Source: Rhodosorus marinus CCMP1338 (Eukaryota > Plantae > Rhodophyta). Taken from it: a DNA stretch of 64,000 nucleotides. The stretch spans positions 558,001 to 622,000 of the forward strand of contig JAMWBK010000011.1 of assembly GCA_029953675.1 (NCBI GenBank). Reading direction: 5' to 3'. The notes below the pieces were generated by a model. It was not told the DNA's origin and made no database searches. It saw nothing but the letters and a program-made list of their open reading frames with translations. The translations under genes were made by a program, and so were the position numbers. Shown piece after piece: positions 1 through 64,000 of this stretch (positions within the stretch are counted from its first letter, which is position 1; every line of letters starts with the position of its first letter).

Positions 1-287
1 ATGCCACGACTGGAGGCGCAGATCGGCGTAGACCAGTATTTATCGAAAAAGACACCCTCCTTCGCCATCTTATCCAGCATCGGCGTGCGCGCGCGATACT
101 TGGGTCTGTCTGTCGTCTCTTCATCGGTACTGGACCAGACCCCGGTATCGTACGGTGGGAACTCCCGGGGGCTGAGATCATCCCCGATCAAAATGATAAT
201 ATTTGGCCTGCTGCCAGCCGCTGCACTATCCACACCGGACAGAACAGCCCAGCACACCACCACAAACCATACCAAACCAATCTTCAT
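1..287 (-). CDS. Secreted S1-family sulfatase, clade A copy A1 (5' part; gene runs off the window edge)
   Basis: Manual translation from ATG at 287: MKIGLVWFVVVCWAVLSGVDSAAAGSRPNIIILIGDDLSPREFPPYDTGVWSSTDEE...TPICASSRG. Signal peptide, NII..DD metal motif, and clear paralogy to the copy at 3459-5099. Confidence 0.9.
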   Translation of the reverse strand, partial: MKIGLVWFVVVCWAVLSGVDSAAAGSRPNIIILIGDDLSPREFPPYDTGVWSSTDEETTDRPKYRARTPMLDKMAKEGVFFDKYWSTPICASSRG

Positions 288-2039
288 CGTGGCGTTCCAA
301 ACACACAATCAACGACAATCATATCCTCAAAATCCACCTCACCAGCCCCCAAAAAAACAAAAGTGGTCCTCAAGTTCCTCACCCCACCTTCTCTCCCAAC
401 CCTCCCCCGCCACACCTAGTCCCCGTATGATCTCTGTATATAGATAACGTATCAACTGATCAGTCACAACACATTTCCCATCAAAAATCAAAACAAAACC
501 AAAAAGGAAACTGACTTTTCCTCCACGCCAAAATGTCGGATTCCGTAGGAATGGATCTCTCTCTCTCTCTCTACACAAAGATCCAAGTCGTTGCAACAAA
601 CCCCTCAAAAATATCTAAAAAGCAAATAAGCCAACATTGCTACCGACAGTTACGCCACCGTCGGAGGTAAAAATACCGAAATGTGGATCTTCACAATCTC
701 ACGAGTCCCCCCAAAAGAATATACAGTAATTCTTAAATACAACGGATCCTTGTCTCTCTAAACAAAACCTCTCAAAAATTTCCAAAAGTCAAGAACTACG
801 TTGTCCACGAGCGGGTCTCTGTCCCCTCTTTCTCCTCCCCCCCGGGGGGGGGGAGTTAGAATATGGGGGTCCGTTTCCATCTCAAAAACCTAAAACTATG
901 TAGTGTTTTTCTCACAGTTCACACCGGGACTAAATTTGGTTTGCTCTCTCCCCCCCGCCCAATCCTCGCCCTACCAAAAGAGTCTTTACAACGGTTTTCC
1001 GGTTTTGGATTTGTTTTATATATAAAATTGAAAATGTCGTGTGTGGACATGGTTTGTCAAATGTCTTGAGATATGATAGGGTTGTTGTTTTTATATAAAA
1101 AAGTTCACATGTCCACATGACCATCGTGTCATTTTTTGTGATTCAAGCTGTAGAAAGTGTTGGAAATCCATTGTTTTCTAGGCACTCATACTAGTTTAGG
1201 GATAATGGCTTTGATTAGAACCAAAAACTCCTATATCTAGTACCAACGTAGGGTATATCAAACTAGGGTTGTGCTGAAGAAAGAATTACCGCACTGGTGA
1301 TAACAATTACCAGCAAATAAGCCTGAAACTAAATACCGGGAATACGAGCTGGAATCGAGGATATTTAACAGTAGAAACTCCGATTCGGTAAGAACGGATT
1401 GTTTTACATATATAGAGAAAGCGGTGTTTTGCCGGTAATAAATCGTAATTGAATTCTTTTCTAGTGTAGCGGAATCGTGGGTTTCATCCTAATGAGAAAA
1501 ACGTTTGTTTTGCTACGGAATCGAGGGTTTGACACCTCGGTTTTGCCACCTCAAGTGGGGTTTCTCAATCCATCATCAATCCATCATCAATTACGCGATT
1601 CGGGGCTGGAATTGAGGGTACAAACCCGAGGGGGGTCGAATATCCAAGTACTGGAAGGATTGTGGAGAAACTCAACCAATATCGCAGCAATACCAGGCTG
1701 ATGCTGATACAGGTTTTATCGTTGCCCTTTTAACATTGAATAGTAAAAGAGGACGTAAACCTCGGAAACGACGATCAAAGCCGCCATATTAAATACAATA
1801 GAGTAGCGGATGAGGGACGCATTTCGTCCAGTATCATACGTTTCTCGGATGCTTGATCCCCGCCTGAGGGGAGTGGGCATGTCTCCACGAGATAAACAAC
1901 ATGTTTGCTTGGTCGCGGAGGATCTGTACCAAAAATCGAGCAAGCAGCAAGTGAAAGTTTCTGGAGAGAGAGGAGCTCCAGGAGAAGATCAGAATTCTTT
2001 TTGATCTGCCAGTGCAAGAGGTGTGCTTACGAAGGGTCG

Positions 2040-2600
2040 GGGTATCACCGACTTGGATTTCTGCGCTCTTTTGATCGTTTAGAACCGAAAATTTCGCCAT
2101 ACGGAACTGGACGCTCGTTGTCCATAGCTCTTCCGTTTGAGAGCGTTCCAACCGGAGGCTTGTTTCATTCACATTTTCTGATTTGAGCGCGTCCCGCTGG
2201 AGGCTCGTCATCTTCAGCTTTTTTATTAGAGAGAGTCCCAACAGTGCTGAATGCCACCAACAACATTGCGATAGAGAGTACAAAGAAGTTCTAGAAAGCT
2301 TCGTCCTTCGAGCCCGGGGTTATTGATGAGGACGGATGCGTGCTTGGCCGGTTTCCAAGAATCTCACGTCTGTAGCAACAGAGTCTTGATGATCATGAGC
2401 TGATACATGCAAATCAGCCAAAGGCGAAAAAGGGTGTTTGGCGAAGCGTTCATGAATCGCCTGTCAAATCCCCAACGGCCCCAGCAAAGCGACGAGCTTC
2501 TCAACCACTATCCCCCCTCGGGGGTTTTTTCCTTTATATTTTAAACCTTTAGTTACTCGGGGCAAATCAATTGGCCCATGTTACCCGTTGAAAGTCATTT
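2040..2600. repeat. Paralogous intergenic spacer block, copy 1 (homologues at about 7330-8010 and 11670-12230)
   Basis: Shared anchors such as cttcgagcccggggttattga, tcacgtct..caa..gagtc, catgagctga.acatg and aattggcccatgtta recur in the same order in all three places. Many indels. Confidence 0.8.
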
Positions 2601-3458
2601 GCGAAAGATTACTAAAAAACCTCCTCGGCTTTTTTGAGCGCCAAAAAGCAGAGGATAATACATACATTTTTCCCTTTTTTTGCACTTTCAAAGGGGAAAA
2701 TGTGGGTACCGAGAAATTTGGTCAATGTTACATTTCCACTTCCAAAACAAACCAAAAAAAGGTGACTGAGAAATGATTTTCTGATATTTTCAGCTTTTCG
2801 GTTGGCCAAATGATTTGATCTAGTTTTAATACCTTTTTGCTGTGGGAAACCACAAAAGGCTGCTTTTTCTCTACTTCAAAGCTTTTTGTTTGCATGAAAT
2901 TGCGAAACGCCACAAAATAGTGGTTGGGGCCGGGTTGGGATTGGATCGACCTAGAAGGCTTTTGGTTTGGGACGGTGAATCGGGGACTCAAAGGTGTTAG
3001 GAATTTTGGAGGGTAGGTACCGACAGCGGTGCAGATATGAATAGCTGGTGGAGATGTATGAAGTAAACGGTGAGGCCAATTCATGGGTTCATGGGGTGTA
3101 ACGTTGGTGTTTTTTATTTCGATCTGTACTACAACCAACCAAAGCGGGTTCGCTCAGAGAAAACAGTAGGACCTCAGTTCACCTCAAAAGTCCGTGTTCG
3201 TATCCTCTTCACGCTACCTGTAATTCCCCGATGGCTCTACTCAGAGCTCGAGCATCTCCGGTCTTTGCTGCTTTCCCCCATCGCAGATGCCATGCCGGTG
3301 TAAGAAATATGTTACAAAACACGGAGCTTTCGGGATTCGTCGACGGTTCACTCTCCTGATCACATCCTTTTCAATCAATGACAAGGGCGGAGGTGACATG
3401 CGAATTTCTACGCCGGTCGCTTAAATTTAACCTTGACTGCCGCATATCTAATGCGCAC

Positions 3459-5099
3459 CTAGCTTTCCTCGGGTTCTGGTACGTAGTCATGTTTAGTGTC
3501 ATAAACCGCAAACGTATCCAGAACCGCTGTTAAACGATCTCGATCGTCTCGGAGTTCTTGCGGTGCTTCCTCCCAGTTTGTGATCATAGGGTAGCTGTCC
3601 AAGTCCCGTTTCTCATTCGACACGTCGTACCATCTCTCTCCGCCATCCTTCATCACATGCGAACCTCTAATGAGCTGCTTGTGACCACTTGATCTTGTCT
3701 GATACGAAAAGTTGTACTCGCGGGTGTGATTTTCCGCCTCCCCAAACAGGTACGGATACAGGCTTTGGCCATGCAGTTCGTATCCCTCCAAAAGGTTACT
3801 GACTCCCATCAGGTCCGCCACCGTCGGTACGATGTCAACGAAAGATACGAACTCGTTCGACCTCCCCTGCTTTGTCATATTCATCCCAGGCGCATAAATG
3901 AACATTGGTACGTGCGGACCCCTTTGCTTTTTCCTCGAGTCCTTGCCGTAGCCCTTGGTGCCGTTGTCTGTCGAGAAAATGATCACCGTATTGTCAAGAA
4001 CCCCGAGTTCTTTGCACTTTTCCACATACTGCCAAATCGTGTAGTCGAGGTACTCGACGTGACGCCGAACCCCGCCATTGTTGATCCCCCTCGTCGTGTA
4101 GTTTCCTGCCTGCCCCGTTATCACTGGCTTTTGCTTTGAGTACTTCTCCTTTGCAGCGTTCCACCGCAGCTTTGGAGTAGGTGGCCATGTATCAACCTGT
4201 TGGTTGATAAAGTCGTATGCTTTATGTCCGATTCTGGAAGTTGCGTACAGGAAGAAAGGTCTATCCTCCTCCGCACATGTTTCCATGAACTGCTTCGTCA
4301 CCGCCATGTCTACGTCAGGACCGAAGGTTCCTTTTCTGTATGCCTGTTCAGTCTCCTCCGTATTCGGATAGTAGACCAATTGCTCGTCCTCGTTTGGAGG
4401 ATTGAACAGCAGTACATGCGGCCGCCAGGTGTAGCTACGCTGAGCTCTAGCTCCTGGTTCTACCTCGCCGGTGTCCTGGTTCACGAAAATCTTGTTACCA
4501 TCCTCGTCCTCTCCCGCTCCGACAATTTGAAAGTCTGACAGAGGACTGGGCGGGAGCTCCTGTGGAGCTGGAACGAAAACACCTTGTCCAAACCCGAACT
4601 TGTCCAGGTTGTCCGCGTCCTTCATCCCTGCTCTTCCTCCCCAAAACGTCCCATACCCAGCAGCCGTTGCCAGATGCCCAATTCCCAGCGGAGACGTGAT
4701 CCAAAGAGGAACGATATCACCGACTTCCCCGTTTTCATCAATCCACGACCCGTAATCAAAATTGTACCACCACTTGGTAATCGTTGCGTACCTCCCAGTC
4801 ATCAGCATGCCTCGACTTGACGCGCAAATCGGCGTAGCCCATGCCTTATCGAAGAAGATCCCCTCCCTCGCAATTTTATCCAGCATCGGCGTCCTCGCTC
4901 GAAATTTGACCTGATCCGTGGGCTCTTCGTCCGTACTGGACCAGACACCAGTATCGTACGACGGAAACTCCCTCGGGCTAAGATCATCTCCAATCAAGAC
5001 AATAATATTAGGTCTACCCGACGCTGCCCCATTCGCTCCATACAGCACAGCGCAGCTCCACACCACAAACAACCCCAAAGCAACTCCAACTCCCTTCAT
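3459..5099 (-). CDS. Secreted S1-family sulfatase, clade A copy A2 (546 aa, intronless)
   Basis: True ATG at 5099 (MKGVGVALG signal peptide); the ORF-track extension is 5' UTR. Motifs NIIVLIGDD, TPICASSRGMLMTGRY, FFLY..IGH, NTVIIFSTDNG, HVPMFIYAPG, DIVPTVADL. Confidence 0.93.
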   Translation of the reverse strand: MKGVGVALGLFVVWSCAVLYGANGAASGRPNIIVLIGDDLSPREFPSYDTGVWSSTDEEPTDQVKFRARTPMLDKIAREGIFFDKAWATPICASSRGMLMTGRYATITKWWYNFDYGSWIDENGEVGDIVPLWITSPLGIGHLATAAGYGTFWGGRAGMKDADNLDKFGFGQGVFVPAPQELPPSPLSDFQIVGAGEDEDGNKIFVNQDTGEVEPGARAQRSYTWRPHVLLFNPPNEDEQLVYYPNTEETEQAYRKGTFGPDVDMAVTKQFMETCAEEDRPFFLYATSRIGHKAYDFINQQVDTWPPTPKLRWNAAKEKYSKQKPVITGQAGNYTTRGINNGGVRRHVEYLDYTIWQYVEKCKELGVLDNTVIIFSTDNGTKGYGKDSRKKQRGPHVPMFIYAPGMNMTKQGRSNEFVSFVDIVPTVADLMGVSNLLEGYELHGQSLYPYLFGEAENHTREYNFSYQTRSSGHKQLIRGSHVMKDGGERWYDVSNEKRDLDSYPMITNWEEAPQELRDDRDRLTAVLDTFAVYDTKHDYVPEPEES

Positions 5100-5199
5100 C
5101 GTGCAGAACAACAAAAAAAAGCCTCCCTGATCCTCACTCCATCGACACACCCGCTCTGCTCCCCCACCTAATTTTCAGATCTCCACACAACTGAGTCAC

Positions 5200-5206
5200 T
5201 TATATA
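5200..5206 (-). promoter_or_regulatory. TATA-like box upstream of sulfatase A2
   Basis: TATATAA on the minus strand about 100 nt upstream of the ATG. Similar TATA tracts lie upstream of A1 (about 436), A3 (about 10680), the relic (12842-12850) and A4 (about 16086). Confidence 0.5.
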
Positions 5207-7329
5207 TGCTCCCCCCCACTCCCCCGCTTCCCCTACCAGAAAATTGAAAATCACCAACTGTTAAACCACATATACACACCTCCCTCCCATCCGGAAACCT
5301 ACCCCCCAAAAAAACAAATACACCAAACCCAGCTGACTGTAAACTAAACTCCACTGGAGTCAGCTGCCCAGTTGTTTTGAGCGCAACACTAATTCTATCA
5401 CTATGGAGTGAAAATTTATTTTGACTTAACCCTTCACCTTCCCCACACACCGGCGTCCCCCAGCTACAATAATAAAGCAGAAACTAGGGGGATCAGTGCG
5501 CGCTTGCTCCGACTGATCAATACATAAAGGCACTACGGCAGAGCAAGCAGCTTGGGGTTCTCGGTCCTCCATAAACCTCCTTCTCCCCCCCCCCCCACAC
5601 ACTCGGAAACAGAAAATAGTGATAAAAGTTGGTTGTTCCTTGCGGTGAAGTCTGGAATTCTGGAATACTAAACGAGATTGATTCAAGTTGTTTAAGAAGT
5701 ATAAGAAACCCTTGTTTTGTTTTGTTTTTACTGAACACATCCCCGTCCCAACTCCCTCTACACCTATCTTTCCCCACTCGGGACGTTTTGCTATATATTT
5801 TTTTTGGTTTTCAACGACAAATTCCAGGACAGGAGGAAAGAACAAGATCAAAATTTTCGTAAGGGAGTCTACCTGTCACGATGAATGATCCTTAGGCCAA
5901 GAGAACAAGAGTACAAAGTGCTTAATATATATACTTTCTTCGGGTAAGTTTCACCTGTCATAACGTCCAAGCGAGTTAGGCAAGTTATATCTAAATTCTT
6001 AAATAAAAGGATACTACTGTATACAGTGTTGGAAGGGGTGGAAATTTGTACAGTTACAAATCGACAAACACGTTTTTTGGGAGTGTTCCGTGAGGTTTTT
6101 TTGGATTTCGAAGAGAATTCTATATTGTTCGGAAGGAGGTAGGTATGTAGTGCACTGTTAGTCTTTTGATGACCGAAATGATTTGATGTCGTTTCCTTTT
6201 TGTCGTGTGGAAGTTTCACAATTGTTCGTGGAAGACTGTCTCTGAAGGAACGGGAACTCCCAAAAAAAAAAATTGGGGGGCCGATGTTACCCGCCTGTGT
6301 AGAAACATGAAGACAAATTGCGCGGCCAACGAGAACTGTCTTGTTTTGGCCAATGTTACACATGCTCTAGGGAGAACATCGCGACACAATTCACTTTCCA
6401 AGGGTCGTTTTGTTTTCCTCTGGTTTTTCTTTGGCCAAATAGAGGTGGTGATGGCAATTGTCGCTGGAATGGGAAAGCAGAAAGCGGATTTTTTTGCCGT
6501 GATCGCCTTGATCTTTTTGTTTATAGGTATGTTAGTAGTTTCTTAGTATTCACTGTACTAACGAAAAAACTACATCGAAGGCGCGCTTGGCTTAGGAGAC
6601 AGACCGCTACAACTGACTAGGCGCAGGTCATGCAGGGGGGTGGTTGCGGGAAGGAATTGCCTTGGTCTCAGTATTTAGATTGATGGGCCACTTCTTGACT
6701 GACTGTTACAACGCCGGTGATGCCTCGTTGGCGATTTTCACAAGTTGCTAAAAAAAGGCACCAAGCGGCGCTAATGATTTATTTTTATGGTAGTTGGGGC
6801 CAAGTTGGGCCAAGTGGAAATATTTGGAAATATATGATACGGGTTTTTTACCGCGGCGGGTGTGGAGGTGGTTGAACGATTGTGGAAATGGCTTAGCGAA
6901 GGTTCCCGGAGGGGGGGCCGAGAAAAGCTTCGTTCTCATTTGTTAACGTTATGGCCACTCGTTGACTGAGTAGTACTAAGAATGAAGGTCTCCGTTGGCG
7001 ATGATTCACAAGTTTCTCATTGCGGATGGGAGGGAGTGATTGATCGCTTCCTGGGAGCCAAGTTGGGCATGGTAGAAATATTGGAAAAATATGATATGCG
7101 GTTTTTGTTTTTTGCCCGGGGTGGGGTTTGAGGGATTGTGCAAAAGGCGATGCGAAGGTTGCCAGATTGTGGGAGAGTCTGCTAGTGAGAACTAATTTTT
7201 TTTGTACAGGTAAAGTTTGATAGGGAGGTAGGTGCTAGCTTTTCCGGGCTGCGGTGTGAGCTCTGTAGCTTTCTCTTTTTGTTTGTGAGGGGTGTGGCCT
7301 GTGCAGCCTTTTGGACCCGTTGGTTGGTC

Positions 7330-8010
7330 CAGAGCAAAAACTTTGCTTACGAAGGTCCGGTATCTCGCCGACTTGGCTTTCTGCGTTCTTTTGATGTGTT
7401 GTTTAGTTCCGAAACGGTCGCGAAATAGAAACTGGAGGCTCACTGTCTTTAGCTTTTGGATTTGAGATGGAGGCGCCCTCGCCCATCAGCGTCCAAAATT
7501 TGTAATGAAAGTATACTGGTATTTACATTGTCCAAGGTGGCTGGCTGAGTTTGCTTTTTATGCAGATGGCTGATTTGAGTAGGTCGGGGCAATAGCAATC
7601 GGATTTTGGGTGGAATTTCCAAAAAAAATTGAGCGAAAGAGTGAAAGTTGGTTCGCTCCTGACAGAGCAAAAGTTTTCTTATCAAGGGCCGGTATCGTCG
7701 TCTTCAGCTTTTTTCATTGTGAGAGCGTCACAACAGTGCTGAACGCACCGAATAACATTGGGATAAGGCTCTTCAGAACTTGGTCCTTCGAGCCCGGAGT
7801 TATTGAAGAGGACGGATTCGTGCTTAGCCCGTTACAAGTAGCTCACGTCTCTAACAATCGAGTCCTGACATGAGCTGAGACATGAACATCCGACAAGGAC
7901 GAAAAATTTGTTTGGCCAAGCGTGAATGGACCGCATGGCGATCCCCTACAGCCCCGTAAGGGACGAACTTTTCAACCGCGGGGCAAAGCAATTGGCTCGG
8001 CCCATGTTAC
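7330..8010. repeat. Paralogous intergenic spacer block, copy 2
   Basis: Same anchors as 2040-2600. Homology continues to the sulfatase stop (aatcaatgacaagggcggaggtgacatgcgaatttct at about 3372 and 8845). Confidence 0.8.
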
Positions 8011-8930
8011 TTGTTGAAAGTCGTTTGCCAGAGATTCTAAAACTCATAAACTTTTTTGCGGGCCCAAACATGCACGTTTAATTCCCATTTTTTCACATTT
8101 CCAGGAAGAAAATACCTTCACAATTCTGGTCAATGTTCCACTTGAGCTGAAAACATTAAAACAAAAAAGAAATGATGAGCAAGAAAATCATTTTCTGATA
8201 TTTTCAGGCTTTCGTTCTGGCCTAATGATTTGGTATAATTTAATTCCTTTTTTGCCGACGATGGGAAGAATTGACCAATGGGGATGGTACTCTGTCATCA
8301 CCAAGTCTGCTTTTTCTCTGCCTTAAACTTTTTGTTTGCATGAAATACAAACGTCACAAAACAGTACTTCAGGGTTGGTTGGGGTTGGAGGGGGAGGGAG
8401 GGATTGGACTGGTCGACCTTGCAGGCTTTTGGCTTCGGTGAATCGGGACTCACAGTTGGAGGGTGAGCTACTTATCAGCACCGATAGGGTTTCAGATATG
8501 AATACCCGGTGGAGACGTAAACAGTGCGGCAAACTCGTGCGGTCATGGCGGTGTAATGGGGTTTTTGATGTCGATCTGTCCTCCAAGCAACCAAATAGGG
8601 TTGGCCCAGAGCAAACGAGCTAGGTACAAGAGGTGCTAGCACCTCTAGATTCACCTCTTGGTCCCGCGTTTCTATCCTCTTCAGGCTACCCGTAATCCCT
8701 TGAGGCCTCTATCACAGCTGGCGGGCATGGCCGGTCTTGTTGCTTTCGTCCGTCGTAGATGACATCCCGGCGTAAGAAAGATGGTACAAAGCACGACGCT
8801 TTCGGGATTCGTCGACGGTCCACTCTCCTGATCACGTCCTTGTCAATCAATGACAAGGGCGGAGGTGACATGCGAATTTCTTTGCCGTTCGTTAATATTT
8901 AATCTTGACTGCCGCATGTCTAATGCACAC

Positions 8931-10571
8931 CTAGCTTTCCTCGGGTTCTGGGACGTAGTCATGTTCCGTGTCATAAACCGCAAACGTATCTAAAACCGCT
9001 GTTAAACGATCTCGATCGTCTCGGAGTTCTTGCGGTGCTTCCTCCCAGTTTGTGATCTTTGGGTAGCTGTCCAAGTCCCGTTTTTCATTTGACACGTCGT
9101 ACCATCTCTCTCCGCCATCCTTCATCACATGCGAACCTCTGATAAGCTGCTTGTGACCATTTGATCTTGTCTGATACGAAAAGTTGTACTCGCGGGTGTG
9201 ATTTTCCGCCTCCCCAAACAGGTACGGATACAGGCTTTGGCCATGCAATTCGTATCCATCCAAAAGGTCACTAACTCCCATCAGGTCCGCCACCGTAGGT
9301 ACGATGTCAACGAAAGAGACGAACTCGTTCGACCTCCCTTGCTTTGTCATATTCATCCCAGGCGCATAAATGAACATTGGCACGTGTGGACCCCTTTGCT
9401 TGTTCCTCGAGTCCTTGCCGTAGCCCTTGGTGCCGTTGTCTGTCGAGAAAATGATCACCGTATTGTCAAGAACCCCGAGTTCTTTGCACTTTTCCACATA
9501 CTGCCAAATCGTGTAGTCGAGGTACTCGACGTGACGTCTAACTCCGCCTTTGTTGATCCCCTTCGTCGTGTAGTTTCCTGCCTCCCCCATTATCACTGAC
9601 TGTTGCTTTCTGTACTTCTGCTTGTTGGGATTGAACCATAGCTTTGGAGTGGGTGGCCATGTATCAACCTGTTGGTTGATGAAGTCGTATGCTTTATGTC
9701 CGATTCTGGAGGTTGCATAGAGGAAGAAAGGCTTCTCCTCGTCAGCGCAGGTTTCCATGAACTGCTTCGTCACTTCCATATCCACGTCGGGACCGTACGT
9801 CCCCTTCCCGTACGCAGCTTTTGTCTCCTCCGTATTCGGGTAGTAGACCAATTGCTCGTCCTCGTTTGGAGGATTGAACAGCAGTACGTGCGGTCGCCAG
9901 GTGTAGCTACGTTGAGCTCTAGCTCCTGGTTCTACCTTGCCGGTGTCCTTGTTCACGAATATCTTGTTACCATCCTCGTCCACTCCCGCTCCGACAATTT
10001 GAAAGTCTGACAGAGGACTGGGCGGGAGCTCCTGTGGAGCTGGAACGAAAACACCTTGTCCAAACCCGAACTTGTCCAGGTTGTCCGCGTCCTTCATCCC
10101 TGCTCTTCCTCCCCAAAACGTACCATACCCAGCAGCCGTTGCCAGATGTGCAATTCCCAGCGGAGATGTGATCCATAGAGGAACGATATCACCGACTTCC
10201 CCGTTTTCATCAATCCACGACCCGTAATCAAAATTGTACCACCACTTGGTAATCGTTGCGTACCTCCCAGTCATCAGCATGCCTCGACTTGACGCGCAAA
10301 TCGGCGTAGCCCATGCCTTATCGAAGAAGATCCCCTCCCTCGCAATCTTATCCAGCATCGGCGTCTTCGCTCGAAATTTGACCTGATCCGTGGGCTCTTC
10401 GTCTGTACTGGACCATACACCGGTATCGTACGACGGAAACTCCCTCGGGCTCAGATCATCTCCAATCAAGACAATAATGTTAGGCTTCCCCGACGCCGCA
10501 CCATCCGCTCCATGCAGCACGGCGCAGCTCAACACCACGAACAATCCAAATGCAGCTCCAACGCCCTTCAT
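8931..10571 (-). CDS. Secreted S1-family sulfatase, clade A copy A3 (546 aa, intronless)
   Basis: ATG at 10571 (MKGVGAAFG). Same length and motifs as A2, and near-identical protein. Confidence 0.93.
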   Translation of the reverse strand: MKGVGAAFGLFVVLSCAVLHGADGAASGKPNIIVLIGDDLSPREFPSYDTGVWSSTDEEPTDQVKFRAKTPMLDKIAREGIFFDKAWATPICASSRGMLMTGRYATITKWWYNFDYGSWIDENGEVGDIVPLWITSPLGIAHLATAAGYGTFWGGRAGMKDADNLDKFGFGQGVFVPAPQELPPSPLSDFQIVGAGVDEDGNKIFVNKDTGKVEPGARAQRSYTWRPHVLLFNPPNEDEQLVYYPNTEETKAAYGKGTYGPDVDMEVTKQFMETCADEEKPFFLYATSRIGHKAYDFINQQVDTWPPTPKLWFNPNKQKYRKQQSVIMGEAGNYTTKGINKGGVRRHVEYLDYTIWQYVEKCKELGVLDNTVIIFSTDNGTKGYGKDSRNKQRGPHVPMFIYAPGMNMTKQGRSNEFVSFVDIVPTVADLMGVSDLLDGYELHGQSLYPYLFGEAENHTREYNFSYQTRSNGHKQLIRGSHVMKDGGERWYDVSNEKRDLDSYPKITNWEEAPQELRDDRDRLTAVLDTFAVYDTEHDYVPEPEES

Positions 10572-11669
10572 CGTGCTTAAAAAAAAAACAAACCTCCCGA
10601 TCCTAACTCCATCGACATCCGCTTCCTCCCCGCCCCCACCGACATTGATGGTCACCCGCATCCGAATCACATGTACAAATATATACACTACCCTCCCCCG
10701 ATGACCCTCAACCCAATCAAAACAAAAAGCCAATGCCCCCCTAACCCCCTTCCCCCTGGAAAACTGAAAATAGTCATAGATTGTGTTCGTCGTAACGATC
10801 CTGAACCCAAACAAAGAAAACCCAAACCCCCTAACCAACCCCTCCCCCTCGCGCGAACGGAAGACTAGTAACGGAAACATTGTTTCCTCGTATTGAATTA
10901 TGGAGTTTTAAACCAGATCGAACAAGAATCCATCGGCATAGCATTTACCAAGAAACCGTTTTTTGTTTTTTTTCATACTCCTCCAGCTCTCTCTCTCTCT
11001 CTCTGTCTCTGTTTCTCTCTCCCTCCGCTCGTATCTGTTTTTTTGTTTGCAGTCACAACAAGACAAGAGAAACAAAAATCAAAAAAAAAAAGGTCTAGAG
11101 AGCGGAAACAGTCTACCTGTCATGGCGGGTGATGTCTGTCCGCAAGTCCTTAATATATCTAAAAAACATTGTAGTGGTGTTCAACCTGTCACGCGTCCAA
11201 GTGACAAGTACGTAATATATCGAAATTTTACGTAGTAGCCTAACACACGTTTCGTCGGCTGTAATTCACGATTCGTTCATGGCCTTCATAAACGAACTTG
11301 TGACATAACGGGAGGGATGATTAAATGGGACCTGGCGGGGCCATGTTGGGCCTTGTAGAAATATTGGAAAACAATGATATGCGATGTCGTTGTTTTTTTG
11401 TAAACGGCGGGGGTGTGGGGGGAAGGCTGAGGTTGTTGCGGGATTGTGAAAAGGCTAACGCGAAAGGTGTCGTTTGGTAGGAGGCTTTTCTGATGATGAG
11501 ATAGGTTTTTTGGGGGGGACGCGGGAAAGTTTGATGGAGATGTACGTAGCGTTGATTGGTCTGCGGTGTGAGCTTCGTCGCTTTTTCTTTCGTTTTTTTG
11601 GTGAGGTGTGGCCATGGCAGACTTTTGGATTGGTGTGTGGTTCTTGAGTGAAAGTTGGCTTGCTCTTGT

Positions 11670-12230
11670 GAGTACAGAAGTTTGCTTGCGAAGGATCGGG
11701 TTAGATTTGACTTGGCTTTTCTGCATGATGTGTTTAGAATCGAAGACAGTCGCGAATACAGAAACTGGACGCTCGTTGTCTTTAGCGTTTGGATTTGAGA
11801 GCGCTCCAACTGGGGACTCGAGAGGAGTCTCCAGGTGGAGACTCCTTCAGTTTCTGGATTGGAGAGTGCCCAAGTGTGCTGAACGCGGCGAACAAAATTG
11901 GGATAGAGAACAAAGAAGCGCTTTGAAGATTTCGTCCGACAAGCCCGGGGTTTGTTGATAAGGACGGACCGTGACTAGTCGGCTTACAAGAATCTCACGT
12001 CTTCAACAATCGAGTCTTCATATTCATGAGCTGAGACATGCACACATCATATACCAACACGAAAAAAGTTGCATGGCGAACTACTAATCGATCGCCTGGC
12101 GTTCCCCCACAGCCAACAGCCCGACAAACAACGAGCTTCTCTCAGCGACAAAATCTCCCCCAGTGTTTTTCTTTTATATTTTAAAGCTCGGCTACTCGGG
12201 GCACAAAACAATTGGCCCATGTTACCTTCA
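11670..12230. repeat. Paralogous intergenic spacer block, copy 3
   Basis: Same anchors as 2040-2600 and 7330-8010. Confidence 0.8.
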
Positions 12231-12737
12231 ACAAGGGTCCAGCAGTTACTTGTTAACAAATGGACATTCGCAAAAAGAGTACTAAAAAAAACTCAAAACA
12301 AACTTTCGGCGACGGCCAATAATTATGTACATTTTTTCCCATCTGTTTTCAGTTTTGAAGCGAAGCACTGGTTAGCGAGATCAACATAACAGATCTTAGT
12401 AGAGGAAAAGCACTTTACGATGCGTAAATGATGATGTTGATGGAATTTGACTGGGGGGGGCTCTGTTGCAATTCTGGCTCTGGCATTGAATGCATGAATT
12501 TGTCTAATCGGAGCCTGAAGAAAAGCAACCCGAGGGGAAAAAAAACAGACTAAGCGCGGCGAAGATCGCGCGCTTCCAACATCAAAGCAGCGTTCATACG
12601 CCACAGCAAGAAACTTTAACGGGTAAACAACGAGGACAGACGGTCAGGGCGTTCGTGGATCAATTCCCGAAGCCAAACGGGAACCAACGGAATCCATAAA
12701 GCCCAAAGCACTCAATGACCAGAGGATATTGAGCGCT

Positions 12738-12900
12738 TTATCCAAATGCTGCTCCAACGCCCTTCATCGTAGCAGAAAAAAAGGCTCCCCGCTCACTCCC
12801 CCGTCGAAATTGAGGACCACCCGCAGTTGATTCACGCGTACTTATATATACACCACCCTCCCATCCGAGCCTCAAGCCAAACAACAAAAAAAAGAAAAAG
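12738..12900 (-). pseudogene. Relic of a clade A sulfatase: promoter, 5' UTR and first 9 codons only
   Basis: ATG at 12767 reads MKGVGAAFG*, identical to the first 9 aa of A3. It is preceded by a TATA tract and caccctcccatcc, as upstream of A2. No sulfatase homology follows. Confidence 0.8.
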
Positions 12901-14264
12901 GAAAGCCCTAAACCTTCTCCACCAGAAACTGAAGAACAGAGTAACGGACTTTTGTCCTTTCCTCGTATTGAATTCTGGAGTCGGAAACCCAGATAGATTT
13001 CAACATCCATTCTGTTTAACCTAGAAAGAAACTTTTTCTACCGCATCAAAACTGCATAAAAAGCCCAAAAAGCAACCAACGCACACGACGAGCCGCATTT
13101 TGAGCTCGCGGAGAGCGAAATGGTCACCGAGTTCGACGCTTCGAGAAAGATTGTGTCGCGCTATAGAGAGAGGATGCTCCTCGTTGCTCCCACATCCTCT
13201 CTCTCTCCCCGTTTTTTTGCGGACGTGTTGGTCGTTTCTTTCCGCAAACGAAAATCCAGAGAGTTGAGAAACAAAAGTGCTTCCAATCGGGAAGGTTGCT
13301 TCCTTGTAAAAGCAAAGACAAGCGAAGCTAAATTAAAAATGTTTTCGTCGAGAGCGAGTTTAGTCGCGTTGGAACTGGTAAGCTCTTCACAGAGGCTAGT
13401 AGAGACCACGTGGGGAGGCGCACACACGCCATTACCTTCTGGTAATGGTGTGTATTGCTCAAGCAACTACCCTGATAACAACAGAGTGGCAAAGCATATC
13501 CCTCTCACGACGTGTGATATTTGTCCCGAGGGAGTTGCCCTCCTGACCCTCCTCACTGCAGTAGCTTGCCGTATTCTATACCACTAGATTGGTTCTAGGT
13601 ATAGGAGTATTTGGTTCTAATCTAAGTTATTCGTCTTAGACTAAGTATGAGGTGCCTAGTTCATATATGGAGTTCCACCAAAGTCTACCCATCATGACGT
13701 GTGATGTTGTTTGTCCCGAGGGAGTGTTAATATATCTAAAACAATTTTATGCGAAAGTTCATCTGTCATGTCGTCCCAATTGACAAGACGTATTATATCT
13801 AAATTTTGTGATTAAGGTAATGCCAAAAAACAGTTTGTTGGGTTGTAAATTTGCGACAGTAAAGAATACAGAAAACGGGGTTTTTGGGGAGACCATAGGC
13901 CTCGAGAAGTCAGAGCAGCGTTGATGCGCGACAGCAGCAGAGGCAGCCAACTTGGACAGGTAAACAACGAGGAGAGACGCTTGATAAAAGTAATACCGTT
14001 TTTTCTGGGTTTTTCTAAAACTTTTCGCATGGATTGACGAAAACGGTTGCAGGGTAGTTCGCGGAACAACACTCCCGAAGTCAACGCTCACCAAGCTCAC
14101 CAAGCTCACCAAATGGTATCGAGAAAACCTTTTCTCCCGATCGTCGACTTGATGGGAGCTTTTATGTTAATTTGGCAGCTTATTATTAGCATGTACTAGA
14201 ACACCTCCACAACAGCGGAGGTGCACGCACTATGCGCAACTCCCTATTTTCGCTTTGTCCTCTT

Positions 14265-15905
14265 TTAGTTCGCTATGGGGTCGTAGTCATGTTCGGTCTC
14301 GTAGACGTCGAATTCATCCAAGACCTTGGATAATTCATCCCGTTCATCACGGAGCTCTTTCGGTACTTTGTTCCAGTTTGTGATTCTAGGGTAACTGTCC
14401 AAGTCCCGTTTCTCATTCGACACGTCGTACCATCTGTCCCCGCCATCCTTCATCACGTACGAACCTCTGATTAACTGTTTGTGACCGGTCGATCTGGTCT
14501 GATACGAAAAGTTGTACTCGCGAGTGTGTTGTTTTGCGCCCCTGAACAAGTACTTATACAGACTTTGACCATGCAGCTCGTATCCATCCAGAAGGTAACT
14601 AACCCCCATCAGGTCCGCCACCGTCGGTACGATGTCAACGAAAGATACGAACTCGTTCGACCTCCCTTGCTTTGTCATATTCATCCCAGGCGCATAAATG
14701 AACATTGGTACGTGCGGACCCCTTTGCTTTTTCCTCGAGTCCTTGCCGTAGCCCTTGGTGCCGTTGTCTGTCGAGAAAATGATCACCGTATTGTCAAGAA
14801 CCCCGAGTTCTTTGCACTTTTCCACGTACTGCCAAATCGTGTAGTCGAGGTACTCGACGTGACGCCGAACCCCGCCATTGTTGATCCCCCTCGTCGTGTA
14901 GTTTCCTGCCTGCCCCGTTATCACTGGCTCTTGCTTTGAGTACGTCTCCTTTGCAGCGTTCCACCACAGCTTTGGAGTAGGTGGCCATGTATCAGTCTCT
15001 TGGTTGATAAAGTCGTATGCTTTATGTCCGATTCTGGAAGTTGCGTACAGGAAGAAAGGTCTATCCTCCTCCGCACATGTTTCCATGAACTGCGTCGTCA
15101 CCGCCATGTCTACGTCAGGACCGAAGGTTCCTTTGCTGTATGCCTGTTCAGTCTCCTCCGTATTCGGATAGTAGACCAATTGCTCGTCCTCGTTTGGAGG
15201 ATTGAACAGCAGTACATGCGGCCGCCAGGTGTAGCTACGCTGAGCTCTAGCTCCTGGTTCTACCATGCCGGTGTCCTTGTTCACGAATATCTTGTTACCA
15301 TCCTCGTCCACTCCCGCTCCGACAATTTGAAAGTCTGACAGAGGACTAGGCGGGAGCTCCTGTGGAGCTGGAACGAAAACACCTTGTCCAAACCCGAACT
15401 TGTCCAGGTTGTCCGCGTCCTTCATCCCTGCTCTTCCTCCCCAAAACGTACCATACCCAGCAGCCGTTGCCAGATGTGCAATTCCCAGCGGAGATGTGAT
15501 CCATAGAGGAACGATATCACCGACTTTCCCGTTTTCGTCAGTCCACGACCCGTAATCAAAATTGTACCACCACTTGGTAATCGTTGCGTACCTCCCAGTC
15601 ATCAGCATGCCTCGACTTGACGCGCAAATCGGTGTAGCCCATGCCTTATCGAAGAAGATCCCCTCCCTCGCAATCTTATCCAGCATCGGCGTCCTCGCTC
15701 GAAATTTGACCTGATCCGTGGGCTCTTCGTCTGTACTAGACCAGACACCAGTATCGTACGACGGGAACTCCCTCGGGCTGAGGTCATCGCCAATCAAGAC
15801 AATAATATTAGGTTTTGTGCGCGACTTTGCGCCATCCGCACCAGACAAAACAGCGCAATACAGCACCATGAACAGTCCCACAGAAAGCCCAACAACCCCC
15901 TTCAT
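14265..15905 (-). CDS. Secreted S1-family sulfatase, clade A copy A4 (546 aa, intronless)
   Basis: ATG at 15905 (MKGVVGLSVG). CASSR motif; divergent C-terminus (HDYDPIAN). Confidence 0.93.
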   Translation of the reverse strand: MKGVVGLSVGLFMVLYCAVLSGADGAKSRTKPNIIVLIGDDLSPREFPSYDTGVWSSTDEEPTDQVKFRARTPMLDKIAREGIFFDKAWATPICASSRGMLMTGRYATITKWWYNFDYGSWTDENGKVGDIVPLWITSPLGIAHLATAAGYGTFWGGRAGMKDADNLDKFGFGQGVFVPAPQELPPSPLSDFQIVGAGVDEDGNKIFVNKDTGMVEPGARAQRSYTWRPHVLLFNPPNEDEQLVYYPNTEETEQAYSKGTFGPDVDMAVTTQFMETCAEEDRPFFLYATSRIGHKAYDFINQETDTWPPTPKLWWNAAKETYSKQEPVITGQAGNYTTRGINNGGVRRHVEYLDYTIWQYVEKCKELGVLDNTVIIFSTDNGTKGYGKDSRKKQRGPHVPMFIYAPGMNMTKQGRSNEFVSFVDIVPTVADLMGVSYLLDGYELHGQSLYKYLFRGAKQHTREYNFSYQTRSTGHKQLIRGSYVMKDGGDRWYDVSNEKRDLDSYPRITNWNKVPKELRDERDELSKVLDEFDVYETEHDYDPIAN

Positions 15906-18900
15906 CGATGAGGAATAAAAGAACAAGATACAAAAAAAAAAGCAAGGGATCAAACCACAAACCTCCCCTCCCCTCCCCCTTCCCTTCCTCCCACTAATAA
16001 CTCGGATCTTATCAGCCAATTTCTTTGCCTGACCACCCTCTCCTCATCAACGTCTTCCACACGCCCTTGCAGAGACACGCATGACTATATATAAATATAT
16101 GTGGCGATGGTCTATATGTTAAGCCGATCATAAGAAAAGAAAGAGATGCTGGCTGAAATATATATACTCCATCAAGTAAACGAAATCGAATCGGTTCTAC
16201 CTCAACTCTGTTCCTCACCATCCCTTACGAGACATTTCTCTCCCTCTATGAGAAGCTTTTAAAAAGCGCATCGCACCCCACAATGGATGAGTACGCATCA
16301 CGCTAGCTAATTCGGCTACAAATGTCACGACAGGTGATAGCTGTTTTTTCCCCCAATAGGCGAAAAGCTCCGTCAAGCGCGATTCTGGTTTTGGTGACAA
16401 ACGCGTATTTTTGGCCCGGGGGTAGGAATTAGACGAGTGTTACATATTCATCATTTTTGGTTTTTATTTTTCTCTGGCCAAGGAAGGTGGCCGAAAATTT
16501 GGGCCGACAAAACTATTTTTTTTAAAGGGAGGGGTTTGGTAGGTATGAGCCGACTTTTTGTAAGGATAAGGAAATTTTCGTTTTATCTGTTTTCGGTGTT
16601 TCTTCCTTACTGTCGCGGAATTCTCCTAGTTTCGAGTTGCTAGGCGGAAACTGTCTGATGGACAACCGTTGAGAAGAAAAACAAAAATACTACAAAAAAA
16701 CACCATGTTGAAAACAACCGGCCAATCTAAATGCGCGTTTTTCTCAACCGAAAATCAAAATATTCTCGACGGTGACAGCGGCCTTTATTTTTTTGGTTTG
16801 GCCGGGGAAAAACAGGTGCAACGAACACCTATATAGGTTGCATTTGCGGTAGTGGTTTCAAAATCCCGCAACCGAATCGAACGCTTTGTTTTAGGTCGCG
16901 ATGCCTTGATGTGGAGAAATAGTACCAAGTTTAGGACCAAATTAGACTTGACAAAAGGCGATAAGTACTGAAGCTTCAGGTTTACTCAGAGCCTAACTAG
17001 CCTTTGAAGCGAGAGACAAGACGCTGCTGAAGTTGCGTTCTCCCTCACATGGTCATGCTGGGAGAGCGAGAGCTCTCTCGGTCCATACCCAGAGTTTCTT
17101 CAAACCAATTAGGATACGGCAGAGACGTGGGGAGTGCCAGAGGGTGTCAGAGGGGTGTCGTTGATGGCATGGAGTGGATGGCATTCTTTCTTGTTTGTCG
17201 TGTTTTGAGACGATAAGGACGTGTTTTAGAACGTTCTGGTCCGTTATCTTGAAGTTGACACCTTGGCGGGTAGGATAGAAAAGTAAGCCACCCTTTTTCG
17301 TGGTTGGTGTAGCGGGTTTCTCCCAGGATTATGCAACCCAGAATAGTCTGGCTGTGACTCCCTTTTGGGGTGGTGTAGAGGTTGGAGACGACGCGACAGA
17401 GGTTGACTCACGGCTAGAAATTGTCCACTCCCCTTGCAGTTGAACCGGGTAGGTTGGTATGGATGGAGGGAGAATCACTTCGAGGAGGAAGACGTGATAA
17501 AACAAGAAAATGACTGTCCCAAGGGAGAGAAACCCCTTTTCCAGGATTCGAACTTAGGTCAATATCGACTAGACACAAAAAGGAAGAGATTCTAGAACAG
17601 TCGGAATTGACTTTATCCCTCATCCACAACCAAGTGAAGACTGATCGACCTCAAAGACTCACAAGCTGGCTCGCCTAACCCCCAAACCACCTTCTCCTGT
17701 ATCAAGTTCAAGAATTTCAAGAGGGCATTTTGTATACGTTCTGCATCAGACAACCAACACGTGTCAAGATGGCTTCGTACATAAGTTCTACACAAAACAA
17801 AAACGAATCCGGTCACGAAAATAATTAGAAAATCGTTTTTATTAGCTGTTAAAGAGATTGAATACAATCAATACTAAAGGCAGTGTTCGGTAGTACTCCG
17901 CGCGTTGTGTTACAAAGTCCAAATATTGTAATGGCGGAAGACTTTAGTCCCTTCCTTTGTTCTGTTTAGTCACATCGTGAACGTATTTGAATTGAAATAA
18001 ATTGTAATGGCTTTACATAGATGGGCAGAATAGAGCGTTGGGGAAGGTGTATTGACTTTCGGGGAAGGGGGTCTAGTGCTTGTCGCGGGCTTTTTTATTA
18101 TTATCTTCTTTTTTCGTATCCACTACGCAAGCTCACTTGAGAGTAGAACGATACGGTTGCGGGTTTTAGTGCCTTGCTTTTGCGTACTTCTGTTGCAACC
18201 CCATCAAAGCGCGGGAGCTCTTGGGTTTGAGGGCGTTCTCAGACTAGATTAGATTGGGCAAAAGCCGATCAAAGCAGGGAGTCTCCTCCCAAACCTCGAA
18301 AGAGAGAATCCAGGCGTGCCTGTCTCTTTCTTCACAGCAAGGCTTGCTGCGCACACACAGGATACTTCCCCCGTCTTATGATTGTTTACCTTTTTGCAGA
18401 GACCAGACGATTTTACGTACATGCCTATGGTGTAGGCTCAACCGTCTCACAAGTCTAGAAAACATCCAGGCGATAACATGCACATCCAGGAAAAACGAGG
18501 AGCTGCCAGGTTTCTGCTCCTGGCATTCTCTACTTGTCTCAGGGTTCTTTGGTTCCACTGGCTGTGGTTGCCACTACAATTTGGGTCACTGCATGGCTCA
18601 ATGGATTCAAATACAGCTTCCACAATCCAGAACACGAATCCACAAATTCCTCCCAGACCCGGGGCTATGAAGCAAAGGACTATGAAATAACCCTCCGTTG
18701 CACGGAATCCCGTCAAGTTGCTTGGGAGAGGTTCAGTCCCTTCACTCACGCCGCTTCCCAATTCCAGTCTCGAACCCTTTCAAAAGATAAAGTCTAAAAC
18801 CAATCCAAACAACCGAAAAGGAAACCGAAGAGATTTATAGAAATGCATTAAAAATAGATAGCACCGAACCAACTAACTAAATTTCAACTACAAGCCAAGA

Positions 18901-19388
18901 ATCTCTCGCGAAGCTTTTTCGACTAAATCATTGGCCCATTGTGGTACTGTTTAGAAAACTATTCAAACCTTTTTAGTTATTAAATTCTGCACTTTCAAAA
19001 CGAGGTGGAAAATACGCTTTCGATTTTGCACGTTTTGATTAAATAGTTTTGAGCAATCCGAACAGCACGCATTAATGAAATAATTTAGATGTTGGATTAC
19101 AGTACTTTGACGAATGCCCTCGATATGATTGGCTAATTATAATTGGTTTTTAGGAGTTTTTGGAAATCTTGTTTCTTAAGTGTTTGGAAGACGTTTTTTC
19201 CACCGTTTCCATTGAGGCTAGAACAGGTCAAAGCGAGACAACCTGAACGGACTCCCGGAACAATGAGCTCTCAAATTTCTCGACGGGCGCGGATATATGG
19301 GGAGCAGTGATTTGACAAACCTAGCTAGAACCTTACAGACCGTGAACCATGCGCAGGGCGTGAATCTAGTTGTGAACCTTGTAAGTAG

Positions 19389-19428
19389 CTAGTTCCTTGT
19401 ACGTAGCTAGCTACGTACCAGGAACTAG
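19389..19428. repeat. 40-bp spacerless palindrome with one mismatched pair
   Basis: ctagttccttgtacgtagctagctacgtaccaggaactag matches its reverse complement except at positions 10 and 31. Confidence 0.9.
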
Positions 19429-19544
19429 AGCATTTTAGTTTCTTCTACAGCCCACAGAACAAAACCCACAAATCCACCTCCCAGCCTTGAGTGTGATTGG
19501 AGAAATGGGCTTCTCAGTTCTCTGCGGCCAACTGCACAAGCGTG

Positions 19545-19712
19545 ACGGCTCAGTTCCCGGCGGCAAAACTTGCTAATAGTGAACACGTCCGCGGCAACTG
19601 TCCACACCCCGCCGCTCGAGACCAATTTACGGCTCAGTTCCCGGCGGCAAAACTTGCTAATAGTGAACACGTCCGCGGCCACTGTCCACACCCCGCCGCT
19701 CGAGACCAATTT
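19545..19712. repeat. 84-bp tandem duplication (2 copies, 1 mismatch)
   Basis: acggctcagttcccggcggcaaaacttgctaatagtgaacacgtccgcggc[a/c]actgtccacaccccgccgctcgagaccaattt starts at 19545 and 19629. Confidence 0.95.
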
Positions 19713-20273
19713 CAACCGCACTCTTTGCGAGCTCCAAATCCAGAACTGCTCAGACAGAGATGGTGCATCAAAGCGCTAATACTCCACAACCCGAGCTGGA
19801 AGCATTCAGAACTTGGCTGGTCAGTTTAAAACCTACACTATGGGTTGCGATTGGCGGGTAAAGACACGTGGTGTATATATGTTGAAATACTTCACAACAG
19901 TCAACTTATTATTGGCTATTATACGACATATTGGACATGTGTCAGGAAGTATGGGTGTGTACGTCGCAGTCTGCGACCAATAAAAGTGTAGATATGGCGC
20001 CGAAAGAGGAGATGCTGGTTGACCTGGAAGGGATGCTCAACTTCGTCGGAGAGGTGGCTGCCCGAGTTGTCAATGCTCTTTCAAGCAGGAGGAACGGAGG
20101 GCGAGTGGGGGAGGGAGCTAGAAGGGTTCATCTACGACGACAAAGTCAAACAGATGGAGCGGACCTGAGTGACCCGCTTGGCCTGAGGAAACGGCCTATT
20201 TGTGTGGTTGACTTTGACAGTTCGGTTCGGGCACCCTCCGTTCGGGAGTAGTGACCGCTTCATCGTAAGAGGC

Positions 20274-21248
20274 ATGGGCACTGGGGGAGACCTGGATGAC
20301 CCCCCTCGTAAAACAGAAGAGGAAGAACTAGAGCAGTTGACTGGATGTATAAGAGATTATTGTGGAGTGATTGACTTGAAGATTCTCGGTAAACGGGAGG
20401 AGTTGCTGGATGCGCCCGAGGTGGGGAGTGCGCTAACTCCTGAGGTGAAAGCGACGCTGATGAGCAAGGTTGATGAGCTGGAGCAGCGACGTTTTTTACT
20501 CAAGATTCCTCATCGAGTGTTGCACGGGTTTTTGGATCTCATCATTGTAAACGTGCTCCGTATCTTGTACGTGATTCTCAGTTTCTTTCTCTGGATAGGA
20601 TCCTGTTTCCGTCCTAGATCGAAATCGAGTGATCGCTCTGATGCGTTTGACTTGGATGCTTTCGATGGATTTTATTCAGAGTTGTTGACCTGGGGTGCGA
20701 CTGCCGTGTCTGTGGCGAGCGGAATAGTCGTTCTCTTGTCGCTTCTCGCTGGGAATCCGTCTAGAAGCAGAGTCATCGTAATTTCGTTCTCCGCTACAAT
20801 GGGAGCTTTGACCCTGTTAAATCGCATGTATTTGAGGGGGAAAGCACTCGAAACGTCTTTCATCAAGTTTTCAAAAGCACTCCTGATTATCCAGATTGGT
20901 ATCTTCGAGTTGAGGAAGGCACAGCTGATTTCGCAGCCATTGTCCCAAGGTCAGAGCCACATTATCAACGGCTACATAAACTCGGTGGAAAAATGCATGA
21001 AGTTCGCAGTGGCTCAGATAAAACACTACAGCTTCCTCTCGCCGATTCACCGTGTCTTGTTTCTTGGTGGGCGCCAAGTGTCAGACTTAGACTCTCTCTC
21101 CAACTACAACGTGAGGCTCGGCAAAAGCGTTCAAGCGATGGGTTTTCTTCGGGACCGGTTTATGGACGCCCAGATACTGGCTACCATAGTTCCAAACTCG
21201 GTTGTAGACAGGATTCGAGGCGACGTCGCAATCAACAATGGCAACTGA
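20274..21248 (+). CDS. Orphan membrane protein with about 3 TM helices, paralog 1 (324 aa from the first plausible ATG)
   Basis: Long intronless ORF with three hydrophobic segments. Conserved in frame with the paralog at 22786-23751, with many synonymous differences. Confidence 0.75.
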   Translation: MGTGGDLDDPPRKTEEEELEQLTGCIRDYCGVIDLKILGKREELLDAPEVGSALTPEVKATLMSKVDELEQRRFLLKIPHRVLHGFLDLIIVNVLRILYVILSFFLWIGSCFRPRSKSSDRSDAFDLDAFDGFYSELLTWGATAVSVASGIVVLLSLLAGNPSRSRVIVISFSATMGALTLLNRMYLRGKALETSFIKFSKALLIIQIGIFELRKAQLISQPLSQGQSHIINGYINSVEKCMKFAVAQIKHYSFLSPIHRVLFLGGRQVSDLDSLSNYNVRLGKSVQAMGFLRDRFMDAQILATIVPNSVVDRIRGDVAINNGN

Positions 21249-21689
21249 GCAGGAGCGAGCTCCCGTTGACAAAGAGAAAAGGCAGGGGGCCCACGTTGTG
21301 CACGGATTCTCAACAACATAGTAAGCGGGCCCCGCCACTCTAAAAGGATAGAATACCGTACGGCTATGGAAGTCGCCTCAAGTGCTTGGGCTTGACATTG
21401 TAGCTTTCCTGACGTACGCCATATACAGACGCGCTCGTTTCACCGTCAGTATTGAAACTAGAAACTTTTTCCCAGCGTTGACCTGAAGGCTTCGCTACGG
21501 GGTACTGGGACTAACATATCCGGTGGGGCAAGGAGCTCTACGGCTGTGCTCCTCTGTGTTCCTTTGCCGAACAACGGGCTGAAGTCATCACTTTGATGAA
21601 AGACGAAGTTTTGGCGATCACCGACCGCTGGGTTCCCTCGGCGATTGCGCGAAAGCCCCAGCTCAAATATATTCATGTTCTCTGAACCG

Positions 21690-22440
21690 TGACAGAAAAC
21701 TCCATCGGACCAATGCTACAAGAAAAGGCGTCTAATGTCAAAAGAGAGTCATACGTCTTTCTTTTGGGGTTGGTTTTCACTCGGCGACCGTTCGAAGGAC
21801 CCACCAATTCTTACCGGAGTCTTAGGTCCGTCCTTAATGGAAGACGAAGACATGGAGGAGTTTGACATCTGCTCCAGAAAACAAAGGAAAACTCTCTTTC
21901 CCCGGTTATGAGCGTCCTATGCTCTTCTATGACGGCAAAAACGCTCCATGTTAAACAATGGCGGCGACAGTCGCATGTCCAGTCGGACAGAAAACTCCAT
22001 AAAGACCCTTCAAAAGGAGTCTCACGTCCTTCTTTGACAGAAAAAGTCGAGGAGTCCAACATCTCCTCCAGAAAAAAAAAAAGTCAAAAAAATGAACTCG
22101 CTTTTCCCCGTTATGATCGTCCTACGTCCTTTCCTGACAGCCAAAACGCTTCCCCGTCAAACAATGGCGACATGGCATATGTCCAGTGGTGGCAGAAAAG
22201 CTCCATCAGACCAATGCTACAGGAGTCTCACGTCCCTCCTTGACAGAAAACGAAACGACGTCGAGGAGTTTCAAATTCCTTCCTCGACAGAAAATGACAT
22301 CGCGTGGAGTCTCACGCCTCCTCAAGAAAACAAAACAAAACTCTCTCTCTCTCAGCGTCCTCTGTCCCTCCATGTCAAACAATGGCGACCTGTCGTATGT
22401 CCAATCGTGACAGAAAACTCCATCGCGCCAATGTTACAAG
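21690..22440. repeat. Degenerate modular tandem repeat (about 205-220 bp, 3-4 units)
   Basis: aaacaatggcg..c....c..atgtcca.t...gacagaaaactccat recurs at about 21955, 22160 and 22378, with a partial copy at 21690. Sub-motifs ggagtctcacg and gacagaaaa also recur. Confidence 0.75.
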
Positions 22441-22785
22441 ACACAAAAAGGCACGTCTACTGTCAACGAGAGTTTTACCTCCCCAAAACCTGAAGGCCCA
22501 AACTCTGCAAGTCTAATGTTACCTAACGTCCTGGTATGTTACTCACCCGGTTGGGATGCGTGACTTGGTCGGGGTGGTGTCTGGCAGAGTTGTCAATGCT
22601 CTTGAAAGCAAGGGGCAGCGGCGGGGGGAGGGGGAAAGAAGAGCTCGTCTATGACAAAGAAGTCAAATCACCTGGAGTAGACCTGATTGATCTGCTGGCC
22701 TGAGGAAACGGGCCGATTATGTGTTGTTGACTTTGACAGTTCGGGATTCTGTTCTGGAAATTCGCGCGCGTCCTGGTCGGCAGGG

Positions 22786-23751
22786 ATGGACACTGCTGGG
22801 GTGTGGTTGACACCCCCTCCTCAAACGGAGGAGGAAGAACTGGATCAGTTAACCCTATGTATAAGAGATTATTGTGGAGAGATTGACTTGAAGATTCTCG
22901 GGAAACGGGAGGACTTAACAGCTACTCCCGAGGTGGGAACTGCGGTAACTCCTGAAGTAAAAGCGATGCTGATGAGCAAGGTTGATGAGCTGGAGCAGCG
23001 AACTGTTGTACCCAAGGTCCTTCATCGAGTGTTGCACGGGTTTTTGGACCTTATCGTTTCAAACGTTCTCCGGGTCACGTACATGATCCTTAGCTTCTTT
23101 CGGTGGATAGGGTCCTGTTTCGGCGGTAGCTCGAAGTCGAGTGATAGCACTGATGTGTTTGATTTGGATGCTCTTGATAATTTTTATACGGAGTTGTTGA
23201 CCTGGGGTACTGCTGCGGTATCTGTGGCGTACGCAATAGTGCTCCTCAAATCTCTTCTCGCCGGGACTCCTAGGCGAAGCCTTGTCATCGTCATAATATT
23301 CGCGGCTGTAATGGGAAGTTTAGTCCTGTTGTTGTTTATGTATGCGAGGGGGAAAGCGCTCGAGACGTCCTTCATCAAGTATGCAAAAACGTTGCTGATT
23401 AACCAGATTGGTATCTTCGAAATGAGGACGGCGCAGCTGGTTTCGCAGCCATTGCCCCAAGGTCAGAACCGAGTGATCAATGGGTACATAAACTCTGTGG
23501 AAATCTGCCTGAGGTTCGCAGTGTCTCAGATCAAACACTATGCTTTCCTCGCGCCGTTGGACCGGGTCTTATTTGTTGGTGGGCGCCACCTGTCAGACTT
23601 GAACTCTCTTTCTAACTACGACGTGAGGCTCGGCAAAGCAGTTCAGACGATGGAATTTCTTCGGGAGCGTTTCATGGACGCCCATATATTAGGAGCAATA
23701 GCTGGAGCCTCCAAGCGAAAAAAGATTCCAGCCGAGCTTGCTACCAACTAA
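22786..23751 (+). CDS. Orphan membrane protein with about 3 TM helices, paralog 2 (321 aa)
   Basis: Aligns end to end with 20274-21248 (e.g. CIRDYCG.IDLKILGKRE, GKALETSFIK, NGYINSVE, LSNY.VRLGK). Flanking DNA is duplicated too. Confidence 0.75.
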   Translation: MDTAGVWLTPPPQTEEEELDQLTLCIRDYCGEIDLKILGKREDLTATPEVGTAVTPEVKAMLMSKVDELEQRTVVPKVLHRVLHGFLDLIVSNVLRVTYMILSFFRWIGSCFGGSSKSSDSTDVFDLDALDNFYTELLTWGTAAVSVAYAIVLLKSLLAGTPRRSLVIVIIFAAVMGSLVLLLFMYARGKALETSFIKYAKTLLINQIGIFEMRTAQLVSQPLPQGQNRVINGYINSVEICLRFAVSQIKHYAFLAPLDRVLFVGGRHLSDLNSLSNYDVRLGKAVQTMEFLRERFMDAHILGAIAGASKRKKIPAELATN

Positions 23752-25307
23752 GGCAACTGAGTGAAAACGGTCCTGCTGACGATAAAACAGCTCGTTCAAA
23801 TCGGAGGGTCAGCTTCTGCGCAGATTCTCAACAATATGATATGCGCACCGCACAACTCGAAAAAGCGGAGAATCGCATACAGCAACAGAACGCTTGGCGT
23901 GCTTGGGCTTGACCACGTGCGGTGGGTTTTCTGCAGCACGCCATAGACAAAACCCACCCCCTCGTTTCTTGCTCAGTATTGAAACAAGGAGAAATAACCA
24001 ACAGCTTCCGTAAGGTGGACACTAGGAATAGCATGTGGGACAAGTAGCCCTAACGCTCTCACCCTCTGTGTTCCCCTTGCCGAACAGCGAGTTGAAATCA
24101 TCACTTAAACTAAAGAAGGCATTTCTAATCGTAAGTTATAGAACGAAAATTTGCCGCTTGATCTCTCCAAGTAAATTTTCTGTAGCACTTGTGGGCCCTT
24201 CGAGGATCGCCGATGCCTTCATAAAACTCGGAGTCATAGACTCCAGCATCTCTCCTGGGGCCCCGACGATGTGCGAACTCTGCCCGTGGTTATCAGTGGG
24301 CCCGACCTGATTTCACTCTGCGGTCTGTTCAGGAAACTCGATTTATTGTTCTTTTTCGGCACTTCTTTCCCGCACACCATTGAAACTCCTGATCTCAGGA
24401 AATTCCCAAAGGTCTCGGGCACCTTCTCTTGACACCCTCATGATGTCCCTATTTGAAAAGTCCTCAGATATCCTCAATTTGAGAACTTCTCCTTCCACCC
24501 CGGCCACCTAGAAGCTCACCAGCGTATAATGCAGCGCCCCCGGAGCGCCTCTAACGACGGCTCCTGGTGAATCGCTCGAGCTCAGGTAGCGCTCAATGAC
24601 TCACCACCGCGGTTCAGAAAGGGCGCAAACATAAACCACCTTTCCAGCAGCCCACTCTAAATCCAATCCCCTCACACACTGCTAAAGCGTACACCTGTTG
24701 CGTAATCGCGATTGCCGCAAGAGTAAAACAACTGAGCTTGAAGAATCAACGACCACCAGACAAAGCAGCCCTGGCGTTCATGCGGCGCTCCTCTCGCGGG
24801 TGTAGGTTCAGTTGCTGAAGACTACATTGCTTTACGCCGGTCTTCTTGGCCTACTACTAATCATTAATCATGTCCGGTGTCGCGGCATGCTATACAGTAT
24901 ATACAACCTGCTAGCTTACATCTAGGATATACTGTAGACGGTCAAGCGCATGATCAAAACATTGCCATGACTCAAATCCTTTGATGATTCCCATTCACTC
25001 TGTGATCGTTCAAACCTGGATATCGGTCGCGTATCGTACGGTGCGGTCAAGTCCAGGAGGTTGTTGTATTACGTGAATTTCGACACCAACCCCCCTCGAC
25101 AGAAAAAGGCGCTATAACCATGTTCATGAGCTCAAAGATTTCAAAATCGAATACTGTACACCACCTTCGCTCGAAAAACAATACCTGACGGCCGCGTCAT
25201 CCTACCCGCCCTCCATTAGCAAAATCGCGTCCCAGCAATCGCCATCAAACACAACGAAGACAAAAAGCTTTTCCAGGACAGCTCCCATCGCGGCGGCATC
25301 CATTACA

Positions 25308-25454
25308 TTCACAGGAAATAGCTCCATTTCTAATTCAGCGGCAAGCCAGTAGCCTTCCGTCTCTACCGAAAGGCTGAACAGGAGATGGATTTACTAGCAT
25401 ACGTTCACCGGAAATAGCTCCATTTGTAATCCAGCGCCCCAAGCCAGTGGCCTT
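25308..25454. repeat. About 50-bp imperfect direct repeat, period 96
   Basis: ttcac.ggaaatagctccattt.taat.cagcg...aagccagt.gcctt at 25308 and 25404. Confidence 0.8.
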
Positions 25455-27015
25455 AAGCTCTACGCAGGGCATGAAAGGGAACTAGAAACTAGCGAAAAAA
25501 GCGTGCAAACCAAGGCGGCGATGGAGCGTCTGGGTGAGGATGCCGCTAGAATATCTCCAGAGAGCGACGCTTAACCGGTGTAGGCCCCAGATAGTCAACC
25601 GGATGGTCAGTAGAACATTTCCGCAGCCACTCCACAGTAATATATATTCGAGATTATTGGCGCAAACTAAGCCTGGACGCGTGTTGGAATTCTGGCGCCG
25701 GCATGGAATAGTGATCATTTCTGAGTTTTGCAGACTGTCACTCTCGCTTTAATGGGGGTTTTCTATATGGTATGATGAATGTTAGCATCCGTCGATTACG
25801 ACAAGTAGACTCGGTATAATATCACAAGTCCCGAGTGGCGGTAGCACGGTATAGAGTAGAGAGTGAACGAGAAGAGAGATTTGGACTGAAGGCAAAAGTT
25901 GAAATTCTTGAGACGGATGAGTTCTTAAGTGCATTGTATCTATTGGGTATTGGTGTGAACTTCACCATCGGATCGCCTTGTAACGGTTAGCGGTAAGGAG
26001 CTTCACGGAGGTGGAATACTTCGTGTCGAACCCTCCTTCTCCGGGCGATTTTGGAACGCAAAGTTTCATGAGATACTGTCTGAAGGATTCCATTAAGCTC
26101 CTATATACTTAGGGTGTACTTGTTATAACTTCGGTTGAGATACAGGTCGGATCAAGTCACCGCGTTGTACAACAACGTGGCCCACGGCAGAGATTTCACA
26201 TTATGTTGAGCAAAAACAAGCAATAATCATCTAAAATTTAATTCCTTTCCCTACTGATCAATAATTTTATCAAGGCATATTGTTCTACGATCAAATTGCT
26301 TAAAACATGGTCCTTTTTCTTTATTATGCTACAACATCATATTTCAGGGCCAATCTGGAGCGTTTAAGAGAATTTTGTCATGAAAATATAGTTGATTAGG
26401 ATCCAGTACCGGATAATATCGTCGTAGTTCTGGAACTAAAGTTACCACGGTGCAGCTTTCGGGAAACATTTGCCATGTACTCCTTTTCTTTTGGCCCGGA
26501 GGAACATTCGTGAAATTTTCTTCTAAATTCAGAATATTAAATTCGGGCTGAGGGCCAGTATATATCTTCCACGCGTCCTAATTTAGCCACTAAATATCCG
26601 TTTGTTTTATATTTTTGATGTGTTGACTTTTGCCTAGGTTTGCAAAGTCCGCTCCGAGTTGGGAGCTGGGGATGGCCATCCTTTCTTCTATGACTTCTTC
26701 TTGGACTTGTTGGTGGAAGGGGTTATTCAAACTGGGTGCAGACGGTTTACTAGTTCCGCATCTACAACACGGCCGTGCTAGTTGACTCGCATTCAATGGA
26801 GCCGTGCGCAAAACGTCACGGGCAAGAGGTTTCGGCTTGTATCTGGCTTTATTAGCATAGCCTAAAGCGCAGTAAGCTCGGCTTGTGTCTCGAATCGATT
26901 TTGAGCGAACCACGCTTCGACGGCCGTATCAGTGTTGACCTAGGGCAGTACTTTGCGCTCGTTTTTTGTTACTATCCTGTTTAGGGGCCTTGCACAATCG
27001 TCCAGATCCGAAAGC

Positions 27016-28608
27016 TCAAATGTAGTCATGTGCTGTGTCGTAGACATCGTACTTTCGCATGATCCGGATCAAATTGTCCCTCTCCCGTCGGAAACGAGGT
27101 GGAAGTGCACTCCAGTTTGTGATTGGAGGGTACGAGTCATAGTCTTCGACTTCATTATCAACCCTCCACCAGCTCCTGTTCCCGTCTCGCATCACCAGCC
27201 TTCCTCGGATCATTTGAATATCTCGGATGTATGCATACGCCATAATTCGATGTCGACGTTTCGAAGTCGTCAGGTACGGCCACAGGTTTAATCCGTGTCT
27301 CTTGTACTTCACAGGTTGTTCAATCACGTCCTCAGCTCCCATGATGTCAGCCAGTGTTGGCAGCATATCTACCACATGCACCAACTCCTCCTGTCTTCCT
27401 TGCTTTGTCAGTTCCATCCCAGGAGCGTACACCACAAAAGGCACGTGAGGTCCCTTCTGCCTTTCACTACTACCTTTTCCCCACTCTGTAGTCCCGTTGT
27501 CAGAAGCGAAGATGATGATCGTGTTATCCATGATCCCCAACTCCTTCAGGTGTTCTACATATTGCCACAACATGTAGTCCACATATTCAATATGTCGATA
27601 CAATCCTCCGTCGTTGATCCCCTCCGTTTCGTAAACCCCCGCGCTACCTGTGATGGTGACCTCTGACCTTGTGTACGAACGCGTTTCCTCGTCCCAAGTT
27701 AGCTTAGGAGTTGGTGGGTAGTCATTTCCTTTTTCCGGTTGTATAAAGTTAAAGGCTTTATGGCCAAGCTTCGAATTGTGGAAGATGAAGAACGGCTTAT
27801 CCTCGTCATTGCTTCTCGTTATGAAATCTATTATCGACTCGCTCTCCACGTCCGGTCCGTACGTAGAAAGTCCATACTCTGCACGGAGCTCATCAGTGTG
27901 CGGCCAGTACGTGAAGTCCTCCGTCGTTCCGGGGAAGTTCATCAGGTCAATATGTGGCTTCCAGAAGAAACTTCGCTGGGTACCAATGGAAATTTCCTCA
28001 CCAGTGTCCACGTTGATCCTCACTCGCTCACCGTTCCTTGTCGACCACCTGATTCTAAATTCCGGCGAGTACGGGCTCGGAGGTTTGAAGGCCGCGTTCG
28101 GCAAAAATACTCCCTCATCAAATCCAAACTCCCGTAGGTCCGCCGTCTTCATTCCTGGCTTCCCCGCCCACATCGTCTTGTACCCAGCCTGCTGCGCCAA
28201 GTGCCCTACAAGAATCGGCGACGTCAGATACAGAGGAACGAAATCCTCTGTCTCACCTTGCGCGTTTGTGAACGTTCCATAATCCCTGTTGTACCACCAT
28301 TTCGTTAGGCTCGCGAATCGGCCCGTCAACAACATCGCCCGGCTTGGTGAGCAAATCGGAGCCGCCCATGCCTTGGTAAAGTACGCTCCATCCCTTGCAA
28401 ACATATCCAGCATTGGCGTTTTCGCTCGCAAGCTCTCGTTGCTTGACTCAATATTCTTACCACCAACCCACCTCGGGGCGTTGTAGAACCCCAGTTCCCG
28501 CGGACTAACATCGTCGATGTACATGAGCAATATGTTCGGCTTGGTTGCCTGCGCCGCCGTCTCGGACAGCCCAGACAACAAGAGACACACCAGCACAGCT
28601 GCAATCAT
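27016..28608 (-). CDS. Secreted S1-family sulfatase, clade B copy B1 (530 aa, intronless)
   Basis: ATG at 28608 gives the signal peptide MIAAVLVCLLLSGLSETAAQA. Motifs NILLMYIDD, APICSPSRAMLLTGRF, AGKPG, FHNSKLGH, ASDNG. Confidence 0.92.
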   Translation of the reverse strand: MIAAVLVCLLLSGLSETAAQATKPNILLMYIDDVSPRELGFYNAPRWVGGKNIESSNESLRAKTPMLDMFARDGAYFTKAWAAPICSPSRAMLLTGRFASLTKWWYNRDYGTFTNAQGETEDFVPLYLTSPILVGHLAQQAGYKTMWAGKPGMKTADLREFGFDEGVFLPNAAFKPPSPYSPEFRIRWSTRNGERVRINVDTGEEISIGTQRSFFWKPHIDLMNFPGTTEDFTYWPHTDELRAEYGLSTYGPDVESESIIDFITRSNDEDKPFFIFHNSKLGHKAFNFIQPEKGNDYPPTPKLTWDEETRSYTRSEVTITGSAGVYETEGINDGGLYRHIEYVDYMLWQYVEHLKELGIMDNTIIIFASDNGTTEWGKGSSERQKGPHVPFVVYAPGMELTKQGRQEELVHVVDMLPTLADIMGAEDVIEQPVKYKRHGLNLWPYLTTSKRRHRIMAYAYIRDIQMIRGRLVMRDGNRSWWRVDNEVEDYDSYPPITNWSALPPRFRRERDNLIRIMRKYDVYDTAHDYI

Positions 28609-28612
28609 GCTA

Positions 28613-28929
28613 TGAAAACGGTGAAGATACATGCAAGCGAATCCAATAGCTAACACAAAAATAGATGTAATCTGCACGTCTCTCTGCCGTGCTGAAAACG
28701 GTGAAGATACATGCAAGCGAATCCAATAGCTAACACAAAAATAGATGTAATCTGCACGTCTCTCTGCCGTGCTGAAAACGGTGAAGATACATGCAAGCGA
28801 ATCCAATAGCTAACACAAAAATAGATGTAATCTGCACGTCTCTCTGCCGTGCTGAAAACGGTGAAGATACATGCAAGCGAATCCAATAGCTAACACAAAA
28901 AAAGATGTAATCTGCACGTCTCTCTGCCG
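28613..28929. repeat. 80-bp tandem repeat, 4 copies, abutting the B1 start codon
   Basis: Unit tgaaaacggtgaagatacatgcaagcgaatccaatagctaacacaaaaatagatgtaatctgcacgtctctctgccgtgc starts at 28613, 28693, 28773 and 28853. Copy 4 has one substitution and is slightly truncated. Confidence 0.97.
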
Positions 28930-30411
28930 GTGGCTGGCTAATCTCCAGGCCTACCACAGCGAAACCCGCAGATGTTCTTCCCGTCTCCCCACACTCTTAT
29001 CTCAATGCATATAATCAGAGGGCTTGATCCTAAACAGTGCTCCCCTCTTCTCCGGTACACATGCTTGCCAGCTAAGAGTTGACAAGAGTTAGCTCCCCGA
29101 GGTTCCTCCGCGCGTAGGCAACAGTCCGAAGTTCTCGAAAAAGGAAAAAAAAATTGATCCATGTTGTGATGTGTCTCGGGAATGGTATCAGGTTAAGCGT
29201 CATATATATAGGAAATTTTACGAAAACTAGAACTTCATAGCTGAATGAATAATTGCAATATTCAAGTATTTTGATATTGTATATAGCATTTATAGCTTAT
29301 ACTACAATAATTATGGAATGATATGAGGACAAAGGTCTTTATTTTTTATTATTCAATCTAGCAGAACCATATTTTGGCCAGATTTAAAACCCAGAGCAAA
29401 CTTCGTCCCAAAAACGAGATCGCATGGAAATCAGCTGTTACGAATTTCGCTGAATGCGCGGAGCTGACTTTATATTTTAAAGACATCGATGTTCGGATTT
29501 TGGTCTATGTCAATTCTTCATTCTTTCAAAATGCGGTAAAAACTCAAGTAGTCGTGCCGAATTCATTAAAACCAACCAATAGATGAAAATTTTGGATGTT
29601 TTGGTCGTGTGCCGCGTTTTGGACGCATGGGTTTTTGGTCAGTTTTATTCAGACACTACGACCCTGGTAGCGCTCCTCCTCCTCCTTTTTGGGGATGTCG
29701 TGGGGTATGCGCTAAGCGAACAAGTTTGGCTTTGTTCGCTTAGTGGTTTGACTTACCTTTTAGAAGTGAACTCCTTGATTCCTCAAATCCGAAACACAAG
29801 AACATAGGATATCTGTGAACCTGTCTACTACCCAGAACCTGGAGTGCTGTGTCTTGGTCAACCCGGGCTGACGCGATTTCCAGACCACCGTCTAGATACG
29901 TAGCTGGAAACGACCAGCAAAGACGTAGCACAATGCCACGGGAGAGGTCCCAGGTTTCTCCTAATCAACTTATGGGACCCCAAGACCGAAACTGTGCCGT
30001 GGGTAGAAGAATATCTGAGAACACAGGCCTTGCAGCGATGCCCGGACTTGTGCCTAGGGCTCGTAGCTCCTGCAATGGCGTTAACACCGATCGCTGCATG
30101 CGCAATTCGCTACAGGGCAAAATGACCACTGATCAACGTAGATATCGGAACTCTCTGACGCGTAGGACTAGAACTGGATTCTGAACCGCTTCGGAGTGGG
30201 TCTTCCAGTAGCCAAATAGTGCTTGGATGAAACCCACTCACCCTCAAGTCAAAGGTACTCTAACACCGGAAGCGCAGCGTCACAAGATTTGAAAAGTGTA
30301 GCATCTAGAGGACTTGCTAATGTAGTTAACTGCTCTGTATCTCCTTGTGTACAAGCAGCTTGCAGCTTGCTCCTTGCCGCCGTCGCGACGGTACAGGTTC
30401 CATTCGTATCC

Positions 30412-30570
30412 TCGGGAATCACTTGACTTATAATTTTTGCGTTCGAGCAGACTTTGACGAAGTCGACAGCGGCCGAATCGCCGTCGCGGCTCTACTGATT
30501 TCAATCGTATCGGGGGAATCACTTGACTTACCATGTTTGCGTTCGAGTAGACCCTGACCAAGTCGACAGC
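30412..30570. repeat. About 58-bp imperfect direct repeat feeding into the hairpin
   Basis: gggaatcacttgactta....t.t.gcgttcgag.agac..tgac.aagtcgacagc at about 30413 and 30514. Confidence 0.85.
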
Positions 30571-30698
30571 TGCTGGTGTCGACCCTACTTGGAAATGACT
30601 TTGCAGGAGCGGCAAGAAGCAGTGGATTCTGCCTGGATACGAGTGCTAAGTCATTTCCAAGTAGGGTAGACACCAGCTGCTGTCGACTTGGTCAGGGT
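30551..30698. repeat. Long inverted repeat: 51-bp arms (2 mismatches) and a 46-nt loop; hairpin-RNA or MITE-like
   Basis: 30551-30601 accctgaccaagtcgacagctgctggtgtcgaccctacttggaaatgactt is the reverse complement of 30648-30698, except at 2 positions. Confidence 0.9.
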
Positions 30699-30895
30699 AG
30701 ATTCGAGTGCTTTTCCAGCGAAGTTTTCAGACGTCGTAAACTCGAATAGTCCAGACACGGGGTGGATTCTATGGACACGCCTTGACTTCGGTGTTGATCC
30801 GGGCTTTGAACAGCACGAGGCTCATTTGAAATGATTTCAGTAGTAGCTCGTGGTTGACAATTTTAATAAGCTTGATTCTATCCATCTCTCCATAC

Positions 30896-32506
30896 TCAAA
30901 TATAGTCATGCTCTGTCTCATAGAGGTCAAATCTGCCCATGATCCTAATCAAATTGTCCCTCTCCACTCCGAATTCTGCCGGTAGAGCGTCCCAGTCTGT
31001 GATTAGTGGGTATGAGTCGTAGTCTTCAACCTCCTCGTCAACCTTCCACCAGTCGTTGTTCATATCCCGCATCACAAGCTTTCCTCGAATCTGTTGCAAT
31101 TCCTTAATGTAGGAATAGAGATATCCCCGATGCCTGGGCTTGGCTGTTATCAGGTACGGCCACAGATTTTTGCCTTGTTTCGAGTATCCATCAAGCAAGT
31201 GCTCAACTCCCATGATGTCAGCAAACGTTGGCAGCATATCGACTACATGCACCAGCACGTCCTGTCTTCCCTGCTTTGCAAGATTCATCCCAGGAGCGTA
31301 GATCACCATCGGAACGTGAGGGCCCCTCTGCCTTACACGACTGCCCTTACCCCAAAATGGAGTCCCATTGTCAGAAGCGAAGATTATGATAGTGTTGTTC
31401 ATGATCCCCAAGTCCTTCAAGTGCTCCACATACTGCCACAGCATGTAGTCGCAATACTCAATGTGTCGATTCAAGCCTCCGTTGTTGATCCCCTCCGTTT
31501 CGTAGACGCCATTGCTCCCAGTGATGGTGACGTCTAGGCGGTTGTACTTTTGTTTTTTCTCATTCCAATATAGCTTAGGTGTTGGCGGATAGCTGCTTCC
31601 CTTCTCAGGTTGGATGAAGTTGAAGGCTATGTGCCCCAGTTTCGAGTTGTGGAAGACGAAGAAAGGCTTTTCCTCCTCGTGGCTTCTTGTCATGAAGTTT
31701 ATAATAGACTCGCTCTCCACGTCCGGTCCGTACGTGGCAAGTCCATACTCAGCCTGAAGCTCAGCCGTGTGGGGCCAGTACGTGAAGTCCTCCGTCGTTC
31801 CGGGGAAGTTCATCAGGTCTATGTGTGGCTTCCAGAAGTAACTTCGCTCGCGTCCAACGTTTACAATCTTCCCAGTGTCATTGTTAACGTTCACAGTCTT
31901 TCCGTCCCGGACCTCTTTCTTGATTACGAACTCAGGAGAGTACGGTGTGGGAGGGTCAAACGCCGCATTTGGCAAGAATACACCCTCATCAAAACCAAAC
32001 TCTCGCAGGTCCGCCGTCTTCATTCCGGGCTTCCCAGCCCACATCGTCTTGTACCCAGCCTGCTGAGCCAGGTGCCCTACAAGTATAGGGGACGTCAGAT
32101 ACAGGGGAACGAAGTCTTCAGTCTCACCATCAGCGTTAGTGAAGGTTCCATAGTCCCTGTTGTACCACCATTTCGTTATATGAGCGAATCGGCCGGTCAA
32201 GAACATGGCCCTACTCGGGGAACAAACCGGAGCTGCCCAAACCTTGGTGAAATACATTCCCTCTCGCGACATCATGTCCAGCATCGGAGTTTTCGCGCGA
32301 AATCTCTCCTCATCGGACTCGACAGTTTTCTTACCAACCCAGGTGGGGGCGTCGTACATCCTCAGCTCCCTCGGGCTGACATCATCCACGTACATAAACA
32401 AGATGTTCGGCTTGGTAGCCTGAGCATCTGCACCGGACCGACCCAAGCACCACAGCACACACAACAGTGCATATGCAAACATGCTCAAAAACCGACCTGC
32501 AGACAT
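30896..32506 (-). CDS. Secreted S1-family sulfatase, clade B copy B2 (536 aa from ATG 32506; alternative ATG 32482)
   Basis: Signal peptide ...MFAYALLCVLWCLGRSGADAQA; motifs NILFMYVDD, APVCSPSRAMFLTGRF, AGKPG, ASDNG. Confidence 0.92.
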   Translation of the reverse strand: MSAGRFLSMFAYALLCVLWCLGRSGADAQATKPNILFMYVDDVSPRELRMYDAPTWVGKKTVESDEERFRAKTPMLDMMSREGMYFTKVWAAPVCSPSRAMFLTGRFAHITKWWYNRDYGTFTNADGETEDFVPLYLTSPILVGHLAQQAGYKTMWAGKPGMKTADLREFGFDEGVFLPNAAFDPPTPYSPEFVIKKEVRDGKTVNVNNDTGKIVNVGRERSYFWKPHIDLMNFPGTTEDFTYWPHTAELQAEYGLATYGPDVESESIINFMTRSHEEEKPFFVFHNSKLGHIAFNFIQPEKGSSYPPTPKLYWNEKKQKYNRLDVTITGSNGVYETEGINNGGLNRHIEYCDYMLWQYVEHLKDLGIMNNTIIIFASDNGTPFWGKGSRVRQRGPHVPMVIYAPGMNLAKQGRQDVLVHVVDMLPTFADIMGVEHLLDGYSKQGKNLWPYLITAKPRHRGYLYSYIKELQQIRGKLVMRDMNNDWWKVDEEVEDYDSYPLITDWDALPAEFGVERDNLIRIMGRFDLYETEHDYI

Positions 32507-33931
32507 CACGAGCGTTCCCAACCAAAAAAAACAAAAAAAAACGCTCCCACACCAAAGCAACCCCGAGCTTCTTCTCGCAGATGCTCCCCGTACCCCGATC
32601 ACCCCCTCTGCCTGTCACTTCCCTCGGCGGAATTCCACAGCTCTCATCTGCTCTCTCCTCACTCTCCAGGTCAAAGCTCTTTTTAAGCTAGACGAGTCCA
32701 CACAAACCGCCCCCGCCCGCCCCGGCATTGATGTTACCGCACCCTCGACGAACTCCCTCTTCGCTTACAAAGACACTAATTCAGTTCACCAAAACCTAAA
32801 TCGATACTTCATCTAGCCCCTCACAAACAGCCCAAATCGAGGGTTTTATTCAGAAGAGAAGACAAATGTAGAATATCTATTGTATTAAGAAGAATAAATG
32901 AATATCAAATTATCCTATTTTACAATTTATTGACATGAATATCTTAATTATGGTGAATAAGTTTCTCTTTTTTGTTTATTTTATGAATGTCCTTGGTCGG
33001 ATCGTATTTTTTAAAAAAGAAGTAAAATCTGGATTTGCTTTCAGATTTTGATTTCTTTGGTTTTTGAGGAGTACGGACCATTTCAACCGATTCGTGAAGA
33101 TATTACGTAACTTGCTATTGGGAGCGAGCGATGGATGTCCCACAGCCTAGTGGCTGTGTAGTATCCTCACCGCAGTGCAAATGATTAGGAGAGTTTAACG
33201 AGGCGCGTGAAATCGTTTCTGTTTTGATGTGCCCTTGTTGATAGCGGGATGTGAGCATCGAATCGTTTGCGGTTGGTTCGTCCTGTGCTGGGTATCACAT
33301 TGTTCATGTGGTTTCCCTCTTTACCACCTGACCTATCTTTGCTGACGTGGTGAACGACTTGGGACGTTAGCCAGGCGATTGATCTTTCGCATCTGAGCTG
33401 GTGCCTTTATCCCTTGTCCCAAGGACACCTTCCGCACTTCTGACGTTTGTTTTTTTCCCCGTAATACACAAACACCAAAGGTGCACCTCCTTCCCTTTTC
33501 GGGATCGCGGACCCCTCTCAACACATCCACCCAAAAACCCCTATTCTCATTTCCCCCCCCCCATTTGGCACCAAAAACGGCATAGGCCCAGAATTCTGTC
33601 TCGCGTCTTCTGTCAAACCCTCCTATCAAAAACAGACCCCTAAAATATCCGAGTAATTCTTTTTAAAAAAACTACGGCCCTCCTAGCTCGAAAAATCCTT
33701 CTCCTTTCCGCTTCACTTCGCTTTCTTTTCCCGTTTCATCTCGTCATAAAAAAGGAATTCTTTCTCTTCGTCTTCCATCCATCGGACTTTTCTATCAAAA
33801 ACCCCGAAGGCTATCTAAATTAATTCTTTAAAAAAACACCACTTTCTGAAAATGAATAAAAATAAACAAACAAAGAGATGAACATTTCTGGGACGTAATT
33901 AATAATTTTTATGTTAATACCATAATTAGGA

Positions 33932-34408
33932 ATAATTAAGAATTTTTACGTCAATAAATTCTAAAATAGGATGACAATGTGTCCATTTTTTTGTAATACA
34001 ATAGATGTCCTAAAATTCGTCGTGAGTTGAGGATAAGACCCGCTCCTTTTCCTTGCGGTTTTTTTTTGAAATTGAGATTTGGTGCTCTCCCATAATTAAG
34101 AAATTTTAAATCAATAAAAAATTCTAAAATAGGATGACTGCTTGTCGATTTTTCCGTAATACAATAGATGTTCTAAATTTGTCTTGTGGATAGCACCCGC
34201 TCCTTTGAGATGCGGTTTTTCTGGAAATTGAGGCTTGTCTCGCTCCGATAATTAAGAATTCTTATGTCAATAAATTCTAAAATAGGATATTTGTATACCA
34301 AGTTTTTCGTAATACAATAGATGTTCTAAATTTGTCTTGAGTTGTGGATAAGAACCGCTCCCCTTCGTGGCGGTTTGTTTTTTTTGGAAATTGAGGTTTG
34401 TCCTCGCT
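33932..34408. repeat. About 158-bp AT-rich tandem repeat, 3 degenerate copies
   Basis: ataattaagaa...tcaataaattctaaaataggat...gtaatacaatagatg..ctaaa...ccgctcc...gcggttt...gaaattgag starts at 33932, 34092 and 34248. Confidence 0.9.
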
Positions 34409-34675
34409 TCTGTGGTGACTTGTTTCTATTTCTGTGGGCGGGTTGGTCGTGCAGTGTTCTCTTGCTGAATCGCTCCGGAGAAGGGATGGGAAAGCTTAGG
34501 AGAGGGGTCCGCCGCGTTCGGGCCAGACTCGTGCTCGGCCGTGCACGGCAGCTGGAATGATTTTCTGGGCAGCTGCTAGATCCGCTCTTGGTTCGGGTCT
34601 TGAGAGGTGGAGGGGGGTGGGAGGTGGGTGGTTCTGTCCCATCGATGTCGCGCCTTGGGGCTTTATTTTTTGAGC

Positions 34676-36243
34676 ATGTTTCCACCTGTTCTGGTGGTCC
34701 CGTTGTAGTGCTTGGGCAAGTCCGCAGCAGCTGCCCAGTAAGCCAAGCCGAACGTCCTGTTTATATACATTGATGACAACAGTAACGGTGAACTGCGGGT
34801 GGGCGGTCGTAGATCCGCGGTGGAAAGATCAATTCCGTGAACGAGAAGTTCCACCCGAAGACCCCCATAGTCTCTATGCTCGCACGAGATGGAGTTTACT
34901 TCACCAAGGCGGGGGCAGCTTCGGCGTGTTCTCCGAGTCGGGCCATGTTCTCAACCGGCCGATATGCGAGGCTGACGACGTCGTGGTACAACGGGGATTA
35001 TGGAACCTTCACAAACCGTGAGGGTGAAACTGAGGGCCACGTTCCCCTGTAATTGGCGCCCTGTTACTTGTAGAGCACGTCGCTCAACAAGCTGGGTACA
35101 AAACGTTGTGGACTGAGAAGCCCAGAATGAAGACGCGGACCTGAGCGAGTTTGGATTTGGTGCGGGCTTATTCCTGCCAAAGGCGGCGTTCAAACTCCCA
35201 GCCCGTACAGCCCGGAGTTTGTAATCAGGTCAAGGATTGTGAATGGCAAAACGGAGAATTTCAATGTCGACACCGGGGAGAAAGTGAGCCCCGGAGGCGA
35301 GCGAAGTTACTTCTAGAAGCCGCACATCGACCTGATAAACTTCTCAGGAGCTACCCAGGACTTCACGTACTGGCCGCACGCGGAAGAGCTCCAGGTTGAG
35401 TATGGGTGTTCTACATACGGTCCGGACGTGGAGAGCGAATCTATCATATATTTCATGACGAAAAGCCATGAGGATGAAAAGACGTTCTTCATCTTCCATA
35501 AATCGAAACTAGTGCACATAGCATTCAAAACTTTATCCAACCTGACCAGGGAACGAGCTATCCTCCAACACCTGAGCTAACTTGGGACGAAGCCACACAG
35601 GCATACACGCGCAGAAGTCACCGTCGCAGGTGGCAATGGCGTTTACGAAACGGAGGGGATCAACGACGGAGGCTTCCATCGACACTTGGATTGCGTCGAC
35701 TACATGACATGGCAATATGTAGAACACATGAAGGACTTGGGGGTCATGGACAACACCATCATCATCCTCGCTTCTGACAACGGGACTACACACTGGGGTA
35801 AGGCCCGTAGGTCAAAGCAGAGCGGCACTAGCATCCCGATGGTCATCTACGTCGTGGGATGCAACTCACAAAGCAAGGAAGATTGGACGTGATGGTGCAT
35901 GTGGTAGATATGCTGCCAACGTTTGCCGACATCATGGGAGCTAAGGACTTACTTGAACAGTCATTGAAGTAAAAGAGACACGGTGGCCGTACCTGACTAC
36001 GACCAAAACTACACATCGAATCGTGCCGTACTCGTACCTTCGCGATCTCCAAATCATCCGAGGAAAGCTCGTGATGCGAGATGCTAACGAGAACTGGAGG
36101 AAGGTTAACGAGGAAGTCAATGACTATGACTCGTACCCACAGATCACAGACCGGAGCACCCTTGCAGCCAAATACCGAACCGAGAGGGACAGTCTCGTAC
36201 GAATCATGTACGGGTCTATGAGACCGAACGTGATTATGTCTGA
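34676..36243 (+). pseudogene. Inverted, degraded clade B sulfatase pseudogene (B2-like)
   Basis: Collinear homology from MFPPVLVVPL*CLGKSAAAAQ*AKPNVLFIYIDD through ACSPSRAMFSTGRY and NTIIILASDNG to YETERDYV*. Multiple stops and frameshifts. Confidence 0.93.
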
Positions 36244-36705
36244 GGACTTCAGGGTAGTTAGTTGACCAAGGAATCGAAGGACTACCTATTAAGAGGAACA
36301 GGCTACATTTCAAAGAGGTCCAGCCCAGACAAACACAATATCCACGCTCTTTGCTTTTCGACCCGTCACAAGGGGCGGGTGGCGAAAAGAAGCGCTAACC
36401 TCAGCCGGATGCGAGAGCGGGTTCTAAACAATAACGAAAAAAGTTCTGCTCCGGACTATCGCATCGCATGACGCTCATAGCCAGCTGAGACCGCGCAAAA
36501 GCTTGCGGTTCCGGCCCCCACCGAGCCTAGTCCGCCGCCCTTTGCACCAAATGCGCTGCGTAACCTCAATCAGAAAGTCTTTGGCGGCTTCCTGAGTCGG
36601 CTCAACTCCTCCAAAATGAAGGGGATAGAAGATAACGACATTGTGATCTGCCAGAGCATCTCGACTTTGCGCGCGCTCTGGCAGCTTCAGCTAGGTCTTC
36701 ATCTC

Positions 36706-37257
36706 CTAGCAAAACGGACGCAACATGCTTGGTAAACCTAAGGGATTGGACTTGCTGCACATCTCCCGTAGTGGTTTGTACATGACTGGATTCCACCGCA
36801 CAGCTATACAATAATATGCCGTGCCCCTAACGTCCATTCTCCCCGGAGGCACAGGGACCAGTGCGGCGGTGTCGGACCATCATGTCTGATCGGTGTCGAC
36901 TTACCATAAAAACTTGCTGCGGTTGCAGTAGCGTACACCCCACATTAGGATGGTGTGCAGCGAGCTCATCCGTCCGGATAGGTCTAGCACGTTCGGTGCT
37001 TGGACACGAAGACCTGAACCAGTCCAATAATCCACTGTTTCCAAATAGTCGCCGGTTTTTAGGTCTTCATCTACAATCTAATAATAATTACTGACACTCC
37101 AAGAAACACTCCAAAAGGTCTTTCCTTGAACATTATTACGTCTTACGCTCCTACTCCCCATTTGCTTCGGCAGGATCTCCATGCCCAACTCGAGCACCTC
37201 CACACCCACGAGAATTTTCAGCGGAGTGGTCAGCGACAAGAACTCGGAAGGGAACAT
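36706..37257 (-). CDS. Putative small three-exon gene (109-134 aa), unknown function
   Basis: Exons 37257(or 37182)-37147, 37077-36905 and 36826-36706 join in frame through two GTAAG...TAG introns of 69 and 78 nt. No family recognised. Confidence 0.3.
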
Positions 37258-37273
37258 ATTTGCGTCGAATTCA

Positions 37274-38899
37274 TCACACTGGTCCTTCGTAGTCATGTTC
37301 AGTATCGTAGACGTCAAACTCTTTCAATACACGCCTCAGATACTCTCGCTCTTTTCGATATTTTGGCGGCAGGGAACCCCAGTTCCTAATCCTCGGATAT
37401 GAGTCGTAGTCGTCCACCTCCACGTCAACTTTCCACCAGTTTTTATCCGCATCGCGCATCACCAGCTTGCCTCTGATTATCTGCAATCCTCCGATGTAGG
37501 AGTAGACGTATCTCCGATGCACCTCAACCCCCTTCGTCAGATACGGCCACAGGCTCTTCCCATGGGCCTTGTAGGATTTGGGCTCTTCAAGCGCCTCGGG
37601 TATCCCCATCATGTCCGCAAAGGTAGGCAGCATGTCGACCACATGCATAAGAACGTCTTGCCGGCCTTTCTTGGTGAGCCTGAGACCCGGTGCCCACATA
37701 AGGAACGGTATGTGCGGGCCCCTCTGTTTCCTTCCGACGTGCTTGCCCCAGTCCGCTGTTCCATTGTCCCCCGCGAAGACGAAGATGGTGTTCTTCAGAG
37801 TTCCGATTTTCTTAAGCTGCTCGATGTACTGCCAGATCATGTAGTCGAGGTACTCGATGTGGCGGTGAAGGCCGCCGTTGTTGATGCCCGTTGCAGAGTA
37901 CTTTCCCTTGATGCCCTTGATGGTGACCTTGGACCTCACATACCGACCCTCCTTAGCTATCCACTTGAGCTTTGGCGTGGGCGGCCACACGTTCTCTTCC
38001 TTCGGATTGAGAAAGTTGAACGCCTTGTGTCCGAGTTTGGAGTTGTGGAAGACAAAGAAGGGCTTCTTCTGCTGCTTGCTTCGGACCATGAAGCGTTTGA
38101 TGAGGTTTGCCTCCACGTCAGGACCGTACGTGGACGTGCCATAGTCTCGCCTGGTTGGTTCAGAATGGGGCCAGAGGGTGAAATCTTTCTTCACGCCGGG
38201 AAAGTTCATCAGCTGGATGTGCGGTTTCCAGAAGAAGCTGCGTTCGTTTCCGTTTGATTCCATCACCTCGTCGCCGCTGTCCATGTTGATGCGCTTTTTC
38301 GTCCCGTTCTTCTGAGTCACCCTTCCGACCCGAAACGACGAGTATTTGCTTGGCGGATCGATCGACGGGTTTGGAACGAATACGCCCTCGTCGAAGCCAA
38401 ACTCCCTCAGGTCGGCATCCTTCATTCCGGGCTTCCCAGCCCACAAAGTCTTATACCCAGCCCTCTGAGCGAGATGCCCGAGAAGCATTGGTGACGACAC
38501 GTGCAAAGGAACAATGGGGTTCTTCTTCCCCTTGGCATCGACATAGGATCCATAGTCCCTGTTGTACCACCACTTGGTCATCGTCGCGAAACGGCCGGTT
38601 AATAGCATGGCCCGACTTGGAGAGCAAACAGGCGCAGCCCAAGCCTTTGTAAAATATACACCATTCTTCGCGAACTTGTCCAGCATCGGAGTGTATGCCA
38701 GAAACTCCCGATCCTTCGAGTGCACGCTCTCAGGCGCCGCCCAAGTCGGCGCCTTGTACGCCCGGATCTCACGTGGACTGATGTCGTCTCCATAAATAAA
38801 CACGATGTTCGGCTTGATGTCCCGAGCCGTAATACCATCCGGTCCCAGCAGCAACACTGCCACAACGGAGATGACAAACAAGGCCCAACTGCTACCCAT
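37274..38899 (-). CDS. Secreted S1-family sulfatase, clade B copy B3 (541 aa, Lys/Arg-rich)
   Basis: ATG at 38899 (MGSSWALFVISVVAVLLLGPDGITA); motifs NIVFIYGDD, APVCSPSRAMLLTGRF, AGKPG, AGDNG. Confidence 0.92.
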   Translation of the reverse strand: MGSSWALFVISVVAVLLLGPDGITARDIKPNIVFIYGDDISPREIRAYKAPTWAAPESVHSKDREFLAYTPMLDKFAKNGVYFTKAWAAPVCSPSRAMLLTGRFATMTKWWYNRDYGSYVDAKGKKNPIVPLHVSSPMLLGHLAQRAGYKTLWAGKPGMKDADLREFGFDEGVFVPNPSIDPPSKYSSFRVGRVTQKNGTKKRINMDSGDEVMESNGNERSFFWKPHIQLMNFPGVKKDFTLWPHSEPTRRDYGTSTYGPDVEANLIKRFMVRSKQQKKPFFVFHNSKLGHKAFNFLNPKEENVWPPTPKLKWIAKEGRYVRSKVTIKGIKGKYSATGINNGGLHRHIEYLDYMIWQYIEQLKKIGTLKNTIFVFAGDNGTADWGKHVGRKQRGPHIPFLMWAPGLRLTKKGRQDVLMHVVDMLPTFADMMGIPEALEEPKSYKAHGKSLWPYLTKGVEVHRRYVYSYIGGLQIIRGKLVMRDADKNWWKVDVEVDDYDSYPRIRNWGSLPPKYRKEREYLRRVLKEFDVYDTEHDYEGPV

Positions 38900-41268
38900 G
38901 TTCCTGTACCCCACTCCTCCACGGGCGCAAAACCGCACAGTCGAAATCCCCGTCAAAAATTCCGGACTCGTGCCCAAAGAGCCAAGGCCAGAGAAAGCCC
39001 TGAAGGACTCCGGTTCAAAGCTTCTCTACCGACCCGTGGATATCTCAAGCAATTCCCAGCCCGCCTCCCGCCAAAAACCACCACTCGCTTCAACGCTTAA
39101 AAGGAAGAGTCCTAAGCCGCTTCCCCTGGCTTTTCCCGCAAAAATTTGATCCGACGAACAGTCCTGGTAAACAGCAAACCTGCCTACTACAGACTCACAA
39201 GCGAAGTGCTTGCTCTAAGTCGCTCTTCATTACCTCTTCCAAAAGCTCTTAGAGCTCCGCTTAGGAAGATTCGTCTTCAGTAAACCAACTTCCGAAGGTC
39301 AGATCCGCTCAGAAAGTTGAGTCGTCAGATAAGCACCCAGGTCTCCTCCAGTCTGGGGTAAAGTGTACGCGGTTACGTAGGTCTTCAGTGAACACCAAGC
39401 TTTACTCCAATCGTGAAGTTGGTCTTCATTAAACACCCACTTATCCTTCAGTCGGGAGCTTACTCCTTAATAGACTCTACAAGGTCCGCCAAAGTCTCTC
39501 TTCAGTTAGTCCTCATTGTCCATCTAGGTCTCTTCAGTGCCATGATGTCCACCTCTCCTCCACGCCATAAGATCGTCTTCCAAATGTTTGGCAAAACACC
39601 TTTCAAAATTGTCCATTTTTTTTTGTAAGCACATTCAAAAATTTTAGTTTGTTTTACGAAAGAAAATAAGAAGGTTCGGAACCGGTCCGTTCTGGGACTG
39701 TCCAGAGTTTTCAAATGTACTCACATGTTCTAGCCAGTACGAACCCTCGTTGCTGGCTTGGGTAACCCGACCTCTCCTGCCGGGGAATCCGACTGAGGAG
39801 GTCTCGTACGCACTTCCCGTCCGCGTCCGATTGTAACGTGTTTCTCTTCTTGTAAGGGTGAAACAACCTGATCATCATCAGCTTGGGACGTGCTAAGGGA
39901 TCTTCGGGGGGGAGGCGGATGAACGAAGGTAGCAGGTTTTCGTTGCCAAAGGGGATTTTTCCGGTTAGCAAAACATGAGAAGGGACGATGCGATATGGGT
40001 CACCTTACCTAGGTGACACCTCAGAATGGATTGCTAACTTGGCGCATGGATTGAGGAAACTCTCACCAGCGGGCGGATGGGAGAGGTTCATCAGATCAGA
40101 GCGAGGTTGGCGGTTTTCGTTGGAATCACAGTAAGGGGTAGGGCCTCTCCGCTGGTAGAGAAAGATGCCGCAACAGTCCACCTGCAAAAAGTATCGCGCC
40201 ACGAGCGCTCGCCATGCAAAAGTACTTTTGCTCTATCCAAGATAAGATTCTCTTGCTCTTAGTTATGGACACCATGTTGTCAATATGTAGGAACTTCTAT
40301 CTATATTAAGAATAATATTGATATTCGAGAACTTTTCAAGCAGTTGTATCATCGTGAAGAGTTAAGATGTAGTACCAATTAAGACTAGATACAGAGACTA
40401 TATATCATATTAATGATATTATTGAGATATTTGCCTTAATATTCTATAGTTAGATAGTACCGGTGCTAATATAGATACAATATTTCTATATTTGTTCTTT
40501 GTCCGCAAAAAGTGAGGGAGAAAGTTTCTAGATAAAACTGAGTTTTTAGGACCGCTCGGAAGGAGTTTTGCGTCTATTTTCTAAATATTTGCTTGTTTTT
40601 ATCTATATTAAGAATAGTATGAACCTGAGCGGTTTTTAAGCATAATATCGATAGCTATTTTTTCAAGATGTAGTATTGATAGAGACTAGATATATGACGT
40701 ATATATCATCTTGTGAAAATATTCAGGCCCGTGATGCTAATATTGTATATTTTGATATTCTCTAGTACTAATGTAGGAATATACGTTCTATATTTATGAT
40801 CGCAGTACGCCTTGGCGTGTGGATCTGGGCACGACGCGGTTTGTAGGGGGGAACAAGAAGGAGAGGGTCTGCAAGACGAAAGCCTGGCTATCTAATATGT
40901 ATTCTCTATAGCAATAAAATCTTCGCAGTTTCTAGTTTGTCAACCGCCCTCACCCCCTTCCTCCTTCTCGGATCAGTTTTCTTGGTCTTGACATATGTGG
41001 CTTTCGCTGGAAAGCAAGGGGCCCACGCCGCGGAGGGTTACTAGCAGCCCGTTCATTTGAACCAGAGAACTGTAAACGGTTTTGTCCGGGAGTAAACAGT
41101 TTACGATCATGAGAATCCGTGCTTAACCCCGCCGCCGCCCCGACGTTGGCAGAAACTCCTTGAATCGGCCTGGCTAAGAGTGGTCCGCAGTTGGGCTCGT
41201 GGTGGACGCGACGAGAACCAAGCTGCTCAACGAAAGGCGCCTCCTTTTGGCTTTTGTGTTTCAGCACG

Positions 41269-41948
41269 ATGATGTTTTCGCGAGATCCCGTGGTTCTTAA
41301 ATTCATCAAGAAGATCTCGGTTCACAACGATGAAGTCGCCGCGAGGAAGGTTGTTCAGGAGGCATTCTTTATGCTGAAGACCAAGTATGGGGTAGCAAAG
41401 TACGTCTTGATAACGAACCTTTCTTTTCGATCTATTCTTTGTTTGCTTCTTTGGACCTGGAAGTTCACCTGCATTTTGATTCCAAACTTAATTGGTGAAG
41501 CTATTTCCCCTCCGCGCAGTCCAGTGGAGTGTCTCCGTCAAGGCCTCAAGGAGTGTTCTCCGGCGGTCCTCACGAAGAGGCGTGTTGTGGCTGGAAGAAC
41601 TCTTAATATTCCCGTGCCTTGCGACGAACGTCAAGGGCGGAAGAAAGGCTTAATTTTTCTAAGGTAAGTCGTAGTTTTTCGTTGTTCGATCCCGACACCC
41701 AACAGGCCTTCGCCGCTTGCCTTCGTCCGCGCAGAGCCCTTAAAACACCTTTTCGGTTTCGGACCCTTTTCAGAGAAGGCTTTCGAGAACGACGAGAATC
41801 TACCGCTGCGGAGAGACTATGTAAAGAGCTGTTGGCTCTCCAGAAAATGGAAGGGAACTCCATCAATATGCGCGACAACTTACATAGACTGGCAGAGTCC
41901 AACCGTGCGTTTGTTCATTTCCTCTCTCGGGCGAAGTCGAGAAGGTAA
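41269..41948 (+). CDS. rps7: Nuclear-encoded organellar (probably mitochondrial) ribosomal protein uS7; 2 introns; 5' end uncertain
   Basis: Splicing out 41400-41519 and about 41663-41773 gives ..DPVVLKFIKKI..ANPVECLRQGLKECSPAVLTKRRVVAGRTLNIPVP..AERLCKELL..RDNLHRLAESNRAFVHF. This matches the bacterial-type S7 pattern (RRVGGATYQVP; HRMAEANKAFAH). Confidence 0.8.
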
Positions 41949-42162
41949 CCCCTTTGACGACATAATAACTAGACCGGAGGAGCCAGTAGATGTGTTTGTT
42001 ACTAAGGATGGGTCCTAAGCGACAAGTCTTGAAGGCAAAGCCGTCACTCTCTCTAGTTCCAACGCGGATCGCGTCTGTGTGAAGTGTGACGTGAAGCACG
42101 TGGACGGAGGATTTTGAATAAGGACAAAGAAGGTGATTTATTAAAAAACAATGTGCAGATTG

Positions 42163-42700
42163 TTAACCCTCGCAGCCGCAGCTTCCCCATCGCCCGTCTA
42201 AACTAGAGACATCGCAAGCAAACAGTGGTTTCCGATTCCGCTTGTTAACTTCGTTGTGAGCTCGGCATGTCCAGATCAGCAGTTCATTCCTAGAGGAGCA
42301 ACTTGAGTGTTGTTTTAAAAGAGAATGTTTTGGAGGAAAAGTTTCAGCTCCTGGAAACGGTTAGAGCATCGATTGGCTCTGTTTGCTCTACTCACTTGGG
42401 AGGGTTGTCTGCCACAAACTGGGCGAAATGCTCGCGGCATTCCAAACAAGGATAGAGCTTGGCGATGGCGTGAATCAAGTTACAAGCATGTTCCTCTGCT
42501 CCAGTAGCCTCAACCTGAAGGTTTGCTGCTAGAGTGTGAATCGCTGTCCAGTAGGCGTTGCCCATTTCCTCCTTTGTCGGCGGCTTCTCGCCTTGAATCA
42601 AAGTCCATATTCCGCTGTAGAGGACTAGGATCGTAACAGTCGTTCCTATAGCGAAGCCATAGAGTACTTGAATATTAATGGACCGCTTAAGCTTCAGCAT
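42163..42700 (-). CDS. ERV/ALR-family FAD sulfhydryl oxidase, Erv2-like (N-terminal TM, C-terminal CGC); 1 intron
   Basis: GNAYWTAIHTLAA, YPCLECREHF, then after splicing W.CRAHNEVNKR..KPLFAC and a terminal WGSCGCEG*. Confidence 0.85.
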
Positions 42701-42971
42701 CCTTCCCGCTGCACTCAAGCCGTTCCTATCCCTTTAACCCCCCATGTTCGATTGCTGCTTCCTCTCTTTCAGATTGCATGGTGTGCGCATATATCCAGAC
42801 ACGGAAAAGCTAGCCTGACAATTACACTAGCACTTAAAAGCGAATAGAGATAAGGGGCAGTAGCTCTTCAGTATCTCTACGCTAAAATGCTCTTGCGAGC
42901 TTACCACAACTGGTGAAATTCAAAGATATATTTGAACTATATAGTTTGATAAAAACACGTTTCCTGTGATT

Positions 42972-43043
42972 GGGAGATTGGTCTAGTGGTATGATTCTCG
43001 CTTCGGGTGCGAGAGGTCCCGGGTTCGATTCCCGGATCTCCCC
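42972..43043 (+). tRNA. tRNA-Pro (anticodon CGG)
   Basis: GGGAGAT/ATCTCCC acceptor stem, D-arm TGGTCTAGTGGTATGA, anticodon arm CTCGC-TTCGGGT-GCGAG, T-loop GTTCGATTC, followed by a T6 Pol III terminator. Confidence 0.97.
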
Positions 43044-43664
43044 CGATTCTTTTTTGGCTTTCGGTTTTTCCTTGCGAAAGTGGAGCTGGTCTGTGCTTCT
43101 TACCCCTCAATCATATGAACAACGATGTATCTTGTGACTACGCGGGCATCTTTTGAGTCTATGACTGGCAGTGACGTTCCCCTGGACTAGGAATGTTCAC
43201 TCTGATCCGCTTTGCGGAATGTCGACTTCTACTCTCCTAGGCTATCTGCCAAGCTGTCTCCGAAAGCGAAATTCTTCCGTCCATTTTTACGAGGATGCCG
43301 ATGAGAAGGAAGTTAATATCCTACCCTTCTCCTCAGCGTCTTATTGACTATGAGGACCGTTCTCTCGAATCTTGAGCTGCAATCGCTCTCTTAACTTCCA
43401 CTCTGACACTTTTCGCTCCAACAGAGCTCGAGTTTGTTATGGCTTGGATACCACGTTGGTAGAAAACAACATCGCAAGGATTGAGGGGCCAATCTGTCGT
43501 CAACCTCTTATGGAAAGCACACGCGCATGCAAGTGATTCCCGATTCCCGAAATAACGAGGCTTCCCTACGCTCGTCCGCTTCTTTCTGAGACATATCACT
43601 CTCCATTTTCGAACGACATTTACATATTTTAATATCATCTAACACCCCAATAAGCGTACGAAGT

Positions 43665-44693
43665 TCACTTGAAGCTAGGAACTGCCTGGTCGACAGACGG
43701 CGATCGCTTCTTGGCCTCTACCATCTCTTCATTGGATGATCTCACACGCTTCTTTCCAGGCATCGGAGTAGCATTCGCGGACATGGTCTTCGGCTTCGGC
43801 GCGAACCATTGATGCAGCGCATTCTCACCAGCCAAAGATCCATCGTAGTTCAGGAAGGCATCCCGGGCTGCAGCAAACTCGCTCTGAGCGACATTGATTT
43901 TCCAGTCAACGGCCCCCAGGAAGTCGGTCTGCTCCTTTCCAAAGTTGAAGCTCGGGCCGAGAAGATCCTTCAGCTCTCGCGAGGTCTGACCAGCAAACTC
44001 CTCTGAGAGCAAAACGGAGAAGTAGCAGGAGATAGACAAAACACACTCCCACTTCTGCGGCCTCGCCCAGTCATCGTGACTCACCAGCGCCCCGTTGGCA
44101 TGAAGGTACTTACGGAACAGGTTAACCATTATGACGTGCTCATCTGCACTAAGCTCCAAATACTCGGCAAGGAGCTGGAACCACTTCTCAACGGTTTGTT
44201 GGGGAAGTCCAACGTTCATGTTGATGACCTTTGCGACGAATTCCCTCACGCCAGCACCCACACGGGCAGCGTCCTCGACCGGAACTGAGTCCGCGCCCAT
44301 CTCACGCGCCCCGTTCCACCTCTCAATCCAGTTTCCCCTCCTCCTGGGAGTCTCAAACCTCGGCCTCAGCCTCAGCTTAGCATTCTCAAGCTCTTTATTT
44401 TCGACCGGGTGGAGCGGCTGGTGCGGCACGTGCACCTGCACAGGCGCAGGTGCAAAGACCGGCACGCAGTTATCCGCCGGGTACATCCCCGCCGGCACCA
44501 TACCCTGCACCGGAACCGCCGCCACCGGCATTTTCTGCATGGGCATTTTCTGCATGCCCATGTCCCCATACACCCCGAACTCTTGCTGAACGTATTTGTA
44601 CGGAGCAGCAGCAGCAAACCCGGGATTCGCAGCGACTATAGACGGCACCGCCGCCTCCTCCATCACCCCCCCGGGCACCACCTGGTACTCCAT
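43665..44693 (-). CDS. Hypothetical protein with a low-complexity N-terminus and a possible cyclin-like helical domain (342 aa)
   Basis: Long GC-rich intronless ORF with ATG at 44693. FGKEQTDFLGAVDWKINV resembles the end of a cyclin box (E..FL..L.W.L.V). Family call is tentative. Confidence 0.65.
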   Translation of the reverse strand: MEYQVVPGGVMEEAAVPSIVAANPGFAAAAPYKYVQQEFGVYGDMGMQKMPMQKMPVAAVPVQGMVPAGMYPADNCVPVFAPAPVQVHVPHQPLHPVENKELENAKLRLRPRFETPRRRGNWIERWNGAREMGADSVPVEDAARVGAGVREFVAKVINMNVGLPQQTVEKWFQLLAEYLELSADEHVIMVNLFRKYLHANGALVSHDDWARPQKWECVLSISCYFSVLLSEEFAGQTSRELKDLLGPSFNFGKEQTDFLGAVDWKINVAQSEFAAARDAFLNYDGSLAGENALHQWFAPKPKTMSANATPMPGKKRVRSSNEEMVEAKKRSPSVDQAVPSFK

Positions 44694-46796
44694 CCGCGGT
44701 ACCGACCAAAAAACACCCAAAATCCCCCCTCCCCTTCCCACCTCCCTTTTCCTCCAAAGCCTACAATAACCTCTATTTTATACCAAATCCCTCCGCAATA
44801 CAACCTCCTCAAGCTCCTCCCCTTCCACAGCCAGCTGCCCGTCAAGCGCCCATTCCGCTTCTCTTTCAACCCTTTTAAGGTTCCCGCAATTCCTCACCGG
44901 TTCGCCATCATCTTCCAAAGTGCACGAAAAGGGAGTTTTGAGAGAAGAAGTGACGTCTCCCATCACCAAACTTCTTTGAAAATATCGAGGAAGGGGGGTT
45001 TCTAAATTGGTCGGGAAGGCCATGTTTCTCCTTGTTTTATAATAAATAAAAGGGTTTGGGTGAATGTCGCGGTCCGGGGACAGGCCTTAAAAGTGGGCGG
45101 AATTTGCCAGAAAGATGTAAGGACGGATATTGAACGGACCAGATTAGAGACGGGCTGAGTGTGCTTCTTGTTAAACAGGGGGGGGAGATGGGAATGTTGG
45201 AGCTGTTTTACGACGAATTTGTTTCGGATATCGGATTCGTTTGTGGTGTTTGGATTTCGTCTGGAGGGGGTGACTCTGTGGTTACGATTGCGCGTCGTAC
45301 ATTGATAGACGGGAAGTGGAGGCAAAACTGCCAACTCCAAGGGGTAGTGGTTCCTGGAAAAATCTAAAAATAGAGAGTTTTTCTATCCGTTTGGGGAAAA
45401 GACAGATTTAGGGGGGACATGAATTTGGGGGTCACAATTTTCCCCAACGAACCTCATTTAGGTTGGAATATTATGTAATATCTTTTCGTTCTCAAGAGTT
45501 TTATTGGCTGATCACTTGGGAGATAACCAATCAAGAGGGGTTAACTTTTTCGGCAAGCCTTGAACCCCTCGTAAATTTCCTCCATTCTAAGTTTCCAATA
45601 CCTCTTTTTTCTTCTATAATATTTAATCGAGCAATTGTTCGGATCTTAGCTTCCCCCCTCAATTTCCGCTCCTTGTAGTCGTTCTGCGGCTTCACCTCGA
45701 TTAAGATATTCAACTCAGATCTTCTAATATCTAAAAATTTCCACAGCAAAGTATCCCTATTTGGTGGGGCGCGAAGTAGGTTCTTCTCGGTCTCAACGAT
45801 TGGATACAGGAATATACCGTTCACCAATAATCGTCCTTATTCGATCTAATTTCTGCAATCACATGACGATTCGTATCTCCGGATCAGAATTTTCTTCTTA
45901 AACGATCACGATTCCGAAAAATCAATCATTGCCCACCGATTGATTTTTCATTTTTACGAAAGAACCAAATTAGAAAAATTCACTAACTCTCTCAATGATA
46001 ATTGGTATTGTTCATTTAAAAGTCCCAATTAAATAAGATGAAGATCAATCCAAACTTCTTATTGTCCAATAAATGAAAGGAAGGGATCATGGCTTACATA
46101 AATAATTATATCTTGTAGAAAACAAATGAGGACTTTCGTTCAGCGTCAAGATGAATGAGTGACCAATACTTCACAACGCTGAGGGTTTGCAGTCTGCGCT
46201 TGCTTATCGGTTTGTCCCACTAGCTAAGGAGGTCTTTGGAGTCTTAGTTAGGTCTGGGGGTACCTGGATGTGGGAGTGTCACCGCGACCGTCCTAATGCT
46301 TCTTTCCGGCTGTTTTTGGGGGGGGTCTGATTCACTGGTATGCCCTCTGCCATGTACTACTCCGGTAGTTTTGGGCTCTCTCTGCGGCCTTCCTAGAGTA
46401 CCTCCTTCGGGACCGTAGCCTCCGATTTAACCGTTCGGCTTCTCAACATGGTGGTATTTGTTCAGCTTTACAGCGACCGCCTTTCAATGTTCAGTGAATA
46501 AGTCAAGTGGAACGTACACGGTAACGCAGTGTTGGTATCTCCGTTGAAGCTTCGCTTTGACTCTCGGTTCGGAGGGTCCCACTTCAGTTCGTATGCCAAA
46601 CCGCGGAAAGGGCACACGCACGCACTTGACCTGTTGGTAGTGATGCTGTGCGTCCATATTGGTCGATGGCGTTGTGATATTGTTTTAGTACGCGTACTTC
46701 TTGTTACTCACCACTACCAAAGGTGAAGCACTCAAAAAAGGGACGTTGAAGCGTATGATTGCTCTCCTCATATCTCGCTAGGTCAAGCCCGGGGAG

Positions 46797-47303
46797 TCAG
46801 GATTGGAGGTTGCGATGTGCAACATCACTTTGGTTGGAGCTTTTGTGAATCGACGGGGAAGGCAAATGCAAAGTATACATTGCGAGAACAGAGAAGAGTC
46901 TACTTTTAGTTTGGAGTACCCTTGCGGATGAGATGTCTTGGACTTGGCGAGATCCTCCAAGCTGGAACGCATGTCGCAAGGCTAGAAGGTCGACCTGTAG
47001 CCGCTTGTCGGTGAGAGATTTCTCTGTTGCCATTGTGTTCAGGTTCACGAGCACCAAGCATACTTGGATCTTCAGATCGGCCTGTGGCAAACACATTTGC
47101 TTACGCTGGTGGAGACGCCGGACGACATGTGAACCATACCCTTCACTGAGCACTGACTCTATCGTTGTAAATTGTTCAGAGATCCAGCTCCATTCTTGAC
47201 CCGCATCGATGCCAATAGTCTGCGGGGAAAGTCGCTCAGTATGTTGCTTCCAAGTCTCTGCGCAAACGGTCACCGCTAGTTGTCGGCTTTGAGCGGCGCT
47301 CAA
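46797..47303 (-). CDS. Possible coding exon or gene fragment of unknown function
   Basis: 168-codon open frame with globular-protein-like composition. No ATG start or family identified. Confidence 0.25.
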   Translation of the reverse strand: MSAAQSRQLAVTVCAETWKQHTERLSPQTIGIDAGQEWSWISEQFTTIESVLSEGYGSHVVRRLHQRKQMCLPQADLKIQVCLVLVNLNTMATEKSLTDKRLQVDLLALRHAFQLGGSRQVQDISSARVLQTKSRLFSVLAMYTLHLPSPSIHKSSNQSDVAHRNLQS

Positions 47304-47713
47304 CCGGCATGACGACGAAGCAGCGTTGTGGTCTGAGGGGAAGATGCTAAGTCCATGCTTCCCAAGCAGAAAGACTTGCAGAGATGCTCAAATCGGGCTG
47401 CCTGGTGGCGCCGCGCCGTTGAGCTACCATAGCCGAGGTAGGGCTTGCGTGCTCAGGACAAATAAATAAATGACAGGAAGACCACTGCTTGCGTCCTGCT
47501 GTTCTTGAGCGGCCTCGAAAATCTCAGGGGTACTTGAACCTGCGGCTGCTCTGTAGTCATCAATAGTGCACCCGGGTTATCACAGGTGTGCTCTACAAGT
47601 CTTGCTCGCTGATTCCGTTCCAGGGGGTATGTCTATTTCCGCTTACGGGCCTGATGTAATAGGTTCGTGAACAATCTATATTTATATAAATATTTTGTCT
47701 ATACACATGTCCC

Positions 47714-48325
47714 TTAAGCGACACTTGGCCCGGAGTAAATCTCCGCGTTGCCCATAACGCCAGCATATTCGTTTTGCATCTCCCTCTTCTGCTTCTCGAG
47801 TTGCTCTAACTCGACCTCAAGGTCCTTCAATGCTAGACAGAGCTGGTCGCGATAAACTGTATCCTTCATTCTCCTCGCGGCGGCTGAGTCTCTGTTGCAA
47901 ATGAGACGACGGGCGTACGACAAATCCACTTCTTGGTCCTCGCTCTGCTCCAAAAACTTGTTCAACTCTGCATCACGTGCCCTCTTTCTCTTCAAGAATT
48001 TCTTCTTCCTCTCCCCTTCCGCTACAAAATCCGCCTTCTCCACCGCGGTTTCTTCCGCCACCTCCTCGGCTTTCTCGAGCTTTTCGAGCTTCTCGCTCTT
48101 GAAAAAATCCTCCAAGAGGAACAGATTCTGCAGGTCAATATCTCCCTTCCACTCCCCACACCCATTCGACTCCGGTGTTATCTCATCAGCTCCGTACTCC
48201 CAGCAACCCCGAGTCCTGTCCGACCCAGAACCACTGCTCACCTCCGTCGCCACGTCCGCCACGTCCGCCACATCCGTAACGTTCGACGGCAGCAGCTCAA
48301 ACCCCAAATCCAGTCCACCCTCCAT
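47714..48325 (-). CDS. bZIP-like transcription factor (203 aa)
   Basis: RRLICNRDSAAARRMK keeps N-x7-R and is followed by the heptads L-CLALKD-L-EVELEQ-L-EKQKRE-M. ATG at 48325. Confidence 0.7.
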   Translation of the reverse strand: MEGGLDLGFELLPSNVTDVADVADVATEVSSGSGSDRTRGCWEYGADEITPESNGCGEWKGDIDLQNLFLLEDFFKSEKLEKLEKAEEVAEETAVEKADFVAEGERKKKFLKRKRARDAELNKFLEQSEDQEVDLSYARRLICNRDSAAARRMKDTVYRDQLCLALKDLEVELEQLEKQKREMQNEYAGVMGNAEIYSGPSVA

Positions 48326-51300
48326 TATCTCCTTTCCCCCTCCTTTCCAAATACAAAAACCCAACTCCAAAACGACTCTTCCAATCCCCTTCAGTCCCTC
48401 GTAAGCTCCCCCCAAACCCGTTCCACCCCCCACAACCCCCCCACCAGAAGCAGATCCATATATAGATAAATCCTTCTCTCCCTCCCAGACGAAACTAATG
48501 GCCACCCCTCTCAAAATCCCCTTATTCGCCACAACTATCAGAAAAGCCTAAAGAACGACTCAAAATCCACCTTTTTGGGATCCCCTCAACCTGTGAGTTT
48601 GTTCACTGTGATATGCAGGCCATATTTTCGATGTCATGCTCTACCCACCCCCACCTCTTCCCCAACTTTCTGAATTCCGAGCTACCTAAGAATCAAGGCC
48701 TCATCAACCCCCATCAAAGTAGTATCCCGCATGAACCGAAATACCCTCTTTTTAAAATTTATATTAACCTCTTTGAATTTTACCGGCCTTAACCCTACCC
48801 CTCCGTTCTTCAGAAAAGATTGGAAACCCTCGTCTTGCCTCGTTCGCGTGGCAAGCCTGGGGAACTTTCGGTATTGATGGCCCCGCATGAAGGGCTTTCG
48901 CCAATCATATTGACACTATTTTAAGTTTCTAACCATTAAAAAACGTTTACGTCGAATAATCTATAGTTAAATTATTTTTATATGACGTGTGTTATCTGAC
49001 TATTGGATTATGTATCTTTTTACCGACAGTATCTTCACGTTCATTCGTGCTCCTCAAAGCTTTTTTTCTTTAAAATATTCCAAAACGAATTACTTAACTT
49101 ATTCAAAACCAGCCTAAGTAGGGGTAGCCAAACTCCGTATTGATTGCATAGTTTTGCATATTTACAAAATACATAGATCATTCAATCAATGTTACTTCAA
49201 ACAGGTCATTACTCCTCATGGCGAACAAGCATGCCACCCCCCCCCCCCCCACCCAAACCCCTTTTTTTGTCGCTTATTATTAGTTCGTACCGTGAAGAAC
49301 AACAGAACAGTAAGCGACAAAGCCGGATTCGACGAAAAGCCGCCCATTTCATTATAAGTTGTCATGTTCGTTAATACACGCCAACTTATTATTTTTCAGA
49401 GTGCGTTTTTCTGTCTCATACAGAAAGTTTACAACCAGCAGCGTGCAACAGGCCGTTAAAATGACTGCACAACAGTACGATATTGATTGATAGAAAGCCA
49501 GTAAATGTATAAAACACACGAAAAAAATGATTTCAATCAAGTTTAGACAACAATCTAATAATACCTCCGCGCCACTCCCATACCCGCACTGCATGACCTC
49601 TCAACATCGTGTCAGGACTGCATCCGTGGAAACCGCCATGACGGTGGTTGGGGGGATGCCGTCAGGCACATTTTCTCCGTCTGGATTGCTCTTGGAAAAA
49701 GCTGAATGCAATCTTTGAAGGGGAAATTCAGCAACAAATGGGGAAAAAAAGTACTGACGAGAATTTTCTGTTTTTTTTCTGAGGCTTTGTTTCGGGGGAG
49801 GGGAACTTGGGTGCAATCGGGGGATCTCCCTTGTATCTGGTTGTTCAGGCAGTCTGGTTTGCATCTTCCTCTTTCAGCTTGTTTTCGTCCAGAGTGTGTT
49901 ACTGTCAGCAATGAGGTTTGGGGGAGGGTGTTTGCTTTCAACGCGACTTTGGATCGGTGGCGGACAGCAGAACGGCTTGGGGGGATTATCATTGACGTGA
50001 GTGGTGGATGTATCTCGTGAGTACGTGTGGAAGCTGGCAAAATCGATCTGGTTTGGATCTGCCCTTTTGTCCCGAGTGCGTCATTGTCAGGAATGGGCTG
50101 GTTCACTGCTGCGCGAGTTGGATCGACTGCGGACATCAGCACGGTTTGCGTAGTCGTAATTTGGGGTTAGATGATGTGCGGTGGATCCCGATATATTTAG
50201 TGTTCGTGCACGTTTTTGCCGAGGCCGGTAAAATCGATATGGTTCGGATTCTCTTTTTGCCCGTCAGTCCTTATCAGCAATATACGGTTTACTTCTGGGC
50301 GAGTTGGATCGAGCGCGGGCATCAGACGGTTTTGGTGACCGTGATTTGGTCCGCGGGAGGCGCCGCCCACATCCGAAAGGTTCCGGACGAAGCGTCGGGA
50401 GTAGGCCAGAATACCCACAACCGAGCAAGTTCCTTTCACCGTGAGAGCGAGCAAGTCCTTGGGTTTTTTGACCCGTAACACCTGCATGGATCAGATATTC
50501 AAAGGGTGCCCAAACTGGCCAAAACTGTGGTTTTCGATGTCTCTCTCCTCGTCGCCTTTTTAGTCGCAGGCAGTAGCATCGGAAAGGAAATCCAAACAGG
50601 GCAGGATGTTTCAGGACAAAGCGGTGAGTCCATGTACGCGCGCGCGACGATCAGTACTTGGAGTTATGGACAGATAGTCTTCAAATCTGGACTGAGTTTA
50701 TCAGTCCATGGATGCCAAATTTTCTAAGGAAAAGCAAAAAAGCTCGAAAATCTAGATCTACGGAGATGGCATATTTTATCCGTTCTGATACGTTTTTTGA
50801 GTTTTACAGTCAAGGTCCGTACATAAAAGGAATATTCTACGCTCTATTGGCCTTAAATATAGTATCTCCTATAAAAAAGTATAAAATTCTTAAATGGCCC
50901 CACATAAAATTAGGGTCCCGCAGCTGGGTATAATGTTGCTTGCGTCCTTGGCCTGGCCTGTCCGGGGTGAACTGTTGCAGCACAAACGGCCAGACTTTCT
51001 CATCCATCGTCGCCGAACTGTGCAGCCGTTCCATCCTCCTTGATTGGCAGATTTCACAGTCCGAGTTTTACCTAACCAGAGCCCGAAAATTGCCAATCCT
51101 TTCCGTGAGCCGCAATAGCTTGTGGCAAGGTTTCTAAATCCCTCACGGCTGATGACGTCGAGGCATATAGCTTTATGTAGACAGTATCTGGTTGGAAACT
51201 CCAGACAGAATCCCGCCAGAGTGTTGGGATTTGACCCTGACCAAACAAAGAGGAGCACTTGTTGATGAGAACACGCTCCCTGAATTTAGGAACTGACAAC

Positions 51301-51902
51301 CGCGCACCCGATTAACAGCAGGGAAACAAACAAGAACCGGCTCGGCCTAAGACAAGCACAGCAAGATGACATGCCGCTGCGGATCCGAGAGGGCCTGGCG
51401 AACATCGCCACGCTAAGGGACTTTCGATCTTAGACATAAAGCCAAAATCTTGCAGCGACGATGGCTTGGCTACTACCCCTATGTCGCTTGCGGCTCAAAA
51501 GTCGATTCAGGTCGATCGGAAAGGAGGCTTACGAGGCAATTTCCTAGCAGAATGGATGTGGAGCTAGCTTCAGGAGCTATTCCTCAATCCCGTCTTAAGC
51601 AGTCTAGATTTTTTCTTATAGAAGGCTAACCTACCCAGTGGAGGTTGCGATCAGCTTTCTTCTACCCCCCGGGTATTTGGTGAAGCTCTAGTCGATCCAG
51701 GTCGGAAGGCAGGACGAGGATGTCATCTTCGCTGATATCAGATCTGAAACTGGATTGAGAGGGCATTCGCTTGAAGCCTCCTCAGTTCGTTGTGAACGTT
51801 TTTGGATTTTGGAGGATCTGTTGGACGATGATGTACGCAGTGGAGGTGGGATGATTGGTGTGGATTGCCGGCCAGGGTCAGTAGGGAGGTTAGGGGATCG
51901 GC

Positions 51903-53558
51903 ATGGATGGAGAGGTCCGGCTTGATGAAGCGTTCTGCGGTCCTGTTTTATTGGTGGCCAAGGCTTCGGGGCCTGGATCGAACGGGAGGTGTGCGAGATC
52001 TGGCCTGAGGAAGATCGCCAAGGTCGCGACCTGCGTCGTGCTGAGCGTGGGCGGCTTTCGGGGCCCCGCGGCAGCTGCCGCGAGCGCGGAGGAGAGCGTA
52101 AATCATCGACCTTTTATAGAGAAAAGAGTTGCGGCAGCAGCTGTAGGGACGATTGTAGTCGGTGGTGCAGTAGCTGGCGTATCACTTGCTCGTCGCGAAA
52201 CCGGAGGAGATGACGGTACGCGTGTCCAAGCAATTCGCGATCAGGATCAAGCGTCATCCCGGACACCTCTCAGTCTTTGTAATTTGGTTTCTTTTCCTGC
52301 AAAACCAGTCACTCGAGCCGCCCGCTGGGCCCGAAGAGTCCTTGACGAGACTTGGCTATCCAAGAAACGGAGATCCGCGGCCACGGATTTAGTACCACCG
52401 CAGGATGATTCATCTGTTGGCAGCTTTCTTGTACCAGTAACCAACGACCTTCAGAAAGCCATTCAAGGGGTAAGGCATATACGCCTCACGCAACACGCAA
52501 ATCTAACAAACACGCGCAGCGGACTAAATCTCCGAATATCTCCAAGACCTTGGAAGGAGAGCCTTCAAGCACAGTCCAGGAGACTATAAAGAAGCTCGGC
52601 TACTCCAAGAAAAAAGCCAAGACAGCCTTCAGAAGGTTCGGCAGGGCTCAGGTATCCAAAATCATCGACCGAATAGCTCGAAACATCGACTCGGACGACT
52701 TCACGACGCTGGCCAGCCTCAACGTTCTGGCGGCGGTCCTGGGGAGGCTGCGCGAAGTCGGTAGGGAGTGCTTCTCGACTCCGCCAGAGATAAGCTACGC
52801 CGGTACAGCACTCCAGCCCGCAGATGTCCAGAAGCTGTACAGAAGATATGTCGGGTTCTGCTTGTCAACCGAGCAGAGGCTGCGCGAGGATTACGAGACT
52901 CTGAAAGCGCTCCGTGTAAGATCCCTCACACCCTTGAGTGCACAGCAGTCTTCCTCCTCGAAACGACGATCTGAAAGAACATTCTCGTTCTTTTTTGGGG
53001 GCCAGGTTTGCCTTGGGATGGAGGAGGCCCAGGCTCAGGAGATCATTGCAGAGATGGCCAAGTCGATCTTCCAAGTCGCAATCTCGTCAGTGATGTACAA
53101 GGGAACGCTAAGCATTGAGCGACGAGATGAGCTCACTAGGCTCCGAACGAGCTTCTCAACGGTTCTCGATGAGGAAGTATTGGATAAGATCATCTCCGAG
53201 GTCAGCGTGATGCGGGTACTTCATGAGCTTCAGAAGTTGATTCATGAGGAAAACGTTGGCCAAGAGGTGAGCGAAACGTGTCTCAAGCTTTCATCGTCCG
53301 GCTGGGAGAACTAGAAGCCAGACCAGCTCAGGGCCATTCTATCTCCCTTTCTGCTCTCCCGCTGCGTAGAAACTCGATGAGTTGCAAACTATGTGTAAAG
53401 ATCTCGACGTTAGAGTTGAGGAGGTACTGCAGAGTGTGAACGATCTGGCATCGGCGCTCGGTCCAGAAGCAAAGGAGTTTGTCGAATCCTTGAAGGCACT
53501 GCTCTCCGGTGCCACCTCCTCGGATGCGGAAGGAAGAGTAAACCAGAGTCCGCGGTGA
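51903..53558 (+). CDS. Multi-exon hypothetical protein, probably plastid-targeted, with a TM segment and a helical domain
   Basis: Ala/Gly-rich N-terminus, a hydrophobic stretch VAAAAVGTIVVGGAVAGVSLA, and open frames 52550-53314 and about 53379-53558 linked by GT-AG introns. Exact exon boundaries unresolved. Confidence 0.55.
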
Positions 53559-53690
53559 GAATCCAATAGGGAAAGAGTTACGTAGATGTGCCGTTGTCAT
53601 GGCAAGAGTCCGTGATATTGTAATGTGTTTAGATCAGAATGTAAAAACGAAGAGATTTTGTAGATGTTCAGATGCTCCGCTTTCGCTTCC

Positions 53691-54295
53691 CTATTCCATA
53701 TCAACATCCTCAGACTCTTTCTGCTGCTCGTTCGAGGTAGAGGGATCTGTTGATGTTGTCATCATGTTGGCAATGTAATTATTGATCTGGTAGGTAGTCG
53801 ACCCGTCGCCGCTAACGAGGGTTCCGGACTTGACGTGCGTCTAGTGTATGAAGGACCGAGGTTTTTGGAAATGGATTTAGGAAAGTAACAAAAACCACAT
53901 TTGAGGACGGGCAAGTATGATTTTCAGGTCAGCTTTTTACCTCCATGAGTATTTTGTGCAACAGTTTGAAAGCTTCCGGATTACTTTCTTCACTTTCCGG
54001 CATCGTTTCTGGCAGTTCCCCTAGCTCAAGCTGACAGTGGATGTTATGGCGACAGGAGACATAGCGTGTGTATGTATGTGAGCGAGCTAGTGAAACGATA
54101 ATTCAAATTGAATCAGGTGTATCCAACCTCAGAAGCTGTGCTTCGTAGAACATCCCAGTTCAAACGTTTCAGCATGTGTTCGATAAACTCCCCACTGTAC
54201 TCCGTCTCTACAGTCTCCACCTCAGTCGGCACCAGCCTCATCGGGTAAGACTTTGACCTCGGACACTGCATAAAGTTGTGGGTGAGGATTCTCAT
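53691..54295 (-). CDS. TRM112: Multifunctional methyltransferase activator subunit TRM112; 2 introns
   Basis: Spliced product MRILTHNFMQCP..YPMRL..EFIEHMLKRLNWDVLRSTASE/LELGELPE..KLLHKILME/THVKSGTLVSGDGSTTYQINNYIANMM follows the Trm112 pattern. Confidence 0.9.
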
Positions 54296-54548
54296 CTTGG
54301 CTCCTTGCAAAACAGTCCTTTCAGACTACTCAATGCACAGCTCCCGAGCAAACCCGCCGCCTCGTCCCCAATCTAACCAGCCTAACCGCCTGTGCGGGGA
54401 TGGGTTCCCAATGTACACTCCTCCAGGTTTGGATCTATTTGGTTCTTTACCAGACCGACGATGGTTTGCGTCTATTCCGTCTCTTTTGTTAAAACCTTTT
54501 TTCGTCTTATCAACTCTATAGACTGAAAGAGAGACAATAAAAAGGATT

Positions 54549-54621
54549 TCTCATCGCCAGGTTTCGATCCTGGGACCGCTGGGTTATGAGCCCAGCACGC
54601 TAACCGCTGCGCCACGATGAG
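54549..54621 (-). tRNA. tRNA-Met (CAT), eukaryotic initiator type
   Basis: Cloverleaf CTCATCG/CGATGAG, anticodon arm CTGGG-CTCATAA-CCCAG with three consecutive G:C pairs, T-loop GATCGAAA (A54/A60), and a downstream T5. Confidence 0.93.
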
Positions 54622-55902
54622 ATAATTGAGATGAGGGATTTTATATTGTTCATATCGTCAACAGGATACGTCGAATGAGGTTTGTCAGTAAGTTTGGAGC
54701 TAGGAGCTGCATGTTTGGAATGTAGAGGTCTTCTCAAACCGTTTTTGTTCTTAGAAAAGTCAAACAATCTGTCCAAAGAAGCTAATGTAAAGGAGTTATC
54801 TACAGGAAGTGTGAGCGGATCTTGTTGGTCTTTCGACCTTAAAGTGCTTGTGTTTCATCCTCTCAGAATCCCCGACCGCCGCGCAGGTTCGTGCTGAGAT
54901 GGATTGGGCTGCCTGTTGCCTTTAACCCCTTCGGAGGGGTTCCAAGACTATGACTCACGGTCTAAGTGGTCAAGCTTAGTGGGTTTCTGGTGCCTGAGAG
55001 CTGAGAGGACACCAAAAGCGTTCGTGATTCCCTTCTAGTGCGCGGACTTTGGTGATGGGGAACGGCAGGGTGGGGAGAATGAAGACTCTTTATAAATGAG
55101 TTTCTTTTTCTCTTGCTGGGTTCGGAGTACCTTTATTTCCATATGCGCTTTCGCTTGCTTCACATGGAGCAGGTCATGCTGTTCAAGTACTCATCCTTCC
55201 TCTCCTTCATCACACAGAAAAATCGCCTTCTACATGGCATGCGGAGGGGAGAACAGTTGCAAAGCCGGCGAAGAACGCTTGAAGCGGTCGCCCGCGATTA
55301 CCTAAGGGCTGTCGAGGTCTCCTGAAGGAACCGTGAAGGTGCTTCGAAGGACGGTTTCCGTTTGGAGATGGGGTTTCGGCACCCTCTAGGCGAGAGTGAC
55401 TTCATCCACAATCTCGTCTGTCCTGATAGTATTCGGTCTTTCTCGGAGCTTACAACCTGGACTATATTGAGCTCATAATATGACAAGCGAGAGAGCGGAT
55501 GAATGAAGTCCCTCACCGCGGAGCGCGGTGCTGAAAACAAGCTGCTTCAAACACGGAAACCGTGCATGAACACAGACAAGCGGGGATCTCGACATGCACG
55601 GCCTCTACAACCAGCATTCTGACCGCCCACGCGCTATCACATATTTTCCATCAGCACCCATCAACCCGGCTGCAAAGGTTCGACTAAGGCCCTCTCTTTA
55701 ACTTCTGACACCCCAACGGCTTCGAAATGTAGTTTTCCTATGAGACAGCAATGGGACAAGGAGACGTGAGGAAAGCTTGCTTAGGATCGACTGTGGAGTG
55801 TACGCAGGAAGGCAGTTAAGCTTTTGGCTGTTGTGGAAGATTTGAGTTGGAAGCGAGGGCTGTCTCTAAGCTCACTGGACTACTGGGTGACTGCAATACG
55901 AG

Positions 55903-56453
55903 ATGAGAATCGTTGGAATTTCTGGATCTCTGCGTCGGGCGTCCGCGAACTCTGGATTGCTGAGGGTCGCCCGGGAGCTGTCGCCGCCTGATGTGGAATT
56001 TGTGATCGCCGATATTTCTAGGCTTCCGCTGCTGAACCAGGACCTGGAGAAGCCTAGTCCACCGAAGGAGGTGGTTGAAGTCAAGGACGTCGTCGCGACT
56101 GCGGATGCTATCTTCCTTGCGGTTCCCGAGTACAACTTCCGATGACCGCGGCTATGAAGAACGCGATCGACTGGGCCTCGAGACCTCCCAATGTGCTCGA
56201 CAGCAAGCCTTTCGCAATGGGAAGCTGTGCAGGTGGGGCAGGTGGCGCACATGCACAGCTCGCGGTCAGAAACGCTGCCGTTTTCGCGAACATGCACGCG
56301 ATGAACAAGCCCCCACTGAGCTTCAAGCTCTTCGACGGGTCTGTTTCCTGGGACTTGGAAACTGGCGATATCACGGACGAGAAAGCACGAGAGAGGATCA
56401 GGGCACAAGTTGTGGCGCTAGTCGCCTTTGCTGAAGAGTTTCATAAACCATAG
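55903..56453 (+). pseudogene. NADPH-dependent FMN reductase (flavodoxin-like) with a single 1-nt deletion; pseudogene or assembly indel
   Basis: GISGSLRRASANSGL...PEYNF in one frame and MTAAMKNAIDW... in the -1 frame (AAC TTC CG ATG versus AAC TTT TCC ATG in the paralog). Otherwise intact. Confidence 0.8.
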
Positions 56454-57222
56454 AGTAGTTCGATGCCACACATTTGCTCCTCTTCCTCTAAAGACCTGAC
56501 GTTGCTTTTGTCCCGATACGCAGTCCTTGGTCACTCTGAAACTTAAAAACGATCTGCAGAAACGGGAGGGTTCTGGTGCTGAAGTTCAAACCGCCAGAAC
56601 AGGGCTCAGTGCATCAACGACCTGAGCCGATACGCAGCTCCTTCGCGATCACTGATCGGCGGATCGCGTGCGGGTTCGGCTATCGAGCATCAGTTGTTAT
56701 TGAAGTGCCGAAGCTAAGGGCAACTCAAGAGTGTGCAGATATAGCGCTCATGTCACAAGCGATCCGATCTGCAATGCAGATTCTCTCGCTCAATGCTTCA
56801 ACCTCACATGAGTTACAGTTTTCTGGCCAGTCCAGCCTGATCAGTTTGCAAACACACTGTCAGAACTATCTTACGGGAGCTAGTCCCCAGACTGGGATTC
56901 CCGAGAAGTGGGGGTGATCAATTTAGCGGCCACGAGGACGACAAAAAACTCGAGCTCCGTTCCTCTTCTCTGTCGATTCTAAATAAAGCCTCTCCATCAG
57001 TAAGACTAATCACTGTCAACTAGGTGGCGATATGATGAGTCCAGCAGACGCTTTAGCTCCCATCGGCTGCTCTACTGATCAATCAGTTCGGATTGTACGA
57101 GTGACCCGCTCAGAGGATCAGGCGGCCGGAGATCTTCCGTGATCGGTGCTTTTGGAAGGTGCAAAGGGTTTAGTCATAGTGGAGTTCCGTGCGGGCCCCG
57201 ATACAACCGAAGAACGGAAATT

Positions 57223-57888
57223 ATGGCTACTGGGTTCATACCTGGCGTGGATGTCCTGGCTGGATCTCGCGTGAGGCCGGGCGGACAGTGCAACCTCCGT
57301 AAACGATGGGTCGTTGTGAACATGACCGCGGCAGGCAAGTTGAAGGTTCTCGGTATCTCCGGGAGCATTCGCATAGCCTCGGCGAACTCTGGACTTCTGC
57401 GTGCCGCGAAGGAGTTGGCTCCTAGCGACGTTGAGTTTGAGATCGCGGACATCTCCAGGCTTCCGATGTTCAACTTGGATTTGGTCGATCCGGATCAGCC
57501 TCCTGAGGTCGTCGAGTTCAAGGAGAAGGTCAAGAGCTGCGATGCCATATTCTTCGCCACCCCAGAGTACAACTTTTCCATGACGCCCGTTCTTAAGAAC
57601 GCCATCGACTGGTGCTCGAACAATCCGAACGTGCTGAACGAGAAGCCCTGCACGATGGGAAGCTGCGGAGGAGGTGGTGGTGGAGCCCTCGGGCAACTCG
57701 CCCTCAGGAACGCTCTCGTCTTCCCTAACGTGCATGCCCTCAACAAACCGCATCTGCTCATAAAGCTCTTCGACGGGTCAGTCCAGTGGGACAAGGAGAC
57801 CGGAGATATAACGGACGAGAAGTGGCGAGGAAGGATCCAGGCTCAAGTAGTAGCATTTGCCGTCTGGGCAAGAAGAATCAATCCATAG
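57223..57888 (+). CDS. NADPH-dependent FMN reductase / quinone reductase with an N-terminal extension (probable transit peptide), 221 aa
   Basis: GISGSIRIASANSGL, TPEYNFSMTPVLKNAIDW, and a 33-aa extension MATGFIPGVDVLAGSRVRPGGQCNLRKRWVVVN. Confidence 0.9.
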   Translation: MATGFIPGVDVLAGSRVRPGGQCNLRKRWVVVNMTAAGKLKVLGISGSIRIASANSGLLRAAKELAPSDVEFEIADISRLPMFNLDLVDPDQPPEVVEFKEKVKSCDAIFFATPEYNFSMTPVLKNAIDWCSNNPNVLNEKPCTMGSCGGGGGGALGQLALRNALVFPNVHALNKPHLLIKLFDGSVQWDKETGDITDEKWRGRIQAQVVAFAVWARRINP

Positions 57889-58233
57889 ATAAACTAAGCC
57901 CATGCATCTCGTAAACAGCAATTGAAACCTATCTTTTCTTTAGTGTTTTGGGTTGCTTTTGTAATAAACACATTTGGAGCAGGCGCTCGGAAATCTTTTT
58001 GTTGCATCAGCTCTGTCGTCTTCTTCGCCGGTTTTTGTGGGGTGGGTGCTCACGTACGTTGGATTTGCATCCGTGGTGAGGAGGGCCGAGGGTCATGGCG
58101 TTGCGTTTTGAGTTATTAAAAGTGCGTTCTAATGATCTACTGGGGCATGTTGAAAGGTCTTCGGGTGCGCTGAGGCCCTGGTGATGGGCTTAATCCGCGT
58201 GGGACTAAAGCGCGCGCCGACTGATTGTCTCCG

Positions 58234-59212
58234 ATGTTTGAGTTTGGGTTTGGGAAGAAGGCTTCCGATGAGCGACTGGGTCAGGTTGAAGGATCCGCGG
58301 ATGCCCTGAAGCCGGTTGTCGAGCTGTCGCGTCGTGCTGACGTCGATCTGAGTGGACTGGATCGCCTGGGCGTTGAGGTATCGGACTTGAAGAGGTTTGT
58401 GATTGTCAACGGTGGGAGTGAAGGGGAGTCTGATCTAGTCGCCGGTGAATACGAAGGGGGACGGAAACTGTGGGAGTCTTCGGTGGACCTTGTACAGTAC
58501 TGCGCGTCGGAGAAGTTCAGCTTTTCAGGGAAGAGGGTCCTAGAGCTCGGATGTGGACACGCACTACCCAGCATCTTCGCCGCCCAGCAGGGAGCGGCAG
58601 AACTTTCACTTCTGGTGGGTTTTTGTGAATAACCAAGCTCATATCGCTCGAGGCCTAACACTATGTTGTCCAGGACTTCAACGAAGACGTGCTTCGGAAC
58701 ATCACAGAGCCCAACCTCCAACTCAACGGCCTCGGGGCCTCCGAAACCTCCTGCAAAACCCGCCTCTTCCACGGCGACTGGGCGGCGCTTCCAGATCTTT
58801 TGAGAGATGAAGATAGGTCCGTCTGCCCGCGAGCGGAAACCAACCATGCGGGGTGCCAGAAACTCTAACTTGATGCCAGCTGATCACGATACGCCCTCAT
58901 GTCTGTCACCATTTCACTAGATTTGATATCATATTGAGCGCAGAGACAGTTTATAGTCCATTGTCAATGAAGAGCCTCGCCCAGACCATCCTCAGACTCC
59001 TTAGTAACAAAAACGGCACAGCGTTAGTAGCTGGGAAAGTGTACTATTTTGGGGTTGGTGGCGGTACTATCGAGTTCCAGCGGACGATTAAGGGACTCGC
59101 GCTGGGGGAAGAGACACCAGTCCATGTCAGCTCTGGACGAAGAATCGAAGACGGAGCGAGCAACGTTAGAGAGATAATCAGGATTTCCCCTCAGCAGCTT
59201 CCAGAGCTCTGA
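58234..59212 (+). CDS. Histidine protein methyltransferase HPM1/METTL18-like; 2 introns
   Basis: YEGGRKLWESSVDL, KRVLELGCGHALP, spliced LL/DFNEDV (intron with a CTAAC branch site), FDIILSAETVY, and AGKVYYFGVGGG. Confidence 0.87.
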
Positions 59213-59886
59213 CTGAAGACTGCTTTGCGGTCGCCTGGTCTCCACCTCGAGCGGAGGGATCCGTTGTGATGAGAAGCAATGGAGGCTTCCCATTAAGGGG
59301 GATAAAAGTCTTCATTGAAGGACTTGATGGTTTCCAATCGTATGCTTTCGAAACTAGATCATAGCGGCTTTCGTACAGACGTTTTGGTCTAGGGTTGGCT
59401 GACTGAGTGCTTGCCTCAGGGCCGCTTGGCAGGATTGTCATCGACATGACTGGCTCTGGACAAGGCAGCTTGTTGCTGAGGGTTCTGTGTTATCGCCTGA
59501 TTGCGAAGCAGCGACATTATACACGAGATAGACGATAGACATGGTCCCTTCTTCAAAGACGACTCCGAGTTCGGCACTCACGTCCAGGCTCCTCCGTAAG
59601 TGCGGGAGGGGGAGGGCTTTTAAATCGGGAGCCCTTGACTAAGATAGAATCTGTTCTGGTCGTCCTTGGCATCCAGCGACTACCAAACCATCAAAAATGT
59701 AGTGCGTATCACCAAAACAAAATCCTCTCGGCTGTCGTCAATCAGCTCTCGTGTGTCCCCAGGCAAGACCAGCCAGACGTCTCCTCTTCGAATCCAACTT
59801 GCGGTACCTGCTCCATCACACCGAACATGGAGCCCATGTTAAATCCTTATCCAGACGGGCCGGGATCGATCCGGAGACTCCACGGC

Positions 59887-61039
59887 TTATCTCACCTTGC
59901 CGTCGCTCTCAAAGTACTTGTGCTCGAGCTTGTCCTCCAAGACCTTGACGATACGATAACCCCATTTGTCATCGCTATCCAACGGCATTCCTGCCGCGCA
60001 GGTGATGACCAGGTTGATTCCCAAGCTTGTGCGCTCCCAGTTCCGATGCCAGTGTCCAGTGAAGCAGGCTCGGACTCCATAGTGACGCATCAGCAGGAGC
60101 GCCATTAGCCTTCTCTCTCGCGGGATATGGAAGTAGGACGGAGGCATCGCAGACTGTTCGCCTTTCGCTTCGTTTGGCAGTTGGTCTGGCTCGTCTGCCT
60201 TGTAGATGAACCTAAGCGAAGGAAGCAACGCCCATGAGCTGTGAAATCGTCTTTGAGTTGTCTGTGCTTTGGTCCGATGTGCACCATGGAATGTGAGAGA
60301 AGACAAGGATATGTCTGGCATCCTCGATGCTTGCTCTTTTGAGCTCTTCTTCGAACCATTCGTGTTGTTCGGAGAACGCGTCTGGAGCGGCAGACGGGTC
60401 GGAGTAGAGCTGGTTGTTGAGGACAATGAATTTAACGCCGCGGTGGGTGAAGGAGAAGTAGTCGTCGCCGAATCGAGCCTTATAGCGGTCGATGTACTCA
60501 GGAGTGGGTCGGTTCCCAACGTCGTGATTTCCGCACACGCAGACCAGCGGAATGTCGTCCTGGATCTCGCTCATGACCCGTTTGAAGGTCGAGACCTTTT
60601 AGGGACGCGGATGCGTTAAAGAACGAAAGGCTGTAGGGACGGCGTAGGTTTCATCCTAGTGTACCTGGTCCAGCTCCGTTTGCTCGCCGAGATCCTCATA
60701 GATATCTGGATGAGCGTTTATGAGATCCCCACAGACAATAACAAACGACGGTTTCAGCTGGTTAATCGCCTCAACGGCCTTTCTCACTCTTTCAACCTCT
60801 TCGTCAACGCTCCTAGAGCAAACATGGAGGGAGACAAAACCAACGATCAGACCGGCAGAAATGAAAAGCAAAGAAAGCTGATCCTCTAACCCATTGTTGG
60901 TGATCATTCCAAACTGGGTATCTGCCAGCACTACAAAATGGAACGGCTGAAACCCGTGTCCCTCCTCATCATCATCAGGGATCCCATGAAAGCCTCGGTC
61001 TCTCGCCAAATCCCAACGGCGATGACCATCCATGGTCAT
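59887..61039 (-). CDS. Calcineurin-like metallophosphoesterase, CPPED1-like; multi-exon
   Basis: ADTQFG, CGDL, CGNHDVG, FSHIP and FTGHWH motifs across exons separated by short introns. Confidence 0.88.
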
Positions 61040-61668
61040 TGGATGGTAAAGAGCCGCAAGCTCTTTGCAAGCTTCTTGCCCTCAATCCAGGGCTTGGTCA
61101 CTCGACCTTGCCAAGAGGGCCTCGGAGATTTTCTGAAAGCGCTGTTTCCCGTGATGTCAAGGACGTGACGTCTTCTCCTCGTCGCAGGAGAAAAGTAGAA
61201 ACAAAAAAATACCTGCCTTCCACTTTGAAGAAGGCCGATACCTTTATCGCTGTTAGCTCCCGATCTAGCTGTCCGGCTTGGCTTTCGCCTTAAGTAGCTG
61301 CTGGCTAGCAATAGAAGGCAAAAAAAAAAAACCACGACGCTTGTTTCTGTTGGCTTCCCCTCTCCTTCTTTCGCCTTGCGGTTTGCTCCAAAGTCGGATA
61401 GAGTCGCTTGCACAGTAGCTAACCGAAGGAGGGGGAGGAGGTGGGGCGGGTTGAGGAAGCAAGGAGGCGAGTGACTGTTCCTGAGAATAAAATCGCTTTT
61501 TGTTGTAGTCATTAAGGTCTAGGTCAGTAGCTAAGTTACGTTTTCTGTTGTCTATCTTCCGCATGGAACCCTCTTCACTCCTATGTCTTTCACGTTTTCT
61601 GGAGGTTGCTGGGAGGCTTTGTCATCTCCTGAAACTGCTCGGTGAAGAGGGTATGCTTGCTTCTTGTC

Positions 61669-62317
61669 TTATACAGGTGTGGAAATCGAGCGGTATGATG
61701 AAGGTTCTTCACTAGCGTTGTTGGTAGCAGCGGCGGCTTCCCCGCCGATGAGGTCGGTTTTGCAATTCGGACACGTGCCATCCCAGCCGGTGTAGACCCA
61801 TTTCCCAAGGCAGGCCGTATGGAAGATGTGTCCGCAGTTTGGTGCGACGAAACAATCCTCGTTTGGTGCTTCTACGAGTTCGTCTAGACAGATGCTGCAG
61901 ACTTGTCCCTTCCGTCTATGCTCCGTACAGGGCGCGCTGATGTGTGATAGTAACTAAGCAGATCGAACAAACGACAAAAAAGAAGAACCTCTAGGCTTAG
62001 GACGAGACCCGTCATCCAAACACTGTCTGCGCAGGAAAAAACATGGCAAACATCCATACCTTGTTCACTGTCTCCTGTGTAATCTCAATGGGCACGCCGT
62101 GCAGCTCGTTCACTGCAACGATAACAGAATTCGAGTCGTTAACAGGCGCATCCCTCACTCCAACCGTACCATCCTCCCGAATCTCCTGAGCAGCGGCATT
62201 CACCCGACTATCAATATACTGCCGAAGACTGCCCCGGAACATCCACAACAAACAAAAGAGCAACGTCTGACCAAGCACAACCGCAACCATCAACAGAATA
62301 GCCGCAATCAGCTCCAT
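61669..62317 (-). CDS. TM-anchored RING-H2 E3 ubiquitin ligase (ATL-like architecture); 1 intron
   Basis: N-terminal TM MELIAAILLMVAVVLGQTLLFCLLWMF and spliced CSICLDE..CGHIFHTACLGKW..CPNC. Confidence 0.85.
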
Positions 62318-64000
62318 CGCGACCTTTAAAAAAAGAGGTTTCTTCCTCTGCTCAAAACCCAGCGCAGTCCATACCAACCCAACTTGCCCACACCCTCCCT
62401 CTCCCAGACCCCAAATCCGAAAACGGTATTTCACTTCCTAAGAACTCATCTATCCTCCTGACTACTCTTCTTGCTCTACCTCTTAAGAGAGCCTCCGTCC
62501 AGAAGGGCTACTCTACCAGAACAAAAGTAAAATATCCCAAACCTCTTCTCTTCTTCTTCATCAGCTGCGCTGACGAAAGAGATGAAACTAACTACCCAAG
62601 CAAAAGGAAATATCAAAGCCCTAGTCGATGCCCGTGAACAACGTGGGGAGACTTGCGTACTCTCTCTCTCCTTTTTTGACTATCGTCTTCAGTATCAGCC
62701 CCGCGTTTTCTTCGTATCACGCCTCGCGTTCTTAACCCTGAGGTTCGTCTCTATTCAGTTTTCTCCGCACGATGCGCTGTGGGTTAACTATCGGCAGCGC
62801 CGTGTGCGGAAGGGACAAAAAAAAGTTCGTCGTCAACCATCTGCTTTAGCCCCCCAAAGCCCAAGTCCAGTCCTCTCCTCTCTCTTTCCCAAGGCGGAGG
62901 AACTGTCGTCGCGCACCAAACACCATCCACATTACGGCATGGCCTGAGATATGAAGGGGGGTACACCGGCTCAAATATGACCTGTACGAAATTGTAAAAC
63001 AGACTAGGAAGTTGCTGCTCCAACCAACAATACCAGCAACGAACTCTCGCGGTAAAGCCAAGAAACCTTAAACACCGTTCCCAACCGAATTCCATACTAG
63101 GAACGACCGCCCCTCACCGCGTAGTTTTTAGTACACTTAGTACATGAAATACGAAGAGTAAGGAAGGAAGGAGTACTATGGGGCATGCCTCATGCCCCTG
63201 AGATCGTCAGACAACAAACGATAATATTATAATAAAACTTCAATGTTTCTCCTCTAAAGGGGCACATTTCGGGGCTTTTCTCCATTTAGGGCATTCTCAA
63301 TCTTGAAATTTATTTTGTATACTCATGAAAAGATGCCCCCGCACGATGTTCGTTTTTACGACGACTAAAATACGTCATGTTCGTTCGTATTGGATTGGCG
63401 CCCTCCATGGAAAAATAAAATATGGAACTGAAATCCATTGGAAGGGCGGGGACCTAGAAGCGGCCTTGCGAACTCAACATCCCCCCCAATCGCGCGTCCA
63501 TTTGTCAGCAACAACACCTGAAATTTGTGCCGTGCACTCTGTCTCTGTCTCTCTCTCTCACGGGAACAAAGGAGCGCTCCCAATGACTAGAAGGTCTCCA
63601 ATCGCAGAGATCGTGGAGATGAGCCCCACTGAGTCGATATCAAAATACAGTCTAAATCAGACTCAGGGATTCGACCTGGTATCTTAGGTTTCCATCCAAA
63701 GAAACGGCCTTCTCTTGTTCTATCCCTTCTTCCTTTTCTCTTTTTCTATCTGCTTCCCATTGAACTCTCCAAGCCCTAATGGTTCGCTACTATATTGCGG
63801 GCGTCTTCAGTAGTTGAGTTCTTTGGCTTGATGCATTCGCTTAATTCCCGTTTGGCGTCGCAAATTGTTCCGCGAGCGCACAGACCGGCTCTCCTCTCGT
63901 TGCCTACCCTTTTGGGTTCCCTGTTGTGGCGCTGCTTTGATGCTGGAGGCGCGTGATCTTCTCATTCTGAGCTCCTTTTTTTTTCCCCCATTGCGCTTTT

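Follow-up and report, generated by a model that had tools for sequence, protein, structure and literature searches.

A candidate transferred array of S1 sulfatase genes in the nuclear genome of the red microalga Rhodosorus marinus

FGly-sulfatases and SUMF are reported to be missing from red algae (PMC4659905, PMC7359372, PMC12988356), in agreement with the view in an initial annotation of this DNA that the group is sulfatase-poor. The present locus raises the question of how a cluster of S1 sulfatase genes came to stand in such a genome, and on what its products might act. By the location of exact proteins, the source was identified as the nuclear contig JAMWBK010000011.1 of the red microalga Rhodosorus marinus CCMP1338 (GCA_029953675.1), so the host had rightly been taken for a red alga, and the array runs counter to the claim that sulfatases of this class do not occur in red algae. 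As a whole, the locus is probably best explained as a transferred, amplified array of secreted S1 sulfatases acting on sulfated glycans.

Composition and turnover of the array

The window, that is, the whole stretch of 64,000 nucleotides analysed, harbors in positions 1-38899 six full-length S1 sulfatase genes (PF00884) and a seventh truncated by the edge, together with a heavily damaged pseudogene and a short 5' relic. Sulfatase-derived DNA was located by tblastn with six long ORFs as queries; with blastn and the pairwise identities, the initial count for the window (seven coding loci, one pseudogene and one relic, in two clades) proved exact. The extent of the array had been recognized in part: the portion inside the window was right, but three intact genes lying wholly or partly to its left, the edge gene included, were missed (gene calls on the same contig). 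The array runs about 15.6 kb further left; in all it spans some 54.5 kb, with nine intact sulfatase genes and a single pseudogene, and is bordered by fumarase on one side and uS7 on the other. It sits in the middle of a 1.44-Mb long-read contig, its genes are separated by spacers of 3-8 kb at about 45% GC, and no glycoside hydrolase partner genes were found among the gene calls of the array and its flanks.

Outside the window, on its left, are two clade-A genes (gene calls in L004/L006). They are followed by S0 (P0008, 544 aa; clade A), which occupies 1-287 on the minus strand with its first ~95 codons, the rest lying beyond the edge (public gene call at L004 10001-11635, same contig); its fragment is 73% identical in amino acids to S1 by tblastn. 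The next clade-A genes, each of 546 aa and on the minus strand, are S1 (3459-5099; PF00884, E 7e-28; gene call), S2, which is P0009 (8931-10571; E 2e-27; exact protein on JAMWBK010000011.1), and S3 (14265-15905; E 1e-27; gene call), and the active-site signature of S1, a single-exon gene with a signal peptide, reads C-A-S-S-R / GGRAGMK. Between the clades stand two orphan genes on the plus strand, unkA (20274-21248; 324 aa), which has no Pfam domain and relatives in Rhodosorus only, and its paralogue unkB (22786-23751; 321 aa; 69% amino acid identity). Clade B begins with S4 (27016-28608, minus strand; 530 aa; canonical C-S-P-S-R; PF00884, E 1.5e-29; gene call), directly upstream of whose start codon lies a tandem repeat of four copies of an 80-bp unit at 99% identity (28613-28929). 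It continues with S5 (30896-32506, minus strand; 536 aa; E 4e-26), for which the public gene call takes a later Met as start to give 528 aa, and ends at the right-hand border of the array with S6 (37274-38899, minus strand; 541 aa; E 4e-29). All six complete ORFs thus match PF00884, with E of the order of 1e-26 to 1e-29.

Every sulfatase gene is one uninterrupted, single-exon ORF, 93-100% of which aligns collinearly to Rhodosorus transcripts and to homologues from bacteria. The encoded proteins carry a hydrophobic N-terminal core, as in a signal peptide, with no other membrane segment and no retention signal, and are predicted to be secreted. The initial description of intronless genes with signal peptides beside intron-bearing neighbours is upheld, since the spans of uS7 (41269-41948, plus strand; 149 aa over 680 nt; PF00177), the first housekeeping gene right of the array, and of Erv1 and fumarase exceed their coding lengths, which indicates introns; the CCMP1338 genome averages about three introns per gene (PMC10250338). 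The GC3 of the sulfatases (0.55-0.70 versus 0.48-0.69 in the other ORFs of the window) matches that of the host. The array genes are under purifying selection, with pairwise dN/dS of 0.10-0.35 among the nine intact genes (0.13-0.35 in clade A); for S6 against its orthologue the value is 0.18. They encode S1 sulfatases of the alkaline-phosphatase superfamily; the AF2 model of S6 (pLDDT 91) matches S1 sulfatase structures, the nearest solved ones being 15-19% identical in structural alignments.

The clade-B pseudogene (34670-36243, plus strand) is oriented against all the other sulfatase genes of the array, in convergent arrangement with S6, and carries nine frameshifting indels and five nonsense codons at 85% nucleotide identity to its intact orthologue P0003 (L085). 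This orthologue, whose CCMP1338 counterpart is the dead copy, lies on a syntenic contig of another Rhodosorus strain, which is collinear with the array at 82-83% nucleotide identity, and in a third strain the S4 orthologue is transcribed yet decaying. The relic at 12740-12892 (minus strand), comprising a sulfatase 5' flank and first codons, and a further segment at 13682-13807 are 74-91% identical in nucleotides to the upstream and start regions of S2 and S1 (74-90% for S2; blastn, E 3e-11 and 4e-10). Although the relic, with its weak tblastn match (E 7e-5), is the least secure of the sulfatase-derived loci, it is, judged from this similarity, what remains of a copy once present between S2 and S3. 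Because recently formed tandem duplicates (dS 0.10-0.34), a gene dead here but intact elsewhere, the decaying S4 orthologue and the 5' relic occur together, the birth-and-death character originally proposed for the array holds. Each sulfatase subclade also has an orthologue in the transcript sets of two other Rhodosorus strains (MMETSP0011/0315), those of S6 at 87-89% identity, which speaks against the possibility, raised at the outset, that none of the genes is expressed.

Relatives and origin of the family

Searches of protein collections of 5.8 billion and 1.84 billion sequences, including EukProt, MMETSP, UniRef and nr, recovered no eukaryotic relatives outside Rhodosorus; the relatives found there were exclusively bacterial or metagenomic, at no more than 44% identity, and an exhaustive search of the 1.84 billion representatives gave no full-length match above this value. 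The bacterial relatives belong to Flavobacteriia, Verrucomicrobiota, Planctomycetota and Gammaproteobacteria, the family numbers 192 loci in species-representative bacterial genomes of several phyla, and its next outgroups are likewise bacterial. All 16 Rhodosorus sequences form one clade (support 100/100; 100 in a larger tree), which in the larger tree stands on a deep branch with a long stem. The nesting of Rhodosorus inside the bacteria is not significant, and a tree with all bacteria in one clade was not rejected (AU test, p = 0.22).

The best reading of these data is a single ancient transfer from a bacterium to the alga, the direction of which we infer from the taxonomic distribution. 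A bacterial gene of this subfamily, of the polysaccharide-utilisation-locus type, would have entered an ancestor of Rhodosorus horizontally, gained a signal peptide of eukaryotic type and taken on the codon usage of the host; an early split into clades A and B would have been followed by turnover through tandem duplication, inversion and pseudogenisation. Descent from an ancient eukaryotic subfamily surviving in Rhodosorus alone accords with the AU result, which leaves Rhodosorus as possible sister to all bacterial members, and with the long stem and the old A/B split with saturated dS. It is nevertheless very improbable, as it requires loss in all other sampled eukaryotic lineages, including the other red algae examined, and has against it the bacterial outgroups and the lack of introns in an intron-bearing genome; the vertical eukaryotic sulfatase clade into which the sequences might have fallen was not found in the collections searched. 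Bacterial contamination or an assembly artefact deserves practically no credence: bacterial protein similarity and missing introns would fit it, but the array lies mid-contig between intron-bearing eukaryotic genes, its GC3 and spacers are as described above, its copies diverge by 7-54% in protein sequence, a contig of another strain is collinear with it, and transcripts occur in Rhodosorus sets. The divergence of the copies and the synteny in another strain also argue against a mere assembly expansion. The initial observation is confirmed and its interpretation, including a possible bacterial origin, is supported; the remodelling or scavenging function attached to it is putative.

Two clades, catalysis and substrate

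Identity amounts to 74-93% within clade A (S1-S3 and the edge gene), 58-75% within clade B (S4-S6) and 46-49% between the clades, whose split is old, with saturated dS; of the nine intact genes, six belong to clade A. Conserved residues are the Cys and Arg, the His of LGH, the Lys of GK, and the D-D and D-N pairs. Clade B keeps the bacterial catalytic signature, while in clade A (eight sequences, three strains) the Pro of C-x-P-x-R has been replaced by Ser or Ala, the first catalytic Lys by Arg and a His by Ala, all as fixed changes; the 103 aligned bacterial members conserve the Lys and show hardly any variation at the Pro and this His. At bacterial-invariant columns, 11 fixed changes are found in clade A and six in clade B, and His108, Gln158 and His288 were changed on the Rhodosorus stem. 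Where a His usually follows the first catalytic Lys, Rhodosorus has Gly and the bacterial relatives have Gln. Clade A has probably shifted in maturation or specificity.

Enzymes of the S1 class normally depend on a formylglycine residue. By analogy with the family, the signal peptide would lead the protein into the ER, the Cys of C-x-P-x-R would be oxidised to formylglycine, and the hydrated aldehyde, with Ca2+ held at the D-D and D-N pairs and the conserved Arg, Lys and His, would hydrolyse sulfate esters. In the red algae surveyed, no true SUMF/FGE has been reported (PMC4659905). The substrate is most likely to be sulfated glycans, either the alga's own sulfated heteropolysaccharide matrix, such polysaccharides having been reported from Rhodosorus (PMC12073197), or exogenous algal galactans. 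The bacterial homologues usually lie in polysaccharide-utilisation loci, with a mean of three sulfatases within 8 kb on each side; their neighbours include GH117 (18 of 78 loci), GH2 (15/78) and porphyranase-like GH16 (14/78) in heterogeneous contexts where GH3, GH28 and GH29 also occur.

The catabolic nature of these loci (porphyranase-like GH16, GH117, GH2, GH3, GH29) and the predicted secretion would suit enzymes that attack foreign algal or bacterial-biofilm sulfated polysaccharides, for mixotrophy or matrix loosening, as with the bacterial donors, rather than editing the alga's own. Such foraging appears unlikely, given that the array and its flanks hold no glycoside hydrolase partners, that desulfation alone releases no carbon, and that Rhodosorus is a photoautotroph with sulfated polysaccharides of its own. 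Secretion would equally serve sulfate scavenging by an extracellular, sulfur-starvation-induced activity like that of Chlamydomonas ARS, and S1 sulfatases are known in green and brown algae; this is less likely still, because scavenging is thought unnecessary for marine algae in seawater with 25-28 mM sulfate (PMC4659905), the relatives are tied to carbohydrate loci rather than to aryl or alkyl sulfate use, and the nine paralogues, all under constraint and divided between two old clades, point to more than one specificity. That clade A is no longer a formylglycine sulfatase, being instead a binding protein or using other chemistry or maturation, is suggested by its fixed Pro, Lys and His replacements, a departure from canonical C-x-P/A-x-R and catalytic Lys, and by its excess of changes at invariant columns. 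We regard this as doubtful, though to be reckoned with: Cys, Arg, D-D, D-N, His(LGH) and the second Lys are all retained in a clade under the constraint given above, Lys to Arg is conservative, and C-A-A-S-R in the clade-A orthologue P0006 fits the accepted P/A variant. Secreted S1 sulfatases acting on sulfated glycans remain the preferred reading.

Comparison with known systems

In the red seaweed Ahnfeltia (bioRxiv 10.64898/2026.05.26.727817), a putative bacterial-derived sulfatase with a pseudogenised copy in one population has been described; compared by description only, it differs in being a single gene of a florideophyte macroalga, with no array described. Green and brown algae, too, have eukaryotic S1 enzymes, their FGly-sulfatases (for example the arylsulfatases of Chlamydomonas and Volvox and the sulfatases of Ectocarpus), and Chlamydomonas and Volvox possess sulfatases while recognisable SUMF is absent (PMC4659905), but none of these sulfatases was among the relatives recovered for Rhodosorus.

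Among solved structures, the best sequence match (E 6e-20, S6 alone) is OpSulf1 of Ochrovirga pacifica (PDB 9FVT), an endo C6-sulfate alpha-1,3-mannan sulfatase whose substrate is a sulfated glycan of algae and which has the S1 fold and the catalytic core in common with the Rhodosorus enzymes. The resemblance is remote and limited to two segments, the canonical Lys-x-His is present in 9FVT, and OpSulf1 belongs to a different subfamily; its substrate is therefore not transferable to Rhodosorus. BpS1_11 and BuS1_11 (7SNJ, 7LHA), exo-L-galactose-6-sulfatases from porphyran loci of gut Bacteroides, have GH16 porphyranases, GH2 and GH29 in a neighbourhood like that of many of the bacterial relatives, but match weakly and partially (E 2e-10, 2e-8) and belong to another subfamily. 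The known red-algal route of sulfate removal from wall galactans is that of the galactose-6-sulfurylases, a functional analogue of the Rhodosorus sulfatases from an unrelated protein family, which act by 3,6-anhydro ring formation and not by hydrolysis.

The closest system is the S1 subfamily of bacterial marine polysaccharide-utilisation loci, known from sequences in, for example, Catenovulum agarivorans DS-2, Zobellia, Wenyingzhuangia, Flammeovirga, Rhodopirellula, Pontiella and Paraglaciecola. Unlike its members, the Rhodosorus genes are nuclear, encode ER-type signal peptides and form a stand-alone array of paralogues without glycoside hydrolases; like them, they encode proteins of about 520-550 aa, collinear over the full length at 40-44% identity, which retain about 90 of the 108 bacterial-invariant columns, among them GR[YF]AxxxKWW, the D-D pair, C-S-P-S-R (in clade B), LGH, DNG and YGK/WGK.

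Layout and genomic setting of the sulfatase array

The array lies in the long-read nuclear assembly of R. marinus CCMP1338 (GCA_029953675.1), which comprises 31.2 Mb with 8,392 genes and 24,821 introns (PMC10250338). Exact sequence matching put its proteins on contig JAMWBK010000011.1, where window position w equals w + 558,000. ORF listing, tblastn and PF00884 matches located six complete sulfatase genes in the window, all on the minus strand, namely S1, S2 and S3 of clade A (3459-5099, 8931-10571 and 14265-15905) and S4, S5 and S6 of clade B (27016-28608, 30896-32506 and 37274-38899), and proteins of the two clades are 46-49% identical to each other. A tblastn search with the long ORFs of the window further recovered the 5' end of S0 (1-287, minus strand), a clade-A gene cut by the window edge, and a frameshifted clade-B pseudogene (34670-36243) on the strand opposite to the rest of the array. 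The least secure item is a 5' relic at 12740-12892 (minus strand), together with 13682-13807, which is similar to the initial codons of S2 and to the 5' flank that precedes them. The initial annotation, which had described sulfatase loci falling into two clades, was accurate in this respect, as judged by the ORF listing, the tblastn and PF00884 matches and the match of the relic. To the left of the window, the array continues with the remainder of S0 (544 aa in full) and two further genes of 546 and 540 aa, beyond which lies a fumarase gene with introns, while the right end of the array precedes the genes for uS7 and Erv1, both of which contain introns. The entire array thus holds nine intact genes and one pseudogene in approximately 54.5 kb, and the pseudogene alone is placed on the other strand.

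Contamination and assembly artefact are both unlikely sources of these genes. The sulfatase genes are situated in the middle of a contig of 1,442,050 bp (JAMWBK010000011.1) and are flanked by intron-bearing host genes, their GC3 (0.55-0.70) resembles that of the other ORFs in the window (0.48-0.69), and the copies differ from one another by 7-54% at the protein level. In addition, a 4.4-kb contig from JGI sample 3300016967, termed L085, is collinear with window positions 34558-39141 at 82-83% nucleotide identity. Two sulfatase genes in convergent orientation, with the spacer between them, lie on this one contig, which is therefore genomic or else a transcript reading through both genes; its identity to CCMP1338 further implies that strains named R. 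marinus are deeply diverged.

The spacers of the array are 3-8 kb long with approximately 45% GC, and several of them carry repeats. An 80-bp unit is repeated four times at 99% identity (28613-28929) and ends 5 bp upstream of the start codon of S4, where it spuriously lengthens the raw S4 ORF and may affect the promoter or 5' UTR of this gene. The spacer between the divergent S5 and pseudogene contains an AT-rich repeat of approximately 160 bp (33932-34400, 2.9 copies, 75% identity), part of which is repeated in the upstream region of S5. Tandem duplications were also observed in array spacers at 19545-19712 (84 bp in two copies, 98% identity) and 30378-30570 (100 bp in 1.9 copies, 81% identity), and an inverted dispersed repeat of approximately 180 bp (73.5% identity) links the array spacer at 12534-12715 with 63814-63988 at the far right of the window.

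Two paralogous orphan genes on the plus strand, unkA (20274-21248, 324 aa) and unkB (22786-23751, 321 aa), which are 69% identical, are located between clades A and B. Their products contain hydrophobic stretches and match no Pfam or NCBIfam domain, and their homologues, transcripts among them, were found in Rhodosorus only; since neither domains nor outside homologues are available, no tie to sulfatase maturation is drawn. The host genes right of the array include those for tRNA-Pro(CGG) (42972-43044, plus strand) and tRNA-Met(CAT) (54548-54622, minus strand), an NADPH-dependent FMN reductase (PF03358, E 2e-33; 55939-56416 and 57139-57888, plus strand) with a second copy approximately 1.4 kb upstream at 69% nucleotide identity, and a calcineurin-like metallophosphoesterase (59887-61039, minus strand), whose division into at least three ORF pieces in differing frames suggests introns.

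Family, fold and catalytic residues

By domain and predicted fold, the array genes are assigned to the S1-type sulfatases. PF00884 is matched by all six complete ORFs (E 1e-26 to 1e-29), and the full 301-position model is covered in five of them. The AF2 model of S6 (pLDDT 91, pTM 0.90) was matched to many S1 structures with a Foldseek probability of 1.00, TM scores of 0.55-0.58 and 15-19% identity, and neither the sequence search nor the fold search of the PDB returned a close structure. The closest solved relative by sequence is 9FVT, an endo-6-sulfate alpha-1,3-mannan sulfatase, which is itself distant, and the family is also distantly related by sequence to the structures of S1_11, S1_15, S1_16, S1_19 and S1_20. 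Comparison with structures further separated it from the characterised porphyran sulfatase S1_11, and assignment of a substrate from 9FVT or S1_11 was set aside because both are too distant. All NCBIfam equivalog models scored far under their cut-offs, with arylsulfatase and choline-sulfatase as the sub-threshold matches, so that no enzyme name is transferable. At the N-terminus of each of the nine intact proteins, a short stretch of polar or basic residues precedes a 10-residue hydrophobic core (mean Kyte-Doolittle 2.3-3.4), and homology to the mature bacterial proteins begins at K-P-N-I; no second membrane-like segment and no ER retention motif was found in any of the nine.

To place the catalytic residues, profiles were aligned with 9FVT, 7ANA and 6PRM, and the motifs were tabulated. 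All intact copies keep the D-D and D-N pairs, the maturation-motif Cys and Arg, the LGH His and the Lys of (Y/W)GK, and across the family alignments the metal-binding D-D (residues 38-39 of S6) and D378/N379 (DNG) are invariant or nearly so. In clade B, all seven intact sequences carry C-S-P-S-R and keep the first catalytic Lys, whereas the eight clade-A sequences, drawn from three strains, carry C-A-S-S-R (seven) or C-A-A-S-R (one), together with replacement of the first catalytic Lys by Arg and of a His by Ala. Clade-A proteins with Ser at the Pro/Ala position therefore retain the Cys and Arg around a non-canonical position +2. The residue following the first Lys, canonically His, is Gly in Rhodosorus and 7ANA and Gln in the bacterial relatives. 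Across 103 bacterial members, 108 alignment columns show conservation of 95% or more; seven of these were altered on the Rhodosorus stem, followed by eleven further changes in clade A and six in clade B.

Bacterial relatives, constraint and turnover

In a collection of 5.8 billion proteins including UniRef, nr, EukProt and MMETSP, the only relatives of eukaryotic source were those of Rhodosorus, and the next matches were full-length bacterial proteins of 40-44% identity, with E-values declining through 1e-117, 2e-81, 3e-74 and 3e-31. When 1.84 billion cluster representatives were scanned exhaustively with HMMER, only 41 were returned at E <=1e-30, with no full-length match above 44% identity besides the Rhodosorus cluster, and the best ten representatives, when looked up, were bacterial or metagenomic. 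In species-representative genomes, 192 bacterial loci were collected, which belong to Flavobacteriia (Zobellia, Wenyingzhuangia, Lutibacter, Algibacter and others), Flammeovirga, Verrucomicrobiota, Kiritimatiellota (Pontiella), Planctomycetota and Gammaproteobacteria (Catenovulum, Paraglaciecola, Gayadomonas and Vibrio). Near-identical family members, with branch lengths of 0 and 0.018, were encountered beside a GH16 gene in both the Clostridia MAG SZUA-378 and a Bacteroides sp. gut MAG; such near-identity under differing phylum labels suggests that sequence was mis-binned or that the gene was transferred very recently, and the latter MAG extends the subfamily to gut Bacteroides.

The Rhodosorus sequences form one clade with support of 100/100 in a 43-sequence tree and 100 in a 104-sequence tree. 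They are nested among bacteria at 82/81 in the former and placed on a deep, poorly supported branch in the latter, and bacterial monophyly was not rejected by the AU test (p = 0.22), the outgroups being bacterial. Vertical inheritance is an unlikely account of these genes. Because of the taxonomic distribution, the absence of introns and the bacterial outgroups, the parsimonious reading would be that Rhodosorus acquired the gene once, in an ancient event, from a marine bacterium that cannot be named from the trees. The top-ranked bacterial match, a locus of Verrucomicrobia S94, is positioned among housekeeping genes and says nothing about the donor.

Within Rhodosorus, the family is both constrained and subject to turnover. 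Nei-Gojobori dN/dS ranges from 0.10 to 0.35 for every intact pair with unsaturated dS, with a value of 0.18 for S6 against its L085 orthologue, and every subclade has an orthologue in the transcript sets of two other R. marinus strains, MMETSP0011 or MMETSP0315. Across the array, dS spans 0.10 to saturation. Young duplicates include S0 and Sm1, a further gene left of the window (dS 0.10), and S1, S2 and S3 (dS 0.20-0.34), the dS between strains being 0.31, and the S0/Sm1 duplication is younger than the split from the MMETSP0315 orthologue. The pseudogene has accumulated 14 disabling lesions, comprising nine frameshifting indels and five nonsense codons, while its orthologue on L085 is intact. 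Conversely, S4 is intact in CCMP1338, and its transcribed orthologue in MMETSP0315 has C-S-R-S-Q for C-S-P-S-R, with loss of the motif Arg, carries Gln at the position of the catalytic His and lacks an internal segment; in that strain, the copy is degenerate and either decaying or a pseudo-enzyme. Taken together, the young duplicates, the pseudogene, this S4 orthologue and the relic conform to a birth-and-death pattern, and the proposal of such a process in the initial annotation is borne out by tandem paralogues of differing ages, lineage-specific duplicates, the pseudogene and the relic.

Substrate, maturation and significance

The bacterial homologues are accompanied by a mean of three sulfatase genes within 8 kb on either side. 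Among 78 loci, the neighbours include GH43-like proteins in 18, which correspond to GH117 by PDB match (4U6D, E 4e-226; 3P2N, an anhydro-galactosidase), GH2 in 15, GH16 in 14, with beta-porphyranases as the nearest relatives (4AWD, E 1e-51), GH3 in 12, and GH29 and GH28 in seven each. These neighbourhoods suggest that the ancestral role was the desulfation of algal sulfated glycans, and many of the bacterial loci appear to target red-algal galactans. Sulfated heteropolysaccharides have been reported from Rhodosorus species (PMC12073197). The algal enzymes are most probably secreted carbohydrate sulfatases that edit the alga's own matrix, while foraging on foreign polymers and scavenging of sulfate are regarded as less likely roles.

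Chondrus, Porphyridium and Cyanidioschyzon have yielded neither FGly-sulfatases nor true SUMFs, the formylglycine-generating factors (PMC4659905). It is conceivable, albeit on balance doubtful, that Rhodosorus matures and uses Cys-type sulfatases through a co-acquired formylglycine-generating enzyme or a novel route, that clade A, with its altered active-site residues and yet strong constraint, has adapted to this route or to a new chemistry, and that enzymes of a galactan digester now edit the matrix of the alga itself.

No sulfatase had been identified with certainty in red algae (PMC7359372), with which a 2026 review concurs (PMC12988356). A putative bacterial-derived sulfatase is mentioned for Ahnfeltia (2026 preprint, bioRxiv 10.64898/2026.05.26.727817), and our literature search on Rhodosorus and sulfatase yielded a single, unrelated paper and none linking the two. 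Recent reviews describe red algae as being without FGly-sulfatases or their modifying factors and leave the route of sulfated-wall remodelling open (PMC4659905, PMC7359372, PMC12988356). The present locus provides a clear counter-example, with nine constrained genes placed on a chromosome-scale assembly and transcribed orthologues in related strains. It provides a handle on whether any red alga enzymatically desulfates its own matrix, on formylglycine formation in a eukaryote that may lack SUMF1, and on the domestication and diversification of a polysaccharide-degrader gene in an alga. Moreover, the subfamily is uncharacterised yet common in marine loci of the porphyran/agar type, so that assignment of its substrate would inform both sides.

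These prospects are tempered by the presence of the proteins in public databases under generic names and by a mechanism that is not new in kind, horizontal transfer into red algae being well known. Compared with known systems, both the enzyme family and the evolutionary process are thus familiar, while the taxonomic setting is unreported and raises the question of how such sulfatases are matured.

Follow-up and report, generated by a model that had tools for sequence, protein, structure and literature searches.

In Rhodosorus marinus, bacterial-type S1 sulfatases (PF00884) form a tandem family of two clades, A and B, the first of which carries an unusual residue at position +2 of the formylglycine signature. 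Clade A most likely consists of active, functionally diverged, secreted sulfatases that tolerate a small residue (Ser or Ala) at this position. From sequence comparison and structure prediction, we put at roughly one half the probability that it forms a secreted, working subfamily of carbohydrate sulfatases of the S1 formylglycine type. The variant falls inside an enzyme family that is very well known, and none of the data demonstrate new chemistry.

C-x-P-x-R is the accepted formylglycine recognition code and is used as an ‘aldehyde tag’, so that a long-selected eukaryotic clade with C-A-S-S-R or C-A-A-S-R represents a natural test of how strict the +2 position is. The literature consulted describes red-algal sulfatases as not conclusively identified and the remodelling of the sulfated matrix as unexplained (PMC7359372); an expanded, expressed and selected S1 family in Rhodosorus makes this question testable. 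Clades A and B, 47% identical and alike in host and fold, one with the canonical motif and one without, form a matched pair for comparing maturation and activity.

A tandem family of sulfatase genes

The window analysed—a 64,000-nt stretch within a 1.44 Mb contig of assembly GCA_029953675.1—harbors on its minus strand four genes with the motif TPICASSRG (A1 to A4) and three clade B genes with CSPSR (Table 1). Starts of clade A genes lie ~5.3-5.5 kb apart, one to the next. Although only the first ~95 codons of A4 fall within the window, the gene is intact on the full contig (544 aa; L001 10001-11635). A fifth CASSR copy, A5, follows beyond A4, just outside the window, and a sixth clade A copy, A6, which reads CAASR, was found on a different contig, where it adjoins a frameshifted pseudogene. 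Bacterial contamination as a source of these genes was rejected in view of the length of the contig, the wide gene spacing and MMETSP transcripts of both clades from other strains.

Table 1 Sulfatase genes and signature elements in the window.
Feature	Position	Strand	Remarks
A1, clade A sulfatase, 546 aa	3459-5099	-	ATG at 5097-5099; N-terminal hydrophobic signal-like helix
A1 motif PICASSR	4812-4832	-	CCG ATT TGC GCG TCA AGT CGA; Cys codon 4824-4826; +2 Ser codon TCA 4818-4820; Arg 4812-4814
A1 Arg (AGA) in place of the catalytic Lys	4632-4634	-
A2, clade A sulfatase, 546 aa	8931-10571	-	CASSR motif at 10284-10304
A3, clade A sulfatase, 546 aa	14265-15905	-	CASSR motif at 15612-15632
A4, clade A sulfatase, 5′ part only	1-287	-	CASSR motif at 6-26; Ser codon TCC; gene truncated by window start
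B1, clade B sulfatase	27016-28608	-	CSPSR at 28339-28359; catalytic Lys present
B2, clade B sulfatase	30896-32506	-	CSPSR at 32210-32230
B3, clade B sulfatase	37274-38899	-	CSPSR at 38612-38632
Clade B-like sulfatase pseudogene	34676-36208	+	several in-frame stops, at least 3 frame changes; CSPSR still readable

Serine at the +2 position of the signature

Six-frame translation of the window returned P-I-C-A-S-S-R in A1-A4 (for A4 from the 5′ part that the window holds) and P-[IV]-C-S-P-S-R in B1-B3, bearing out the original prediction, which had set CASSR in the former against CSPSR in the latter. The prediction had also rightly called the motif non-canonical. Across 4058 S1 sulfatases, the +2 residue is Pro in 87% and Ala in 9%, with Ser, Thr and Val each accounting for <1% (PMC5066984, text and S1A Fig); the Ser copies A1-A5 depart from the updated PS00523 pattern, C/S-x-P/A-x-R, which demands Pro (or Ala) at this position (PMC5066984). 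The further claim that Ser is fixed across four intact paralogs held for A1-A4, but not genome-wide: with Ser in A1-A5 and Ala in A6, the two residues alternate within clade A, which had been overlooked. CAASR was likewise present in transcripts or proteins from other Rhodosorus strains.

Since four copies with one motif share their ancestry, they do not amount to independent evidence. What matters is not copy number, but that the motif was kept over a dS of 1.1-1.2 despite synonymous change. The deep clade A subclades have PICASSRGM in common to the last residue although six of its nine codons differ synonymously, and the +2 Ser is encoded by TCA in A1-A3 and by TCC in A4-A5.

The prediction would have lost its force had CxSxR been common in the nearest homologues; instead, Pro occupies the position throughout clade B and in all sampled bacterial members of the family but one. 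This single exception to CxPxR, P0131, sits on a separate branch of the same family, and CxSxR was also found in the bacterial proteins P0150 and P0171; the rare +2 Ser has recurred in bacteria, each time independently.

Fold and active-site residues of clade A

All full-length copies matched PF00884 with 98-104 bits (cut-off 25), a match of 98.2 bits covering profile positions 1-301 of 301; an NCBIfam search returned no model above its cut-off and no family-level name. The AF2 model of A1 (pLDDT 89.4, pTM 0.90) adopts the S1 two-domain alpha/beta fold, and all 50 PDB matches listed by Foldseek were sulfatases (probability 1.00, TM 0.5-0.68), the nearest solved structures among these listed matches having 14-20% identity to A1. 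Solved structures offer no equivalent of a large beta-rich insertion at about residues 180-340. A hydrophobic N-terminal helix of low pLDDT (residues 5-20) precedes the conserved domain.

Within a 30-sequence alignment, C92 and R96 (+4) were invariant, as were the metal ligands D38 D39 and D378 N379, the Asp-Asp and Asp-Asn pairs whose retention the original prediction had stated. H292 (..IGHK..) and K386 (..GYGK..), the equivalents of His211 and Lys375, did not vary either. Together with MTGR, these residues are kept in all clade A sequences, and in the A1 model the catalytic helix begins at C92. Clade A resembles the S1 enzymes human arylsulfatase A (ARSA) and P. aeruginosa AtsA in its PF00884 match and two-domain fold, in the Cys that starts the catalytic helix, the Arg at +4 and the xTGR auxiliary motif, and in its metal ligands and His211/Lys375 equivalents.

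It differs from them, besides Ser or Ala instead of Pro at +2, at a residue that had escaped the original prediction. The catalytic Lys of G-Y-x-T-x3-G-K (AtsA Lys113, ARSA Lys123), retained in clade B and bacterial relatives, is Arg in every clade A sequence (GYGTFWGGR); R156 was assigned as the Lys113 equivalent by exact motif spacing and by the strand at 150-155 that precedes it in the model, rather than by superposition. A family-invariant His has become Ala in clade A, and clade-specific changes are found there at three family-invariant positions. At the position of His115 (AtsA) or His125 (ARSA), 81% conserved in the S1 survey (PMC5066984), both Rhodosorus clades have Gly and most bacterial relatives Gln; our guess is that a family-specific His286 stands in for the missing His115.

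Among a sample of 268 proteins, a non-Pro +2 residue together with Arg-for-Lys was confined to clade A. Arg-for-Lys accompanied by CxPxR was seen in four proteins of this sample (P0149, P0163, P0168 and P0214) and has been recorded for 61 of 4058 sulfatases (PMC5066984). The pairing of both replacements could point to a change of chemistry rather than to mere tolerance.

Origin within a marine bacterial family

Clade A, clade B and the two combined were each monophyletic in 100/100 neighbor-joining (NJ) bootstraps, A and B being sister clades nested within a bacterial carbohydrate-sulfatase family. The relatives belong to an uncharacterised S1 subfamily of marine Planctomycetota, Verrucomicrobiota, Kiritimatiellota and Paraglaciecola, exemplified by P0011 of Mariniblastus fucicola, P0013 of Pontiella agarivorans and P0018 of Coraliomargarita akajimensis. 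They are 40-44% identical to the Rhodosorus proteins over the full length and have the KWW motif, C-terminal HD motifs and insertions in common with them; their genes sit in polysaccharide-degradation loci alongside other sulfatases and glycoside hydrolases. In contrast to clade A, they combine CxPxR with Lys, except P0131, which has CSSSR and keeps the Lys.

Pro and Lys occupied the two sites in 15/15 aligned bacterial members and in all of clade B. Given that A and B are sisters inside a CxPxR family, the Pro-to-Ser change dates to the stem of clade A and followed the duplication. By this phylogeny, a sulfatase gene of the marine bacterial family evidently entered the Rhodosorus lineage and was then split by duplication into A and B. 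The clade A stem saw the replacement of the +2 Pro by Ser (later by Ala in one sub-lineage), of the sulfate/FGly-binding Lys by Arg and of the family-invariant His by Ala, and the clade subsequently expanded in tandem under purifying selection.

Proposed formylglycine maturation and its alternatives

The original prediction had offered a relaxed host FGE and unmodified, Cys-based enzymes as readings, both of them compatible with the sequence. In the favored interpretation—that of a functional formylglycine-type subfamily—the catalytic helix would begin with the Cys, and Ser or Ala should be structurally acceptable in its first turn. Formylglycine would still be formed from this Cys along the secretory pathway, probably at lower efficiency, and by whatever system serves the CSPSR proteins of clade B. 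The paired active-site changes would then mark a different substrate or a different handling of sulfate, with catalysis preserved, and the likely substrates are the alga’s own sulfated extracellular polysaccharides.

Tolerance of a small +2 residue is supported by the alternation of Ser and Ala within clade A, by the residues seen at this position across S1 and by the recurrence of CxSxR in bacteria, and two groups of known sulfatases offer partial parallels. The CxAxR Cys sulfatases (Clostridium perfringens, CIASR; the S1_51 mannan sulfatase OpSulf1, PDB 9FVT, CSASR) resemble clade A in their small non-Pro +2 residue and in the retention of Cys and Arg, and A6 itself reads CAASR. They are bacterial, however, whereas clade A occurs in an aerobic eukaryote with Ser as the residue, and they are distant from clade A in sequence (E 1.8e-16). 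Maturation of CxAxR by the anaerobic radical-SAM enzyme is 100%, and partial in E. coli (PMC2459300, PMC6189696); for production of the S1_51 protein with CSASR (PDB 9FVT), FGE was co-expressed from a plasmid, and one S1_51 enzyme of that study was active (PMC13063451). The other group is that of the diatom FGly-sulfatases, eukaryotic algal S1 enzymes whose cores, C-(S/W)-(P/I)-x-R and C-(C/W)-(P/V/I)-S-R, do not always have Pro at +2 (PMC4659905). Diatom sulfatases with +2 Ile or Val coexist with SUMF genes (PMC4659905). These proteins differ from clade A in belonging to unrelated subfamilies, in having Ile or Val instead of Ser and in the recognisable SUMF genes of their hosts, and their own modification status is likewise putative.

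The core of A1-A4, CASSR, is not the CxPxR recognised by FGE. Against the favored interpretation, the specificity of the aerobic enzyme is given as CXPXR, CXAXR types being matured by an anaerobic radical-SAM enzyme (PMC2459300), and in mammals replacement of the motif Pro in IDS (P86L) destroys activity (PMC10185571). Neither FGly-sulfatases nor FGE/SUMF were found in four red-algal genomes other than that of Rhodosorus (PMC4659905). A scan for the FGE-like motifs GNxWEW and RxxRGGSW, too crude to say much, gave no match in the window, L001 or L002. Whether the host has an FGE is a prior question that bears on clade B as much as on clade A; the perfect CSPSR and LTGR of clade B, under purifying selection, are hard to explain without a maturation system. 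Literature searches for the ARSB mutation P93S returned nothing, those for variant tag sequences only unrelated acronyms, and those combining Rhodosorus with sulfatase nothing relevant.

Both the FGE specificity (PMC2459300) and the absence of SUMF from the four red-algal genomes (PMC4659905) speak for the strongest alternative, namely that clade A proteins are unmodified Cys-based hydrolases whose nucleophile is either the thiol or water bound to the metal. Formylglycine formation would be blocked by the loss of the +2 Pro, or the host would never have had an FGE, and the changes of Lys to Arg and of His to Ala would be adaptations to the altered chemistry. There is biochemical precedent: a choline sulfatase left in its unmodified Cys form achieves genuine multiple turnover (kcat 0.27 per s), and activity is likewise seen in a phosphonate monoester hydrolase that lacks the modification (PMC6189696). 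Clade A strictly retains the Cys, as such a model requires, and its two canonical active-site positions changed jointly on the stem, a pairing without parallel elsewhere among the 268 proteins. Yet lack of the modification slows enzymes 5- to 2500-fold (PMC6189696), purifying selection maintains the intact signature of clade B alongside clade A in one genome, and clade A retains the Arg at +4 and the MTGR that FGE recognition needs (the Arg being also catalytic). On balance, we consider a Cys-based mechanism rather unlikely.

The full scenario, in which an S1 sulfatase acquired by Rhodosorus from bacteria gave rise to a clade free of canonical formylglycine maturation—Cys-type or otherwise matured, combining CxSxR with Arg-for-Lys and remodelling the alga’s own sulfated polysaccharide—strikes us as unlikely. 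If the FGE-independent reading were true, clade A would provide a natural case of S1 chemistry independent of FGE, and no desulfating enzyme native to a red alga would precede it.

Clade A might instead catalyze a different reaction on sulfated galactans, for example an intramolecular, ‘sulfurylase’-type sulfate elimination that forms 3,6-anhydrogalactose or the hydrolysis of a non-sulfate ester, and the altered active site would serve that reaction. Red algae need enzymes that remove or rearrange sulfate for their matrix, with no sulfatase conclusively identified there (PMC7359372), and the S1/alkaline-phosphatase scaffold is promiscuous, phosphonate monoester hydrolases sharing the motif (PMC6189696). 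The three altered family-invariant positions would also fit. We deem this improbable all the same: few positions changed, the replacements are conservative, and the sequence indicates no specific alternative chemistry.

Selection, decay and expression

Six intact clade A reading frames were found, of 544-553 codons. Estimates of dN/dS ranged from 0.13 to 0.35 within clade A and from 0.16 to 0.18 within clade B; deep clade A subclades were separated by a dS of 1.1-1.2 at a dN/dS of about 0.15, and the A4/A5 pair by a dS of 0.10. Relative-rate tests between A and B were mostly non-significant, and of 128 family-conserved columns, 11 were altered in A and 9 in B. Truly dead copies of both clades in the R. 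marinus genome show stops and frameshifts. MMETSP/EukProt transcripts of clade A are available from other Rhodosorus strains. Clade A is not decaying and looks functional rather than dead; purifying selection and residue conservation show that it has a function, and are silent on which one.

These data bear on the option, raised by the original prediction, that clade A proteins are catalytically inert, lectin-like binders of sulfated glycans. A non-canonical motif joined to a replaced catalytic Lys is what one might expect of pseudoenzymes, and several copies of a putatively secreted protein would be in keeping with structural or binding duties. The fit is poor, however. Apart from the Lys113 equivalent, the other canonical catalytic and metal residues—Cys, Arg, Asp-Asp, Asp-Asn and the His211/Lys375 equivalents—are invariant in all of clade A over a dS>1, a nucleophile being useless to a binder. 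Lys-to-Arg is a conservative change found in otherwise canonical sulfatases, clade A evolves no faster than clade B, dN/dS stays at 0.13-0.35, and copies that are dead carry stops or frameshifts. We therefore regard inert binders as very improbable.

That the copies are recent duplicates drifting towards pseudogenes, their motif reflecting shared ancestry only, would agree with the tandem array, with close pairs such as A4/A5 and with the presence of pseudogene copies, but is effectively refuted by the divergence of up to dS 1.1-1.2 between clade A subclades at a dN/dS of about 0.15, by the six intact frames and by the transcripts in other strains.

A sulfatase gene array of apparent bacterial origin

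The 1.44 Mb contig JAMWBK010000011.1 (assembly GCA_029953675.1), a eukaryotic contig of the red microalga Rhodosorus marinus, carries seven sulfatase genes, all intronless and of a single family, on the minus strand of the window (PF00884, 98–104 bits against a cut-off of 25); no NCBIfam model scored above its own cut-off against this family. Direct reading of bases 4812–4832 upheld the original prediction that clade A carries CASSR where its sister clade B carries CSPSR. The four clade A copies are intact, as had also been claimed, since the window-truncated A4 proved complete once the full contig was read. A sixth intact clade A gene, A6 (NDN08_000996, motif CAASR), lies on contig JAMWBK010000006.1; in its dead neighbour, a one-base deletion within the Cys codon of CAASR shifts the frame, followed by 16 stops.

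Sulfatase genes and other features of the window and of related loci
Feature	Position	Strand	Remarks
A4, clade A	1–287	-	TPICASSRG; cut by window start
A1, clade A	3459–5099	-	TPICASSRG
A2, clade A	8931–10571	-	TPICASSRG
A3, clade A	14265–15905	-	TPICASSRG
Tandem ORF, first	20022–21593	+	348 aa
Tandem ORF, second	22545–24106	+	354 aa
B1, clade B	27016–28608	-	P[IV]CSPSRA
B2, clade B	30896–32506	-	P[IV]CSPSRA
Clade B-like pseudogene, eighth copy	~34676–36208	+	several in-frame stops, at least 3 frame changes
B3, clade B	37274–38899	-	P[IV]CSPSRA
NADPH-dependent FMN reductase ORF	57139–57888	+	PF03358, E 1.7e-33
A5, fifth CASSR copy	L001 (same contig, just outside window) 18709–20349		
Second clade A locus	L002 (contig JAMWBK010000006.1) 10001–11662 and 15904–17360		intact copy and adjoining dead copy

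The duplication unit shared by A1 and A2 (window 2205–5164 versus 7695–10631; 82% identity across 3 kb) continues for ~1.25 kb 3′ of the coding sequence; similarity of A3 to either is confined to the coding region. The pseudogene, in opposite orientation, is 73–75% identical to B1 and B2 at the DNA level, with CSPSR still readable.

Among the matches listed, only Rhodosorus proteins exceeded ~45% identity, followed by full-length bacterial proteins at 40–44%, with named relatives from Planctomycetota, Verrucomicrobiota (Coraliomargarita, Lentimonas), Kiritimatiellota (Pontiella) and Paraglaciecola. Neighbour-joining over 517 columns recovered clade A, clade B and A+B each with 100/100 bootstrap support and nested A+B among bacterial sequences. 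Most simply, the Rhodosorus lineage would have received the gene from a marine bacterium in a single transfer, after which it duplicated into A and B and was amplified in tandem. The array as a whole (window 1–38899), whose non-Rhodosorus relatives among the matches listed were marine bacteria only, looks like a horizontal transfer. The bacterial homologues neighbour other sulfatases, GH43/GH28 glycosidases, uronate-pathway enzymes and beta-helix lyase-like proteins, so the family is best described as predicted carbohydrate sulfatases from polysaccharide-degradation loci.

Clade A is altered at catalytic positions

In a 30-sequence alignment, D38/D39, D378/N379, C92, R96, H292 and K386 (A1 numbering) were invariant, in keeping with the predicted retention of the DD and DN metal ligands, and the auxiliary xTGR motif was retained. 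We take C92 to be the nucleophile precursor, and H292 and K386 to be the equivalents of His211 and Lys375 in the S1 sulfatase AtsA. In a confident AlphaFold2 model of A1 (pLDDT 89.4, pTM 0.90), C92 opens helix 92–101; in solved S1 sulfatases the cysteine likewise stands at the start of a helix. Foldseek with this model returned S1 sulfatases only among the matches listed, human arylsulfatase A (ARSA) first (TM 0.58/0.65), although identity between solved S1 sulfatases and A1 is only 14–20% and its large beta-rich insertion is without a match.

Clade A as a whole is altered at 11 of 128 columns conserved in bacteria and in all clade B, while clade B is altered at nine conserved columns, none of them canonical catalytic positions. 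Three clade A changes stand out: P94 to Ser or Ala, which is the motif change at issue, and K156 to Arg and H286 to Ala, both of which the original prediction had overlooked. K156 is the lysine of G-Y-x-T-x3-G-K, encoded as AGA (Arg) in clade A versus AAG (Lys) in clade B. The Arg codon lies at window 4632–4634 in A1 and recurs in A2, A3 and the L001 and L002 copies; every aligned bacterial relative has Lys. The position presumably corresponds to AtsA Lys113/ARSA Lys123, which contacts sulfate and the formylglycine hydrate. H286, on the strand running to His292, is otherwise family-invariant. The whole family lacks His at the position of AtsA His115—the base proposed for sulfate elimination—two residues beyond the Lys (A1 residues 156–158): most of the bacterial proteins have Gln there, and clades A and B both have Gly, so this alteration is not peculiar to clade A. 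The His at 286 that clade A replaces might be the stand-in for the missing His115.

The substitutions are rare, and the motif has long been maintained

Of the 4058 S1 sulfatases in the SulfAtlas founding alignment, 87% have Pro at +2 (third residue of C-x-P-x-R) and 9% have Ala (369 sequences); every other residue accounts for <1%, with Ser first named among them (PMC5066984 text, S1A Fig). Our 268 fetched proteins included 215 with Pro, 22 Ala, 10 Val, 8 Ser and 6 Thr; the genuine non-Rhodosorus Ser cases were P0131 (CSSSR), of the same family as clades A and B but on a separate bacterial branch, P0150 (CQSTR) and P0171 (CTSTR, on an 8.26 Mb contig). CxSxR is thus rare (about 1%) yet has arisen repeatedly. 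The original prediction had named commonness of CxSxR in the nearest homologues as evidence against itself; among those sampled the motif is uncommon, all 15 aligned bacterial members having Pro, as does all of clade B, which places the Pro-to-Ser change on the clade A stem. Lys-to-Arg, too, is rare yet has turned up more than once (61 of the 4058 S1 sulfatases, PMC5066984; four CxPxR proteins among our 268), and within the 268 its combination with a non-Pro +2 residue occurred in clade A only.

One motif in four paralogs does not amount to four observations; the informative part is evolutionary. Between A1–A3/A6 and A4–A5, Nei-Gojobori estimates gave dS 1.07–1.23 and dN/dS 0.13–0.16, overall dN/dS lying in the same range in clade A (0.13–0.35) and clade B (0.16–0.18). 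Across that dS, PICASSRGM is constant, with synonymous differences in six of nine codons. The +2 Ser codon is TCA in A1–A3 and TCC in A4–A5; A6, which branches beside A3 (dS 0.21), encodes Ala there as GCA, a single step away from TCA; the clade B codon, CCA or CCG (Pro), is likewise one step away. Transcript-derived proteins of other Rhodosorus strains carry CASSR (P0004, P0006) or CAASR (P0002). Motif constancy, codon changes and transcripts together suggest a small +2 residue (Ser or Ala) to be required in clade A, which has long maintained that state and is transcribed. Tajima relative-rate tests against clade B were mostly non-significant: clade A is thus not drifting fast, and after acquiring a few targeted changes it stayed frozen.

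Maturation and function

FGE, the formylglycine-generating enzyme, is said to activate CXPXR sulfatases, with CXAXR and SXPXR types matured by an anaerobic radical-SAM enzyme (anSME; PMC2459300). The Clostridium perfringens CIASR sulfatase underwent partial conversion in E. coli by itself and complete conversion when its own anSME was present (PMC6189696). Diatom sulfatases with Ile or Val at +2 are on record (PMC4659905), and in iduronate-2-sulfatase a Pro-to-Leu change in the motif abolishes activity in mice and underlies severe human disease (PMC10185571). The caution voiced about the motif was justified. By sequence, the closest relative with a solved structure is OpSulf1 (9FVT, S1_51), which has CSASR; its study produced sulfatases with a co-expressed FGE plasmid and showed endo-6S-mannan sulfatase activity for an S1_51 enzyme (PMC13063451).

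With respect to the host, a 2015 survey of Chondrus, Porphyridium, Cyanidioschyzon and Galdieria counted zero FGly-sulfatases and zero SUMF (FGE) genes, with EgtB-like 'SUMF-like' proteins only (PMC4659905), and a 2020 statement held red-algal sulfatases not to be conclusively identified (PMC7359372). We found nothing relevant in the literature searched linking Rhodosorus and sulfatase, and a crude motif scan of three loci (window, L001, L002) found no FGE motifs. Bacterial origin, a host lineage thought to be without sulfatases and FGE, the second catalytic substitution and the Ser/Ala alternation all go beyond the original account.

Clade A forms an S1-fold protein family that is old, under selection and expressed. 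By alignment, its catalytic residues are all present save for Ser/Ala in place of Pro and Arg in place of Lys, and it is still a variant within a class of enzymes that is thoroughly known. We favour, at a probability of about 0.5, an active, functionally diverged secreted sulfatase that tolerates a small +2 residue and in which Cys92 is still converted. The small residue would be accepted where the catalytic helix makes its first turn, and Cys92 converted, perhaps at lower efficiency, by whichever system processes clade B with its canonical motif. The chief alternative, in which the unmodified cysteine carries out catalysis and Arg156 and Ala286 are adaptations, seems rather unlikely; choline sulfatase in its unmodified Cys form turns over at 0.27 per s, and formylglycine is expected to bring a 5- to 2500-fold gain (PMC6189696). 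A changed reaction on sulfated galactans is more doubtful still. A dead glycan binder is highly improbable, and the least likely of the three options originally offered: such a binder has no need of the retained Cys, and copies losing function in this genome visibly decay, for which reasons we predict clade A proteins to be working enzymes.

Other features of the window

The two tandem ORFs between the clade A and clade B genes are paralogous (73% DNA identity), and their hydrophobic stretches suggest membrane proteins; the first had no Pfam match. A 480-bp stretch at 55939–56416, ~1.4 kb upstream of the FMN reductase ORF, is 69% identical to part of that ORF.
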